Shown here: positions 1 through 55,050 of the stretch, piece by piece
Numbering within the stretch: the first letter of the stretch is position 1
How the letters are laid out: each line of letters starts with the position of its first letter
Position numbers and translations under genes: made by a program
IMG/VR virus record: IMGVR_UViG_3300020445_000003
Location: 1 to 55,050 of that record
Origin: a virus
Lineage: Duplodnaviria; Caudoviricetes
Strand: one strand, 5' to 3'
DNA: 55,050 bases
Notes under the pieces: generated by a model
The model's database searches: none
What the model was told of the DNA's origin: nothing
The model's input: the letters and a program-made list of their open reading frames with translations, nothing else

Positions 1-2926
1 AACCAGACATATACCTAACAAATGCACCATTCTGTCCCATATACACATTGGAACCCATCATTATATCAGTACCACCAGTATCATCAGTAGTTGATATTGC
101 AGCGTCTGCTAAACCAGTTCCATAAGCAGTCTGGAAACAGATAGGTGGTGTTGTCTGCGTAGCTCTTTTTGCTAAGAAAGCTAATTGAGAAGTAGGAGTA
201 GCAGTGTTTATACCAACAGAACCAAACATTCTAGTAGTACCAACAATTGCTAAACCAGATCCAATTCTATTATTATATGCATAATAAGCAGATCCAGGAT
301 CAGCAGCAACAATTGAACCAACTGATGCATAAGAGGTAGCATCAACTACATTTGTCTTGACAGCACTCCATCTCTTTGATGAAGTTCCACAAGTGTAAGT
401 AGTGTTATCACTAGGTTCAAGATGACCATCTGATGTAATGCGAAGTTTTTCTGATGCAGCTACACTCTGACCTCTTGTAATGAATACTAAATCAGAACCA
501 TAATCACTATCAGTTCCTTGCTTAACTGCTGCAATACCAGTTCCAGCATTCTTATGATAAGCATCTGCTGAAACTTCAAAAGCAATACCTACTGCATTAG
601 TTGCAGCATCTCCAGTTTGTTTTAGAACAACATCGTGCCAAGTATCTCCATCAGCTGCATCAAATGCTGTTGTTCTATTCGCAGGTAATATGGTTAATTT
701 AGAAATACCATGAACAGTTCCATCACCACTTATGGATACATCACCACTTGATGTAATGCGAAGTCTTTCTGTATTTCCACCAGTTGCAAAGTTTATATAA
801 CCTGTGGAACTATCTGCCATTATGGTTATATTAGCAGCATTTCCACCACCACTATTAGCATATAAGGCACCATCACCAGCACCTAATGCACCGTATGCTG
901 CATGGCCTGTTCCATATTTTAAGAGACCAATATAAGTACCAACACTATCTTCTGCTCGTACAAATGTTGATGCATTTGCGGCTGTTGCCTTATTTCTTAT
1001 TATTGATTGAGCTGCACTACCAGCATGATGCTGAACATCAAGTAATACACCAGGAGCATCAGTTCCGATACCTAAATTGCCACTGGTAGTTAATACCATT
1101 AATCGGTTAGGTCCACCTCCACCAGCAGTACCTGACCACCATTCATGCATTCTTGTTTCAGTTCCACCTAAATTTGCAGGACTAGCATTACCAGTATAAA
1201 TTAAAGCACCTGCATTATTTGTTCCAATCGTTCCATATCCATATCCGTGACCTAATAATAATCCATCGTATTGTGATGTAGATTTTACTTGAAGTAATGC
1301 GTTTTGTCCATTAGTGCCAGCAACAGGACTTGCTCCATCTATTTTTACTAATCCAGCTGATGTAATGCGAAGTCTTTCTGATTGACTAGTTGCACCAGCT
1401 GCTGTAGTTGAGAAGATAAGTCTACCTGGAACAGAACTTATACCTACACCTCCATCCATCTCTGCTTCTATTGCTGCTACTCTGTAATACTGACCATCAC
1501 CATTTGCAGCTCTAAAGTGTAGTTCTCCTATTGTATCTCCATCCTGAACAATTGTATTTGTTCCTATAGTTGCATTTCTTGATTTTGTAAAATTAATTCT
1601 TGCACCATTTACATTATTAGAAAATCCAAAAAGTTCAACCGTATTATCGTTTCCTCTTGCTACTTGTAATAGACAACCCTCTGATAAATTAGCAGTGTGA
1701 CCAATTAATGTTCTTCCTGATGAGTCGATGCGAAGTCTTTCTTTTGCTCCAGAGTTATCTTCTGTTCTAAAGACAATATTTCCATGAGAATTAGTATCTC
1801 TCTGTTGGAAATATAATGCTCCACCTGTTGAAAATATTTTTGCATAATCATCTGTTCCAGCAGTATCAGTTAATGTAATTCTTGGTGCTGACCCTGACAT
1901 ATGGAATAAAGATGTTGGATTATTAGTTCCGACACCAACATTACCCCCAGATAATATTGTAAGTCTTTCATCACCAGTAGATACATTTCCATTAGTATAA
2001 AAATTCAGACTATCACCATTATTTTTATAGTAAATACCACCCATAGCAGCACCACCAGTATCACCAAAAATAATTCTAGGATTACCAGTAGTCGTTCCAT
2101 CTCTTAACCATAGAGTAGGTGCTCCACCAGTTTTACCTTGTACAGTTAATTCATATGCATCATTATCAACTCCTGCAGATATCGCACCATTTGAATGAAT
2201 ACGAAGTCTTTCTTTTGCGTGTTCATTTATATTAGCATCTGTTGTCTTAAACAACATATCCATATTATTATTTCCATCTTGCACCACCTCAATAGATGAA
2301 TATCTTGAAGGATAATTCTGTGTAGGTGCAAATGCTAGACTTACCCCATTACCACTCGCATTAGACGCATGATTTAAAAGCATTGTGGTAGTCGAAACAC
2401 CACTAGTATCCTTTCTATTCCAAACTAATCCAGCACTATCAATATAGATTCTTGTGCTACCACCTGTTGCTATTTTAAATAAATTATCTCCAGGAAAACC
2501 CATCCAAGTATCATCATCCCCCAAATGATATATTGATTGTCCAATTCCGACACCACCACCAGATAGGATGCGAAGTCTTTCTGAACCTGCTGTTTCTACT
2601 GTAAATGTATCAACAGAAGGGAATCTTATCTTTGTATTACTATCACCTATATGTCTTATCGTATCAGCAATAGCTAAATCACCAGCAACATCTACTACTG
2701 CACTAAATTCACTATTACCAGTTACATCAATACCACCAGCAAGTACTTTAATACCTGTTCTTGCTGTTACAATACCAACAGAATCTATATTAGTTACATC
2801 GTCATATGTTAATGTCCCACCAATACTCACATTACCTGTAAATGTTGCTGCTACACCAGTTACATTTCTAATTGTATAATCCGAAGTTGGTGATACTACG
2901 CCACCAGTAACCTTAGTAAGTGCCAT
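1..2926 (-). CDS. Modular tail fibre protein, runs off the left end of the window (missing from the ORF track)
   Basis: ATG at 2926 next to the stop of the 110-aa ORF. Reads MALTKVTGG...GNVSIGGTLTYDDVTNIDSVGIVTARTGIKV..., a typical cyanophage fibre N-terminus. Six E(R/K)LRI repeats checked all fall in this frame. Confidence 0.85.
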   Translation of the reverse strand, partial: MALTKVTGGVVSPTSDYTIRNVTGVAATFTGNVSIGGTLTYDDVTNIDSVGIVTARTGIKVLAGGIDVTGNSEFSAVVDVAGDLAIADTIRHIGDSNTKIRFPSVDTFTVETAGSERLRILSGGGVGIGQSIYHLGDDDTWMGFPGDNLFKIATGGSTRIYIDSAGLVWNRKDTSGVSTTTMLLNHASNASGNGVSLAFAPTQNYPSRYSSIEVVQDGNNNMDMLFKTTDANINEHAKERLRIHSNGAISAGVDNDAYELTVQGKTGGAPTLWLRDGTTTGNPRIIFGDTGGAAMGGIYYKNNGDSLNFYTNGNVSTGDERLTILSGGNVGVGTNNPTSLFHMSGSAPRITLTDTAGTDDYAKIFSTGGALYFQQRDTNSHGNIVFRTEDNSGAKERLRIDSSGRTLIGHTANLSEGCLLQVARGNDNTVELFGFSNNVNGARINFTKSRNATIGTNTIVQDGDTIGELHFRAANGDGQYYRVAAIEAEMDGGVGISSVPGRLIFSTTAAGATSQSERLRITSAGLVKIDGASPVAGTNGQNALLQVKSTSQYDGLLLGHGYGYGTIGTNNAGALIYTGNASPANLGGTETRMHEWWSGTAGGGGPNRLMVLTTSGNLGIGTDAPGVLLDVQHHAGSAAQSIIRNKATAANASTFVRAEDSVGTYIGLLKYGTGHAAYGALGAGDGALYANSGGGNAANITIMADSSTGYINFATGGNTERLRITSSGDVSISGDGTVHGISKLTILPANRTTAFDAADGDTWHDVVLKQTGDAATNAVGIAFEVSADAYHKNAGTGIAAVKQGTDSDYGSDLVFITRGQSVAASEKLRITSDGHLEPSDNTTYTCGTSSKRWSAVKTNVVDATSYASVGSIVAADPGSAYYAYNNRIGSGLAIVGTTRMFGSVGINTATPTSQLAFLAKRATQTTPPICFQTAYGTGLADAAISTTDDTGGTDIMMGSNVYMGQNGAFVRYMSG

Positions 2927-2927
2927 A

Positions 2928-3260
2928 TTAGGTAATTTCCATTATCGTGAGTGCTACATCAAGAGTGCTATTAGTATCACTGACTGCTGTAAGTGTATCT
3001 GTTGATTCTAGTACTATTTTATTTCCTTGCATAAACTCCAAAGATGATCCATACGGTAAAGGAACATTTTTCATCAAACTAATATCATCTGTGGATGCTC
3101 TAGTTATTCCCAATCCAACATTGATTGAACTACCAGAGGTATTTGCAAGAGTTACTCCAATAACAACTGTCGTTGTAGCGGGACTACTAGGTACAACATA
3201 AACATTTGATGTTGCAGTACCTACATTATTTTTCGTTTTTAATTTAAAAGTATTTGCCAT
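2928..3260 (-). CDS. Small fibre-associated virion protein (110 aa)
   Basis: ORF track. Beta-rich MANTFK...ALTIMEIT type found next to cyanophage fibre genes; tightly packed between neighbours. Confidence 0.7.
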   Translation of the reverse strand: MANTFKLKTKNNVGTATSNVYVVPSSPATTTVVIGVTLANTSGSSINVGLGITRASTDDISLMKNVPLPYGSSLEFMQGNKIVLESTDTLTAVSDTNSTLDVALTIMEIT

Positions 3261-3262
3261 GT

Positions 3263-4339
3263 TTATCCTAGAGCGATTGCCATTGCGACTGCATCATTAA
3301 GTGCTGTTTCTGATACACTAACACCACCCACTTTAACGTCTGTTTCACTATTTATTGCACCAGAAACATCCAACATATAATCAGGTATTTCAGATCCGAT
3401 ACCAACATTACCACCATTAAAATATGATTTTCCATTTCCTCTAAGATGAATCTTAGTTGATCCATTATGTTTAAGATTTAATCTACATTCTTCAGTACTA
3501 CCTTCTTTCCATACTTGAAATAATTCTTGTGCATGAGACCTAAGTTCAAATAGATCATCATCATTAAGTCGAACTGCAACTCTTTCAGAATTAGACATTA
3601 CAGTGGTATTAATACCAACATATCCACTTGAGTCGATGCGAAGTCTTTCTACATCACCTGTAGATGCAGCAACATAAGTATTTTGAACTATGAATGCTTC
3701 CTGACCATCAACTGATTGAAGTATAGCACCAGTTGTTCCACCTCTAATATACAAATTATTATTTGTATGATGTGTAAGTCCTGCTGTCTCAAAAGAAGTT
3801 GATTGTCCTGTAAGTTTTAATACACCTGACGATGTGATGCGAAGTGCTTCTGCTAAACTTGCTCCACTGGTTCTAGTGTGGAATGCCATAAAACCATCAT
3901 CATAATTTGTATCATCACTACCAGTTACATATTGAATTCTAGCTACAGAATTTCCATTCCATTTTCCATCTATAATTGCAAACTGAGTATCTTTTTGTCT
4001 TGCAGAATCAAATGTAAAAGAATTAAATGAATTAGCAGTTGTCTTTAATCTTAAATCAGCAGGACCACTTGTATTCCAAACATCTAAAGTTTTTGCTGGT
4101 ATTTCACTTCCGATACCTACCTTCTTATTGCCACTATAATGTATTGATCCTCCACCAAAATTCTCTGTCCAGGGAGTAAGTAATGCTGCAGTATCTGCTA
4201 TTCCTACATTATTTGTATCCCTTTTAGTATATAAACGACCATCATACGTATTAAGAGCTAATTCTCCTAATAATAAATCTGATTCTATTGGCCTTTTATC
4301 TGCTGTGGCAGATCTCCTTAACCTAAACTTCGTAGCCAT
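3263..4339 (-). CDS. Short tail fibre-like protein (358 aa)
   Basis: N-terminal KFRLRRS...P...LLLGELALNTYDGRLY fibre-anchor motif, VGIGS..P repeats, two xxLRI junctions, C-terminal AVAMAIALG. Confidence 0.75.
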   Translation of the reverse strand: MATKFRLRRSATADKRPIESDLLLGELALNTYDGRLYTKRDTNNVGIADTAALLTPWTENFGGGSIHYSGNKKVGIGSEIPAKTLDVWNTSGPADLRLKTTANSFNSFTFDSARQKDTQFAIIDGKWNGNSVARIQYVTGSDDTNYDDGFMAFHTRTSGASLAEALRITSSGVLKLTGQSTSFETAGLTHHTNNNLYIRGGTTGAILQSVDGQEAFIVQNTYVAASTGDVERLRIDSSGYVGINTTVMSNSERVAVRLNDDDLFELRSHAQELFQVWKEGSTEECRLNLKHNGSTKIHLRGNGKSYFNGGNVGIGSEIPDYMLDVSGAINSETDVKVGGVSVSETALNDAVAMAIALG

Positions 4340-4360
4340 TTATTAAATCGGTATATACCT

Positions 4361-4388
4361 AAAAAGAGACTTATATAAGCCTCTTTTT
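4361..4388 (-). terminator. Rho-independent terminator-like hairpin
   Basis: Minus strand AAAAAGAGGCTTATATAAGTCTCTTTTT forms a stem with one G-U pair and ends in a T run, 12 nt past the stop of ORF 4400-4573. Confidence 0.65.
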
Positions 4389-4394
4389 ATTTAT
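4388..4394 (-). promoter_or_regulatory. T4-type late promoter (ATAAATA)
   Basis: GATAAATA about 50 nt upstream of the fibre start at 4339; T4 gp55 consensus is TATAAATA. Confidence 0.55.
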
Positions 4395-4399
4395 CGTAG

Positions 4400-4573
4400 T
4401 TAGGATTCCTCTTCTTCTTTATTGCCATCTAAAATAGTTAACGCTTCAATTGCTCCTTGAATACGGATAAACTGCTCTTTCTTTAAATTAAAAGATTTTT
4501 CCATTTCAATCAATTCTTTTTTAAGATCTTCCTGTTGTTTAGTAAGATCACTTAACATTTCATCTTTTTTCAT
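4400..4573 (-). CDS. Small coiled-coil hypothetical protein (57 aa, not in ORF track)
   Basis: Manual translation: MKKDEMLSDLTKQQEDLKKELIEMEKSFNLKKEQFIRIQGAIEALTILDGNKEEEES*. Flanked by a promoter and a terminator. Confidence 0.75.
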   Translation of the reverse strand: MKKDEMLSDLTKQQEDLKKELIEMEKSFNLKKEQFIRIQGAIEALTILDGNKEEEES

Positions 4574-4608
4574 TTTAATTAGTAAAAATTTAAACTAGTT
4601 CTTTATAT

Positions 4609-4637
4609 ATTATAGACTAAATAGTAAAAAAAGTCAA
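4609..4637 (-). promoter_or_regulatory. Sigma70-type (early) promoter TTGACT-17-TATAAT
   Basis: -35 at 4637-4632, -10 at 4614-4609, 17-nt spacer, pointing at ORF 4400-4573. Confidence 0.7.
4617..4623 (+). promoter_or_regulatory. Late-promoter-like CTAAATA
   Basis: TAAATA core 15 nt upstream of ATG 4639. Confidence 0.45.
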
Positions 4638-4638
4638 A

Positions 4639-7137
4639 ATGGCTCTAAAGATATACCAAAAATTTGGATTAAGAAGAGATAATGATCTTGGCGATTTAAA
4701 CAATCAAACATTAGCATTAACTAATGTATTAAATGATATACAATCTGGAACAGAATTTAAAGCAGAAGACTTAGGAGTAATAAAGGGCATGTATGCCCAA
4801 GGTCTTGAAAGTAGTACATTTTTGGAAGTAGGTGGAAGTGCAGAAGAAACTACTACTTCAGATGGAGTTACAACACCATTAACACCATATGTTTCATATC
4901 AAAATAGATTAGATTTAAGTGAAACTTATGCAGGAACACCAAGAATATTTGGTGGAGATGGACCTAATGTAAAATATTATGATTTTGATCAAGTAGCAGA
5001 GCCAATCCCAACTGATCCAACTATCAATACAGGTATGTGGATAAGTGGTACTGAACCATTTGCAGAAGATCAATTCTGGGAAAGAGGACAATTTGCATGG
5101 GATAGAAAACTACATGAAAAATCTGCATCTGTAAACGGTGGAATAGAATGGGAAGGTTATTATGTTCCGACTGGAACAGGAAATCATAGTTTTACTGTAG
5201 GTACTACTGGATGTTGGACATTTGATTTCCAAAAAATTGATTATACTAATGCATTTCAACCAAATACTGACTGGGATACGGCACCAGGTGGAGCATATAA
5301 TGCACAAAGGAGTGATACTCATAACACAATATATAAAAATTATGCTTTCATAAGACCAGAAGTAAATATTTCTTGTTATCGTTATGTAGATACTAATAAT
5401 GCTACTGGTACAGTTCTACAAATAGTTAATGCATCAGATTATAATAAAGTTGCTGCTGGAATGACTTGCATAAATGGTAGTTATATTGAAGGTGGTAACG
5501 ATGGTGCTAAAGTATCAGAGTATGATACAGCTAATGGAAGAATAACACTAGATACAACACTAGTTGATGGAAGTACAAACAATAGTCCAGTTAAAAATGC
5601 ATTATCTAATACTTCTTCTGGTGCTCAAGACATTAAATTTGTACAAGAAACCAACCAATCCACATCTGCTACATGGAAAATTGATTATCCTCTAACTGCA
5701 GGAACTCCATATAGAATTAAATTTAGATATTTTACTCCCCAAATTTGGGATTCAAATAAAAGTAATAGATTTATGAATATAGTTGAATCTATACCTAACG
5801 GTGGAGGTCAAAGTGAATTAAATTATAAAAAATTATATAATTTAACTTATGATTTTAGTGAGAAAGAAAAAGGATCCTTTAATAAATTTTTGGATGCTTC
5901 CATTTTATTTGGTGGGGGAACTACTGGAGGAACAACTCACGCAAATTACACTAGCATAAAAACAACTAAAAAAATAGACGGAAGATATGATCCAATAAAC
6001 TTAACATTAACAAATGATTATGATAGTACTACAGTTAATGGAAAAAAATATCCTTACAAAAAAATAGAAGTTTGGACAGATACAAAAGAAGTTGCACAAA
6101 ATTCAAGTTCTATGGCAATAGATAATACTACTGGAATAGAAGTTGGAAACTACATATATGATCATAGTTGGGCAACAAGTGGAGCAACTGGAACCAAATA
6201 TATTGCAGACAAAACAAGAATTGTAGAAGTTATTGCAAATAGTAGTATTATATTATCTTCTCCATTTTTAGCTACTGGTTCAGCAACATTTAAAATTATT
6301 GAGCATCGTGGACATATAAAAAGATTTGTTGCAGATCATAACAACAGTAACACTTTAACATTAAAAGCTAATACTCCAACTGGTAATAATGATCCAAATC
6401 AAGATGATGAATTAAAGAAAAAAATGATAGTTGTAGGTGAACATTTACCGATCAATACTCAAATAGATGTTAGACCAACTACTGCTACTACAGTCGTAGT
6501 AACGGCAAATACTACGGGAGGTAATCTTACCAATAAACCTTATTACGTTTATGATTACCAGGGATTGATTAATGATTCTATGCTTGCATTTTGTGAACCA
6601 AGTACTGATTCAGACCAGAACATTTGCCTAACTGTAGAAGATGACATTCCAGAAGGTAGTACAAGTATTACATTTTCTACAGCTGGAGTATCACAGGCAG
6701 CATGGAATTCAATACCCAATAATAGCAACAGAGTTCTTGGATATTACTTTGCTTCTGGTACTACTGCATCTAAGAGTGGAAGTAGAACTCTAAACTTAAG
6801 TACTGCAACAGCAAAATTAATTAAAGCAGGAAATAACTTTACAGTAACTGCTGATACTGGTACTGAAGACAAATCATTATGTTGTCCACCAAAAGACACT
6901 GCACCACCATTCGCATCAACCGATGATGGAATGGTGACTGTAGAAAATCACGAAACTCTAGATGTTCTTTCTGGTAATGTTATATTTGATAATATAAGAG
7001 CAACTATTCTTCCATCAACTGAAATAGTAGAACCTCCTTCAGTTGATTATGATGATTTGTTAGGTACACTCCTAGATAAAAGAATTAGATTTAAAGCAGG
7101 AGATGGCAATACTTATAGATTGTTTGTAAGTACTTAA
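4639..7137 (+). CDS. Putative virion structural protein with PA14-like carbohydrate-binding domain (832 aa)
   Basis: GGIEWEGYYVPTGTGNHSFTV...GTPYRIKFRYF matches the PA14/GLEYA pattern; Thr/Asn/Gly-rich beta segments. Confidence 0.65.
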   Translation: MALKIYQKFGLRRDNDLGDLNNQTLALTNVLNDIQSGTEFKAEDLGVIKGMYAQGLESSTFLEVGGSAEETTTSDGVTTPLTPYVSYQNRLDLSETYAGTPRIFGGDGPNVKYYDFDQVAEPIPTDPTINTGMWISGTEPFAEDQFWERGQFAWDRKLHEKSASVNGGIEWEGYYVPTGTGNHSFTVGTTGCWTFDFQKIDYTNAFQPNTDWDTAPGGAYNAQRSDTHNTIYKNYAFIRPEVNISCYRYVDTNNATGTVLQIVNASDYNKVAAGMTCINGSYIEGGNDGAKVSEYDTANGRITLDTTLVDGSTNNSPVKNALSNTSSGAQDIKFVQETNQSTSATWKIDYPLTAGTPYRIKFRYFTPQIWDSNKSNRFMNIVESIPNGGGQSELNYKKLYNLTYDFSEKEKGSFNKFLDASILFGGGTTGGTTHANYTSIKTTKKIDGRYDPINLTLTNDYDSTTVNGKKYPYKKIEVWTDTKEVAQNSSSMAIDNTTGIEVGNYIYDHSWATSGATGTKYIADKTRIVEVIANSSIILSSPFLATGSATFKIIEHRGHIKRFVADHNNSNTLTLKANTPTGNNDPNQDDELKKKMIVVGEHLPINTQIDVRPTTATTVVVTANTTGGNLTNKPYYVYDYQGLINDSMLAFCEPSTDSDQNICLTVEDDIPEGSTSITFSTAGVSQAAWNSIPNNSNRVLGYYFASGTTASKSGSRTLNLSTATAKLIKAGNNFTVTADTGTEDKSLCCPPKDTAPPFASTDDGMVTVENHETLDVLSGNVIFDNIRATILPSTEIVEPPSVDYDDLLGTLLDKRIRFKAGDGNTYRLFVST

Positions 7138-7142
7138 GTTAT

Positions 7143-8588
7143 TCATTCTCTTTCTACAAGAATATAATACGTTTCTCCATTTATTATCATTGGAAATTTA
7201 TAAACATTTGGGTTACTGCCACTAAGTTTATTCACTAATTTGCTATCACTAGCAGTAATATCTACAATCTCAGCACTAAGTCCCTTTATTTTAATTTGTC
7301 CAGCTGTAACTACACCAGAATCATTAGTTACTCCACCAAACTCTAAATCACCGATAGTAAATTCATCGGAATGAGAAAGTGTTGAAAAAAGATTATAATA
7401 CAGGGTGTTAGGCGTGGTACTACTTTTTTGCCAAGGGTTATTATCTGTAGAGAATGCACGAGTATCTCCAATAAAAATACCAGGACTATCTGGAGTTACA
7501 TTGTCATCTTTCGTTGCATTTAAAGCAGTTGCACCATCATTATACCCTTGAGGATCTTTAACTCTTACTGATCCTTCAAATTTAACATCTCTATCACTTA
7601 ATATATCTTTATTAGTTTTATATTTCTTTTCTATTAAAAACTCAGAATATTCATAAGCAGTCACATTATTACTAAAACTACCATTTATTCCAGTATCACC
7701 CAAATAACTAAAATTTTCATCTAATATTTCTGGTTTTATGAATGCAGTAAGATTTGGTGCAGTTACTCCATCTTTACGAATAAACCCAAATGTTGAAGTA
7801 AAAGATCCATTATTTGAATTTACTGAAATTATTGGTATGGTACTAACTCCAACAGCATCACCAGAAGGTGTAGTCGAAATTTTAAAAGCATTTCTTGCAT
7901 TAGAACTACAAACATAATAATCTTTATTGGGAATTAAAGTCTCAGTAGCAAGACTACCTACAGTACCAGAACCATTACCACTTCTATCTCCAATATTAAA
8001 AGTAATTTCTTCATTAACTTGTATAGTATCATCATTCGTAAATGTACTATCAGTTAATTCCCATTCTGAAATATATGTAGTAATAACCTTTGATAATGTA
8101 TTTTCAGAATTATCTGCAATTGTAACAGTAAATGAATCTTCTTTATTAACAATTCCATCTTCATTATTATTTGGTTCATACTCCCAAACTCCTGCTGCAT
8201 TAATAGTTGCTGTTCCTCTAGTTGCTTGAGTTGTTACTGCATAATTAGTACCAATTCCAGTTAATATACTTTTATCATTACTTGTTAAAATAATACTATT
8301 AGTAACTTTTCGACTTTTATTGGATGTAAAAAAATGTGGTGCTTTAGTATTTACATTATTCACTTCATAATTTGCATCATTAGTTTCATTGGTAGTAAGA
8401 GTAATTACTAGTGGAGGTGTATTACCTGGTCCCAATATAGACGTATTCCTTAAGTTATTGACAAGTATTGAAAGATCTTTTGAAATGCCAGGATTATATA
8501 AATTATCCCACGCAGCATCATCATCATTAGATTCTTGTAAATTAAGATCTATTCTAAATCCTTGATTCTGTATCGGTACTTTAGACAT
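7143..8588 (-). CDS. Putative virion structural protein with Ig/cadherin-like (VCBS-type) insert (481 aa)
   Basis: YAVTTQATRGTATINAAGVWEYEP...DSFTVTIAD resembles bacterial Ig-like repeats. Confidence 0.6.
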   Translation of the reverse strand: MSKVPIQNQGFRIDLNLQESNDDDAAWDNLYNPGISKDLSILVNNLRNTSILGPGNTPPLVITLTTNETNDANYEVNNVNTKAPHFFTSNKSRKVTNSIILTSNDKSILTGIGTNYAVTTQATRGTATINAAGVWEYEPNNNEDGIVNKEDSFTVTIADNSENTLSKVITTYISEWELTDSTFTNDDTIQVNEEITFNIGDRSGNGSGTVGSLATETLIPNKDYYVCSSNARNAFKISTTPSGDAVGVSTIPIISVNSNNGSFTSTFGFIRKDGVTAPNLTAFIKPEILDENFSYLGDTGINGSFSNNVTAYEYSEFLIEKKYKTNKDILSDRDVKFEGSVRVKDPQGYNDGATALNATKDDNVTPDSPGIFIGDTRAFSTDNNPWQKSSTTPNTLYYNLFSTLSHSDEFTIGDLEFGGVTNDSGVVTAGQIKIKGLSAEIVDITASDSKLVNKLSGSNPNVYKFPMIINGETYYILVERE

Positions 8589-8589
8589 T

Positions 8590-11500
8590 TTAGTTGTATC
8601 CTGGAATATTCCAATTAGCTTGTGTTTTTAAGAAAGTAACAATTTCTAAAGACTCTTCGCTAATTGCAAGGTGTTGTTGTGGTGCATTATTATCTGAATT
8701 ACCATTAATATAATTATTTCTCATATCTATTGTAACTCCACCTCTATTACTTGCATTATAACTAGCAAGAGCATCTGCAATAATTTTCTCTAATTCTCCA
8801 GCAGGTAATTGATTATTAGTAACGTCAAAATACCTCAATCGAGTAAGAGAAGCAATTGAACCTTCTGTATACCTATCAAACTTATTATTATATAGTGCAA
8901 TATATCTTACTCTAGGACATCCACCGAAGTTAGGAATATCATCTTCTATACTATTATAATGGCAATAGAATATATCTAGATTACTCAAATTACTAAACTC
9001 AGATAATTTAGTAAATCCAGTGCTATCTCCTCTTCTATTTTGGTGAAGATATAGTCTTCTCAATGATGTTAAATCAGTAAAAGGTGGTATAGTTCCATAT
9101 AACTCATTATTATGTAGATATATGTAATCAAGTTGCCTATTGGAAGAGAATGTTGGTAGTGGTCCTGTAAATCTATTAGAGTTAAGATACAAATATCTTA
9201 TTTTTGTCATTGTAGTAAATATTGGTAATCTACCACTAATTTGATAATTAGAATTAATCAATAGATTCCTCATTTCAATTGTATCTAAAAATGCATTTTG
9301 ATGTATTCCATCTTCAATTGGATCACTTGTATTATTACCTTTAGCAAAAGTTGTGCTCGAAAAATAAAAAGTCTCTAATTTTGCACATTGACTAAAGGTT
9401 GAAGCACTTATTACATGGTTTTGATCTGCAGTGGCTACATTTGGATCTCCACCAGTTATACGAGTACCACGAATATCAACATATCTCAGGTTAGAATTAC
9501 TACTAAAAGAAGGAATAGGACCAGTTAGACGAGAAGCATAGCAACGTATTTCTTGCAAAGCACTACAACCTGCAAGTTTATATCCAGTATGTTTTCCATC
9601 AGTAGTACCAGAAGTATTCTGACTCGTAAAGAATGAAGTAGTAGTATAATTATATTGATTAAGAAAATGAGTTAAGTTTAATCTATTTGGTATAGTTGGC
9701 ATTTCTAGTCCTGTATGTCCCATATCGATGGTTTTGAGATTCATACTCTGTAATTCAAAAGTAGTGTCAGAACTAAGATAATAATTATTATAAATGTCAA
9801 GAGTTTCTAAATCTGGTAAATTCATAATAGAATATCTACCAGTACTAGTACTAACCCACGATCCATCTCTATAAACTTGTCTGGTGTCATCCTGTTTCTG
9901 TACAGCAACAGTAATAGTTACCACACTGCCTTTTTGATCAGCAGTAAAATTCTTATCTACCGTTACTATATTACCTTTTATTCTTATTACTCTTGTATTA
10001 GATGGTATTCCTGTGTCACTACCTGTATTTGAAAGTACAGCACCAGGTGCTAATTTATAAGTATTTCCACTACAATTATATATTACATCCTTACCATTTT
10101 CATAATTTCCAGTAAAAGTAAAAGTTGCAGTATCTGTAGTATTAGTACCAGTTACATCGATTCTACGAAAACTATTATTACGAGCATTGAAATTTATTAT
10201 AGTTTTAGGAACATTGGGTAATGTAGCAGTCGCACTATTACTAGAATTCCTATCATTATCATCAGGATAAAAACTTTGACCACCACCCCTATAAAAACTC
10301 AAAGTCGTTAGTTCAGGAAAACGATCTACAAATATATTTCTTTCTATAGATCCATTGAAAGTTCTACCCATATATATTTCTTTCATCGTAATTGGCATCT
10401 TATTCGTAATTTCCTGCGTCAATATCCTTTCTGATCTAGTTTCACTTAAATGAAGAGGATTAGTAGAAATATCTAAAACTTGTAATGCAGGAGTTATACT
10501 ATTAAAATTAGAAAAATTAGAAATATTATTATTATTTAACGAAAAAGAAGTTAATTGGCTAAATTTAGCAACAGGCAACTCTTCAATATTAGCAGATACA
10601 AGTCGAATTGATGTAATTTCATCCGCAGGATAATAAAGTTCAATAAATCTTTCTCTAGATCTAGAAGTTCGATATCTTGGTATACTTAAAGAATTTTTAT
10701 AATTAGAATAACTATTTCTATCATCAGTTCTAACTACTTTCCAACTAGGTGCTATGGTATTACCATCAGCAGAAATAGTATTAACAGTACAGTTAACATT
10801 ATCCAAACTTCTAAAAAATCCCCTAAATGCAAGTGGAATACCTTTCATTGCATAAAGATAGCGAACTTCTCCATCAAGATGAATTTTAATCTTAGAAGTA
10901 GGAATTTCAGATGGAAATTCAACTTGCGTTGGAGTTAATGTGGTCTGTAATCTTCTTCCACTAGCACCACTTGTACTAGTATAGGTAATTTCAGCAATTT
11001 CATCAGTCTCTTGTGGATCGGCTGTAGATGATGCCTGTTCTCCAAATCTCAATAAACCTCTATCTGCACCAGAATTATATTTTATTTGTATTCTTGAACC
11101 ATAAGATATTCTAGCTAATCTTTGAATATTAAGATTCTGACTATTTGCTCTACCATCAGAAGAACTCCAAGCACTAACTCGTGAAGTTGAGATGTCTGCA
11201 AGTGCAACACGAAAAGGATCATCACTAGTATCAGTAACCGTCATATTCAGCTCTACTGGTACACCAGTCATAGTACCCAACAATTTTATTGCATCACCAA
11301 CACTATAACCACTTCCTTTATTATTTACCGTTACATTAACATTAGCACTACCACCATCAACATCAACTACAACATCAAAAGTAGCCTTTCCATCTCCTGG
11401 TATTTCATCTTCTCTATCTAGTATATAGTAAACAGTGGTTACATCAGGGTCTATATCAAGTATAGCACCAGTAGCAGAAAAGAAACGTCCTTTATTCACA

Positions 11501-12219
11501 CGCACTGTTAAATCATTATAATCTCCATCAGGAGTACCACCATTATCAGTATCATCTATTTTTAATACTCTGCCAGGAACAGAGTATGAATCAGAATCAA
11601 TCTTTACTCTATGAGCATTTGTAAAAGTTATTGGATATGCCGTTTGCACACAAAAGTGATCAGTAGCACCACCAGGATTTGGATTAGTGGATTCATAATC
11701 GTGTACCAAGCCTGGTTGCACTGTTATACTAGCACTTGAATAATGACTAGCAGATGAAGTGACATATACAGAAACTTGTTCATATGCATAAACATTAGTA
11801 TAGGTTCCCACATTATAATCGCCAACAGGACCACCATGAGAAGCATTTATTGCTTCAATTCTTCCAGTAACACCACCTTTCAAATAACGATATCTAATTG
11901 CAGATCCACTTAAAACACCATTAACATCTAAGTCACCAAATAGCATTTTATCGATACCTGCCCTTATATCCAATAAACCTTCATACCTACCAGCATCACC
12001 ACTGTACCTATCTAATTTCTTCCATATAGGTGTATTGAGACTACTAAAACTACGCCAATCTGCAGCATCCACAGGAGTCTCTGCTTCTGAAGATTTATAT
12101 ATTACTGACAAATCTAATGCATTGACACCTAAATTTTTTAATGCTACATCTTTATCTAAGACATCAGCAAAATACTGATTGACATCTAAACCAAATATTT
12201 TAGGATTCTTAATTGACAT
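8590..12219 (-). CDS. Leucine-rich-repeat virion-associated protein (1209 aa)
   Basis: Repeats such as IRYLYLNSNRFTGPLPTF, LDYIYLHNNELYGTIPPF and LRYFDVTNNQL fit LxxLxLxxNxL. Confidence 0.8.
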   Translation of the reverse strand: MSIKNPKIFGLDVNQYFADVLDKDVALKNLGVNALDLSVIYKSSEAETPVDAADWRSFSSLNTPIWKKLDRYSGDAGRYEGLLDIRAGIDKMLFGDLDVNGVLSGSAIRYRYLKGGVTGRIEAINASHGGPVGDYNVGTYTNVYAYEQVSVYVTSSASHYSSASITVQPGLVHDYESTNPNPGGATDHFCVQTAYPITFTNAHRVKIDSDSYSVPGRVLKIDDTDNGGTPDGDYNDLTVRVNKGRFFSATGAILDIDPDVTTVYYILDREDEIPGDGKATFDVVVDVDGGSANVNVTVNNKGSGYSVGDAIKLLGTMTGVPVELNMTVTDTSDDPFRVALADISTSRVSAWSSSDGRANSQNLNIQRLARISYGSRIQIKYNSGADRGLLRFGEQASSTADPQETDEIAEITYTSTSGASGRRLQTTLTPTQVEFPSEIPTSKIKIHLDGEVRYLYAMKGIPLAFRGFFRSLDNVNCTVNTISADGNTIAPSWKVVRTDDRNSYSNYKNSLSIPRYRTSRSRERFIELYYPADEITSIRLVSANIEELPVAKFSQLTSFSLNNNNISNFSNFNSITPALQVLDISTNPLHLSETRSERILTQEITNKMPITMKEIYMGRTFNGSIERNIFVDRFPELTTLSFYRGGGQSFYPDDNDRNSSNSATATLPNVPKTIINFNARNNSFRRIDVTGTNTTDTATFTFTGNYENGKDVIYNCSGNTYKLAPGAVLSNTGSDTGIPSNTRVIRIKGNIVTVDKNFTADQKGSVVTITVAVQKQDDTRQVYRDGSWVSTSTGRYSIMNLPDLETLDIYNNYYLSSDTTFELQSMNLKTIDMGHTGLEMPTIPNRLNLTHFLNQYNYTTTSFFTSQNTSGTTDGKHTGYKLAGCSALQEIRCYASRLTGPIPSFSSNSNLRYVDIRGTRITGGDPNVATADQNHVISASTFSQCAKLETFYFSSTTFAKGNNTSDPIEDGIHQNAFLDTIEMRNLLINSNYQISGRLPIFTTMTKIRYLYLNSNRFTGPLPTFSSNRQLDYIYLHNNELYGTIPPFTDLTSLRRLYLHQNRRGDSTGFTKLSEFSNLSNLDIFYCHYNSIEDDIPNFGGCPRVRYIALYNNKFDRYTEGSIASLTRLRYFDVTNNQLPAGELEKIIADALASYNASNRGGVTIDMRNNYINGNSDNNAPQQHLAISEESLEIVTFLKTQANWNIPGYN

Positions 12220-12236
12220 ACTAATATCTTTTTATA

Positions 12237-12243
12237 TATTTAT
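12237..12243 (-). promoter_or_regulatory. T4-type late promoter (ATAAATA)
   Basis: AATAAATA about 18 nt upstream of ATG 12219. Confidence 0.55.
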
Positions 12244-15200
12244 TATTGTTCTTTAAAGTTTAATGACATATTTACATTAGTTTCTGTATTAGTACCATCA
12301 ATTCTTTTAGCAATAAAAAATGTAGCCTCAACATTATTATTATCTGGTACTATTGCTTGTCTATCTGCACCAAAAACATCACTCAAATCGATAGTTTCAG
12401 ATTCATCTTGACCAATATACATATTATCTATAACTTTATATCCAGATCTCAATTTTGCTTCATTTTGATTTTCCAATTCACCAGCAGATAATCTTTCCAA
12501 TTCATCGAAATGAGTAGAAGCCTCATTTCTATTTGCATTTCCACTGGCATTAGTAATAGTTGCTCTACTATATTCAGTACCACTAATAGTTTCCTTCAAG
12601 AAGTATAATGGTGGTGTAATAGTTTTAGTTGTATCACCTATAGTTTCCTTAACAGTAATTCCATTAACTGCAGCCTTATCTCTCATTTTTATTATTAAAA
12701 ATAATGGAAATGGATTAAATTCATATAATCTTCTACTTGCAATTGTAGAAGGACTAGACGAACCATACTCTTTACCAGAATATGATCTAATTGGACGATA
12801 TGCAACTACAAGTTCAGAACCATCTACTCTCTCAATAAGTGTACTATTAGCACTACCATTAGGAAGAGGATCATTATTATTATTTTTAAATTCTACATAC
12901 CAATACGTTTTCTCACCACCTGTAGTTTGATCTGTCTCTTGATATGATTGTGGTTCACCAACATAATAAAATCCAGTTTGTGGTACGTTGATTTTCATAG
13001 GTTCACCATCAAGAGGATCAATTATAGTTAAAGTTTCCTGAAGTGCCAATTCACCTCCATCATAAGTAACATCAGGCCAAACACTGAATGGATCTTTCAT
13101 CACCAAAAATTGTCTTGTTCCTACTTGATCTGATGTTGGTTTACCATTAGCATCAATATCACCATTTCTAACGTATACTACTCCATCTTGAGGTCGTGGT
13201 TCTTCGGTTTCTATAGTTAATATTGAACAACGTCCTCCTCCAGGATTAGAAACAGTTGGTATTCTATAATCTATACCCATCCTAACTCTAGTATTTTGAA
13301 CTCCCCAAGCTTCAGTTGTCTCTTGACCATATGCATTTACAGCAGCATAGTTTTGAGAATGTTCTCCAAAGATTATTTCCCCTTCTGGTGGATTCGATAC
13401 ATTTCTACTAATACCTCCTACAGTTTCGGAAACTGTAGTTTGTAAAATATCATTCTTTGTCCAATTAGTAAATTCTGCTGCTGCATCATTACCAGTACTT
13501 GACAACTTAGTACCTCCTGATAAAACTGGTCTCCATTTAGACAATCCAATTAAAAAATCTGCAAAATGTGCATAATCATCACCATTTTGTGGATTTAAGA
13601 ACTGAATTTCTATTTTACTTCCAGTAAATTCATATGGAGATGCTGCGATTCCTGTAAGTTTACTTAATCTTATATTATGTGGGTATACATTTGCAGCATT
13701 ATTATTTCCGATAGGAATCTCAACATATTGACCAGTAACTTGATCAAGTACTGGATATAAAGAACCAGCTACTTTTCGTTCACCACTAAATTTAAATCCT
13801 GGAGAATAACCTGCTAAATTTGCACTATCGTATCTATCTTCAGTAATACCATTACCAAGATCAACAGTGGTCTTACCCTCCAATGATTTAATATAAGCGT
13901 TATTAATAGATGGTGCAATAATTTTTGCACCTATATCAGCAGCAGTAAAATAATCTGCATCAATACTATTAGATTCAGAATAGGTTTGTATTTGACTTGC
14001 CGAAGTAAATACAATTCCCTTTCTGTTATTACTAACTGCATCACCAGTAGAAGTAATTATTCTACCGTTAGTTCCAGTTTCTACTCCTGGTGTATAAACA
14101 TAACCAAATCCAGGACATCCTTTACAAACTACAGTACTTAATTTTGTCAATGCTCCTGCAGTAATATTCAATTGTGTAGGTATTATCATTTTCTTATTGA
14201 TTATTTCTGCTCCCATACTATTTGATATCACATCTTTTGGTCTAATAGCTAATAAAGACCTTTCACCTAAACCAGAAACTTTTGTTTCATTACTATCACC
14301 CGAATATATTGTTGTTGTTCCTTCATCTCCACCATCAATATAATATGATGCACCATACTTAGTAACTTGTTGTGGTTCTCTAAAAGTACTTGTATTTGTA
14401 ACATTAACTCTATAAATCATTCTAAAATAAGAATCTCGTAAACAAGGTTCCTTTAATTTATTTTCAATTACTAATGTATGAATTACAACCCATCTTGCAT
14501 CTCCTGATCCTACAGGAATGTAAGCATAGAATCTAGCACCAATAGCACCATACCAACCAAATTCAATCTTCCACATAGTAACTTTACTAGGTGAAATATT
14601 ATACTCAGAACGTCCTCTTCCATCCAAAGGATCTCCGTTAAAAAAGTCAGTTGATATTTCTGTTACATAATGGTACTCCTCGTCTCTAAATGGATCTCCA
14701 GATGCTTTAAGACCACTAATATCATTTTGAACCTGTACTTCTGCATCATCTTTAAGACCATTTTGTCTTAGAAGGTCTACTCCCAAAGGAATACTACTTC
14801 TACGTACAATATAAAGTTGTCCAGATCTAACTCTAAATGTATACTCATCAGTTGGGTTCGATATACCCCATTCATTAAAATATCCACTTCTAGATTCATC
14901 ACTAGCCTTTACACCAAATGTAAATCCACTAATTCTACCTGGTTGGTACCTAAAAACTCTTCTCGATTGCATTTGAGTAAAATGCCTTTCACCTGTACCA
15001 TATCCTGGTAGAGTAGTTGCAGCATATGATATTTCTCCTGTATCATAAAATGAAGTACCATGTTCTTTATTATGATTCTGAATAACACCTCTAATATCAA
15101 TAAAATTCATAGCTAAACCAGTTACTGGATTGGCTAATTCACCCTTTTCAAGTTTAACCCAAACGTCTGTCCAAGTATCAATTTGTGCAAATGAAATGGA

Positions 15201-16532
15201 CAATCCTGCAGTATATGATACATCACTTGGAGTTTTTGTTATATCAATTTTAGTAATAGTTTTATCTAAAAAATTATCTTTCCAATCTGAAGGATAATGA
15301 GAATAATCAGAATGACTATACAAGTCATAAAGATCATTACCTAATTGAATAAAGTTTTTATAGGTATTAAATTTATCTTCATCATATACTCCCAATCTAG
15401 CCCATAATGGTCCAAAAGGATAAGTATAAGGTACAGGATAAGAACCTATCTGAACACCAGATTCCTCTGTTATCTCTGAAATTTTAGTGCTATATCTTGA
15501 CCCATAAACTTTATTTTGACGATCTTGCCATTCCGATACACTATACCCAGTTGAACTCCAACTAAAAGTTTCAAACTCATCTGGATCTAATCCATAAGAA
15601 GATACATTGGAAAATAAACTAAGTTGAGTTTCTGCACGATTAACACCAAGTAATGTTGTGCTAACTTCACTGGTTTCTTTAAATTGTTCTTCTACTTTCC
15701 AAGTAGCATTAGATTTTCTAGTTGCTGCTGTTGGTCTTCTTATATCAATAAAAGTATTATGTCTAATACCAAATGCTGGTGGTTGAATATTTAACTCATT
15801 ACTTAAAACTACTCTATAATTATGACTTACTTCTGTTATTTGTGTTCCATTTGGAATATGATTTTCATTTATTTTAGAATATTGAGTAGAAGCTGCTCCT
15901 ATTGCAGCATTACTACTATCACTACTTAAACTATCACTAAATTTAAGTCCTAATCCATAAATTCCTTTACCTGAATCTAAGTTATCAAAATATAATTTAT
16001 TTCTAGGTCCAGGTTGTTCTTCTTTAGTTCTTATTACAGGCCATTTAGCACATAATGAAGAATCTCTTTGTGTATAAGTTTCCGAAGACGTATCTTGAGT
16101 CTCAGTAAGACCTGTTGCTGCATCTCCATCATACCAAGTAACATCACTATCACTAGTATCTAATGTTCCTACTGTAGGTTTAACAGTTACTAAAGTACCA
16201 TTCCTTTGTTTTACAATCGGTCTATTTGTAGTTCCATAAAGTGCAGTAACTACTTCATAATTACCACATAAAGCATTTAAACCACTTGCAAGTTGACTAA
16301 AATTTGTAACTGGATACTTATCATCTTTTTCCAAAAAAGCAACAGAAGTTGCCTTTGCCATCGTTGCATCTGCAATAAAATAAGTATCAACTTTAGTAAC
16401 TAGTCTATTACCAAACTCATCAGTCAAATATTGTCCACTTGCTTTATTATAAAGAAACTGCTCATCATTAGGGACAACAGAAACTGGTCGTTTGTCATCC
16501 CCAAACTTAATATCCTTACCGCCACTTGCCAT
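12243..16532 (-). CDS. Large virion structural protein (1429 aa), paralogue of 16536-20663
   Basis: Motifs FRYQPGR, KVTMWKIEFGWYGA and KYGASYYIDGGD are shared with the neighbour. Confidence 0.75.
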   Translation of the reverse strand: MASGGKDIKFGDDKRPVSVVPNDEQFLYNKASGQYLTDEFGNRLVTKVDTYFIADATMAKATSVAFLEKDDKYPVTNFSQLASGLNALCGNYEVVTALYGTTNRPIVKQRNGTLVTVKPTVGTLDTSDSDVTWYDGDAATGLTETQDTSSETYTQRDSSLCAKWPVIRTKEEQPGPRNKLYFDNLDSGKGIYGLGLKFSDSLSSDSSNAAIGAASTQYSKINENHIPNGTQITEVSHNYRVVLSNELNIQPPAFGIRHNTFIDIRRPTAATRKSNATWKVEEQFKETSEVSTTLLGVNRAETQLSLFSNVSSYGLDPDEFETFSWSSTGYSVSEWQDRQNKVYGSRYSTKISEITEESGVQIGSYPVPYTYPFGPLWARLGVYDEDKFNTYKNFIQLGNDLYDLYSHSDYSHYPSDWKDNFLDKTITKIDITKTPSDVSYTAGLSISFAQIDTWTDVWVKLEKGELANPVTGLAMNFIDIRGVIQNHNKEHGTSFYDTGEISYAATTLPGYGTGERHFTQMQSRRVFRYQPGRISGFTFGVKASDESRSGYFNEWGISNPTDEYTFRVRSGQLYIVRRSSIPLGVDLLRQNGLKDDAEVQVQNDISGLKASGDPFRDEEYHYVTEISTDFFNGDPLDGRGRSEYNISPSKVTMWKIEFGWYGAIGARFYAYIPVGSGDARWVVIHTLVIENKLKEPCLRDSYFRMIYRVNVTNTSTFREPQQVTKYGASYYIDGGDEGTTTIYSGDSNETKVSGLGERSLLAIRPKDVISNSMGAEIINKKMIIPTQLNITAGALTKLSTVVCKGCPGFGYVYTPGVETGTNGRIITSTGDAVSNNRKGIVFTSASQIQTYSESNSIDADYFTAADIGAKIIAPSINNAYIKSLEGKTTVDLGNGITEDRYDSANLAGYSPGFKFSGERKVAGSLYPVLDQVTGQYVEIPIGNNNAANVYPHNIRLSKLTGIAASPYEFTGSKIEIQFLNPQNGDDYAHFADFLIGLSKWRPVLSGGTKLSSTGNDAAAEFTNWTKNDILQTTVSETVGGISRNVSNPPEGEIIFGEHSQNYAAVNAYGQETTEAWGVQNTRVRMGIDYRIPTVSNPGGGRCSILTIETEEPRPQDGVVYVRNGDIDANGKPTSDQVGTRQFLVMKDPFSVWPDVTYDGGELALQETLTIIDPLDGEPMKINVPQTGFYYVGEPQSYQETDQTTGGEKTYWYVEFKNNNNDPLPNGSANSTLIERVDGSELVVAYRPIRSYSGKEYGSSSPSTIASRRLYEFNPFPLFLIIKMRDKAAVNGITVKETIGDTTKTITPPLYFLKETISGTEYSRATITNASGNANRNEASTHFDELERLSAGELENQNEAKLRSGYKVIDNMYIGQDESETIDLSDVFGADRQAIVPDNNNVEATFFIAKRIDGTNTETNVNMSLNFKEQ

Positions 16533-16535
16533 TGA

Positions 16536-19500
16536 TCACTGCTCCTCCCAAGTTAGACTTGCAGATACTGCAGCGTGGGCAGTACCTGAACTATAAACTG
16601 ACTCTGAGGAACCTACCATATACAAACTCTCAACTTTATTAGTTAGGGGGAATGAAAGATACTCTTTATTGTAATCAAAGAAAGGAGATAAATCATAATT
16701 CTCACCAGATCCAGGTGCGAATATACTAGAAACAACAGTTCCAGAACCAGGAATAGGAGATCTCAACTCTGGATTAATCTTAACAGAAGATAAATCTGCT
16801 AATGTAAAACTATTATCTGAATAATATGGAACTCCTTCAGCCTTTGGAGTAGTATTTCTTTCTGCTAAGAATGGAAGACCTGTAACAAGAGGATCATTTG
16901 CAGATGTAATAACAATATCATCAGAACTTGCATTTAAAGCAGAGAAGTAATATGAACCAGAACTAATATTTTGTTGTCTCTTTAGTCCTCTATTCTCAAG
17001 ATATCCTAAGACGGATATTGGTAATTTAGGACTAGAATTTTTATAATATCCTCTCATCCATCCATAAACCCCAGTACCAGGATCTCTGATATATTCTGCA
17101 CTTGCCTGTCCAACTTTAACTGTAATCGTACCAGCACTTTGATCTGCTGATTTAATTTCTAAATATTGATCATAAGCAGGGTCAGTAGTACGAGGATAAT
17201 ACTTAGTAGAAACACCTTGTGGACTTGCAGCAGTCGCATCCAATGTACACTTAAATCCTAATGTTTCTTGTGCAATTTTAATTCGATGTCCACCACTACC
17301 TGAATATTGAGTATAACCATGATTAGCACCAATTGTCAGAACTAAAGTTCCACCTACATTGTAAGTACCTGCATCAGTTCCAGTATAAGTAGCAGCAGTT
17401 ACGGTTTTTGTAGCTAATACAGTAGTACCATTATAAGCATAAACAGTAATAGCATTAGTACCACTACTAGTGTCAAAAGTATGTTCACCAGCATAAATTA
17501 CTTCAGGTATTGAGACTGCTGTTGGTTTTCCTCTCTTACCAATATTAACTGAAGCACCTATAGTTGGTGCAGCATCATTAGCTGCTCCTGATCTTGTTAC
17601 TTTAGATTCAGTCTGGAATAAGGGACTCTTCAAGAAATCAACTTTAACTACTTTATCAGATCCAGTTGACATTCTAGTTGGATATACCTGTGTTCTATTT
17701 CTTACATCCTGTCCTAAACTACTCTGAATAAAGTCTCTACATTTAAGTCCAATAATTGGAGTAGGACGATCAGCTATAATACTAATTGTAGTACCATTAG
17801 CAGGAACTGCTTGTAAAGGAGCATTTAAGTAACACTTCTTAGTATCAGCATCAGTATAAACTATTCTAATATTCTGATCTAAAGAATTGTCAGTAATAAC
17901 TTTTGCTCCAACATAATAACTTGTAGCAATTCCAGTATCTCCACTATTAGGAATATATGTAATATGAGGACCATCAAGGTTTGTATAACCACTAGTAGCC
18001 GTATTAGTAATTGTTATTTTACCAGCATCACTACCAACAGTAAGGTTTCTCTTAGATCCGAATACATTTATTGCATCGTCTGTCGAATGACTGAATAGTT
18101 TTACAGTACCTCTATCTCCACCATCAATATAGTATGAAGCACCATACTTAACAATGTGCTGAGATGCACTAGTATAATCACTGAGTTTTAGTCTCTTATC
18201 ATTTAGATATCCAAAACGATCTTGGTTACCTCCACCATAAACCATATAGGTAATAGGTAGTGTTGCATTACCCAGAGAAGCGACCTTCAACTGGTTAGAT
18301 GCTCTCAAATGGTGTACACGTACCCAACGTGCTTCTCCGTTGCTTACAGGGACATATGCAAGGAATAGAGCACCAACAGCACCATACCATGAGAACTCAA
18401 TCTTGTACATAGTAACCTTGTCAAATTCAAGGTTCCAAATACTAGTATCCTCTTCAACAGCACCTGTGGTAGTGTTTAAAACTTTATCACCAGGTCTATA
18501 AGTACCAACAGCATCACTATAGAGAAGAGTATCGGTAAGCCCGTCTAATCTATCTCCACTAAATCTTGATCGTGGAATACGATATTCATATACATTCCAA
18601 TAATCCTTAGCAACGTTTTGGTTTACCCATTTATGATAATACTTATTAAGTTGATTAACTTGTTTTACAAATGTTGCACTAGCACTAGATTGAGTTAAAT
18701 CAAGTGTAGTATCGATATAACCCTCTTCTTTAGTACTATCGGCAGGATCTTTATATAATAATGGGAATGTACCAGTTCCTTGATTAGTTGCACTAGAAAT
18801 TCCTGTATGTACAGCATTTTTACCATATTCACTCACTACTGCTTGTATATTATTAGCAGCACTAGCATACTTATAAACTTGTGTACCTTTTAATGGTTGT
18901 ATGAATGGAACAGGAGTTATTAGGGTGTGATTTGTCCATGTATTACCATCAGTTACATTTGCCAAATCCGCTTCTACTAATTCTGTAGTTCCATCAAATG
19001 TAGATAATGTAACACTCACACTACCATTAGTATTAATATTATTTAAATTAAGAGTTTTTACCCTAAAGATTTGAGTATCTACAAGACCTCCAATAGCATT
19101 AGTATTGGATCCTTTTGAATATGAAACATGTTGTCCAACAGAAAGAGGTATTGCCCATCCAGGAGAAGTAGTAGCATTAGCAGCAGTAATAGTACCATCA
19201 GCATTATAAGGTCTATATGTTAGACCACCTGCATAGAATGTAGGTACAGTAGAAACACCAACATTAATAGTAAATGAAGTAGGTGAATTTACTTCAACAA
19301 TATTATATTCTTTATTATTATTTGGATATAATTTTACATACTTATCAATTAACTTCTCATTATCACCTGCAATAGTACCGTGAGCACTTTCATCAATTGC
19401 AGTTCCACCACTATATAATTTTTTAGTACCATCATCAAATGCAGCATTAAGTTGAGTAGTACTATAATCAGTTCCATAACTATATCTACAAGTCATTGCA

Positions 19501-20663
19501 ATACCAGATAGTGTAAGATACTGACCATCATGGAATCCGTGAGATCCCTCGGTAGTAACTACCATCAAACCTGTAGTTTCATCATAAACAGCATTAGTGA
19601 ACTTTACTGCAATATCATTAAGTGTAAATGTACTACTATTAGTTACCGATATTGTGCTCTTATATTCTGGTTGCAATAGAGAGGTATCATATACACCACC
19701 ATGAACCATCAATAAGTTATCCCTAAGAACACATAAATCACCAAAAGGTTCAGTTCTTTCAAATCCTCCTGGAGGAAGGATTTCTGATTCTGCAAAACTA
19801 CCTTCTGAAGTAGGATCACTAGTAGTATTTCCAGTTACGACTAATCTATCAGATCCTAAAGATTCTGAACCTCTTGCACCTTTAGGGTCTGTTGGGTTAA
19901 TTCTTCCATAATCTTGAGATTGTTGATTACCAGCTATTCCAAAGTCTACTTTATTCTCATACTGAATAGATTGAGTTCTTCTTACTACACCAAAATTATC
20001 TCCCTTTCCATTATTTCTTGTTTCCCAATAATATCCATCGTACTTATCAAATATACCATATTTACGAACAGTAGGATTAGCAACTATATTATTATGTTTA
20101 TTAACCCAAGCACTACCATTGTATATTTGATTATTAGATCCATAATCACCAGTAGAATCAAGATTGGATTTTGATCCTGGATCGTTTATCGTTGTCGTCT
20201 TAACACCAAATGTAGCAGCAGAAACACGACCAGGCTGATATCTAAAAAATCTTTTTGATGTCAGTACAGCAGTCTTATCTGCAGGAGCTTCAATAAGAGC
20301 ACCAGATTCTAAAGGAATATGAGATAATCCGTGACCTTGAATACCACCAACTAAATTATAAGAACCAGCTGCATCATATGTGCCAAACTGTTCTGGTTCT
20401 GATGCCCATTCCGTTGGGTTTACATCGTAAGTGTTTACGTCTGCAAAAATACCAAGAGCAACTTCTGATCTAGGAATACCTAAGAGAGAAAGAGCAACTT
20501 CTGACTGAACTTTATTTTGTTCAGCAACAGGAATTGTAGCTTGGTCACTTGCAATTACAACAGGAATTGATTTATCAGACTTTTGTTGTCCAGGAGGTAC
20601 TGGAGCAGTCCGTCCTACAACAGTTACTGCTGCAGAATTATTAACATTGGTGTTATCTGGCAT
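16536..20663 (-). CDS. Large virion structural protein (1375 aa)
   Basis: FRYQPGR, KVTMYKIEFSWYGA and KYGASYYIDGGD motifs, plus two inserted AxY...HG...C...YP...TxxVG beta modules typical of cyanophage structural proteins. Confidence 0.75.
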   Translation of the reverse strand: MPDNTNVNNSAAVTVVGRTAPVPPGQQKSDKSIPVVIASDQATIPVAEQNKVQSEVALSLLGIPRSEVALGIFADVNTYDVNPTEWASEPEQFGTYDAAGSYNLVGGIQGHGLSHIPLESGALIEAPADKTAVLTSKRFFRYQPGRVSAATFGVKTTTINDPGSKSNLDSTGDYGSNNQIYNGSAWVNKHNNIVANPTVRKYGIFDKYDGYYWETRNNGKGDNFGVVRRTQSIQYENKVDFGIAGNQQSQDYGRINPTDPKGARGSESLGSDRLVVTGNTTSDPTSEGSFAESEILPPGGFERTEPFGDLCVLRDNLLMVHGGVYDTSLLQPEYKSTISVTNSSTFTLNDIAVKFTNAVYDETTGLMVVTTEGSHGFHDGQYLTLSGIAMTCRYSYGTDYSTTQLNAAFDDGTKKLYSGGTAIDESAHGTIAGDNEKLIDKYVKLYPNNNKEYNIVEVNSPTSFTINVGVSTVPTFYAGGLTYRPYNADGTITAANATTSPGWAIPLSVGQHVSYSKGSNTNAIGGLVDTQIFRVKTLNLNNINTNGSVSVTLSTFDGTTELVEADLANVTDGNTWTNHTLITPVPFIQPLKGTQVYKYASAANNIQAVVSEYGKNAVHTGISSATNQGTGTFPLLYKDPADSTKEEGYIDTTLDLTQSSASATFVKQVNQLNKYYHKWVNQNVAKDYWNVYEYRIPRSRFSGDRLDGLTDTLLYSDAVGTYRPGDKVLNTTTGAVEEDTSIWNLEFDKVTMYKIEFSWYGAVGALFLAYVPVSNGEARWVRVHHLRASNQLKVASLGNATLPITYMVYGGGNQDRFGYLNDKRLKLSDYTSASQHIVKYGASYYIDGGDRGTVKLFSHSTDDAINVFGSKRNLTVGSDAGKITITNTATSGYTNLDGPHITYIPNSGDTGIATSYYVGAKVITDNSLDQNIRIVYTDADTKKCYLNAPLQAVPANGTTISIIADRPTPIIGLKCRDFIQSSLGQDVRNRTQVYPTRMSTGSDKVVKVDFLKSPLFQTESKVTRSGAANDAAPTIGASVNIGKRGKPTAVSIPEVIYAGEHTFDTSSGTNAITVYAYNGTTVLATKTVTAATYTGTDAGTYNVGGTLVLTIGANHGYTQYSGSGGHRIKIAQETLGFKCTLDATAASPQGVSTKYYPRTTDPAYDQYLEIKSADQSAGTITVKVGQASAEYIRDPGTGVYGWMRGYYKNSSPKLPISVLGYLENRGLKRQQNISSGSYYFSALNASSDDIVITSANDPLVTGLPFLAERNTTPKAEGVPYYSDNSFTLADLSSVKINPELRSPIPGSGTVVSSIFAPGSGENYDLSPFFDYNKEYLSFPLTNKVESLYMVGSSESVYSSGTAHAAVSASLTWEEQ

Positions 20664-20666
20664 TTT

Positions 20667-23600
20667 TTAAGAAACTCCGACTCTTCCTTTAGCGATTACA
20701 AATGTTTTCTTTATACTTATATATCCACCTTTCGGGCCATTAGCCAGTCCAGTGTTATTATTAGTGAGGATATTAGTAGGTTCATTGAAAGTAGTTACCA
20801 CATTGTCACTATTAGGATCTACTTTTAATACGAGATTAGCACCACCACCTATTTGACTACCTGCAATTGTAATAGTATCACCAGTAGCATATCCAGAACC
20901 ATAAGAAGTAATGGTGAGTGTTGCGTTACCACCACTATCAACAGATACTGAGAACTCAGCACCAGTACCAGATCCACTTGTAGTAATAGTAGTTACCGCA
21001 TAGGTTCCAGCAGTTCTACTAGCATCAGTAGCACCACTAGTAACTGCAATTGTATATTTAAGTGTTAATACGAGATTAGAACCACCTGCAACACCACCCA
21101 ATTTAGCATTAGTGATTGTGATAGTGTCACCAATGACATATCCAGTACCACAAGAAGTGATAATGACTGTTGCTTCACCAGCAACATTAACAGATACTGA
21201 GAACTCAGCACCAGTACCAGATCCACTTGTAGTGGTATTACTTACCTCATAGGTTCCAGCAGAATCAGCAGGTCTAGAAGTATTACCAGAGTTTGCAACA
21301 ACAGAATATACTGGGAATGCTGCATTATCATTACTCAACACTTTGATTGGTGCCAATCTCATAGTACCAATACCTGCGAATTTATTCTTCTCCTCAACAA
21401 TGAATTTATATGAGGTAAGAGGAGGGTTAGCACTGTGATCTTTCAACTGAACAATATCATTAACTGAAATACCATTAAATTGATTAACGTCATTAAGATG
21501 TACCCAATAGCAAGTATTTGCAGTTCCTGCATTACTATCATAAACTTGAGTTCCCCACTTACCAGTTGCAATTCCAACATATGTGGTATAACCAACTGGT
21601 TTATCTAAGAATTCAGTACCAACAACTTCATAACCGAGATGACTTGATATTCCTATTAAACCATCACCATTAACAGTTAATTTCTCAGTAATTGTACTTG
21701 ATGAAAGTTTAAGTTGAATGTAACCATGTTCCATATCTATTTGATTACCATCCGAAGCAACTGTAGGAATCTCAAAATCAACAAAATGAGGTGTCAAACT
21801 TGGTTGTAGACCTGCTTGATTAACATTAATTAATGTTCCAATTCCTGCGGTAATCAATGGAATATTCTTAAGATCTTTAGGTACCCCATCTTCAACATAT
21901 AACATTTCAGGACCATAGAAGTCAGATTGATCTTCAGTGATGCTAACATTAAGATTGATTGAATTCCAATCACTATCATAGATATCAGGTGATGGTAACC
22001 ATTCGTCTGAAGGTCCAAGGAGAATATTATTAGTTGTAGTGATCTTACCAGTTGCATATGCATCTAATCCAGCACCACAATTTCTAATAATGTTTCCACC
22101 AGTAGAAACAACAGTTGATCCAGAAACATCTACGGATCCAGGATAATTTTCAAATAATGAATCATTAACTCTTGTACTTGTAGAACCAGTAGAAACTAAT
22201 GGTTTAAATGCAATATTATCCTGTAAACATCCATCAACAATAGTTGAGTTCTCTACAGATACTCTTGTTGATCCATCCAAATATAGACCATCTCCAGAAC
22301 TATTACGTAATTCTACATCTTTTATTAAACTAGATTTGGCATATCTACAATATAACATATAATTACTATCACTGTATATTATATTATTATGATTATTACC
22401 ATCAATCGTTATATTGGATATAGTAACATCTTTTGGTTCAACTGTTGCTGAAGCCATAGTAGTACCAATACCAACAAAGTTTCCTGTTACTGGAATGTCT
22501 ACACCACCAGTAGTTGCATCCGTAAATATTGATGTAGAAGGACCATAACCATCTTTAGCATCATTACCAAAGAATTGTTTCTTAATGATACTATTTTTTC
22601 CTCGACCTTCCAAAGTAAAGTTAGATGGAATCAATAGTTCATTAGTATAATAGGTTCCACTAGGAATACTCAAATAATTGGATCCACTAGATTGAACCGA
22701 AGTTACTGCTTTTCTAAATCCAGCAGTACTATCGTGAACAACCTTAACAGCATTATTTGTACCAAACCCAACAGTACCATTATAATCATACTGTTGAGAT
22801 AGAGTTATACTCTCAACTCCAACAGCAACTACTTCGTCAATTGACCATCCTCTTCTTCTTCCACCTTCAGGATTTCCTGTATTAACATCTTCTGATGGCC
22901 CCATAACAGAATCTCTCAATGTTAGTTGTGTTGGTAATCCATTATTAGATGGAATATTAGGGAAATGAATTTGATGTCCTACATTAACACTTCCTTCTGC
23001 TGCTACCTTATTGGTATTATCCCAAATAGCATTATCACCCGTAAAATCACTGGGAAGAAATTCGTTTAAATCTCCTTTCTTAGCCCAGTTTGTTTTAGAG
23101 AAAGTTCCATAATCTTTCCATTCAATATTAGCAGTACCGCCACCACCATCAGCGATTTCCTTCGAACCTAAAATTGCTATCAATCTTGCTTGGGTTCTGG
23201 TTGTACTAACACCACTAGCACCATTTTGTATTTGACGATATATTAAAAGACCATGATCTTCATTTCTTGCAAGAGTCAATGCATTGAAATTAGTTCCATT
23301 CAAGTTACCAATATCCTGGTGATTTATTCCCAATCCATTATTAACTGCACTCGCAATACCAACTCTTCCATCAGCAAGTTTATATTGTGCTACCCAGTAG
23401 TTGTATGTTTTAATAGGAGAAATAGAAGTATCACCAACTGTAGCAGCAGTACATCTTACACATGGTATAGCAGCATCAGTATTTCCTGTTTTAGTTACAC
23501 CAAATAATTTTACCTTTTCTCCAACATAGAAATTAGAAGTATTAATTCCAGTAATTACTGCCTTGCTGGATACAGTTGTACCAGTTCCAATATAAACTGT

Positions 23601-26600
23601 TGGATCATTACTGATTCCAAAACTTCTAAGAGCAAAACTATCAACTTCGTGAGCATCAACTAATTCATAACTATCTCCCAAGTTATTAACCTTCAAGAAA
23701 CGGTTTCTTGCAAATGTATTATGAGTATTTGCTTGAACGTCTCCACCATCACTATTGGCTGGCGTAGGAAGATCTTCTAATGCAAAATTCTGATACTTGT
23801 TCGCACGAACAGTTCCATTGACATCAAGTTCATATGCAGGAGATGCCTTTTTAATACCGACATTTTGAGTAGATTCTTCAACTATTAAAGATGGATTACC
23901 ATCTTCTCCAACTTGGAATGAAGGAGGTTGATTTATATTACCCTTTAGAAGTAATTTAATTGCTTCGATCCCATCCTTAGCACTAGATGTAATCTTATTC
24001 GTAAAGTTAACTGGTCCTCTAAATTCTGAAGGAAGTAGCTTATTAGGTCCACCACCAACACGAAGTGTATTTCTAATATACACATCATCAAATACTGCTG
24101 ACAAATCAGATATATCTGCACCAAGATAATTTTCTTTTGCTTGAACTCTTTCTCCACTGAAGAACTCACCACGATCATTCATACCAGAATAGAATACAAC
24201 TCCACCTTTTTCTTCAGTTGAAATTGCAAGAAGTTCTGCATCTGCAGTAATCTGTTTTGTTTGTTTTTGTGGTAATGCAGTAGAGTAGTTACCTGGCCCA
24301 TAACCAAGATACTCAAATGTATGACCTGAAGCACGAATACTTGAGAATCTACGAACCTCTGATGGGATTACTTTAATCTTCTTAACTTTAGAATCTATAA
24401 GATGAGTTTCTGGTTTTGTACCCAAAACTCCTCTAAACACATTTACAGTATCACCATCAACAACTTTCTTAACTCTTACAATTTCATTATCAATTTGAAG
24501 GAAATCACCAACTAAAATCCCAACAGAAGAATCAATATCTATGCCGAAATTATCAATATTTCCACTTGTTGGTTTTGCAACAGCACTTTTCAATTTTGTT
24601 TGAATAGAAGTTGAAAGATTCAATAGTCTTCCTGAAATCTTTTCAGTTTCTAATGATGAACTTTCTCCAGTTGCACTAATACCATACTTGTAAATCTGAG
24701 AACCTACTGCTGCAGCTTGAGCAACAGGTAAATTTGGTGCAGTTGTCTTAATTGTAAATTGAGTAGATGCTTGATTACTACCAGGTATTATTCCTTGTAC
24801 AATAAAGTCTTGATTGTATGTGGATGCACTAGATCCAGTTACACCAACAATTTTAACCTTATTACCAACAGATAATCCATGATGAGATGTTGCAACTACA
24901 GTTGCAATTCCAACTTTATCGGTTCCTGCAATACCTGCAATGCTAGAAATAGAAATTGCTTCATCCAGTGCAAAGAACATTCCTTTCTGTGGGAATGAAG
25001 TATAAACACCAGGATTAGTATCTCCAGTATCGTATGTTATAGTATTTTCAGTAGGAACCGATGCTATTTTATAAAGTCCATTATATGCACTATTTGTTCT
25101 ATTCGTATCAGTACCAACTCCAGTAACTTGTACAACATTACCAACAACTTGATCAATTGCAGATACTGTAACTACAGCATTATTACTATTGCCACCAGTA
25201 ATTGCTAAAGTACTACCAGCACCAGTAGTAACATATGCAGAACCACCATCCATTATCTCAATAGCAGTTACTGCACCTCCAGATGAAGTTACTTTTGCGG
25301 TTGCTCCTTGAGAAACTCCCTTTCCACCTGCCTCATTAATTAATGGTACATTATATCTTGTAGTATCACCATAACCACTATTTGTTCCACTGATAGCTCC
25401 AAGTGTTACAATAGAATTTAAATTATGATTAACTGCACTATACAGAGTTGCAGTTCCATTATTCTGACCTTCTGCTCCTGTTACAGCATATCCAACTCTA
25501 TTATCCTTAAGATACTCAACAACTCCTTCTTTTGTTATACTATTAAGAGAATCATTAACATCTACTCTACCAAGTGGAGTTTTATTTGCATATGATATTG
25601 ATTGATGTGGATCGACATCTAAGTTATCAACATCAACTGTTGGATACAAATTCTCAATATTCTGCTTATACTTCCTATCTACAAATTGTGCAACATTTGG
25701 AGAAACATTACCAATTAAAGTAGTAAGATAGTATATACCATCTTGTTGATCAGTAATATACTCCTGAACCGTTTCTACATCTTCAATTGTATAAGATGTA
25801 TCATATTCATTTCTAGAGAAAATTGGCAGTTTTGCTACCAAATTAGCAGTACTACGATCATTTGTATTATTTGTAAAATCACCAGCACGTTTTGGAATAG
25901 TTACAGTAAATGTCTTAGTTGTTGGTGTAGATTTGACATAAAAATATCCATTATAACCATCTTTAGCATTAGAATCAGTATACAATGAACTAGTTACACC
26001 TCTTACCCACACTCTATCTCCTACAGATAGTCTATGAACATCTTCTGTTGTTACTGTTGCAGTAAGATCAGTTGAAGTAGCTGTACTAATTCCAGATATA
26101 ACTCTTGTATTTCTATTCTTTAAAAGACTATCAAGTGTGCCATCTGCATCATCAAATATATTAGTAGAAGATTCTTGTAAAACATAATTCTTTGCAGGTG
26201 CCTTTGCAATTTTAGCACCAGTATATTCCTTTGGAATAACATATCTAAGTTTATAAATTCTATCTTTTAAATCACGAGTTTCAGATTTTCTTCTTACATA
26301 TGTTGCTGAGTTATTTGCCGTAATATCATCAGTATTATCTTGATTAGCAGCAAGTTGCATAACAATCTCATTATCACTAGTACCATTAGTACTATAGAAG
26401 AACCAATTATTACTAGAAGAATCCCATTGAACAGGATGTCCACTATCTCCTGGTAATTTATCAGTTACTCTACTAATAACACTAATTCTACCACCATTAG
26501 TGTTTTCAATTTCAACTGCAGTATTTGATGCAACTTTGTTTAAAGATTTTGCTAATTTAATTTTAGTAGCACCAATAGAAGATGAAGCAATTACATAATA

Positions 26601-28658
26601 TAATGTTTCATTTTCAAGTCCATCAGGCATTTCACCAGTATCACTATAAATCGTTACAGATTCTCCATTCACAAACGTATGATTAATACCTGTTCCAAAA
26701 TCTAATATATTATTTGCAGTATCAATAGAATCTACGGCATATACCTTTTCTGCACTCTCAGAAGGAGTATTATCCTGCCCTGTACCAGTAGAAGAATTTA
26801 CTCCATTTTCTGCTGGTTGCATCAAAATTGGAGAAGAATGTGTAGCAGTCACATTATTCCTATTAGTCCAAGTCAAATATACTCTATCACCCTTTCTTGC
26901 ACCAATTTTATATCCACTACTAATATTTGATGGTGGATTACTCTCATCTGTTGCACCAAGAAGATATATTCTACTAGATTGATTAGTAGCAATTTCTGCT
27001 CTAGTCTTTGCGATATCTAAAAGTGTCCATACAACGTTGCTTTCCTCTTCTTGTATGTCTTTTGGTGGAACAATATGAGTTACATATCCAGTATCATCAC
27101 GAGGGAAAGCTACTTTTCTAAATCCTTTGGATATTAATGACTTTGCACCAAAGTTAGAGTTAGAGTTTGTGATTGATTGATCTGATCCAGATTCAGATAA
27201 GAAATGATCAGAGAAACCAATAGCAAATACGGATACTGCCTGAATAAATGCAGAATTAGATGCTTTGATGTGGTAATTAGAATAGTCTGGTTTATATACA
27301 GCATCCTGATTAACATATAAAGGTAAATTTGTAGCAGCAGTTGCATTGCTGTCTTTATAATCACCACTAGACTTATTATAGATTAAGAATGCATTATCAT
27401 CCTTCTGAAGACCAATACCAGTAAACTGGGCAACAACCATAGACTTAAATCCAGTTGCCTTATCACCATCAGCATGTAATCCACACATACCGTAAGTGGA
27501 TCTCAATGAACAGTTAAAGACATATGGTGAAGCACCTGTTACATTATCAGTCTCGACAATTACTTGTGCTGCAGATGGTTGTTCACTTAATGATGTAGGT
27601 GTTGCTGGTAATTGATACGAGAATGTTGTTGCCGCAACTCCTGCTCCTACAGGGCCTGTTGCAGTTACAATCTTTCCTCCATTATACCAACCAGATGATA
27701 TACCAGTAATACGAACTGTATCATCTATAGTCAATCCATGAGCAACAGTGGTTTCCACAGTTGCTAAAGAACCATTTGCAGTTGCTTTTTTAATTTCTAA
27801 ATTAGTAGTTCTTAAATCTCCAACAATCTTATATTCTGGATTATTTGGTTGGAAATCAGTTGAACCTGGATAATTTGTAATCTTTCTATTTCCAGTATCA
27901 TCACCATAGGCATTCATCACCTTGTAATAATACATCTGAAGATCTGTCAAAGATGTAAGATCTTTAGGGTTTATACCATCAGCATATTCAAATACTGTTA
28001 GTTTATGGTGAGATAATGCAGGATTTGCTTTAAGTCCGAAATTAGCAGGATTATAATATACTCCTCTATCTGAATCAAAAATACTAAACTGCCAGAAATA
28101 GCAACCACCAGTTACACGGAAAATTGCAGATCTTGCTACATAATCAGCAGCATCAATATTATTTTTTGTGGGATCGGGAACATAAAGTGGTCTAACTTTT
28201 GTTTTTCTTAAATCTAAACCAACAATAGATGTACCTTTAGGTACAACAACTCCACCATCTACAGAGTTAAATTTGTGAAGGATATTATCAGAATTATTTA
28301 AATCAACTACAGAATTTATTGTTAACTCAATTGGAGGATTTGTTTGTGAATTTCCTTGATTATCATACCAAGCAACTGTTCCGCTATTATCTTTTATATA
28401 ATATCCTGGTCTATTATCAATATAATGAGTTCCTGGATATAACAATATTGTTGTTTTATCGTATTTGTCGTTATTTTCTCCAATCTGATATGCAAACCTT
28501 GCTGCTTCCAACAATGCTCTTTGAATAGTAGCAAATGGTCTTGTTAAAGAATTACCTTTATTATCAAAACTGTCAGTTGCGTCTAAATCTGATGGGTTTA
28601 CATAAAGAATATTACCATCAGTGTTAACTAAAAAATTTTCTAACCTAGAAAGAGGCAT
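20667..28658 (-). CDS. Giant virion structural/tailspike-like protein with pectate-lyase-like beta-helix segments (2663 aa)
   Basis: MPLSRLENFL...ILYVNPSDLDATDS...PFATIQRAL start typical of cyanomyovirus structural proteins; IPSGTYY, VTISNITIDGN and GDGLYL beta-helix features; several T...HGL..GDxV modules. Confidence 0.8.
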   Translation of the reverse strand: MPLSRLENFLVNTDGNILYVNPSDLDATDSFDNKGNSLTRPFATIQRALLEAARFAYQIGENNDKYDKTTILLYPGTHYIDNRPGYYIKDNSGTVAWYDNQGNSQTNPPIELTINSVVDLNNSDNILHKFNSVDGGVVVPKGTSIVGLDLRKTKVRPLYVPDPTKNNIDAADYVARSAIFRVTGGCYFWQFSIFDSDRGVYYNPANFGLKANPALSHHKLTVFEYADGINPKDLTSLTDLQMYYYKVMNAYGDDTGNRKITNYPGSTDFQPNNPEYKIVGDLRTTNLEIKKATANGSLATVETTVAHGLTIDDTVRITGISSGWYNGGKIVTATGPVGAGVAATTFSYQLPATPTSLSEQPSAAQVIVETDNVTGASPYVFNCSLRSTYGMCGLHADGDKATGFKSMVVAQFTGIGLQKDDNAFLIYNKSSGDYKDSNATAATNLPLYVNQDAVYKPDYSNYHIKASNSAFIQAVSVFAIGFSDHFLSESGSDQSITNSNSNFGAKSLISKGFRKVAFPRDDTGYVTHIVPPKDIQEEESNVVWTLLDIAKTRAEIATNQSSRIYLLGATDESNPPSNISSGYKIGARKGDRVYLTWTNRNNVTATHSSPILMQPAENGVNSSTGTGQDNTPSESAEKVYAVDSIDTANNILDFGTGINHTFVNGESVTIYSDTGEMPDGLENETLYYVIASSSIGATKIKLAKSLNKVASNTAVEIENTNGGRISVISRVTDKLPGDSGHPVQWDSSSNNWFFYSTNGTSDNEIVMQLAANQDNTDDITANNSATYVRRKSETRDLKDRIYKLRYVIPKEYTGAKIAKAPAKNYVLQESSTNIFDDADGTLDSLLKNRNTRVISGISTATSTDLTATVTTEDVHRLSVGDRVWVRGVTSSLYTDSNAKDGYNGYFYVKSTPTTKTFTVTIPKRAGDFTNNTNDRSTANLVAKLPIFSRNEYDTSYTIEDVETVQEYITDQQDGIYYLTTLIGNVSPNVAQFVDRKYKQNIENLYPTVDVDNLDVDPHQSISYANKTPLGRVDVNDSLNSITKEGVVEYLKDNRVGYAVTGAEGQNNGTATLYSAVNHNLNSIVTLGAISGTNSGYGDTTRYNVPLINEAGGKGVSQGATAKVTSSGGAVTAIEIMDGGSAYVTTGAGSTLAITGGNSNNAVVTVSAIDQVVGNVVQVTGVGTDTNRTNSAYNGLYKIASVPTENTITYDTGDTNPGVYTSFPQKGMFFALDEAISISSIAGIAGTDKVGIATVVATSHHGLSVGNKVKIVGVTGSSASTYNQDFIVQGIIPGSNQASTQFTIKTTAPNLPVAQAAAVGSQIYKYGISATGESSSLETEKISGRLLNLSTSIQTKLKSAVAKPTSGNIDNFGIDIDSSVGILVGDFLQIDNEIVRVKKVVDGDTVNVFRGVLGTKPETHLIDSKVKKIKVIPSEVRRFSSIRASGHTFEYLGYGPGNYSTALPQKQTKQITADAELLAISTEEKGGVVFYSGMNDRGEFFSGERVQAKENYLGADISDLSAVFDDVYIRNTLRVGGGPNKLLPSEFRGPVNFTNKITSSAKDGIEAIKLLLKGNINQPPSFQVGEDGNPSLIVEESTQNVGIKKASPAYELDVNGTVRANKYQNFALEDLPTPANSDGGDVQANTHNTFARNRFLKVNNLGDSYELVDAHEVDSFALRSFGISNDPTVYIGTGTTVSSKAVITGINTSNFYVGEKVKLFGVTKTGNTDAAIPCVRCTAATVGDTSISPIKTYNYWVAQYKLADGRVGIASAVNNGLGINHQDIGNLNGTNFNALTLARNEDHGLLIYRQIQNGASGVSTTRTQARLIAILGSKEIADGGGGTANIEWKDYGTFSKTNWAKKGDLNEFLPSDFTGDNAIWDNTNKVAAEGSVNVGHQIHFPNIPSNNGLPTQLTLRDSVMGPSEDVNTGNPEGGRRRGWSIDEVVAVGVESITLSQQYDYNGTVGFGTNNAVKVVHDSTAGFRKAVTSVQSSGSNYLSIPSGTYYTNELLIPSNFTLEGRGKNSIIKKQFFGNDAKDGYGPSTSIFTDATTGGVDIPVTGNFVGIGTTMASATVEPKDVTISNITIDGNNHNNIIYSDSNYMLYCRYAKSSLIKDVELRNSSGDGLYLDGSTRVSVENSTIVDGCLQDNIAFKPLVSTGSTSTRVNDSLFENYPGSVDVSGSTVVSTGGNIIRNCGAGLDAYATGKITTTNNILLGPSDEWLPSPDIYDSDWNSINLNVSITEDQSDFYGPEMLYVEDGVPKDLKNIPLITAGIGTLINVNQAGLQPSLTPHFVDFEIPTVASDGNQIDMEHGYIQLKLSSSTITEKLTVNGDGLIGISSHLGYEVVGTEFLDKPVGYTTYVGIATGKWGTQVYDSNAGTANTCYWVHLNDVNQFNGISVNDIVQLKDHSANPPLTSYKFIVEEKNKFAGIGTMRLAPIKVLSNDNAAFPVYSVVANSGNTSRPADSAGTYEVSNTTTSGSGTGAEFSVSVNVAGEATVIITSCGTGYVIGDTITITNAKLGGVAGGSNLVLTLKYTIAVTSGATDASRTAGTYAVTTITTSGSGTGAEFSVSVDSGGNATLTITSYGSGYATGDTITIAGSQIGGGANLVLKVDPNSDNVVTTFNEPTNILTNNNTGLANGPKGGYISIKKTFVIAKGRVGVS
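20826..21262. repeat. Intragenic tandem duplication of an ~80-aa module
   Basis: 45-nt exact repeat at 20940-20984 and 21189-21233 (249-nt period); further matches at 20826/21066. Confidence 0.9.
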
Positions 28659-28689
28659 TGTATTAACACACTAATTTTTTCTTCTGACT

Positions 28690-28696
28690 TATTTAT
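28690..28696 (-). promoter_or_regulatory. T4-type late promoter (ATAAATA)
   Basis: GATAAATA about 32 nt upstream of ATG 28658. Confidence 0.55.
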
Positions 28697-28700
28697 CACG

Positions 28701-28991
28701 TTAGTCAACTGGTAACTTCTCTGGGTTTTCCAATTCTAGATCGAAAACCAGTGGATGGCATTCCTCTTCCATTAAATAGGCGTGAAAATTATATAAGTCC
28801 TCTGTGTTATATTTAGTTTCATTATCTGCTATCATCTTAATTGCTGGTAACCATTCAATACTTTCTTCAACATCTTCTAACTCATCATATGTAAATGGCA
28901 TTCCATTTATATAATACATAAGAACAATTCTCTTTTCATTATTTGCCCAATCCGAATACCAACAGTAAGTTGTGTCTATATGATATGCCAT
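28701..28991 (-). CDS. Acidic hypothetical protein (96 aa)
   Basis: ORF track; fills the gap between structural genes. Confidence 0.7.
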   Translation of the reverse strand: MAYHIDTTYCWYSDWANNEKRIVLMYYINGMPFTYDELEDVEESIEWLPAIKMIADNETKYNTEDLYNFHAYLMEEECHPLVFDLELENPEKLPVD

Positions 28992-29012
28992 AATTTAAAA
29001 AAGGTATTTTAC

Positions 29013-29066
29013 CAAAAAATTGCCTGACTTTTTTTTGCCCGATTTTTGGAACTAAAAGTCGATTTT
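29013..29066. repeat. Non-coding 54-bp element, copy 1
   Basis: 46/54 identical to 49753-49806, including an exact 26-mer CAAAAAATTGCCTGACTTTTTTTTGC. Confidence 0.9.
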
Positions 29067-29077
29067 GGTGGCCTAAG

Positions 29078-32000
29078 TTATTTAATAAGATAAAAATCTT
29101 TTGTTGAATCAATTTCTCTTAATTTTATCCAGGTAGAAGGAATAACTGCTGTTTTACGGACATAACACTGCCCAAGCAAACCAATAGTATCCCATTCTTT
29201 TCTATCTTCTCTAGGAGTATAAGTTTGAGATTCATCCCAATCAGGATTACGTTTTACACTAACTTTAGGTCTAACATTACCCATATAAGGATAACTATAC
29301 AGTTGATTACCATCAGCATCTTTAACTAATTCAAGTTCAAGTCTACCCCATTCATCACGGAGATTAGCACCTTGCCATTTCATACTTCCACTGTTACCAA
29401 CAAATGCAGCAGTACCAGAAACAACACCTATAACAGTATCACCATCTTCGGCAATCTTAATTTTACCTGTTAGACCATCTATAGCAACAGTATGTCCTAT
29501 ACGATCTTCACCTGAAGGATTGCCATCAGACCACTCAAACATTTCAGCAAAGTCATAATTCTGGTTAGAGTTCCAATTATTGTCAGCACCTGCATTACCT
29601 GTATCAGTACGAAAAACAAATTGCTTCTGTTCTGTAGTTCCACCACTCTTCCTCATTGTAAAGTAATCATCCACACTTAAATATGAATTACCATCGGTTC
29701 TATGTAACTGACCGTCAGCATTATAACTATTCCATACATCTGCTGCAGTAACACCCTGACCTTGAGTTCCAACATTAACGTCAAATCTAATACCGTTTGA
29801 ACCAGCTTGGAAAGCAGTCTGCTGTTGAGTATTTGTAGTCTTAGTAAAACAATTAATAACATCTGCCCAACCACCTGCTGCATAATGTTGTAATTTCATA
29901 GTACCATCAGCTTTAGCTAACCATTGCCACTTATCCTCATTATCATCTCCATTGTCTGCAAACATCTTAAAACCAGCAGATGCATTTTGGGTTCCTTTTA
30001 TAGTTAATCCAGATCCATTAATTAGATGCAATCCAATATTACCTCCATCATTACCAATAAATGCATGTTTAGTAGCACTCCAACTAGAAGATCCAGATGA
30101 AGTACCAGCTTGTGTTCCCAACCAGAATTCTATGTCACCTTTTTCATTCTGATTTGTATTTCCATTTAAAATTCCTCTAAATGCAATGGCAGCACCAGGA
30201 TTCCAATGATTTGCTTTACCCCAACCATTTTGTTCTTTCCACATACCTGCTCCAATGGAAACTAAACCACTAACAGCGTCTACTCCAACACAACCATATA
30301 ATTCTTTAGTTGCACCATTACCACTGTCATTTTTGTACATAACAATATCAGGGCCAGCAGTACTACTCCAACCACTTCCTGGCATATCTGAACCATGATT
30401 GACACCAAGACCAATCTTACCATCTCCTGAAATATAAAACCTACTCGTGTCTTGATTATTTCCATTCATCGGTTGCTTACGAGTAAAGAAATCAAAATCA
30501 CCTGACCATTGATCAGATTTAGCTGTGAATACAAGTGTTCCACCATCTTGTTTGATAGTGCCTTCTCTATTATCGAAAGAAGTATCTAATAATGTAAATC
30601 CAGGACTTCCACTATTAATTACAGTAATATCACTAGTAAATGAAGAAATCCCAGTAACATTTAAAGTACCAGCTATTGATGTATTACCAGTTGCATCTGC
30701 TACAGTGAACTTATCAGTATCACATTTAATACCACCATTGGCCCTTAACTCACCACTTACAGTTGTAGTGCCAATAAGAGATGATTGTCCTATTACAGCA
30801 AGACCACCAGCTATACCCAAATCACCACTTGCAGTTGTATTACCTGTAAAAGTTTGAGTCCCAGTAACTGCTAAATTGCCACTTAAAGTAAGATCAGCAC
30901 CAGTACATCCAGCAGCTAAGTCATCTGCAGTACCAACAGAGATACCAGTTAAATTTGAACCATTTCCATAAAAATGAGATGCAGTACATATACCAGTAGA
31001 TTTAATATTACCAGTATTAGCATCAAATCTTACATAGTTTGAAGAAAGAAATTCTGGAGAATCTGCAGATTGATCTGCACCTACCGTCATACCATCTCTA
31101 TTAATGGTAGTAGAAGAGAAATGACTTAATCCACTACCACCTAAACCACCAGATCCACCAGTATAATTTACACTATAAAGTCTAGCCGCATTAGGATCAT
31201 ATTTTAAATGATCATCATTAGTATCAATATAAAGATCTTGATTTCCAGTGCTATTTTGAGAACAAAATACAACTTGATTCCAACCAGCATTTTTTTCTTG
31301 AATATTTACTTTAGTGGCAGCAGAAGCAGTGATACCAGTTAGATTAGAACCATCTATTGCAGGTAAAGTACCAGTTATATTTGCAGCAGGAATATTTGTT
31401 AAATTAGTAGCACTTATTGCAGGTAAAGCACCTGAAAGTTTTGATGCAGTAAGTGTAGATATTCTTGCATCAGCAACTGTACCAGTTAGTTGACCAGCAG
31501 GTAAATTAGTTAAGTTTGCTCCTGAACCAGTTATAGTACCATTAAGATATAAATTATTAAACTTTAATCCACTACTTCCTATATCATAAGTATCACCAGT
31601 TCCAGGTAATATATCATCATCAACAACAATACCAGTACCATCAATAGCAAAAATTTGATTTGAATTATAATTTAATTTAATCGCACCATTATTTGTTGAT
31701 GTAAGATCAAGTGCTCCAGTGGAGCTTACTGTAGAAGCAGTTATATCCCCTGAAAAAGTCGCACTCGTACCTGTTAACGCACCAGTTAAAGTTCCACCTG
31801 CGAGAGGTAATTTAGTGGCGATACTATTTGTTACTGTCGTTGAGAAATTAGCATCATCTCCCAATGCAGCAGCTAATTCATTGAGTGTGTTTAATGCATC
31901 TGGTGAACTATCAACCAAGTTTGATATTGCTGTGTCTGTATAAGATGTCGTTGCTATTTTTGTACTATTGTTTCCTGCTGATTGGGTCGTAGCTGTGTCT

Positions 32001-32419
32001 AATCTTGCTGCTGCTATTGTTCCTGTTAATTGACCTGCTGGAAGTGAAGTTAAACTTGCACCTGACCCGCTAAATGTTGTTGCTACTAAGGCTCCACTAC
32101 CATCACCACTAGCGACAACTAAATTTCCACTTGCCGCTTTTACTGTCCAAGAACGAGTACCTGTTTGATCGAAACCGAGTCTTGATCCGTTTTTTATAGA
32201 TAAACCAGAATCTCCAGTGACATTAACATTAGACTGAGTAAGGAATCCTATTCCATCTACTGTCCCTGTAACTGTGATATTACCACCAACAGAAAGATTA
32301 CCACTCGCAGTAGTTGTTGCAGCAGTTATATTAAGATTTCCACCACTAGGACTCTCGATAGTAGGAGTTCCATCACCATCTAATTTTATTTTCTTTACAC
32401 CAAAACTCTTTTCTGCCAT
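29078..32419 (-). CDS. Tail fibre with C-terminal peptidase-G2-like intramolecular chaperone (1113 aa)
   Basis: LVDSSPDALNTLNELAAALGDDANF fibre motif; LPAGQLTGT repeats; C-terminal DFAEMFEWSDGNP...RIG...IGVVS...YTPREDRKEW..IGLLGQ. Confidence 0.8.
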   Translation of the reverse strand: MAEKSFGVKKIKLDGDGTPTIESPSGGNLNITAATTTASGNLSVGGNITVTGTVDGIGFLTQSNVNVTGDSGLSIKNGSRLGFDQTGTRSWTVKAASGNLVVASGDGSGALVATTFSGSGASLTSLPAGQLTGTIAAARLDTATTQSAGNNSTKIATTSYTDTAISNLVDSSPDALNTLNELAAALGDDANFSTTVTNSIATKLPLAGGTLTGALTGTSATFSGDITASTVSSTGALDLTSTNNGAIKLNYNSNQIFAIDGTGIVVDDDILPGTGDTYDIGSSGLKFNNLYLNGTITGSGANLTNLPAGQLTGTVADARISTLTASKLSGALPAISATNLTNIPAANITGTLPAIDGSNLTGITASAATKVNIQEKNAGWNQVVFCSQNSTGNQDLYIDTNDDHLKYDPNAARLYSVNYTGGSGGLGGSGLSHFSSTTINRDGMTVGADQSADSPEFLSSNYVRFDANTGNIKSTGICTASHFYGNGSNLTGISVGTADDLAAGCTGADLTLSGNLAVTGTQTFTGNTTASGDLGIAGGLAVIGQSSLIGTTTVSGELRANGGIKCDTDKFTVADATGNTSIAGTLNVTGISSFTSDITVINSGSPGFTLLDTSFDNREGTIKQDGGTLVFTAKSDQWSGDFDFFTRKQPMNGNNQDTSRFYISGDGKIGLGVNHGSDMPGSGWSSTAGPDIVMYKNDSGNGATKELYGCVGVDAVSGLVSIGAGMWKEQNGWGKANHWNPGAAIAFRGILNGNTNQNEKGDIEFWLGTQAGTSSGSSSWSATKHAFIGNDGGNIGLHLINGSGLTIKGTQNASAGFKMFADNGDDNEDKWQWLAKADGTMKLQHYAAGGWADVINCFTKTTNTQQQTAFQAGSNGIRFDVNVGTQGQGVTAADVWNSYNADGQLHRTDGNSYLSVDDYFTMRKSGGTTEQKQFVFRTDTGNAGADNNWNSNQNYDFAEMFEWSDGNPSGEDRIGHTVAIDGLTGKIKIAEDGDTVIGVVSGTAAFVGNSGSMKWQGANLRDEWGRLELELVKDADGNQLYSYPYMGNVRPKVSVKRNPDWDESQTYTPREDRKEWDTIGLLGQCYVRKTAVIPSTWIKLREIDSTKDFYLIK

Positions 32420-32435
32420 GATATTTCTTTTTAAT

Positions 32436-32442
32436 TATTTAT
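32436..32442 (-). promoter_or_regulatory. T4-type late promoter (ATAAATA)
   Basis: Overlaps the S8 gene stop codon, about 17 nt upstream of ATG 32419. Confidence 0.5.
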
Positions 32443-35105
32443 GTTGTAATATTTAAAGTTCCAGTAACATTTAAAGTTCCAGCAGATGTATTACCATCCA
32501 AAGGAGCATCATATAAAACTTTTGGTGATCCGCCATGTAAGGAATATTGATCGTCAAAATCACTATCATTAGCAGTTGTTCCCTCATTACCAACATAAAA
32601 CTGAGAACTTGATTGTGCAGAGACATGGTTACTTACCCAATTTTTTAATTCTTTCCAACCCCACGACCTTCTATGTTCCAATTTAGTTGCCAATAAACCA
32701 CAAGCAGTTGGTGACGCAAAACTAGATCCACTATAACCCTGATTAAAATTCAATGTGGAAGTTAAATTCGTTCCATTTACTGTAATTGTATATGTACTAT
32801 CATTTCTATAATATGTTTTAGTTATTGCCCATGAATTTGGCCTTGCAACATTGGATTTGTCGGCATTACTATTAGGAGCATCTCTCAATGTAGCAGTTAA
32901 AGTATTATGTCCAGGTGCATAGAAATCTACTGCATTTCCACTATAAGAATAATAAATTTTACTCTCTTGAGTATTTGACTTTCCAATATCAGAAGTAGCA
33001 GCCGCTGCAAATGATGGATTAACTATTTCACCATAAGTAGGTGAAGAAGAATCTGTATCTTCAAATTCTCCAGCACTACATGGAAAACTTAATCGATTAA
33101 TAAACGCAGATGCATCAGATGCTTGACTATCTAAAGCAGTAGTTGCGGTTACATTATTAGCATTCCCAAAATAATTATTATAATCGGGATGTGTTGATTT
33201 GACACACTTTTGATTATTATTTCCTGCTGCTGCAACAACAATCACTCCTTCATCAATAGCAGATTTTGCTGCAACTTGTCTTGAATGTGTTGATTTAAAC
33301 CAAGGTTCTATATGTGGATTATAATAATTATTTTTCAAATATTTTGGTGATGTAATCTTATTATCTGCATCATATACAATTGAACCTATCTCACCACTAC
33401 CTGCAGTTCCATTACCAGGAGTCCTCCAAAAATAATGTGTTGCATTAGTAGATGTCAAATTATACCCCGATCCCCAACTATGATTTGTAATTGTAGGATT
33501 CTTATTACCATGATTAGAATTATTTGGTTTATACTTATGAAATATTTTTAGCATCTTAAATGCATCTTCATTACTTGGAACAATTAAATCATCCTCTAAA
33601 TGTCCATGAACCCATTTATTTGCATTATATGCCATCCCAAGAGTTTTTCCAAATATCAAAGAAGAAACAGCAGTACCATGAGAATTAAATTGTTGTGAAG
33701 GATACGCAGAATGTGATCCTTGAATAAATGGTCTGGTATATCCATATGATGTAAATGCCATAGAAGGTACACTAATATATCCAAAAAAATCATCACCACC
33801 AGACAAAAACCTAGCAGATCTAACACTACCAATTCCTTGCCACCAATTCAATGCAGCTGTTTGTGTAGGAACTCTAGTTCCATCCCAACGAATTTCTGTT
33901 CTATTCGTTTGATCAGCATTAAAAAACTCTGGATCAAGGTAATATGGAGCATCCAAATATAAAGATAATACTCCACATTTTCCATTGGGATCTAATGCAT
34001 TCCCACCAATATAATCATCTGGTTCTCCAACACCTGTTTTCACAAATTCAACATGACCAAACCAAGTGCCACTATCAAAAACAATTATATCAACATCCTT
34101 TCCTGTAGATCTTTTAGGAGTATTTGATGTAATAGTTGTAGATTTAGAAGATCCACTCCAAGGATCATTTTTTTGAGTACATCGTAATAAAGTATGTCCC
34201 GATTTACTTAATGTTGAAGAAGGTGAATTAAATGTTCCTATGCATACTGTAGTTCCATTTGAATAACCACCATAAGCTGTTCCATAATAATTATAACCTG
34301 TTGTACGAAAATTATTCCCATCCAAATCAGTATTACTCCAAGCAACACCTGTGGCACTTGATAAATTAGAATTATTAAATCTAACTTCTCCAGAACTTGG
34401 AGCAGAAGTAATAGAAGTACTACTATTATCATATCTAAAACGAAACTTCCTATCATCTTTACTTGTCCTCTCAAAAAGGAATGTTATAATAGTCCCATCA
34501 GGAATAGATGTAGGAAAATTAGCTGAATATGTCTGAGTGACTTCATGTGCAGTTGTAAATGATGCAGCAGCATATCCAGTACCAGTAGTACCATTAATCA
34601 AACCAATGTTTATATACCAGGTATCTTGATTAGTAAAAGTTAATTCTCTATTATGATTTACTGGAGACCCATACCTATCTGTTACACCATAATTTAATAA
34701 TAACTCTTTCTCAAAACAATCTCCACCATATGTAGCTCTATAATAACTCTCATCTATATTGACATCCAAAACTTTTGGATGTTTTTTAATATCTTCTACC
34801 TCTGCATCTGTTAATAGATAATATCCTATACGATCAATTAACTCTGATTCATCGCAACACTCACAAGAATCAGATGGAATATTATCTTCCAATGTTCCAT
34901 CCTTTATCAATACTTCATGAATAGACTTCCAGTCTTCACCATTAGAGCAAACTACCATATATCTCTTTTTACCAGTTCCTTCTGGTACCGAAGGTGCTCC
35001 AGATTTCTTTAAAAATTCTCGTCTTCTGTTTATAATTTCTTGTGGATTGGTAAGAGTAGATATACCAACTTTATAATCTTTAAACTCTTGTTCAGTAATA
35101 CTCAT
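32439..35105 (-). CDS. Subtilisin-like (S8) serine peptidase (888 aa)
   Basis: D-H-S triad motifs in order: VDIIVFDSG, SHGTAVSS, GSSFASP; oxyanion-hole motif VVAAAGN. Confidence 0.85.
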   Translation of the reverse strand: MSITEQEFKDYKVGISTLTNPQEIINRRREFLKKSGAPSVPEGTGKKRYMVVCSNGEDWKSIHEVLIKDGTLEDNIPSDSCECCDESELIDRIGYYLLTDAEVEDIKKHPKVLDVNIDESYYRATYGGDCFEKELLLNYGVTDRYGSPVNHNRELTFTNQDTWYINIGLINGTTGTGYAAASFTTAHEVTQTYSANFPTSIPDGTIITFLFERTSKDDRKFRFRYDNSSTSITSAPSSGEVRFNNSNLSSATGVAWSNTDLDGNNFRTTGYNYYGTAYGGYSNGTTVCIGTFNSPSSTLSKSGHTLLRCTQKNDPWSGSSKSTTITSNTPKRSTGKDVDIIVFDSGTWFGHVEFVKTGVGEPDDYIGGNALDPNGKCGVLSLYLDAPYYLDPEFFNADQTNRTEIRWDGTRVPTQTAALNWWQGIGSVRSARFLSGGDDFFGYISVPSMAFTSYGYTRPFIQGSHSAYPSQQFNSHGTAVSSLIFGKTLGMAYNANKWVHGHLEDDLIVPSNEDAFKMLKIFHKYKPNNSNHGNKNPTITNHSWGSGYNLTSTNATHYFWRTPGNGTAGSGEIGSIVYDADNKITSPKYLKNNYYNPHIEPWFKSTHSRQVAAKSAIDEGVIVVAAAGNNNQKCVKSTHPDYNNYFGNANNVTATTALDSQASDASAFINRLSFPCSAGEFEDTDSSSPTYGEIVNPSFAAAATSDIGKSNTQESKIYYSYSGNAVDFYAPGHNTLTATLRDAPNSNADKSNVARPNSWAITKTYYRNDSTYTITVNGTNLTSTLNFNQGYSGSSFASPTACGLLATKLEHRRSWGWKELKNWVSNHVSAQSSSQFYVGNEGTTANDSDFDDQYSLHGGSPKVLYDAPLDGNTSAGTLNVTGTLNITT

Positions 35106-35106
35106 T

Positions 35107-38100
35107 TTACACTACCACCTGCTTAATAAATTTGACAGTTGTTGTACCACTATTACCTGGAGTGAATTTCACCAATACATTACTACCACTAGTAGAAGTA
35201 CTAAATGTACCAAGAACAGATGCACTATACATTACAGCATACTCGGTATGATGATGATTAGTACCATCACACATAACCAAAAGTTTCTGTGCTTGCATTC
35301 CTGTACTATGACTGATGTACATAGTATACTCTAAGACATTAAAAGAATTCAAAGCAACTGTAGAAACAGTCTGAGCAGTAGTACCACCACTAAGAGTCAC
35401 AGTTGTCGTAACAGCAGCATCTGCAGTAACAGTACCAGAACTATTTGTAAGACCAGTACTGAATGTAAGTGGTGTTTGATATGTGTGCGTATGAGATGTA
35501 GTAGAATATGAATTAGTATCTACAGTACCATTTGCCTTCAAGAATTGACTTGATGTTCCACCGCTTTTAACTAAAGTGGTTGCAGTAAGTGATCCTCTAA
35601 TTACTCCATCATTTGAACTGTTAACTACATTTGAGTTTGTGATAATCGCATTACCCATATAACCATGAGCAGTACACTGATAATATAAAACATTTGGTGT
35701 ATCATCACTTATTGTAATCTCAGTATAAGTATTCTGGAAATTTACATCTGTGGTATAATTTGTAGTTTTATCTGCTTCAAGATAAAATTTTAATGGATGA
35801 CTTCCTGTATTGTCATTTGTAAATCTATAAGTTCTACCTGGTGTTAATGTAAGTATTGGTGCAAATACTCCATCAATTTTATATCCACTACCAGATCCAG
35901 TTCCGTTATATCTGTGAGTGCTATCCTTTGTAGCTACTGTGACAGCAAAGGTGGTTGTACTACCATGAGGTGCTTGAAGGTAATCAAAACCAGTGAGAGC
36001 ATCTGCAGTAACATCTGCTACCGTAATATCTGGTGTTCCAGTTAATCCTTGAGCGTTTGTAGCACTTGCAACACTACCAGATGAAGTTACATAAACACTG
36101 CCATCTACAGAACCATCTGCCTTTAAGAATTGTGATGAGGTTCCACCACTCTTTACGAATGATCCTGCAGTTATATCTAATGCAGGTGTAATACTATCTA
36201 CTGTTATAACAATATCACTACCACCACCAATAGATGAACCAGTGAAAGTTAATGTTTCATTTACAGCAAAATTTCTACCACTAGCAGTTTTTGTAATAGT
36301 TACTGTGTTTGCTGCATCATCAGCAATGGTTATAGTAAAACCAGCACCAGTACCTGATACATTACCACTTAAATTAGTAAATGTATATGTACCAGGAGTT
36401 CTAGTTTGATTACTAGCATCATCTGACCATGTAACAATAGACGCAATATTTTTAATAGATCCATTACTAAGGAGAAGACCATCAGATTCGATACGAAGTC
36501 TTTCAGTAGATGATGAACCAGTTTTAAATATAAATGCTCCGTTTGTTCCAAAAGCATTAAAGTTTAATACATCAGATGCAACCCAAATATCTGTATTTTG
36601 ATCATTAGGACTATTAGTATCTGATAATTGAAGAGCACCTGCTGATGTGATGCGAAGTCTTTCTGTTGTGTTTGTTCTAAATGCCATGTAATTGTCTACA
36701 TGGTTATATTGAATTGATCCTGTTAAGTTAGAATTTGCAGCGTCATTAAAAATAAGCCAACCATCAGCATCAGCAGCAGAAAATACTGTTATTCCATTAT
36801 GACCAACTCCAGAACCAACTACTAAATTATCAGCAGCAGCGTTCATCGAACCACCTGTAGTATTTCCGATCAATACACGTCCACTTGAGTCGATGCGAAG
36901 TCTTTCTTCAGCTACTGAAGAATCATCAGGTACTGTAAAAAATGTTAATCTACCAGCATGATCAGAACTATCTCCTCCTTGATCCCAAGCTAAGTCTGCC
37001 TCTCCTTTTATAACTGCGCCAGGATCTCCTGTAGTATCTCCACAGAAATTAATTTGACCTAATATATTATCTACTGCTGGAGCTGTTCTTTTCCATAAAT
37101 TTAATTGTGCTTCTCCTGTAGCACTACCAATATTACCAACTATATTAAAGTTGGCGTTATTAGTTGCTCCTGATGTAGTTGCAGCATTGTGACCAGCCAC
37201 CACTACTCCAGTTGATGTGATGCGAACTATTTCTGTACCACTAGACATCAAAGCAAGTGCATGTGCAGTATCTGTTCCAAAGATCATCGATGTGTCTGCA
37301 TCTTTATAAATCAGTTTTGCCTGTACAGCACCACCAGATCTCTGCCAAGTTTGAATATCTACATTATTTGATGCAGAATAATTACCTGTTACTAAAAGAG
37401 CATTTTGACCAGCAGCACCACCCTTACACTCAACCTCACCATCTGCGTGGATGCGAAGTCTTTCAGAACCTCCTGTTGAGAATTTAAGTGGATTTGATGT
37501 AATAGTTGCTACTGTTACAGTAATATCAGCACCACCACCAATAGAAGAACCAGGTATAGTTAATGTTTCATTCACTGCATAATGTGTACCACCAGAAGTT
37601 ACTGTAATCGCAGGAACTGTACTAGTAGCAATAACTACAGAGAAATTAGCACCCGTACCTGATACACTACCAGCAAGTTTAGATACAGCATATGTGCCAT
37701 TAGTTCTACTATTATCCGTAGCAGCATTACTTGTAATAGTGTCAATAGAATCAACACCATGAATGGATCCATTAACTGCAATACCAGTATCGGTAACACG
37801 AAGACTTTCTTTATTTGTACTTGCAAACCTTAATGTCTCTCCTCTGAATCCTATGTCCGTAAGAGATCCATTATCTTTAAAAGCAACTAGAGCAGGTACA
37901 TTTCCAACTTCACTCTGAGAACCATTAAATGCTACATTTTTATTTGTGGATATATGTGCTACTATTCTACCATTACCAGCAATAGTAGCATTACTACTTC
38001 CAACGCAAATTGAATCTGAAAGGGAGTATGTAAATGTTTTATCATTTACATTCAAACCAATATCTATATTATGACCTGCTATAAAACCTATAAGTTGATC

Positions 38101-40443
38101 TCCACTACCAGAACCACCAGCAGTAATTTTAAGATTCTCCCTATCAGTAGCATTATTACTAGGTGCTTCTACACCAAAAGTATATGTCGTACCACCAAAT
38201 GAAGACGTTACATAAGTATTACTATCTACAGAACCATCTGCCTTTAGGAATTCTGATGAGGTTCCACCAGTTACAATAAATTTAGAAGTTTCTATAGTCT
38301 TTTCATCTGCATCAAATTTTAGTCCACTATTACTATGTACTGTTTCAGATCCAGTTGCATCTTTACTGAATAATAAGAAACATTCTGAATCTGCAGTTTC
38401 TCCCGACTCATCTGTTACTGTTATTGTAGATGCATTAACAGTAGACCAGGTAGCATCACCACGTAAGAATTTAACATGATCTCCTGCAGCAGGAGCTACA
38501 ACTAAACCTGCAGCACCTGCAGCAAGATTTGTTGCTGCAGTAAATGCACTATATTGAGTATTAACAGAAGAAATAGTAAGTTCAGTTGCACTAGTACGAT
38601 TTACAAAAACATTAGTTCCACCTGTTAATGTAATATCATCAGCAGTTCCTGAAGAAGGATTTAATCTTAATATAGGATTAGCATCATCAGCTGGATCTCC
38701 TGTTTGCTCAATACTTAAATCATAAGTTGTATTATTATCAGTACTTGGTTTAGTCTCTAACTCTGTTTCAAGTTCTTGTATTGCAACCTTAATTGTGGAA
38801 TTATCTGTAATAGTAGATCCAGTAAATGTTCCAAGATGATCCGATGCTGCTGTAACACCACTCAAAGTAATTAAATGATCTACATCAAGATCTGCTTTGG
38901 TTGCTTGTGTAGCAGCAATATTAAGTTCAGTACCACTGGTTCTAGTAACAGTAACATTACTTCCACCTGTTATTGTAATATCATCGTTAGTTCCACTAAG
39001 TGGACTCAACCTTATATCAGTCGTATTTTCTGGAACAAGTAAATCATAAGTTGTATCAGCACTACCAGCAATTGTTAATTGTGTTCCACTATTACGAGTT
39101 ACAGTAATATTAGATCCACCTGTTATTGTAATATCATCATTAGTAGAATCAGATCCTGCTAATCTTATAGCAGTTGTGCTGTCTGGAACACTTAAATCAT
39201 AAGTTGTATTATCATTATCATTCGCAGCACCAATAGTTAATTTTTTATTAGTCGTATCTGCAGTCAGAGTTACATTAGCACCCTTGACTATTTCAAAAGT
39301 ATCAGTGGTGGTTGCTGCTGTTATAGTATCAAAATCAGTTCCTTCTACACCTGGAGTTACAGAAGTAACACGTATCTTAAAAGATTTAAACTTTAATACG
39401 TCTGGTTTATTAAGTATCTGTGCTAAACCTGTTGTAGCATCCCAGTCAGCATTTACTTGAGAATTATCCCAGGTACCATCAGATTTTAGGAATTTATTAG
39501 TTTCCAGTGCTGTAGATGCAGGTACCAATCCTGCAGTTGTACCACCAAATGCATTATAAGTTGTATCATCAGGAACAACCCAAGTACCATCTGCCCTCAA
39601 AAACTTAGTATCATCATTTGCTGTTGATGTTGGTACTAAACCGCTTGTGGTTCCACTAAAATTTGCAGGAAGTGGAATATTAGTTAATGCAGCACCATCA
39701 CCACTAAATGCAGTAGCAGCAACAGTTCCAGTTACCGTTATTCCCGTAGTAGATGTAACTAATTTTTCTGATCCAGCGTGATATAAACCAGCTCTTGCAT
39801 TACTACCACTGAATAATTTTAGTATTGGTCTCCAACCAGTATCATAGAACTGGTATGCTCCTGTTCCAGGTCCACCATCTGTCTTGAATATTAATGGACC
39901 TGTTCCATCTTCTTTGATATATGAACACCAATCATCACCATCAAGAACCAAATCTCCATTAGAATCCTGTTGATCCTTAAGATCATCAGTATGAGATATT
40001 TTTAAATCGTTACCAGTACCAATTCTTATTTTATTATTATCATCAATATCAATACCACCAACAGTAAGTCTATTTGAATTTGGATTATATTTTAAACCAT
40101 CATCAACTCTTATTGGATTATTACCAGTCTTTGCACCAACAAATGTAACCCACTGATCTGCATTTGTTGAATCTTCATTAGTTCCTACATTACTTGCACT
40201 AGCAGTATTACCTTCACCAGCAGGAATCCATCTGATACCAGCACCTGTGGATGATAAAACTGAACCAGCAGCACCTACTTGCTCATTATTATCAGTAATT
40301 GCACCAGTAAATGTAGAAACTCCACTAACATTAATACCAAGAGCACAATTAATACCGTATTTGTCAAAATCAGCCCGCATGCCATCAATAGTACTTTGGG
40401 CATTCGCATTTGTATCGTCAAAAAATACTATTTGTTGGGCCAT
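35107..40443 (-). CDS. Long modular tail fibre (1778 aa)
   Basis: ERLRI-delimited modules, TTYDL...DDIT.TGG.N repeats x3, GGTSSxFLKAxGxVD x3, and a cupredoxin-like segment. Confidence 0.85.
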   Translation of the reverse strand: MAQQIVFFDDTNANAQSTIDGMRADFDKYGINCALGINVSGVSTFTGAITDNNEQVGAAGSVLSSTGAGIRWIPAGEGNTASASNVGTNEDSTNADQWVTFVGAKTGNNPIRVDDGLKYNPNSNRLTVGGIDIDDNNKIRIGTGNDLKISHTDDLKDQQDSNGDLVLDGDDWCSYIKEDGTGPLIFKTDGGPGTGAYQFYDTGWRPILKLFSGSNARAGLYHAGSEKLVTSTTGITVTGTVAATAFSGDGAALTNIPLPANFSGTTSGLVPTSTANDDTKFLRADGTWVVPDDTTYNAFGGTTAGLVPASTALETNKFLKSDGTWDNSQVNADWDATTGLAQILNKPDVLKFKSFKIRVTSVTPGVEGTDFDTITAATTTDTFEIVKGANVTLTADTTNKKLTIGAANDNDNTTYDLSVPDSTTAIRLAGSDSTNDDITITGGSNITVTRNSGTQLTIAGSADTTYDLLVPENTTDIRLSPLSGTNDDITITGGSNVTVTRTSGTELNIAATQATKADLDVDHLITLSGVTAASDHLGTFTGSTITDNSTIKVAIQELETELETKPSTDNNTTYDLSIEQTGDPADDANPILRLNPSSGTADDITLTGGTNVFVNRTSATELTISSVNTQYSAFTAATNLAAGAAGLVVAPAAGDHVKFLRGDATWSTVNASTITVTDESGETADSECFLLFSKDATGSETVHSNSGLKFDADEKTIETSKFIVTGGTSSEFLKADGSVDSNTYVTSSFGGTTYTFGVEAPSNNATDRENLKITAGGSGSGDQLIGFIAGHNIDIGLNVNDKTFTYSLSDSICVGSSNATIAGNGRIVAHISTNKNVAFNGSQSEVGNVPALVAFKDNGSLTDIGFRGETLRFASTNKESLRVTDTGIAVNGSIHGVDSIDTITSNAATDNSRTNGTYAVSKLAGSVSGTGANFSVVIATSTVPAITVTSGGTHYAVNETLTIPGSSIGGGADITVTVATITSNPLKFSTGGSERLRIHADGEVECKGGAAGQNALLVTGNYSASNNVDIQTWQRSGGAVQAKLIYKDADTSMIFGTDTAHALALMSSGTEIVRITSTGVVVAGHNAATTSGATNNANFNIVGNIGSATGEAQLNLWKRTAPAVDNILGQINFCGDTTGDPGAVIKGEADLAWDQGGDSSDHAGRLTFFTVPDDSSVAEERLRIDSSGRVLIGNTTGGSMNAAADNLVVGSGVGHNGITVFSAADADGWLIFNDAANSNLTGSIQYNHVDNYMAFRTNTTERLRITSAGALQLSDTNSPNDQNTDIWVASDVLNFNAFGTNGAFIFKTGSSSTERLRIESDGLLLSNGSIKNIASIVTWSDDASNQTRTPGTYTFTNLSGNVSGTGAGFTITIADDAANTVTITKTASGRNFAVNETLTFTGSSIGGGSDIVITVDSITPALDITAGSFVKSGGTSSQFLKADGSVDGSVYVTSSGSVASATNAQGLTGTPDITVADVTADALTGFDYLQAPHGSTTTFAVTVATKDSTHRYNGTGSGSGYKIDGVFAPILTLTPGRTYRFTNDNTGSHPLKFYLEADKTTNYTTDVNFQNTYTEITISDDTPNVLYYQCTAHGYMGNAIITNSNVVNSSNDGVIRGSLTATTLVKSGGTSSQFLKANGTVDTNSYSTTSHTHTYQTPLTFSTGLTNSSGTVTADAAVTTTVTLSGGTTAQTVSTVALNSFNVLEYTMYISHSTGMQAQKLLVMCDGTNHHHTEYAVMYSASVLGTFSTSTSGSNVLVKFTPGNSGTTTVKFIKQVVV

Positions 40444-40453
40444 ATCCTACTCT

Positions 40454-40645
40454 TTATTGATATTTATCCTTATCATCATAATCAAATAGAACTTCTCCAC
40501 GAACTTCCAATAATTTTACCTGTGCTACAGATTCAACACACGTCCAATAGGTTTCACCACTGACTCCAAAATGATCACAGAAATACTGTGCCATATCTTC
40601 CTGCAAATCTTGAAGGTCTCTTAGAGCGTCTCTTTGTATTTCCAT
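40454..40645 (-). CDS. Small hypothetical protein (63 aa)
   Basis: ORF track; preceded by a near-consensus sigma70 promoter. Confidence 0.7.
   Translation of the reverse strand: MEIQRDALRDLQDLQEDMAQYFCDHFGVSGETYWTCVESVAQVKLLEVRGEVLFDYDDKDKYQ
40461..40467 (-). promoter_or_regulatory. T4-type late promoter (ATAAATA)
   Basis: GATAAATA about 18 nt upstream of fibre ATG 40443, followed by the SD-like AGGA. Confidence 0.55.
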
Positions 40646-40666
40646 TGTAATACCCTAGAATAAATT

Positions 40667-40695
40667 AGTATACCAAATCCAACTTTAGTTGTCAA
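40667..40695 (-). promoter_or_regulatory. Sigma70-type (early) promoter TTGACA-17-TATACT
   Basis: -35 at 40695-40690, -10 at 40672-40667, 17-nt spacer. Confidence 0.75.
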
Positions 40696-41510
40696 GTTGT
40701 ATAAGTATTGTGATTAGTTGAATTTGGATCAAATTTCCACTTAGAACCGCCATCATCATTAGCTCTTCTTTGTGGATGATCTTTCCAACTATCACCCTCG
40801 TATTCCGTAATAAGACCATTCACATCCTTTCTTTCTCCATATACATGGAAGAAACAATCAATTGGTTTATCATCTGCTTCTTTAATAACTATTGTCTCAT
40901 TATCAAATGAAACTACATTAAGATGGAAATGTCTATCTCCAATAGGTTGCAATTGAACTGTGATACTATCAGAATGGACTAAACCTTTCCAATAATCTGG
41001 TAAGTTAATTACATTAGAATCCTTTAATCTTCCCCTATAATAGACTCCGACCTCTGGACCTTCAATACAAGCATAAGCAAGACGATGGCCCTTTCCTTTA
41101 GTAGGGTGATCAATATCAAAAAGTTTTGGTGATGCATCAGCAGCAGCAAATCTACTAGCAAGTTTTCCTTTATTACCACAGTCTACAGCACCAGTAACAA
41201 AAACATCACCATCAATATACAAAACATCAGTACTTCCTACCTTACTATTAGTAATCTTAACATCACCATCAAAGAGAGCAGCCTTATCATTCTTAACGTG
41301 TAAACTATGAGTCGCACCACTATAAGTATCTGAAGATATTGGTGATCCTATATTAAGTGCTCCTACTGCAGCACCAACTTCATATCTTCCCAAAAAACTA
41401 TACCCAGAATTACATAAAATTCCTATAGAAGTTAAATCACTAACTGTTGGTAATGAATGATCTTCCTCACCCATTCTTACTTTAAAATATTGACCTAACG
41501 GAACTCTCAC
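40692..41510 (-). CDS. gp5-linked spike/fibre-like protein with chaperone-like C-terminal domain (272 aa)
   Basis: KLFDIDHP...LAYACIEGPEVGVYYRG...LPDYWKGLV...VYGERKD domain seen at fibre C-termini; lies in the gp5 operon. Confidence 0.6.
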   Translation of the reverse strand: MRVPLGQYFKVRMGEEDHSLPTVSDLTSIGILCNSGYSFLGRYEVGAAVGALNIGSPISSDTYSGATHSLHVKNDKAALFDGDVKITNSKVGSTDVLYIDGDVFVTGAVDCGNKGKLASRFAAADASPKLFDIDHPTKGKGHRLAYACIEGPEVGVYYRGRLKDSNVINLPDYWKGLVHSDSITVQLQPIGDRHFHLNVVSFDNETIVIKEADDKPIDCFFHVYGERKDVNGLITEYEGDSWKDHPQRRANDDGGSKWKFDPNSTNHNTYTT

Positions 41511-41515
41511 TTATT

Positions 41516-42244
41516 CTATCCTCCAATTACAGTTTCAATAGACCCACCACTAAGTAGTGTCTGTGCATCTTCAATACTCCTTCCAGTATCTTCAGCATAT
41601 GCCATAACTTCTTCATCCCAGTATGCAGCAAATGCTTCAATTCTATCTATAAACTCAGGTACACTATCTGGACCAAGAGTAAGATTTGTACCATCTGATA
41701 TTTCCACATCACTTTCACGAGCAAATATAGAAACATTACCACCAAGCATTGTTACATTACTCTTACCAAACATTTGTAATGCATCAGCAGCAGTTAGTTT
41801 AATGGTAGGTGTATCTAATTTAAATTCTTTGTTTGCTTCTATCTGAAATATTCCTCTATCATCATTTTCCTCTCCGTGAGCCCACATCTTAATATTTTTT
41901 CCTTCTAGAATAATATCTCCATTGTCTGCTTTTATATGAACGTTACCATTTTTAGCATAAACTCCCACAGCAACACTATTATCATCCTTAGTATGAGTAC
42001 TCTCACCAGAAATTATTTCAAATGATTTATTTGAATGCATTTTGCCAGTTCCATTCTTATAAAATCCCATTCCTTGTGCTTCATCAGTATTCAAAACATA
42101 TTCAGAAACACCATATAACTCACTCAAATGATTTGAGACAATTTCAAATCCAGGTCTAGCCATACGAAAATAATTTCTAACTTCTGCCTTTACTATTCTT
42201 TCTATTTCTGACTGTATCTGTGCTTTTGATAATGTTGCCATCAC
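41516..42244 (-). CDS. gp5 C-terminal-like beta-helix spike protein (242 aa)
   Basis: Short repetitive beta strands (GNVHIKADNGDIILEGKNIKM); 4-nt overlap with gp5. Confidence 0.55.
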   Translation of the reverse strand: MMATLSKAQIQSEIERIVKAEVRNYFRMARPGFEIVSNHLSELYGVSEYVLNTDEAQGMGFYKNGTGKMHSNKSFEIISGESTHTKDDNSVAVGVYAKNGNVHIKADNGDIILEGKNIKMWAHGEENDDRGIFQIEANKEFKLDTPTIKLTAADALQMFGKSNVTMLGGNVSIFARESDVEISDGTNLTLGPDSVPEFIDRIEAFAAYWDEEVMAYAEDTGRSIEDAQTLLSGGSIETVIGG

Positions 42245-44706
42245 ATACCTCTATGATCTTCAGTAGGACAATCAATAACACTCGTTATTCCAACCAACGG
42301 TCTTACGGCAGAATCAGTAGTAGTTACTTGAATATCCTTCATTACTGGAACAAAGTTTGCTCCATATCCAGTATTAGTATTTATCCTTAATCTAGGAGTT
42401 GAAGTATATTGATGTGTAGATGTAGAAGTGGGGAATTTGGTTGGAGTAGTTGGATCAAATGTAGTAGATCCTACATCAGTTGTATCTGGTAACACTACTT
42501 TAACAATAGAACCATTGGGAGTTACAACTACTGATGCTTCAATAGTAACTTCATTATCAATAATACTAATAGTATCACCAGATGTATATCCAAGTCCTGG
42601 ATTTACTGGATGTACAGCAGTAACAATTCCCACTGGTTCTATTGCTCCACAATACCCAGATCCACCAGACAATACAATTACACTAGTAATAATTCCATTT
42701 TCAATCACTGGTTCTGCAACTGCACCAGATCCATGATTCGTATTATCAATAATTGAAATACTAGTCTGATCATCATATCCCGTACCACCATAAACAACTT
42801 CTATTGAGAATACTGATTTATCAGTTTTACTAACAGATGCAACTAATATTGCACCAGAACCTCTTCCAGCAACTTCAATCTTAGGTGGAAAACACCGTTC
42901 ATAAGTAAATCCTGGTGGCATTGGAATAATATCATCTTGATCTTGTGGATCATCTGTCTTATCATTACACTCACCAAATATATTACCACCATTACCAAAC
43001 AATGAAGATGTAGCAATGGCACTTTCAATAGTACCAAGTCCACCCAATTCCCATTTACTAGAAGCTCCTCCAGTTAATGTGTTAACTGTACCAAGTATCC
43101 CCGTAATACTTGAATTATCAATAACAGCACCTTGTAAATTTGCTAGATTTCCTCCAGCAATATCTTTAGCTAAATTAAAGTCTCCAAGATATCTTTGAGC
43201 ATCTCCCAATTTACTTTGTATTCCCCCAAAAATGTCAACATTATCCAATGCCTTCTTAAATCCTCCAGATTTATCTGCACCAAGAAGACCTTTTGATGCT
43301 TTCCATTTTCTTGGATTATCACAAGGTGTTTTATCACAAGAATTTAAGAAGTTTACAATACGACCTGCTAAATTACTAGCATTACTAAGAACATTTTTAA
43401 TATTCTGTATTCCACCAGTCAACCAACTAATTCCTGATAATATCGGTCCAGTAAAATTCTCAATCATATTCATAACTTTAGATAAAAGACCACTAACAAA
43501 TTGCTCTGCAGCACAGAATGGGGCATTAACAACTTTACCTATCAAACCCTTAAGCATATTTGTTATGAAACCACCAATTGATTTGCCAACTTTTTTAAAT
43601 ACGCAGAAAAGTAAACCAGCAATACCTTTAGTTACCTTTTTTAATCTAGGAGCATTAAGTAGATTATTTGGATCAACTTTAAGTTGTGCTGTAGCAAATG
43701 TTTCAAAAGAAGTTATAGCCTTTGATATTAAACCTGCTCTTATATTATTAGTAGTCATATTCATAACAGATGCAATACCTGATGCTGTCCTCTTCAGTTC
43801 AGCATCCATATCAACAATCTTATTCAATACTGGATCAATATAAACACCTGCTGCATTTTCAAGACCATTTGTAAATCCAATAAAATCTTGAACTAGATGT
43901 GACATTTTACCTACAGCATCATCACGACAGTTGGATGGTGCTTGATATCCTACATCACCTTTTTTATCTCCTGATCTATCCGATGCACTACCATTACCTT
44001 TTTTATGTGCAGTACTATTAGGAGAAGCCTTTTTATTTTGACTAGAGGCAGAAGGTTGACCACCTGGTCCCCATTCGTTAAGTTCCAATTCAGCATCTGG
44101 ATCTTCAAGATCATCTGGATAACCAGTGACAGTAATTTTTAAAGTATCGGCAACATCATCAGTATTATCAGGCAATTCACCTGCAGGTATAACTTTACCT
44201 GTAACTGTTGGATTCACTTTGCCAATTGGTAAAGTATAATCCTTTGGTCTCTTTGTTGATTTTACACCTTCATCATGTCCAGTATGAGATTTTAGATATG
44301 TACTTCCCTGAGAATCTATTTCCTTTTCTGAAACTTCATCAGAAACATCAGCATGTCTATGAAGAAGTCCCATAATCACTGGTTGTTGAGCTTCCTCACC
44401 ATCCATAAAAAATCCAATACAAGTTTCTCCACCAACAAGACACAATGTATCACCCATCATTCCCTGACCACTTCCAGTAACTGGACTAGACATAACGTGA
44501 GCCCAAGGAAGGTCTTCCTCTGTAATAGTATCATCAAAAGGATGATATCCTACAATTCTTACCTTCACTCTCTGAGACATCATCCCATTTTGCAATAAAG
44601 CAACATTTGTATTCTTCCAAACACTGGCAGGTGAAACTCTCCCAACCCACCAGGTGAATCCGTCTCTTCCAGCTACTGCTGATTTTAATAGGGAATCTGA
44701 AATCAT
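42241..44706 (-). CDS. gp5: Baseplate hub subunit gp5 (OB-fold N-terminus, no recognisable lysozyme domain)
   Basis: GFTWWVGRV...RVKVRIVGYH...LPWAHV...GFFMDGEEAQQPVIMG matches the T4 gp5 N-terminus. Confidence 0.85.
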   Translation of the reverse strand: MISDSLLKSAVAGRDGFTWWVGRVSPASVWKNTNVALLQNGMMSQRVKVRIVGYHPFDDTITEEDLPWAHVMSSPVTGSGQGMMGDTLCLVGGETCIGFFMDGEEAQQPVIMGLLHRHADVSDEVSEKEIDSQGSTYLKSHTGHDEGVKSTKRPKDYTLPIGKVNPTVTGKVIPAGELPDNTDDVADTLKITVTGYPDDLEDPDAELELNEWGPGGQPSASSQNKKASPNSTAHKKGNGSASDRSGDKKGDVGYQAPSNCRDDAVGKMSHLVQDFIGFTNGLENAAGVYIDPVLNKIVDMDAELKRTASGIASVMNMTTNNIRAGLISKAITSFETFATAQLKVDPNNLLNAPRLKKVTKGIAGLLFCVFKKVGKSIGGFITNMLKGLIGKVVNAPFCAAEQFVSGLLSKVMNMIENFTGPILSGISWLTGGIQNIKNVLSNASNLAGRIVNFLNSCDKTPCDNPRKWKASKGLLGADKSGGFKKALDNVDIFGGIQSKLGDAQRYLGDFNLAKDIAGGNLANLQGAVIDNSSITGILGTVNTLTGGASSKWELGGLGTIESAIATSSLFGNGGNIFGECNDKTDDPQDQDDIIPMPPGFTYERCFPPKIEVAGRGSGAILVASVSKTDKSVFSIEVVYGGTGYDDQTSISIIDNTNHGSGAVAEPVIENGIITSVIVLSGGSGYCGAIEPVGIVTAVHPVNPGLGYTSGDTISIIDNEVTIEASVVVTPNGSIVKVVLPDTTDVGSTTFDPTTPTKFPTSTSTHQYTSTPRLRINTNTGYGANFVPVMKDIQVTTTDSAVRPLVGITSVIDCPTEDHRGM

Positions 44707-44966
44707 TCGTCGTAAACTCTACACTCAAATGCGTCTGGATGGTTGTCACAATACACTTCAAGATGTTTATCTTCGTGTCTTGTATGATAGTCATTAATTG
44801 CACCATCATTCTTATCTACCACATCTCCTTTGTGGTATTCATCATACTCTGCGTGAACATCCTTTAAATCTTCTTCACTGTACTCAAGCATACCGTGATT
44901 GATATGTTCCTTATGATCTTTTGGATCAAGATAAACTTCGTGTTCTAAATCGTGCTTAATAGTCAT
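44703..44966 (-). CDS. cp12: CP12-like Calvin-cycle regulator (auxiliary metabolic gene)
   Basis: C-terminal LEVYCDNHPDAFECRVYDE fits the CP12 C-x8-C motif; strong SD AGGAGG upstream. Confidence 0.8.
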   Translation of the reverse strand: MTIKHDLEHEVYLDPKDHKEHINHGMLEYSEEDLKDVHAEYDEYHKGDVVDKNDGAINDYHTRHEDKHLEVYCDNHPDAFECRVYDE

Positions 44967-44974
44967 AAATCCTC

Positions 44975-46279
44975 CTAGTATAGGCCGTAGGAATCTCTCA
45001 TTAATTTGAGAGAAGTAGTATTCTTGTTTGGTTCAAAATGATGTCGTAATTCACGTATCAAATAGTAACCACTCATTTCAGGATCATCTTCTGAAGCCTT
45101 TCCAGCGTTTAAACGTGGAAATGTACACTTGATGATCTCACCAACTTTTAAATTTACATTACATGGAACTAAAATATTTAGTGCCTGTGTAAACAATAAG
45201 TTATATCTGGCAAAAGATTTTGCCATATCAACATGGTCTCTTCCAGTTTCTCCCATTTCACCGAAAGGTTCTGTGATACCATGATCAGACATCCTCATCA
45301 TATATCTAGATGAGTTTTCACCAAAAGGTGCATCAAGTTCTTTAGTTGCTAACTTCTTATCCTTTATCTCATCTGCCAATTTATAATGGTAAGTAGTGAA
45401 TTCATTACTATTAAGATCATAAAAATCAGTTTTATTATTATACATACCCACTCTCAATGATTTTCTCAAATCAATATTTTTTTCCATAAAATGCTTCATT
45501 ATTTTTGTATTATTGTCCGTTTTTCCTGCACTAATTATTTCATCTGCTCTATATAACCACACCGCTTTCTTATTACCTAAACCACTAACCAACTCATCAA
45601 TACTTCTATAATGAAATCCATCTTTATTCTCATAAAATAAAAATCCTGCAGTACCTTTACCCTGAGCTTGCTGACCCTTTCCACTTTGACCCTTTACTCC
45701 TGGAGAAGTAGATACAGATTTTGGTGCTAACCATTGTAAAACATGGAATGGTTTTCGATTACCACCATAAAAAGAATACTTATTTGAGGTATCTTCAATA
45801 TTTTTATCATAATCTTTTTTTGTTTGTAAAATATTCTTCAATATATCCTTTACATGTACACTAATATTATGAGATTGATATTTTTTCAAACACTTAGATT
45901 GCTCATTCATAAAGTATTCTTTTGATACTAAATGTATAGTAAGTAATTCCTTTGCCTTTGATGCAGAAACATCACTTACTTTATACACATACATTGCATT
46001 ATCACCTTCAAGAGAAAAACTTTTAGGAATATCCTTAATCCATTTATTCGAATCAACTTCCAATTCTATTTCTACTTTTTCTCCACCACGTATTGGAATC
46101 TCATTAAACAAACTATGAGAATTAAACAGATTAATACTCATAGTAATAGTTGGTTCCAATATACTTTCAAAATAATCCATCTCAGCAGTTGAGTTAGAAA
46201 TACTTATTGGTGTCTTTCCATTCAGTGGAAAGATCGTCAAGTTCTTAATTTGTAAATGTGTTATTCCCAGAAATGCCAT
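44975..46279 (-). CDS. Putative baseplate hub protein (gp27-like position, 434 aa)
   Basis: YFESI...IRGGEKV, FLFYENKDGFHYRSI and SGYYLIRELRHHF motifs of T4-like hub proteins; synteny. Confidence 0.6.
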   Translation of the reverse strand: MAFLGITHLQIKNLTIFPLNGKTPISISNSTAEMDYFESILEPTITMSINLFNSHSLFNEIPIRGGEKVEIELEVDSNKWIKDIPKSFSLEGDNAMYVYKVSDVSASKAKELLTIHLVSKEYFMNEQSKCLKKYQSHNISVHVKDILKNILQTKKDYDKNIEDTSNKYSFYGGNRKPFHVLQWLAPKSVSTSPGVKGQSGKGQQAQGKGTAGFLFYENKDGFHYRSIDELVSGLGNKKAVWLYRADEIISAGKTDNNTKIMKHFMEKNIDLRKSLRVGMYNNKTDFYDLNSNEFTTYHYKLADEIKDKKLATKELDAPFGENSSRYMMRMSDHGITEPFGEMGETGRDHVDMAKSFARYNLLFTQALNILVPCNVNLKVGEIIKCTFPRLNAGKASEDDPEMSGYYLIRELRHHFEPNKNTTSLKLMRDSYGLY

Positions 46280-47568
46280 TATACTGCAAGTTTAGTAAGT
46301 AGTAAATTTGATGCTATAATATTTACATCATCCGAAGAATTGTCCATTATAATGTTACCTCCACCACCAGTAGGTATAGGTATAGGTATAGGAACGATTC
46401 CACCACCACTTGGAGGTTGCATTCCCTCTGGCACCATAACAATAACTTGATTCTTATTGAAATCTATATTAGATACCTTATTTTCTTTTGGTACAACATC
46501 ATAAACATCAGGATTTGGAAATACATCCATAAAATCCCACCACTGATTCAATCCTCCTCCTTTATTCATTTTTAATTCAAACTTATCTTCTCCTGTCTTT
46601 TTATCCGAAAATCCAATATCCATATCTCTCAAGGATTGCTTCGTGCCATTTGATTTTAATCTATATGTATCACTATTAATTAAAGAACATCCCTTACAAA
46701 AATCATCAACTACATTATCAAATTTATTTAAAGTATTAGAAAATGACAATCCAGATTCCACTTTAGGTGTATCTTTAGATTTATATTTAGATTTATCTTT
46801 AGATTCACCCTTTACCTTTGAATAAATCCCCTTCATTATCTCCTCTCCCAAAAGACCACCAACAAGACCACCAATAACTTCACCAGCAACTAACAAAGGT
46901 CCGTCTGGTATCAAAAATCCCAAACCAGCACCTATACCTGCAGCAGTTAATCTTGAACCAACCTCATATCCTACACCACCTACAACTGCTTCATCAGTAG
47001 GAGTTCCTGTTGCCATATCAATTCCTGCAGTAGCAATACCACCCCCGATACCACGTTTAAATAATCTTTTATTAAATCGGTTAAACCAATTAGACTTTTT
47101 AAGTATTTCTTCTGTTCCTTTACCCATAGTCACCTTTGTCTTCTTTGATCCTCCAAATAATCTTTGGAACCAATTAGTCTTTCTCGCAACAGTTACTCCA
47201 GTACCAAGTGCTGCTCCAGTAAAAACTCCCGTTTTAAGCATTCCCAATCCTGGAGCTTCAGGCATTTCAAACTCAGTTCCATCTAATATTTTCTTCAATA
47301 CAGATGCACCTACAATAGATGCACCACCTAATGCAAGTAATCCTAATAAACCAATTCCTCCACCCTTAACACTTATACCCTTTATATCCTTTTTCTTTGG
47401 TAATTTTATTTTTTCTAATTCTTTAGTACTAGAATCTATCCATTTAATAAATTTTGAATAATCTCTTTTCCTATTAAATTTTAAAGCCTTCACAGATACC
47501 ACAGAAGGATTAGTCGTAATTCTTCTGGCAGATTTAATTATTTCTGAATTGGATACTGCTATTGTCAT
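46279..47568 (-). CDS. Tape-measure/hub-like protein (429 aa)
   Basis: Gly/Ala-rich hydrophobic stretches and basic segments; position between gp51 and the hub gene. Confidence 0.5.
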   Translation of the reverse strand: MTIAVSNSEIIKSARRITTNPSVVSVKALKFNRKRDYSKFIKWIDSSTKELEKIKLPKKKDIKGISVKGGGIGLLGLLALGGASIVGASVLKKILDGTEFEMPEAPGLGMLKTGVFTGAALGTGVTVARKTNWFQRLFGGSKKTKVTMGKGTEEILKKSNWFNRFNKRLFKRGIGGGIATAGIDMATGTPTDEAVVGGVGYEVGSRLTAAGIGAGLGFLIPDGPLLVAGEVIGGLVGGLLGEEIMKGIYSKVKGESKDKSKYKSKDTPKVESGLSFSNTLNKFDNVVDDFCKGCSLINSDTYRLKSNGTKQSLRDMDIGFSDKKTGEDKFELKMNKGGGLNQWWDFMDVFPNPDVYDVVPKENKVSNIDFNKNQVIVMVPEGMQPPSGGGIVPIPIPIPTGGGGNIIMDNSSDDVNIIASNLLLTKLAV

Positions 47569-48788
47569 TATGCTTCAACTATATTATACATTAATTTTGT
47601 CTCAAAATCACTATAACTATCTGGATTGTGTGCAGTATAGAAAGCAAAATCTTCTGAGTTATTTGGAGAAGAACTTGGATTTATAATTGGAGAAACTGCA
47701 GAAGGTTGATTATTATTTGTATTGACATTATATGGAACAAAAGTAACATTAGTTTTACTAGTTCCATTTTTTATATTATCAATATGCTTTGAAATATTAT
47801 TATTCGTAGTAGAATTGTTAATTAAATTATTTGCCGAAGATGTATTTGTTACAGTATTAGAAAAAGTATTAAAACTGACATCTCCTTCTTTAGAATAATT
47901 TTTCCCATCTACAGGAGTACCAAATACAAATGATTTAATTCCATCAGAAAATTTATCTAAAATATTATTAAATTTTGAAAGCAAATCTGGTGCAATACCA
48001 ACAGAATTAACATCACCATCTTTTGTTTTTAACATCTCGTTAAGACCCACACCAGCTCCAAAAGCAATTGGTAAACCTGCATATTTAATACCCTTAAGAC
48101 CCACTTTTGTTGCAAGTCTAGGATTTGATGCTACAAATAATGCTGTAACTATACCAGCACCTTTAAGCCACGGCATATAAGGTTCCATAAACTTACTAAC
48201 AGCATTACCTACCCATCCCTTAATTCTATCAGTAGTTTCTGGAAAAAATGTTTCTCCCAACCAATTTGTTAATGCTCCTCCTATTACTAAATTCAACAAA
48301 TTACCAATTATTCCACCACCAAGCAAACCACCACCACCTTTATTGGCAGCTAAACCTTTTAATTGCTCTGCAACTTTCTTAACAGCAACACGTAATATCT
48401 TTGCAATCTCAAAAGTTTCCACAAGAGTATTTCTAAGCAACTTCATACTCTTTTTAATCTTCTTCTCATTTCTCTTTGAACCAAATCCCATAAAATTAGA
48501 TAAAAATCTACCCTTACTTTCACCCTGACCTCTTTGATCAGTATTAGGTCTCAAATTATTAATCATAGATCCCACATTAGAGATCTTTGGTCTTATGAAA
48601 TTAGAAGCACGAGAAAGTACACCACCTTCACCAATTGGAGATTTAATTATAGGTTTCAAACCATCAATCATAGATCTCATATTAGAGATCTTTGGTCTTA
48701 TGAAATTAGAAGAACGAGCACGAGAAAATAAACCCCCTCCAATAATTGGAGATCTAAATGAAGGTATAATCGATGAAGTAATTGCCAT
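47568..48788 (-). CDS. Tape-measure/hub-like protein (406 aa)
   Basis: Similar architecture to the neighbour; N-terminal 35-aa duplication. Confidence 0.5.
   Translation of the reverse strand: MAITSSIIPSFRSPIIGGGLFSRARSSNFIRPKISNMRSMIDGLKPIIKSPIGEGGVLSRASNFIRPKISNVGSMINNLRPNTDQRGQGESKGRFLSNFMGFGSKRNEKKIKKSMKLLRNTLVETFEIAKILRVAVKKVAEQLKGLAANKGGGGLLGGGIIGNLLNLVIGGALTNWLGETFFPETTDRIKGWVGNAVSKFMEPYMPWLKGAGIVTALFVASNPRLATKVGLKGIKYAGLPIAFGAGVGLNEMLKTKDGDVNSVGIAPDLLSKFNNILDKFSDGIKSFVFGTPVDGKNYSKEGDVSFNTFSNTVTNTSSANNLINNSTTNNNISKHIDNIKNGTSKTNVTFVPYNVNTNNNQPSAVSPIINPSSSPNNSEDFAFYTAHNPDSYSDFETKLMYNIVEA
48561..48712. repeat. Intragenic direct repeat, 105-nt period
   Basis: 32-nt exact match at 48576-48607 and 48681-48712 (encodes SNFIRPKISN). 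Confidence 0.9.
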
Positions 48789-48965
48789 TTAGATATTTTC
48801 TTGTTTTGCTTTTAGATTTTCCTCTTCAATGTATTGATTTAGTAGTGCGAGATAGATTTCTCTTTCCCACGGTATCATATTTTCAATCTCAGTTAATGAA
48901 TATTTATGGTGTTGCATCAAAGAAAAATTTAACTTATAAAATGACTCAAGATCAATATGAGCCAT
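48789..48965 (-). CDS. gp51: Baseplate hub assembly catalyst gp51 (58 aa, not in ORF track)
   Basis: Manual translation MAHIDLESFYKLNFSLMQHHKYSLTEIENMIPWEREIYLALLNQYIEEENLKAKQENI*; directly follows gp26. Confidence 0.85.
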   Translation of the reverse strand: MAHIDLESFYKLNFSLMQHHKYSLTEIENMIPWEREIYLALLNQYIEEENLKAKQENI

Positions 48966-48967
48966 TA

Positions 48968-49693
48968 CTATCCGAAAAAATTTGCCAAACCCTCCAGAGT
49001 TACCTCACTCTCAACTTTTGTGTTTGGATTCTTCACCTTCATAGTATGAGATAATTTAGGCATAGTACTAAAGAACTCTTCAATTTGTTTAAATTGACTA
49101 GAACTTAGACTTTCAACCCAATCCTTCAATTCTTTCTTTGTACAATCAGATGCAGACCAGGAATCTTCCTGATCATATACCATATCTATACATGATGCAA
49201 CAATATCAAATGATTGCTGCACAGTAGATGCATTATCATCATTCATATCAAAATTATTTTTAATAAATTCACTTAATGATGGATACTTCATCCTAAGTGT
49301 CAAATTAGCATCTAAAGGAATCTCTCTTTTGTGGTTCTTATCCTTCTTGATTTCTATTTCATCAATATAAACCTTAACTGGAACAGTAGTCTCTTCATCA
49401 TCAGGACAAGTAACAACTAACTCAATTGCCTCTCCAACAGATTTCCCACGAACGTTCAAGAAAATATACTCAATATCAAATGTAGGTAAAGCATCTACTT
49501 TAACACCACGAGTCTGAATACATTCCTTTAAAGTTGATTTAATGGCATTAGTAATCTGAGTTAAATCCTGACTCTCCAATGCAAGTATTAATACTTTCTC
49601 TTCTTTTACAAGAAATGGTCTATACTTTATTTTCTTCCCACTAGATGGAAGTACCAACTCATACGTTGGTGTTGTAATTTTTGGTAAAGGCAT
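48968..49693 (-). CDS. gp26: Baseplate hub subunit gp26
   Basis: MPLPKI.TPTYEL.LPS....KYRPFLVKEEK...FDIEYIFL..RGKSVGE. Confidence 0.9.
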   Translation of the reverse strand: MPLPKITTPTYELVLPSSGKKIKYRPFLVKEEKVLILALESQDLTQITNAIKSTLKECIQTRGVKVDALPTFDIEYIFLNVRGKSVGEAIELVVTCPDDEETTVPVKVYIDEIEIKKDKNHKREIPLDANLTLRMKYPSLSEFIKNNFDMNDDNASTVQQSFDIVASCIDMVYDQEDSWSASDCTKKELKDWVESLSSSQFKQIEEFFSTMPKLSHTMKVKNPNTKVESEVTLEGLANFFG

Positions 49694-49718
49694 AATGTGT
49701 GTAGCACTTCAGTATTTT

Positions 49719-49726
49719 TATTTATA
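49719..49726 (-). promoter_or_regulatory. T4 late promoter TATAAATA
   Basis: Exact consensus about 26 nt upstream of the gp26 ATG. Confidence 0.8.
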
Positions 49727-49752
49727 GCACTTTTTTGAAAAACCCCTTGGCT

Positions 49753-49806
49753 CAAAAAATTGCCTGACTTTTTTTTGCGTCTTTTTTGAAACTAAAAGCT
49801 AATTTT
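49753..49806. repeat. Non-coding 54-bp element, copy 2
   Basis: 46/54 identical to 29013-29066. Confidence 0.9.
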
Positions 49807-49817
49807 CCCCCACAGTT

Positions 49818-51032
49818 TTAACGTGGTACTTTTGGTGGAGTTCTTGGACCAGGATTGCCAGTTGTTCTATTTAACTTTGGTGGATTTCTTTGTAAATCAT
49901 TATTCAAAGACGAATTAAAATCAGAACGTGGTAGTTTTGGTGGTGTTCTTGGGCCAGGATTACCAGTTATTCTATCTAACTTTGGTGGAGTTCTTGTACC
50001 AGGATTGCCAGTTATTCTATCCAATTCTGGTTCTGGATTAATATTTGGCAAGTCGTTACCAATAACCGTTTCTCTAAATTCGTCACCATTAAAATATGAA
50101 TTAGGATCATCGAAATCTAAATCATTCAGATTATTAGACCAAGGATAATTATTTTTCCTTTGTGGAGCACCTTCAGTTAATGCTCTTTGTGCTTTAGATT
50201 GAGTTACTATGGCTTGTGTAGGCATATAAACCTTACTGTTAGTAGCAATATTATTAGTACCAGAATAAGTTGATGTTTTACCACCATTATCTTTAACAGT
50301 AATATATCTGGTATATCCAAATATAATTGTTACTCTTGATAATGTGCTACCATCATAACTTACAGGAACTGCAGTAACCTGTTTAGGAAATGCATCAATT
50401 AATTGATAAGATAATAATGGTTGAGCATTTCCAGTACTACTAGAACTATTTGGATTATTAAAAAAGGATCTTTCAAATTTAGTAATACTTATTTTTCTCT
50501 TATACTTTCCAGGATATCTAAGTTTATAATAAGAATTGGTATCTACCATACCATCTTGTGCATTTGAACCACCGCTATATTGACCATTAACACTGTACAA
50601 TGGATTGATATAATTAACCCACTCTTCAAATAAACGAAGGATATTATACTGATCATCTATGTAAAAGGTTACTTCAAAATCAGGCCATACTCTTCTGGTA
50701 GGCATATACTCCAACATACCTTGATATGATCCTGGTTGCTCAGTCATATCAAAATTTACTCCAGGAAGTATTGCTTCTGATGCAAAGAAATCATAAGACA
50801 TACTACTAGAAGAATAGTCATCAAAGATTCCACTACGTGTTAAATGACCATCTAAATTATTTGCTCCAGTAACATTCCTATTAAGATGTAATGATATTTT
50901 AAATTGACTCGAAACAGAAAGACCTTTGAACAAATCCTTTGCCGAAGGTAATGCATTTCTACCACTATCAGTAACTCTAGGAGTAGCTACTTTCAAATAT
51001 AGTGGATCTACCCTATTAGACGCTGATCCCAT
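49818..51032 (-). CDS. Tail tube initiator-like protein (gp54/gp19 fold) with repetitive C-terminal extension
   Basis: EAILPG, VTFYID...LFEEWVNYI and YQLIDAFP..V..VPVSY motifs; synteny between gp26 and gp4. Confidence 0.65.
   Translation of the reverse strand: MGSASNRVDPLYLKVATPRVTDSGRNALPSAKDLFKGLSVSSQFKISLHLNRNVTGANNLDGHLTRSGIFDDYSSSSMSYDFFASEAILPGVNFDMTEQPGSYQGMLEYMPTRRVWPDFEVTFYIDDQYNILRLFEEWVNYINPLYSVNGQYSGGSNAQDGMVDTNSYYKLRYPGKYKRKISITKFERSFFNNPNSSSSTGNAQPLLSYQLIDAFPKQVTAVPVSYDGSTLSRVTIIFGYTRYITVKDNGGKTSTYSGTNNIATNSKVYMPTQAIVTQSKAQRALTEGAPQRKNNYPWSNNLNDLDFDDPNSYFNGDEFRETVIGNDLPNINPEPELDRITGNPGTRTPPKLDRITGNPGPRTPPKLPRSDFNSSLNNDLQRNPPKLNRTTGNPGPRTPPKVPR
49831..50025. repeat. 45-nt coding repeat, three copies plus a partial one (LxRxTGNPGxRTPPK)
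   Basis: Copies at about 49831-49875, 49936-49980 and 49981-50025. Confidence 0.9.
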
Positions 51033-51039
51033 CTAAATA
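51033..51039 (+). promoter_or_regulatory. Late-promoter-like CTAAATA
   Basis: TAAATA core about 29 nt upstream of the gp4 ATG. Confidence 0.45.
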
Positions 51040-51067
51040 CTCTTGACTTAGTTATACTATACTATGT

Positions 51068-51508
51068 ATGTCATATAATGGTAAATATCGGCCAAGATAC
51101 CCAAGAAAGTACAAAGGCGACCCAACAAATATAGTTTATAGGTCACTTTGGGAAAGAAAGTTTATGAATTATTGTGACTTGAATGAAAGTGTTAATGAAT
51201 GGCAGTCAGAAGAATTCTTTATTCCATACGTATCTCCTCTAGACAATAGAGTACATAGATACTTTCCAGACTTCTTAATTAAATACAAAGATAGTAAAAA
51301 AAGATTAAGAACTATGGTTGTTGAAGTGAAACCTAAGAAAGAAACAAAGATGCCACCCACAAATCCAAAGAAGAGAACAAAATCGTGGGCATATTCTGTA
51401 AGAAACTGGGCAATCAACCAAGCAAAGTGGAAAGCAGCAAGAGAATTTTGTAAGGATAGAAACTACGAATTCAAAATTATGACAGAAGATGATCTAGGTA
51501 TCAAATAA
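51068..51508 (+). CDS. gp4: Head completion nuclease gp4
   Basis: KYKGDPTNIVYRSLWERKFM...HRYFPDF...VEVKP...NQAKWKAA. Confidence 0.9.
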   Translation: MSYNGKYRPRYPRKYKGDPTNIVYRSLWERKFMNYCDLNESVNEWQSEEFFIPYVSPLDNRVHRYFPDFLIKYKDSKKRLRTMVVEVKPKKETKMPPTNPKKRTKSWAYSVRNWAINQAKWKAAREFCKDRNYEFKIMTEDDLGIK

Positions 51509-52050
51509 TGCCAAGAAAAACACTCAAAGAAAGAAGAGAAAGAGATGCTGCAAGGGAACTGGAGTTATCTAATGATACCACTATTGGTGGAAGAATATTA
51601 GAAAAATCCAGGACAACTGCTGGTACTGATGCAGACTGGTTTGCCAATGAATTATATATGGAATTGTCTGCAGTATCGGAAGAAAGATTCCCACAAGTAG
51701 GTGAGTTATGTTACTTCTCATATGGTGCAGCATTCGGTGATAAGTACCCGTGGTGGGATAAAAGACCACTAGCATACATACTGGATATTAAACTAGATCA
51801 CATACTTGGTGCGAACCTACACTACTACAATCCAGACATAAGATCATCAATTGCTGGTTCCCTGATAAATAAAAGAGAAGCTCGATTACCAGATAAAACA
51901 TTACATAGGTATTTCATTACTAATATGGATGGTTTATTAATTGTCCCAGAGGATTCTAAAGAGTGGGCTGACGTTGCAATGCTAGTTACTGAAAAGTTTG
52001 TTAATAAATATGGTAACGTGTCACCAGAAACAGTTTGGGATAGTCCTTAA
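51508..52050 (+). CDS. gp2: DNA end protector gp2-like protein
   Basis: YFSY.A...YPWWDKRPL...GANLHY motif; position after gp4. Confidence 0.75.
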   Translation: MPRKTLKERRERDAARELELSNDTTIGGRILEKSRTTAGTDADWFANELYMELSAVSEERFPQVGELCYFSYGAAFGDKYPWWDKRPLAYILDIKLDHILGANLHYYNPDIRSSIAGSLINKREARLPDKTLHRYFITNMDGLLIVPEDSKEWADVAMLVTEKFVNKYGNVSPETVWDSP

Positions 52051-53582
52051 TGCAAGAAAAAATAAGCACAAAAAAATATAACGGTAAAGAATATGTTCTT
52101 TTCTATGATGCTGCCAATGGTGATCATTCATTGCAAAAGGTTGGACCACAATTCATTACTGTATTTGAAAATGGAACTATGACTAAAGCAGGTGAGGAAG
52201 AATTTTCTTCAGGAAGTGCAGAAGTTGTAAAGGATATAAAAAGTGATATAGCAACCGCATTCAAGAACTCAGGTGGAACTTCTAATGCTTCAGTTAATCC
52301 ATATCCAGAAGCTGAAGTGACTACAACTGGAACAAGTGTTCTGGATGTAATAAAAGATAATGTTACTACTGGTATATCATCTATAACTTCTACAATTCAA
52401 GATTTCACTAGTGAATGGAGTATAGATAAAGAATTATTAAAAAATAAATTCTCAAACATAACAGAACATACAATAAAAGAATTGATGAGAAGAGGACCAT
52501 TAAACTATCCTCAAGATGCACTATACAGCAACAGACAAAGTGGATTTAATCAAGACCACGTTCGCATCACACAATACACATACAGACCACCAAGAGGAAA
52601 CACATTTACAGGTGGAGGTAAAGAAAATTTTGGTGTAAAAGAATTTACAAATATAGTAACAGAAGGTTTGCAAAGAACTACACCATTAGAAAAATACTTA
52701 GGTATGGTAAAATTACCAATGCCCACAGATATAAGTGATAGTAATAATGTAAATTGGGGATCAGATAGTATGAATAATCTATCTGCTGCAATGACAGCAG
52801 GTGTGATGAACAATCTAGGTGGTGCTGCTCTTGGTGCTGCTGCTGGTAGCCTAAAGGGATTTGCTGGTCTTGGTGCAATAGCAGGTATACTTGGCGAACA
52901 ACAATTGAAAGGGAACCTTAATCTGGATACCAAAGAAGGTTGGCAAGATCTTGGAAATAAATTAAAAGGTGTATATAAGGGTGCTGGAGGAGTACTATTA
53001 AACTCAACATTATCTTCTAAAGTCCTATCATCTGCTGGAGTACAAGTATCTCCCGAAGCAATACTAGCAAGAGGATATGGTGTCATTCCAAATGCAAATA
53101 TGGAATTACTATTTCAATCTCCTGCACTTAGAAGTTTTTCATTCAACTGGAAAATGACACCAAGAGATGAGGATGAAGCAAGAATAATAAAAAATATAAT
53201 TAGATTCTTCAAACAAGGAATGGCTGCTAGAAAGATGGACGGTTCTGCTGGAGACTCTTCAGTATACTTAGGTACACCAAATGTATTCCATGTTCAATAT
53301 AAGACTAACCAAGACCAAAATATGGAAGGTTTAAATAGAATTAAAACTTGTGCTTGTACTGGATGTTCTATTAACTATACTCCTGATGGTGTATGGTCTG
53401 CATATGAAGAAGGTCAACCAGTCAGTACAATAATGGCACTAAGATTCCAAGAACTAGAACCTATATACGATACCGATTATCAAAATAAAATTGTTGAAGG
53501 TAGAGTATTTAATGAGAATCCAACATATACTGATGATCAAGGTGATCTTTATCCAATAGGAATCAATGAGGTAGGATACTAA
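52050..53582 (+). CDS. gp48: Baseplate tail tube cap gp48
   Basis: LPMP..ISDSN.V.W, N.NMELLF..P.LRSFSF.WKMTPR...EA and L.FQELEPIY motifs. Confidence 0.85.
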   Translation: MQEKISTKKYNGKEYVLFYDAANGDHSLQKVGPQFITVFENGTMTKAGEEEFSSGSAEVVKDIKSDIATAFKNSGGTSNASVNPYPEAEVTTTGTSVLDVIKDNVTTGISSITSTIQDFTSEWSIDKELLKNKFSNITEHTIKELMRRGPLNYPQDALYSNRQSGFNQDHVRITQYTYRPPRGNTFTGGGKENFGVKEFTNIVTEGLQRTTPLEKYLGMVKLPMPTDISDSNNVNWGSDSMNNLSAAMTAGVMNNLGGAALGAAAGSLKGFAGLGAIAGILGEQQLKGNLNLDTKEGWQDLGNKLKGVYKGAGGVLLNSTLSSKVLSSAGVQVSPEAILARGYGVIPNANMELLFQSPALRSFSFNWKMTPRDEDEARIIKNIIRFFKQGMAARKMDGSAGDSSVYLGTPNVFHVQYKTNQDQNMEGLNRIKTCACTGCSINYTPDGVWSAYEEGQPVSTIMALRFQELEPIYDTDYQNKIVEGRVFNENPTYTDDQGDLYPIGINEVGY

Positions 53583-54238
53583 TGGCATACTTCGAAGAAT
53601 TACCAGACATATCTTATGTCTCTCTTTTACCTAAGACTGGAAACAATGATGAAAGAATCACTGTTAAAAATATATTTAAAAGAGCAAAATTAAGAACTGA
53701 TATTGACCAGGCAATTACAGGATTTACTTACTACCAAATACCAGAAAATACTAGACCAGATGTTGTTGCACAGGACATTTATGGTGATCCAGAATTGGAT
53801 TGGGTTATATTAATAACAAATAATATTATGAACGTGAGGAATGAATGGCCACTAAGTAACAATGATTTATATGATTATATGTTAGAAAAATATGGTTCCG
53901 TAGAAAAACTCAATGAAATTAATCACTGGGAAACAACTGAAATAAGAGACAACTTCACTCGAATTCTTCTTAGAAGTGGATTGGAAGTAGATAAAGAATT
54001 CACATTCACATATAGCATATCAAATACAACATATACAGTTAATCCTACGGTTGCAGTTACAAATGAAGACTATGAGATTAGAAAAAATGACAGTAAAAGA
54101 ACTATTAAATTATTAAAACCACAATACTTATCAACATTCGTAAAAGATATGAGAAATATAATGAAATACGAAACATCTTCACAGTATATCAATAGAACAA
54201 CTAAAGCAGCATATAATCCAAACGCCACTGGGGTATAA
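53582..54238 (+). CDS. gp53: Baseplate wedge subunit gp53
   Basis: YF..LP, KNIFKR and RPD.VA...YGD..LDWVIL..NNI.....EWP motifs. Confidence 0.9.
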   Translation: MAYFEELPDISYVSLLPKTGNNDERITVKNIFKRAKLRTDIDQAITGFTYYQIPENTRPDVVAQDIYGDPELDWVILITNNIMNVRNEWPLSNNDLYDYMLEKYGSVEKLNEINHWETTEIRDNFTRILLRSGLEVDKEFTFTYSISNTTYTVNPTVAVTNEDYEIRKNDSKRTIKLLKPQYLSTFVKDMRNIMKYETSSQYINRTTKAAYNPNATGV

Positions 54239-54263
54239 AAAAACCCCTCACTAGGAGGGGTTT
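54237..54263 (-). terminator. Rho-independent terminator between convergent gp53 and gp32
   Basis: AAACCCCTC-ACTAG-GAGGGGTTT perfect 9-bp stem with a T run on the minus strand; possibly bidirectional. Confidence 0.8.
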
Positions 54264-54270
54264 GTGTATA

Positions 54271-55050
54271 TTAGTTATTAACTAGATTAGCAAAGTACTG
54301 AAGGGAATCATCCTCCTCTTCACTTGTAGAAGTCTGTGCCACTGGTTCAGGAACACGACTTGGTGCTGCTGATTCAAATGATCCACGATCATTATCCTCA
54401 CCACTCAACTCCTCATCAAAAGAAGGACGTTTGACTGGTTGATTTAAACCAAGAACATTCTCAAGACGAGTCTTAAGTGCATCATAAGACTTGAACTTAT
54501 CTGGTGCAGTGAACTCATTCAGATCATACAACTTATTGTAGATCGTTTCTAGTTTATCGTCATCATCAAAGAGAGGACTTGCCTTATCGAACTCAGACTT
54601 ATCATAGTTCTGATAACCTTCGACTCTGCGAATCTTCAACTTGAAGTTTGCACCTGCCCAGAAATCAAATGGATTGATTGCTGTCTCATCTGCGAACTCA
54701 GGCTTCATTGCTTCCTGAATCTTATCAAAGATCTTCTTGCCATACTTGTACAAGAATACTCTACCTTCGTTCTCAGGGTTAGCAGGATCGCTAACGATAT
54801 AGATGTTACTGTAATATGATAACCTACGCTTCTGCTTACGTGCTATATCCTTATTAGCATCAGAACCAGAGTTCCACAACTGTGAGTTATGCTCAGAGAC
54901 AGGATCTTTCTGTCCTAATGTGGTTAGAGAGTTCTCAATAAACCAACCACCTGGTCCTTGGAATGCGTGTGTATAAACTCTTGACCAAGGAAGATCACAT
55001 CCTTCTGGTTCTGGAAGGAAACGAATGATTGCATAACCATTACCAGACTT
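54271..55050 (-). CDS. gp32: Single-stranded DNA-binding protein gp32, 5' end outside the window
   Basis: Frame open to the window end: KSGNGYAIIRFLP...HAFQGPGGWFIENSLTT...KYGKKIFDKI...NPFDFW.GANFKLKI; acidic C-terminus. Confidence 0.95.
   Translation of the reverse strand, partial: KSGNGYAIIRFLPEPEGCDLPWSRVYTHAFQGPGGWFIENSLTTLGQKDPVSEHNSQLWNSGSDANKDIARKQKRRLSYYSNIYIVSDPANPENEGRVFLYKYGKKIFDKIQEAMKPEFADETAINPFDFWAGANFKLKIRRVEGYQNYDKSEFDKASPLFDDDDKLETIYNKLYDLNEFTAPDKFKSYDALKTRLENVLGLNQPVKRPSFDEELSGEDNDRGSFESAAPSRVPEPVAQTSTSEEEDDSLQYFANLVNN

Follow-up and report, generated by a model that had tools for sequence, protein, structure and literature searches.

The window analysed here, a stretch of 55,050 nt of DNA from a tailed virus, contains three tail fibre genes in which one short DNA word recurs with its silent sites largely preserved, and the question it raises is whether fibre modules are exchanged at this word. 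The sequence-only reading had proposed that they are, i.e. that the word marks microhomology crossover points of a candidate cassette-shuffling system. The three genes are as follows:

2-2926, minus strand: fibre gene A, 975 aa in the window, running off the window end; 6 junction words and 2 degenerate copies
3263-4339, minus strand: fibre gene B, 358 aa; 2 junction words; PHROG tail fibre families
35107-40443, minus strand: fibre gene C, 1778 aa; phrog_30742 tail fibre (1.8e-40); repeat family D3

Fibre A matched the PHROG tail fibre families phrog_18345 (2e-72) and phrog_9942, and its residues 605-742 matched the beta-helix fibre Bd2133 (PDB 8ond_A, E 3.8e-5) with both junctions aligned; SERMRIDTSGNLGLGTAAP and SERMRIDTSGNLGLGTAAPTSALHV are the 8ond_A segments aligned to a window junction. 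A C-terminal chaperone of the S74 type had no Pfam match in fibres A, B and C, the first of which is truncated where the window stops. A separate gene at 29078-32419 has a terminal Peptidase_G2 IMC domain (Pfam). The gp38 family was absent from the Pfam, PHROG and NCBIfam matches, and the motif, which consists of ERLRIxS followed by xGxVGIGT, is neither a gp38 glycine-rich motif nor a gp37 His box.

A search of the window with the 14-mer GAAAGACTTCGCAT, allowing up to two mismatches, gave 13 matches (8 exact, 3 with one and 2 with two mismatches), compared with a mean of 0.22 in shuffled controls, where 0 of 100 shuffles reached 13. These are the same 13 places at which the sequence-only reading had put the starts of ERLRIxS copies, and 13 of 13 lie on the minus strand. 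The junction words, with the coordinates of each 21-nt word counted from the E codon as its first base, and two degenerate junctions are listed below:

431-451, minus strand: EKLRITS, spelled GAA AAA CTT CGC ATT ACA TCA, fibre A
749-769, minus strand: ERLRITS, spelled GAA AGA CTT CGC ATT ACA TCA, fibre A
1358-1378, minus strand: ERLRITS; the upstream module matches viral contig L156, the downstream module viral contig L146
1721-1741, minus strand: ERLRIDS, fibre A
2192-2212, minus strand: ERLRIHS, second Arg CGT, fibre A
2561-2581, minus strand: ERLRILS, fibre A; contigs of the X2 and X3 runs match the window to 2581, then diverge
3629-3649, minus strand: ERLRIDS, fibre B, within the 28-nt stretch 3623-3650
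3830-3850, minus strand: EALRITS, two mismatches to the 14-mer, fibre B
36484-36504, minus strand: ERLRIES, second Arg CGT, fibre C
36643-36663, minus strand: ERLRITS, full consensus spelling GAA AGA CTT CGC ATC ACA TCA, fibre C
36886-36906, minus strand: ERLRIDS, fibre C, within the 28-nt stretch 36880-36907
37213-37233, minus strand: EIVRITS, two mismatches, Leu replaced by Val, fibre C
37444-37464, minus strand: ERLRIHA, fibre C
1949-1969, minus strand: degenerate junction ERLTILS, second Arg replaced by Thr (ACA), HMM score 9.7 bits
1085-1105, minus strand: degenerate junction within GPNRLMVLTTSGNLGIGTDAPG, HMM score 5.3 bits; the L146 match ends here

The weaker copies additional to the 13 are ERLTILS, ESLRVTD (E codon at 37809) and the degenerate NRLMVLTTSGNLGIGT near 1105; the junction counts given below use a cut of 6 bits, under which the copy at 1085-1105 falls. 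The strong and weaker copies together separate divergent modules, as had been described from the letters, and the identity of 3623-3650 with 36880-36907 was verified over exactly 28 nt. The five junction words of fibre C form a single block (36484-37464). No module common to the window's fibres A, B and C was found, the motif alone being common to all three.

The word is spelled with codons that are otherwise uncommon in this DNA. In the 23 window ORFs of at least 150 aa, Arg is encoded by AGA in 423 of 611 codons (69%) and by CGC in 14 (2.3%), and 11 of these 14 CGC codons are the second Arg of ERLRIxS, the two remaining window copies having CGT at this position. The Leu of the word is CTT in all 12 copies that bear it (background 299/1155, 26%) and the Ile is ATC in 9 of 13 (background 89/1103, 8%). 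The earlier counts of CGC at 11 of 13 second Arg positions against an AGA-dominated background, and of CTT at 12 of 12 Leu positions, were thus reproduced, and the motif codons lie far from background usage, both CGC and CTT being enriched. Among 160 copies from 76 of 121 viral loci, a tally that leaves out one ascertaining copy for each locus, the second Arg codon reads CGC in 98, CGT in 45, AGA in 9, AGG in 5, CGA in 2 and CGG in 1. The Kullback-Leibler (KL) divergence from background codon use amounts to 2.82 bits for this Arg, 1.54 for the Leu and 0.93 for the Ile. The Gly eight codons downstream (+8), although 226 of 244 copies conserve it, keeps background codon use (KL 0.02 bits), and the silent sites are frozen locally, inside the word alone. 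RNA structure at the word was considered and rejected: the z-scores of thirteen 121-nt windows lay between -1.38 and +1.85, and these windows had no fold in common.

The junction word is present in hundreds of marine viral contigs, its exact 20-mer occurring in at least 119 viral stretches, and the HMM found 857 junctions in 168 of 219 scanned sequences (218 loci and the window). The cultured isolate P-TIM68 carries 6 copies at up to one mismatch, 5 of them exact, and homology tracts end at the word there too; no copy at up to one mismatch was found in the isolates P-SSM2, S-SM2, SynMITS9220M01 and Bellamy. In the genome_contigs collection of 185,579 prokaryote genomes the 20-nt word gave 0 stretches. 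A search at the protein level for fibre A relatives gave no more than 2 loci.

Comparison of related fibres indicates where their similarity stops. Of 424 homology-tract ends that are unique and internal, 160 fall in the junction zone, defined as -15 to +63 nt of the E codon and required in both sequences, against 10.0% expected, most loci having been ascertained through the motif itself, the tract ends being non-independent and the partners nearly all metagenome assemblies. The ends peak at 0-29 nt from the E codon. At the word 178 tracts stop and 21 run through; across 134 unique junction pairs protein identity is 83% on the near side and 22% on the far side, equal to that of random module pairs (22%), and 33 junctions have one partner upstream and another downstream. 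The breakpoints of related fibres thus map to the motif, as the sequence-only reading had anticipated, and are not randomly distributed with respect to it. Three modules of fibre A exemplify such exchange:

1365-1746, minus strand: single whole module, 89.8% nt identity to viral contig L156; junction words at both ends, flanks unrelated
434-770, minus strand: single whole module, 89.0% nt identity to viral contig L182; junction words at both ends
1076-1381, minus strand: single whole module, 91.5% nt identity to viral contig L146; bounded by the word at 1378 and, at the other end, by the degenerate junction near 1105

Outside the respective module, none of these three contigs has anything in common with the window. 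Read-level joints from motif to motif were also considered as rearranged molecules and rejected, as their sides of only 20-27 nt are repeat matches. Gaps in the coverage of the window by the X3 and X4 runs carry no meaning.

Based on these comparisons of sequences, we suggest, with a probability of about 0.7, that the word is a short-homology crossover joint for the in-frame exchange of fibre modules, acting through general recombination with no dedicated system. The pattern GAA AGA CTT CGC ATY xxx TCx encodes the strand ERLRIxS, and this strand, with the loop xGxVGIGTxxP after it, would mark where one beta-helix module of a trimeric fibre ends and the next begins. Across genes and genomes of a marine T4-like myovirus pool, nearly all of these boundaries have the word in the same spelling, and crossovers between otherwise unrelated fibre genes would resolve at the word. 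During co-infection, recombination at this short homology may place module N+1 of one phage directly after module N of a second phage, with reading frame and structural register both kept, so that single modules of 200-440 nt could travel as cassettes. The enzymes acting at the word presumably belong to the general machinery with which the phage recombines or replicates its DNA, be it by annealing of strands, by strand invasion or by template switching, and the exchange would alter host recognition. One protein encoded in the window is predicted to be part of this general T4-type replication/recombination machinery, and not a site-specific recombinase:

54271-55050, minus strand: gp32-like single-strand DNA binding protein (Pfam PF08804 gp32, 2.7e-31)

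Swapping of modules had been claimed both within and between phages. The second part is supported by the breakpoints at the word and the three fibre A modules; the first found no support, as the three fibres of this genome have no module in common.

The silent sites of the word do not vary freely among phages. An unbiased scan with a degenerate DNA pattern revealed two linked spellings, CGC-ATC-ACA-TCA (spelling 1) and CGT-ATA-ACT-TCT (spelling 2). Among 98 ERLRITS sites (74 of the 80 loci listed) mainly these two occur, in 24 sites of 16 loci and 26 sites of 16 loci. With one site counted per locus, the association of CGC/CGT with ACA/ACT is 28:0 versus 9:22 (p 2e-9). Among 218 classifiable loci, 175 have spelling 1, 40 have spelling 2 and 3 are mixed, contigs being almost pure for a single spelling. 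Common sequence was found in 2.55% and 4.9% of locus pairs within the spellings and in 0.33% between them, and homologous modules that occur across spellings carry the local spelling. Concordance of silent states within contigs exceeded that of shuffles (0 of 2000), a comparison of little weight, as ascertainment through the 20-mer and the base composition specific to each contig are confounders. The two spellings and the purity of contigs fit what concerted evolution within recombining gene pools would produce: recurrent rounds of heteroduplex formation and conversion within the word would homogenise the silent sites pool-wide and give rise to lineage-specific spellings. The repeated conversion invoked in the sequence-only reading gains support from the two linked spellings, each nearly pure per contig. 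Alternatively, the two spellings could represent two clades that never meet, since the low sharing between spellings is confounded with ancestry and ecology. It is also possible, although we have more doubt than confidence in it, that silent-site spelling serves as a compatibility code, by which phages of the same spelling exchange fibre modules and phages of different spelling cannot, the spelling setting the borders of the pools and being maintained by second-order selection.

Tract ends at a module boundary might also arise if illegitimate joins occur anywhere and selection keeps only in-register chimeras, the word being a purely structural boundary and the conservation of its silent sites having another cause. 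The motif is indeed located at a structural domain boundary in the 8ond_A alignment, and tracts stop nearly as often at diverged as at consensus junction DNA: at consensus DNA (at most one mismatch) 273 stop and 21 run through (93% stopping), compared with 128 and 18 at diverged DNA (88%), an odds ratio of 1.8 (p 0.08) that does not discriminate. As stopping is about equal at the two kinds of junction, these counts do not establish a need for DNA identity; we nevertheless suggest that identity of DNA may place the crossover, beyond protein-level selection alone. A structural boundary does not account for the freezing of silent sites in the word alone, for the linkage of the spellings over four sites or for the purity of contigs; moreover, random joins would be expected to fall only rarely at the same codon in both parents, and the tract ends peak within 30 nt of it. 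We therefore regard this explanation as unlikely. Much less probable is a constraint on translation or RNA, in which the rare CGC and ATC slow ribosomes for folding or the word is an RNA element. Both codons are rare in this genome and the word does lie at domain boundaries, but spelling 2 gives the same peptide with CGT, ATA, ACT and TCT, all common in the background of motif-bearing ORFs. It is identity among copies that is conserved and no particular codon, and the first Arg, two codons earlier, is always AGA.

The junctions might also have been made by assemblers that jump at a common word and so create chimeric contigs. Nearly all partners are metagenome contigs, and the depth of the word in marine runs is 10-30 times that of its flanks, which could confuse assemblers. 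We nevertheless consider such an artefact very improbable, as the same arrangements of several modules are found again, with at least 99.5% identity, in contigs that bear different metagenome numbers, pairs of which cross 1-8 junctions (L018/L025 7, L011/L141 6, L172/L192 5). The clonal isolate P-TIM68 has the word with tracts ending at it, and contigs of the X1 run, which may be the source sample, cross the junctions at 451 and 1378 without mismatch. The exact common core is mostly 14-28 nt long, and the word sizes usually applied in assembly are longer than this. As for a dedicated programmed system, i.e. a site-specific recombinase of the shufflon or invertase type or a retroelement using the word, we give it hardly any credence. 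Fibre switching by shufflons and invertases (Cin/Gin/Min, Rci) relies on a site-specific recombinase and inverted sites within one genome. The window resembles these systems in its conserved, repeated short sites within receptor-binding genes, and in the new fibre combinations that would result, but it differs in having direct copies, no recombinase found and exchange between genomes over evolutionary time. As 13 of 13 copies have the same orientation, inversion is impossible. Of the 23 window ORFs with 150 aa or more, all but the 2663-aa ORF at 20667-28658 were scanned in at least one library, and no recombinase family was found in these 22; the window is 55 kb of a larger genome. This agrees with the earlier statement that no dedicated recombinase is visible in the window, where nothing dedicated was found in the ORFs scanned, so that the label of a system was overstated.

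The idea of a joint is already known from the fibres of T-even phages, and the junction word would be a new, clear example of it. Tetart (1996, 1998) is said to have described recombination at conserved motifs, with glycine-rich motifs in gp38. According to passages of one paper, short conserved motifs separate variable recognition segments in the distal fibre and adhesin genes of T-even phages (Trojet et al. 2011, PMC3157838). As far as these passages go, both cases concern T4-type phages and general recombination with no dedicated enzyme, and they differ in that the T-even motifs are glycine-rich and lie around omega loops, while ERLRIxS lies at beta-helix module boundaries; the T-even case was built on laboratory crosses and the present one on comparison alone. 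Further differences from the T-even case are the frozen silent sites, the two linked spellings and the passage of whole modules between otherwise unrelated genes in hundreds of uncultured marine phages. In the literature on ERLRI and on module breakpoints of cyanophage fibres, no description of the word was found among the matches listed, which leaves its unpublished status unproven.

At the level of protein, passages on the MAT fibres of Bdellovibrio (Bd2133 and Bd3182) describe beta-helix fibres with capping loops, also present in the L-shaped fibre of phage T5 and the K1F endosialidase; in the MAT fibres the beta-helix domains are repeated, the capping loops follow the consensus V-G-G/N-pi-x-x-P-x-x-x-L, and the tips were exchanged in evolution (Caulton et al. 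2024, PMC10769870). The MAT fibre Bd2133 has the same protein motif as the window junctions (8ond_A, see above). By eye, the capping-loop consensus can be seen at some of these junctions (NVGVGTNNPTSLFHM, NLGIGTDAPGVLLDV, NVGIGSEIPDYMLDV), and others lack it or have it in degenerate form. The 20-nt word itself, by contrast, did not occur in the prokaryote genomes searched. The MAT work deals with the structure of proteins from a predatory bacterium, and a shared DNA spelling or breakpoints are not mentioned in its passages (PMC10769870). Another analogy is offered by the GRINS, repeats in the genes of polyketide synthase assembly lines that passages of Nivina et al. 2021 (PMC8256042) link to gene conversion. 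As described there, GRINS, like the junction word, are short DNA-level elements in modular genes, associated with gene conversion and with modules that diversify faster. They are defined by intense nucleotide skews, and their genes, organisms and element size differ from those of the junction word.

Tail fibres determine host range, and marine phages kill much of the ocean's cyanobacteria. How uncultured marine phages track their hosts has so far been largely inferred, and the fibres studied here make visible, in hundreds of contigs, a probable unit of exchange (one beta-helix module of 200-440 nt) and a probable site of exchange (a word of 15-22 nt). The two spellings provide a testable handle on the debate about mosaicism, i.e. 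junction-guided recombination versus random joins filtered by selection. The word may also serve as a landmark for dividing fibre genes into modules, following modules in metagenomes and designing in-register chimeric fibres for cyanophages kept in the laboratory. If the compatibility code were true, spelling would delimit the recombining pools of host-recognition modules in the ocean.

The window has a G+C content of 34% over its 55,050 bases, and its structural genes are those of a T4-like myovirus: products for the baseplate hub, tail tube and tail proteins, domain matches to T4_baseplate, gp53 and a gp32-like single-strand DNA binding protein, and a number of very large proteins that resemble fibres. 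One conserved tail protein reaches no more than 39% identity to any cultured phage, the closest being marine Synechococcus and Prochlorococcus myoviruses, and the fibre genes, searched as DNA and as protein, gave mostly cyanomyovirus matches.

Genes referred to in the text
2-2926 (-): fibre A
3263-4339 (-): fibre B
4639-7137 (+): 832-aa ORF beside fibres A and B, among the few large + strand ORFs and flanked by - strand genes; no match in Pfam or PHROG
8590-12219 (-): 1209-aa structural-module protein with strong leucine-rich repeats (LRR_4 1.7e-25, LRR_8 5.6e-18), unusual in a cluster of phage virion genes
29078-32419 and 32439-35105 (-): genes adjoining fibre C; Peptidase_G2 intramolecular-chaperone autoproteolysis (1.7e-33) and subtilase S8 (2.1e-12)
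35107-40443 (-): fibre C

The three fibre genes have only one thing in common, a junction word with the coding sequence GAA AGA CTT CGC ATY xxx TCx. A search for GAAAGACTTCGCAT gave 13 copies in the window at no more than two mismatches, 8 of them exact and all on the - strand (0.22 expected), spread over the three genes exactly where the sequence-only reading had placed them. Their peptide is E-R/K/A/I-L/V-R-I-x-S/A. The unusual codon choice which that reading had noticed is real: CGC accounts for 14 of the 611 Arg codons in 23 window ORFs, and in 11 of these 14 cases the codon is that of the word's second Arg. The first Arg, two codons earlier, is AGA whenever Arg is present. Leu is CTT in 12 of 12 Leu copies (26% background) and Ile is ATC in 9 of 13 (8% background). 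Positions 3623-3650 and 36880-36907, reported as identical over 28 nt, do indeed match exactly.

The exact 14-mer and the exact 20-mer of the word each occur in at least 119 viral-contig stretches, with two or more copies of the 14-mer in 31 of 121 loci; the 20-mer had no match in prokaryotes (one genome each of 185,579 species). Elsewhere, the motif-bearing contigs match the window at just 70-90% identity and in short pieces only. The first locus set held 234 motif copies in 76 loci. After one ascertaining copy per locus had been dropped, the second Arg in 160 copies was CGC in 98, CGT in 45, AGA in 9, AGG in 5, CGA in 2 and CGG in 1. Relative to the usage of the same ORFs, codon departure was largest at the second Arg (2.82 bits), followed by Leu (1.54), Ile (0.93), Thr (0.54) and Ser (0.48). 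The Gly at +8 is conserved in 226 of 244 copies with a departure of just 0.02 bits, thus silent sites a few codons off are at equilibrium. Conservation of the word is at the DNA level and local. In the Synechococcus myovirus SynMITS9220M01 (6221, 6437 and 9984) the peptide is the variant ERVRVTS, spelled GAG AGA GTT CGT GTA ACT TCT twice, and the split between AGA at the first and CGY at the second Arg is still present at this deeper divergence.

A degenerate pattern that allowed any codon for Leu, for the second Arg and for Ile matched at least 119 stretches, and among the 80 listed loci that were analysed, 74 contained 98 ERLRITS sites. Leu was CTT in 77 of these, and the second Arg was CGT in 45, CGC in 43, AGA in 5, CGA in 4 and CGG in 1. 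Two main haplotypes hold most of the sites.

The two main spellings of ERLRITS
Spelling 1: GAA AGA CTT CGC ATC ACA TCA, 24 sites, 16 loci
Spelling 2: GAA AGA CTT CGT ATA ACT TCT, 26 sites, 16 loci

With one site per locus, CGC/CGT is linked both to ACA/ACT (28:0 versus 9:22, p 2e-9) and to ATC/ATA (21:2 versus 5:24, p 1e-7). When all motif copies of 24 spelling-2 loci were counted, CTT-CGT-ATA was by far the commonest (51), and CTT-CGC-ATC occurred twice. The 218 classifiable loci comprise 175 of spelling 1, a count inflated by the ascertainment of the first two scans, 40 of spelling 2 and 3 mixed. Although spelling 2 is the richer in AT, mean G+C is 36.9% in spelling-1 and 39.1% in spelling-2 loci, so the AT content of the word is not accounted for by base composition. 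A common tract of at least 150 nt is found in 2.55% and 4.9% of locus pairs within spellings versus 0.33% between them, and homologous modules (fibre segments between two junctions) that occur across spellings at 80-86% identity (locus pairs L120/L298, L116/L306, L173/L298 and L125/L282) are each flanked by the spelling of their own pool. Many paralogous copies with four linked silent states per lineage bear the mark of concerted evolution; conservation concerns the sameness of the copies, and no particular codon.

Breakpoints between related fibres map to the word, as the crossover role proposed from the sequence alone had implied. A 22-residue junction profile (cut at 6 bits or more), scanned over 219 sequences (218 loci and the window), found 857 copies in 168 sequences and 2 in reversed decoys. 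All-against-all comparison at 85% identity or more over at least 100 nt gave 424 unique tract ends internal to both loci and to junction-bearing ORFs. In both sequences, 160 of these lie within -15 to +63 nt of the E codon, the first of the word (10.0% expected), with a sharp peak at 0-29 nt; the binomial p of 8e-52 is overstated because tract ends are not independent. A partner was found only upstream at 162 junctions and only downstream at 116, and at 33 junctions the upstream and downstream partners differ. Over 134 unique junction pairs, median identity is 83% across 60 residues on the homologous side versus 22% across 60 on the far side, which is also what random module pairs give. At junctions, tracts of 85-99% identity end 178 times versus 21 run-throughs, and in explicit contig pairs identity drops from ~90-100% to the random level just where the word lies. 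In fibre A, three modules match one relative each, with a junction at each start and end and flanks of ~30% ungapped identity; beyond the module, these relatives (9-14 kb) share only short motif matches with the 55-kb window.

Fibre A modules (-) with a single relative
434-770: locus L182, 89.0%
1076-1381: locus L146, 91.5%
1365-1746: locus L156, 89.8%

Such mosaics could in principle be produced by metagenome assembly error, which we consider very improbable. The same multi-module arrangements recur at 99.5% identity or more in contigs with different metagenome numbers, over 7 junctions (L018/L025), 6 (L011/L141), 5 (L172/L192) or 4 (L017/L150 and L127/L209), and the clonal isolate P-TIM68 has 6 word copies at no more than one mismatch, its tracts with contigs ending at the word too. 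Contigs of marine run X1, possibly the window's source sample, span junctions 451 and 1378 with zero mismatches. In four marine runs from four studies, contigs follow the window sequence as far as the word, then diverge; run-contig 'joints' with sides of only 20-27 nt were set aside. Summed contig depth over 300-2700 in word-holding bins was roughly 10-30 times that in neighbouring module sequence, therefore far more genomes have the word in common than have any single module.

We conclude that the word is probably a short homology where crossovers between different fibre genes resolve. A crossover within it would give in-frame, in-register exchange of a single module between co-infecting phages, and heteroduplex conversion would keep word copies within a gene pool alike. 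All copies are direct, and a scan covering 22 of the 23 large window ORFs turned up no site-specific recombinase; gp32, which the window encodes, belongs to the general T4-type machinery. For efficient recombination T4 requires longer homology, so crossovers at the word would happen rarely and come to notice through selection. Causality is the weak point of the crossover reading. Tracts end at junctions with DNA diverged from the consensus about as often as at consensus junctions, therefore selection for in-register chimeras may explain part of the pattern, but it cannot explain the silent-site results. RNA structure as the cause of conservation found no support, and the existence of a second spelling speaks directly against a role in translation that depends on particular codons.

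Fibre A is similar in sequence to Bd2133, a Bdellovibrio fibre of solved structure (8ond_A, E 3.8e-5), whose segment SERMRIDTSGNLGLGTAAP aligned with a junction of the window. In the paper on this structure, Caulton et al. (2024; PMC10769870) describe trimeric beta-helix domains arranged in chains, with the capping-loop consensus V-G-G/N-pi-x-x-P-x-x-x-L, and point out comparable beta-helical structures in K1F endosialidase and in the fibre of phage T5. The match and this description together suggest that the word encodes the strand at the boundary of successive beta-helix modules. Fibre C has a second repeated word of 69 nt encoding GGTSSxFLKADGSVD, its copies 72-87% identical to the reference copy, and this too may be a conserved joint like the first word. 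Two ~235-nt domain copies flank the five-junction beta-helix block of fibre C on both sides, and it looks as if this block sits between duplicated Ig-like domains.

Repeats of fibre C (-)
35495-35563, 36080-36148, 38201-38269, also 39475-39494 and 39586-39605: second repeated word (families D2, D6)
36187-36422 and 37498-37727: ~235-nt domain copies, 70-81% identical (families D4/D5)

Full-text searches found no description of the junction word among the papers covered. The closest precedent, as presented in outline by Trojet et al. (2011; PMC3157838), is the T-even adhesin and fibre locus, where short motifs are conserved between variable recognition segments and from which the present case differs in its motif, fold, frozen silent sites and two spellings, and in that the evidence for the marine word is comparative only.

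In P-TIM68, the C-terminal ends of two fibre genes (7024-7386 and ~9160-9436) have ~70-73% nucleotide identity to tail-fibre genes of podoviruses, namely Prochlorococcus phages P-SSP3 and P-SSP2 and several Pelagibacter-phage isolates. This likeness points to fibre tips that are probably shared across phage families and hosts.
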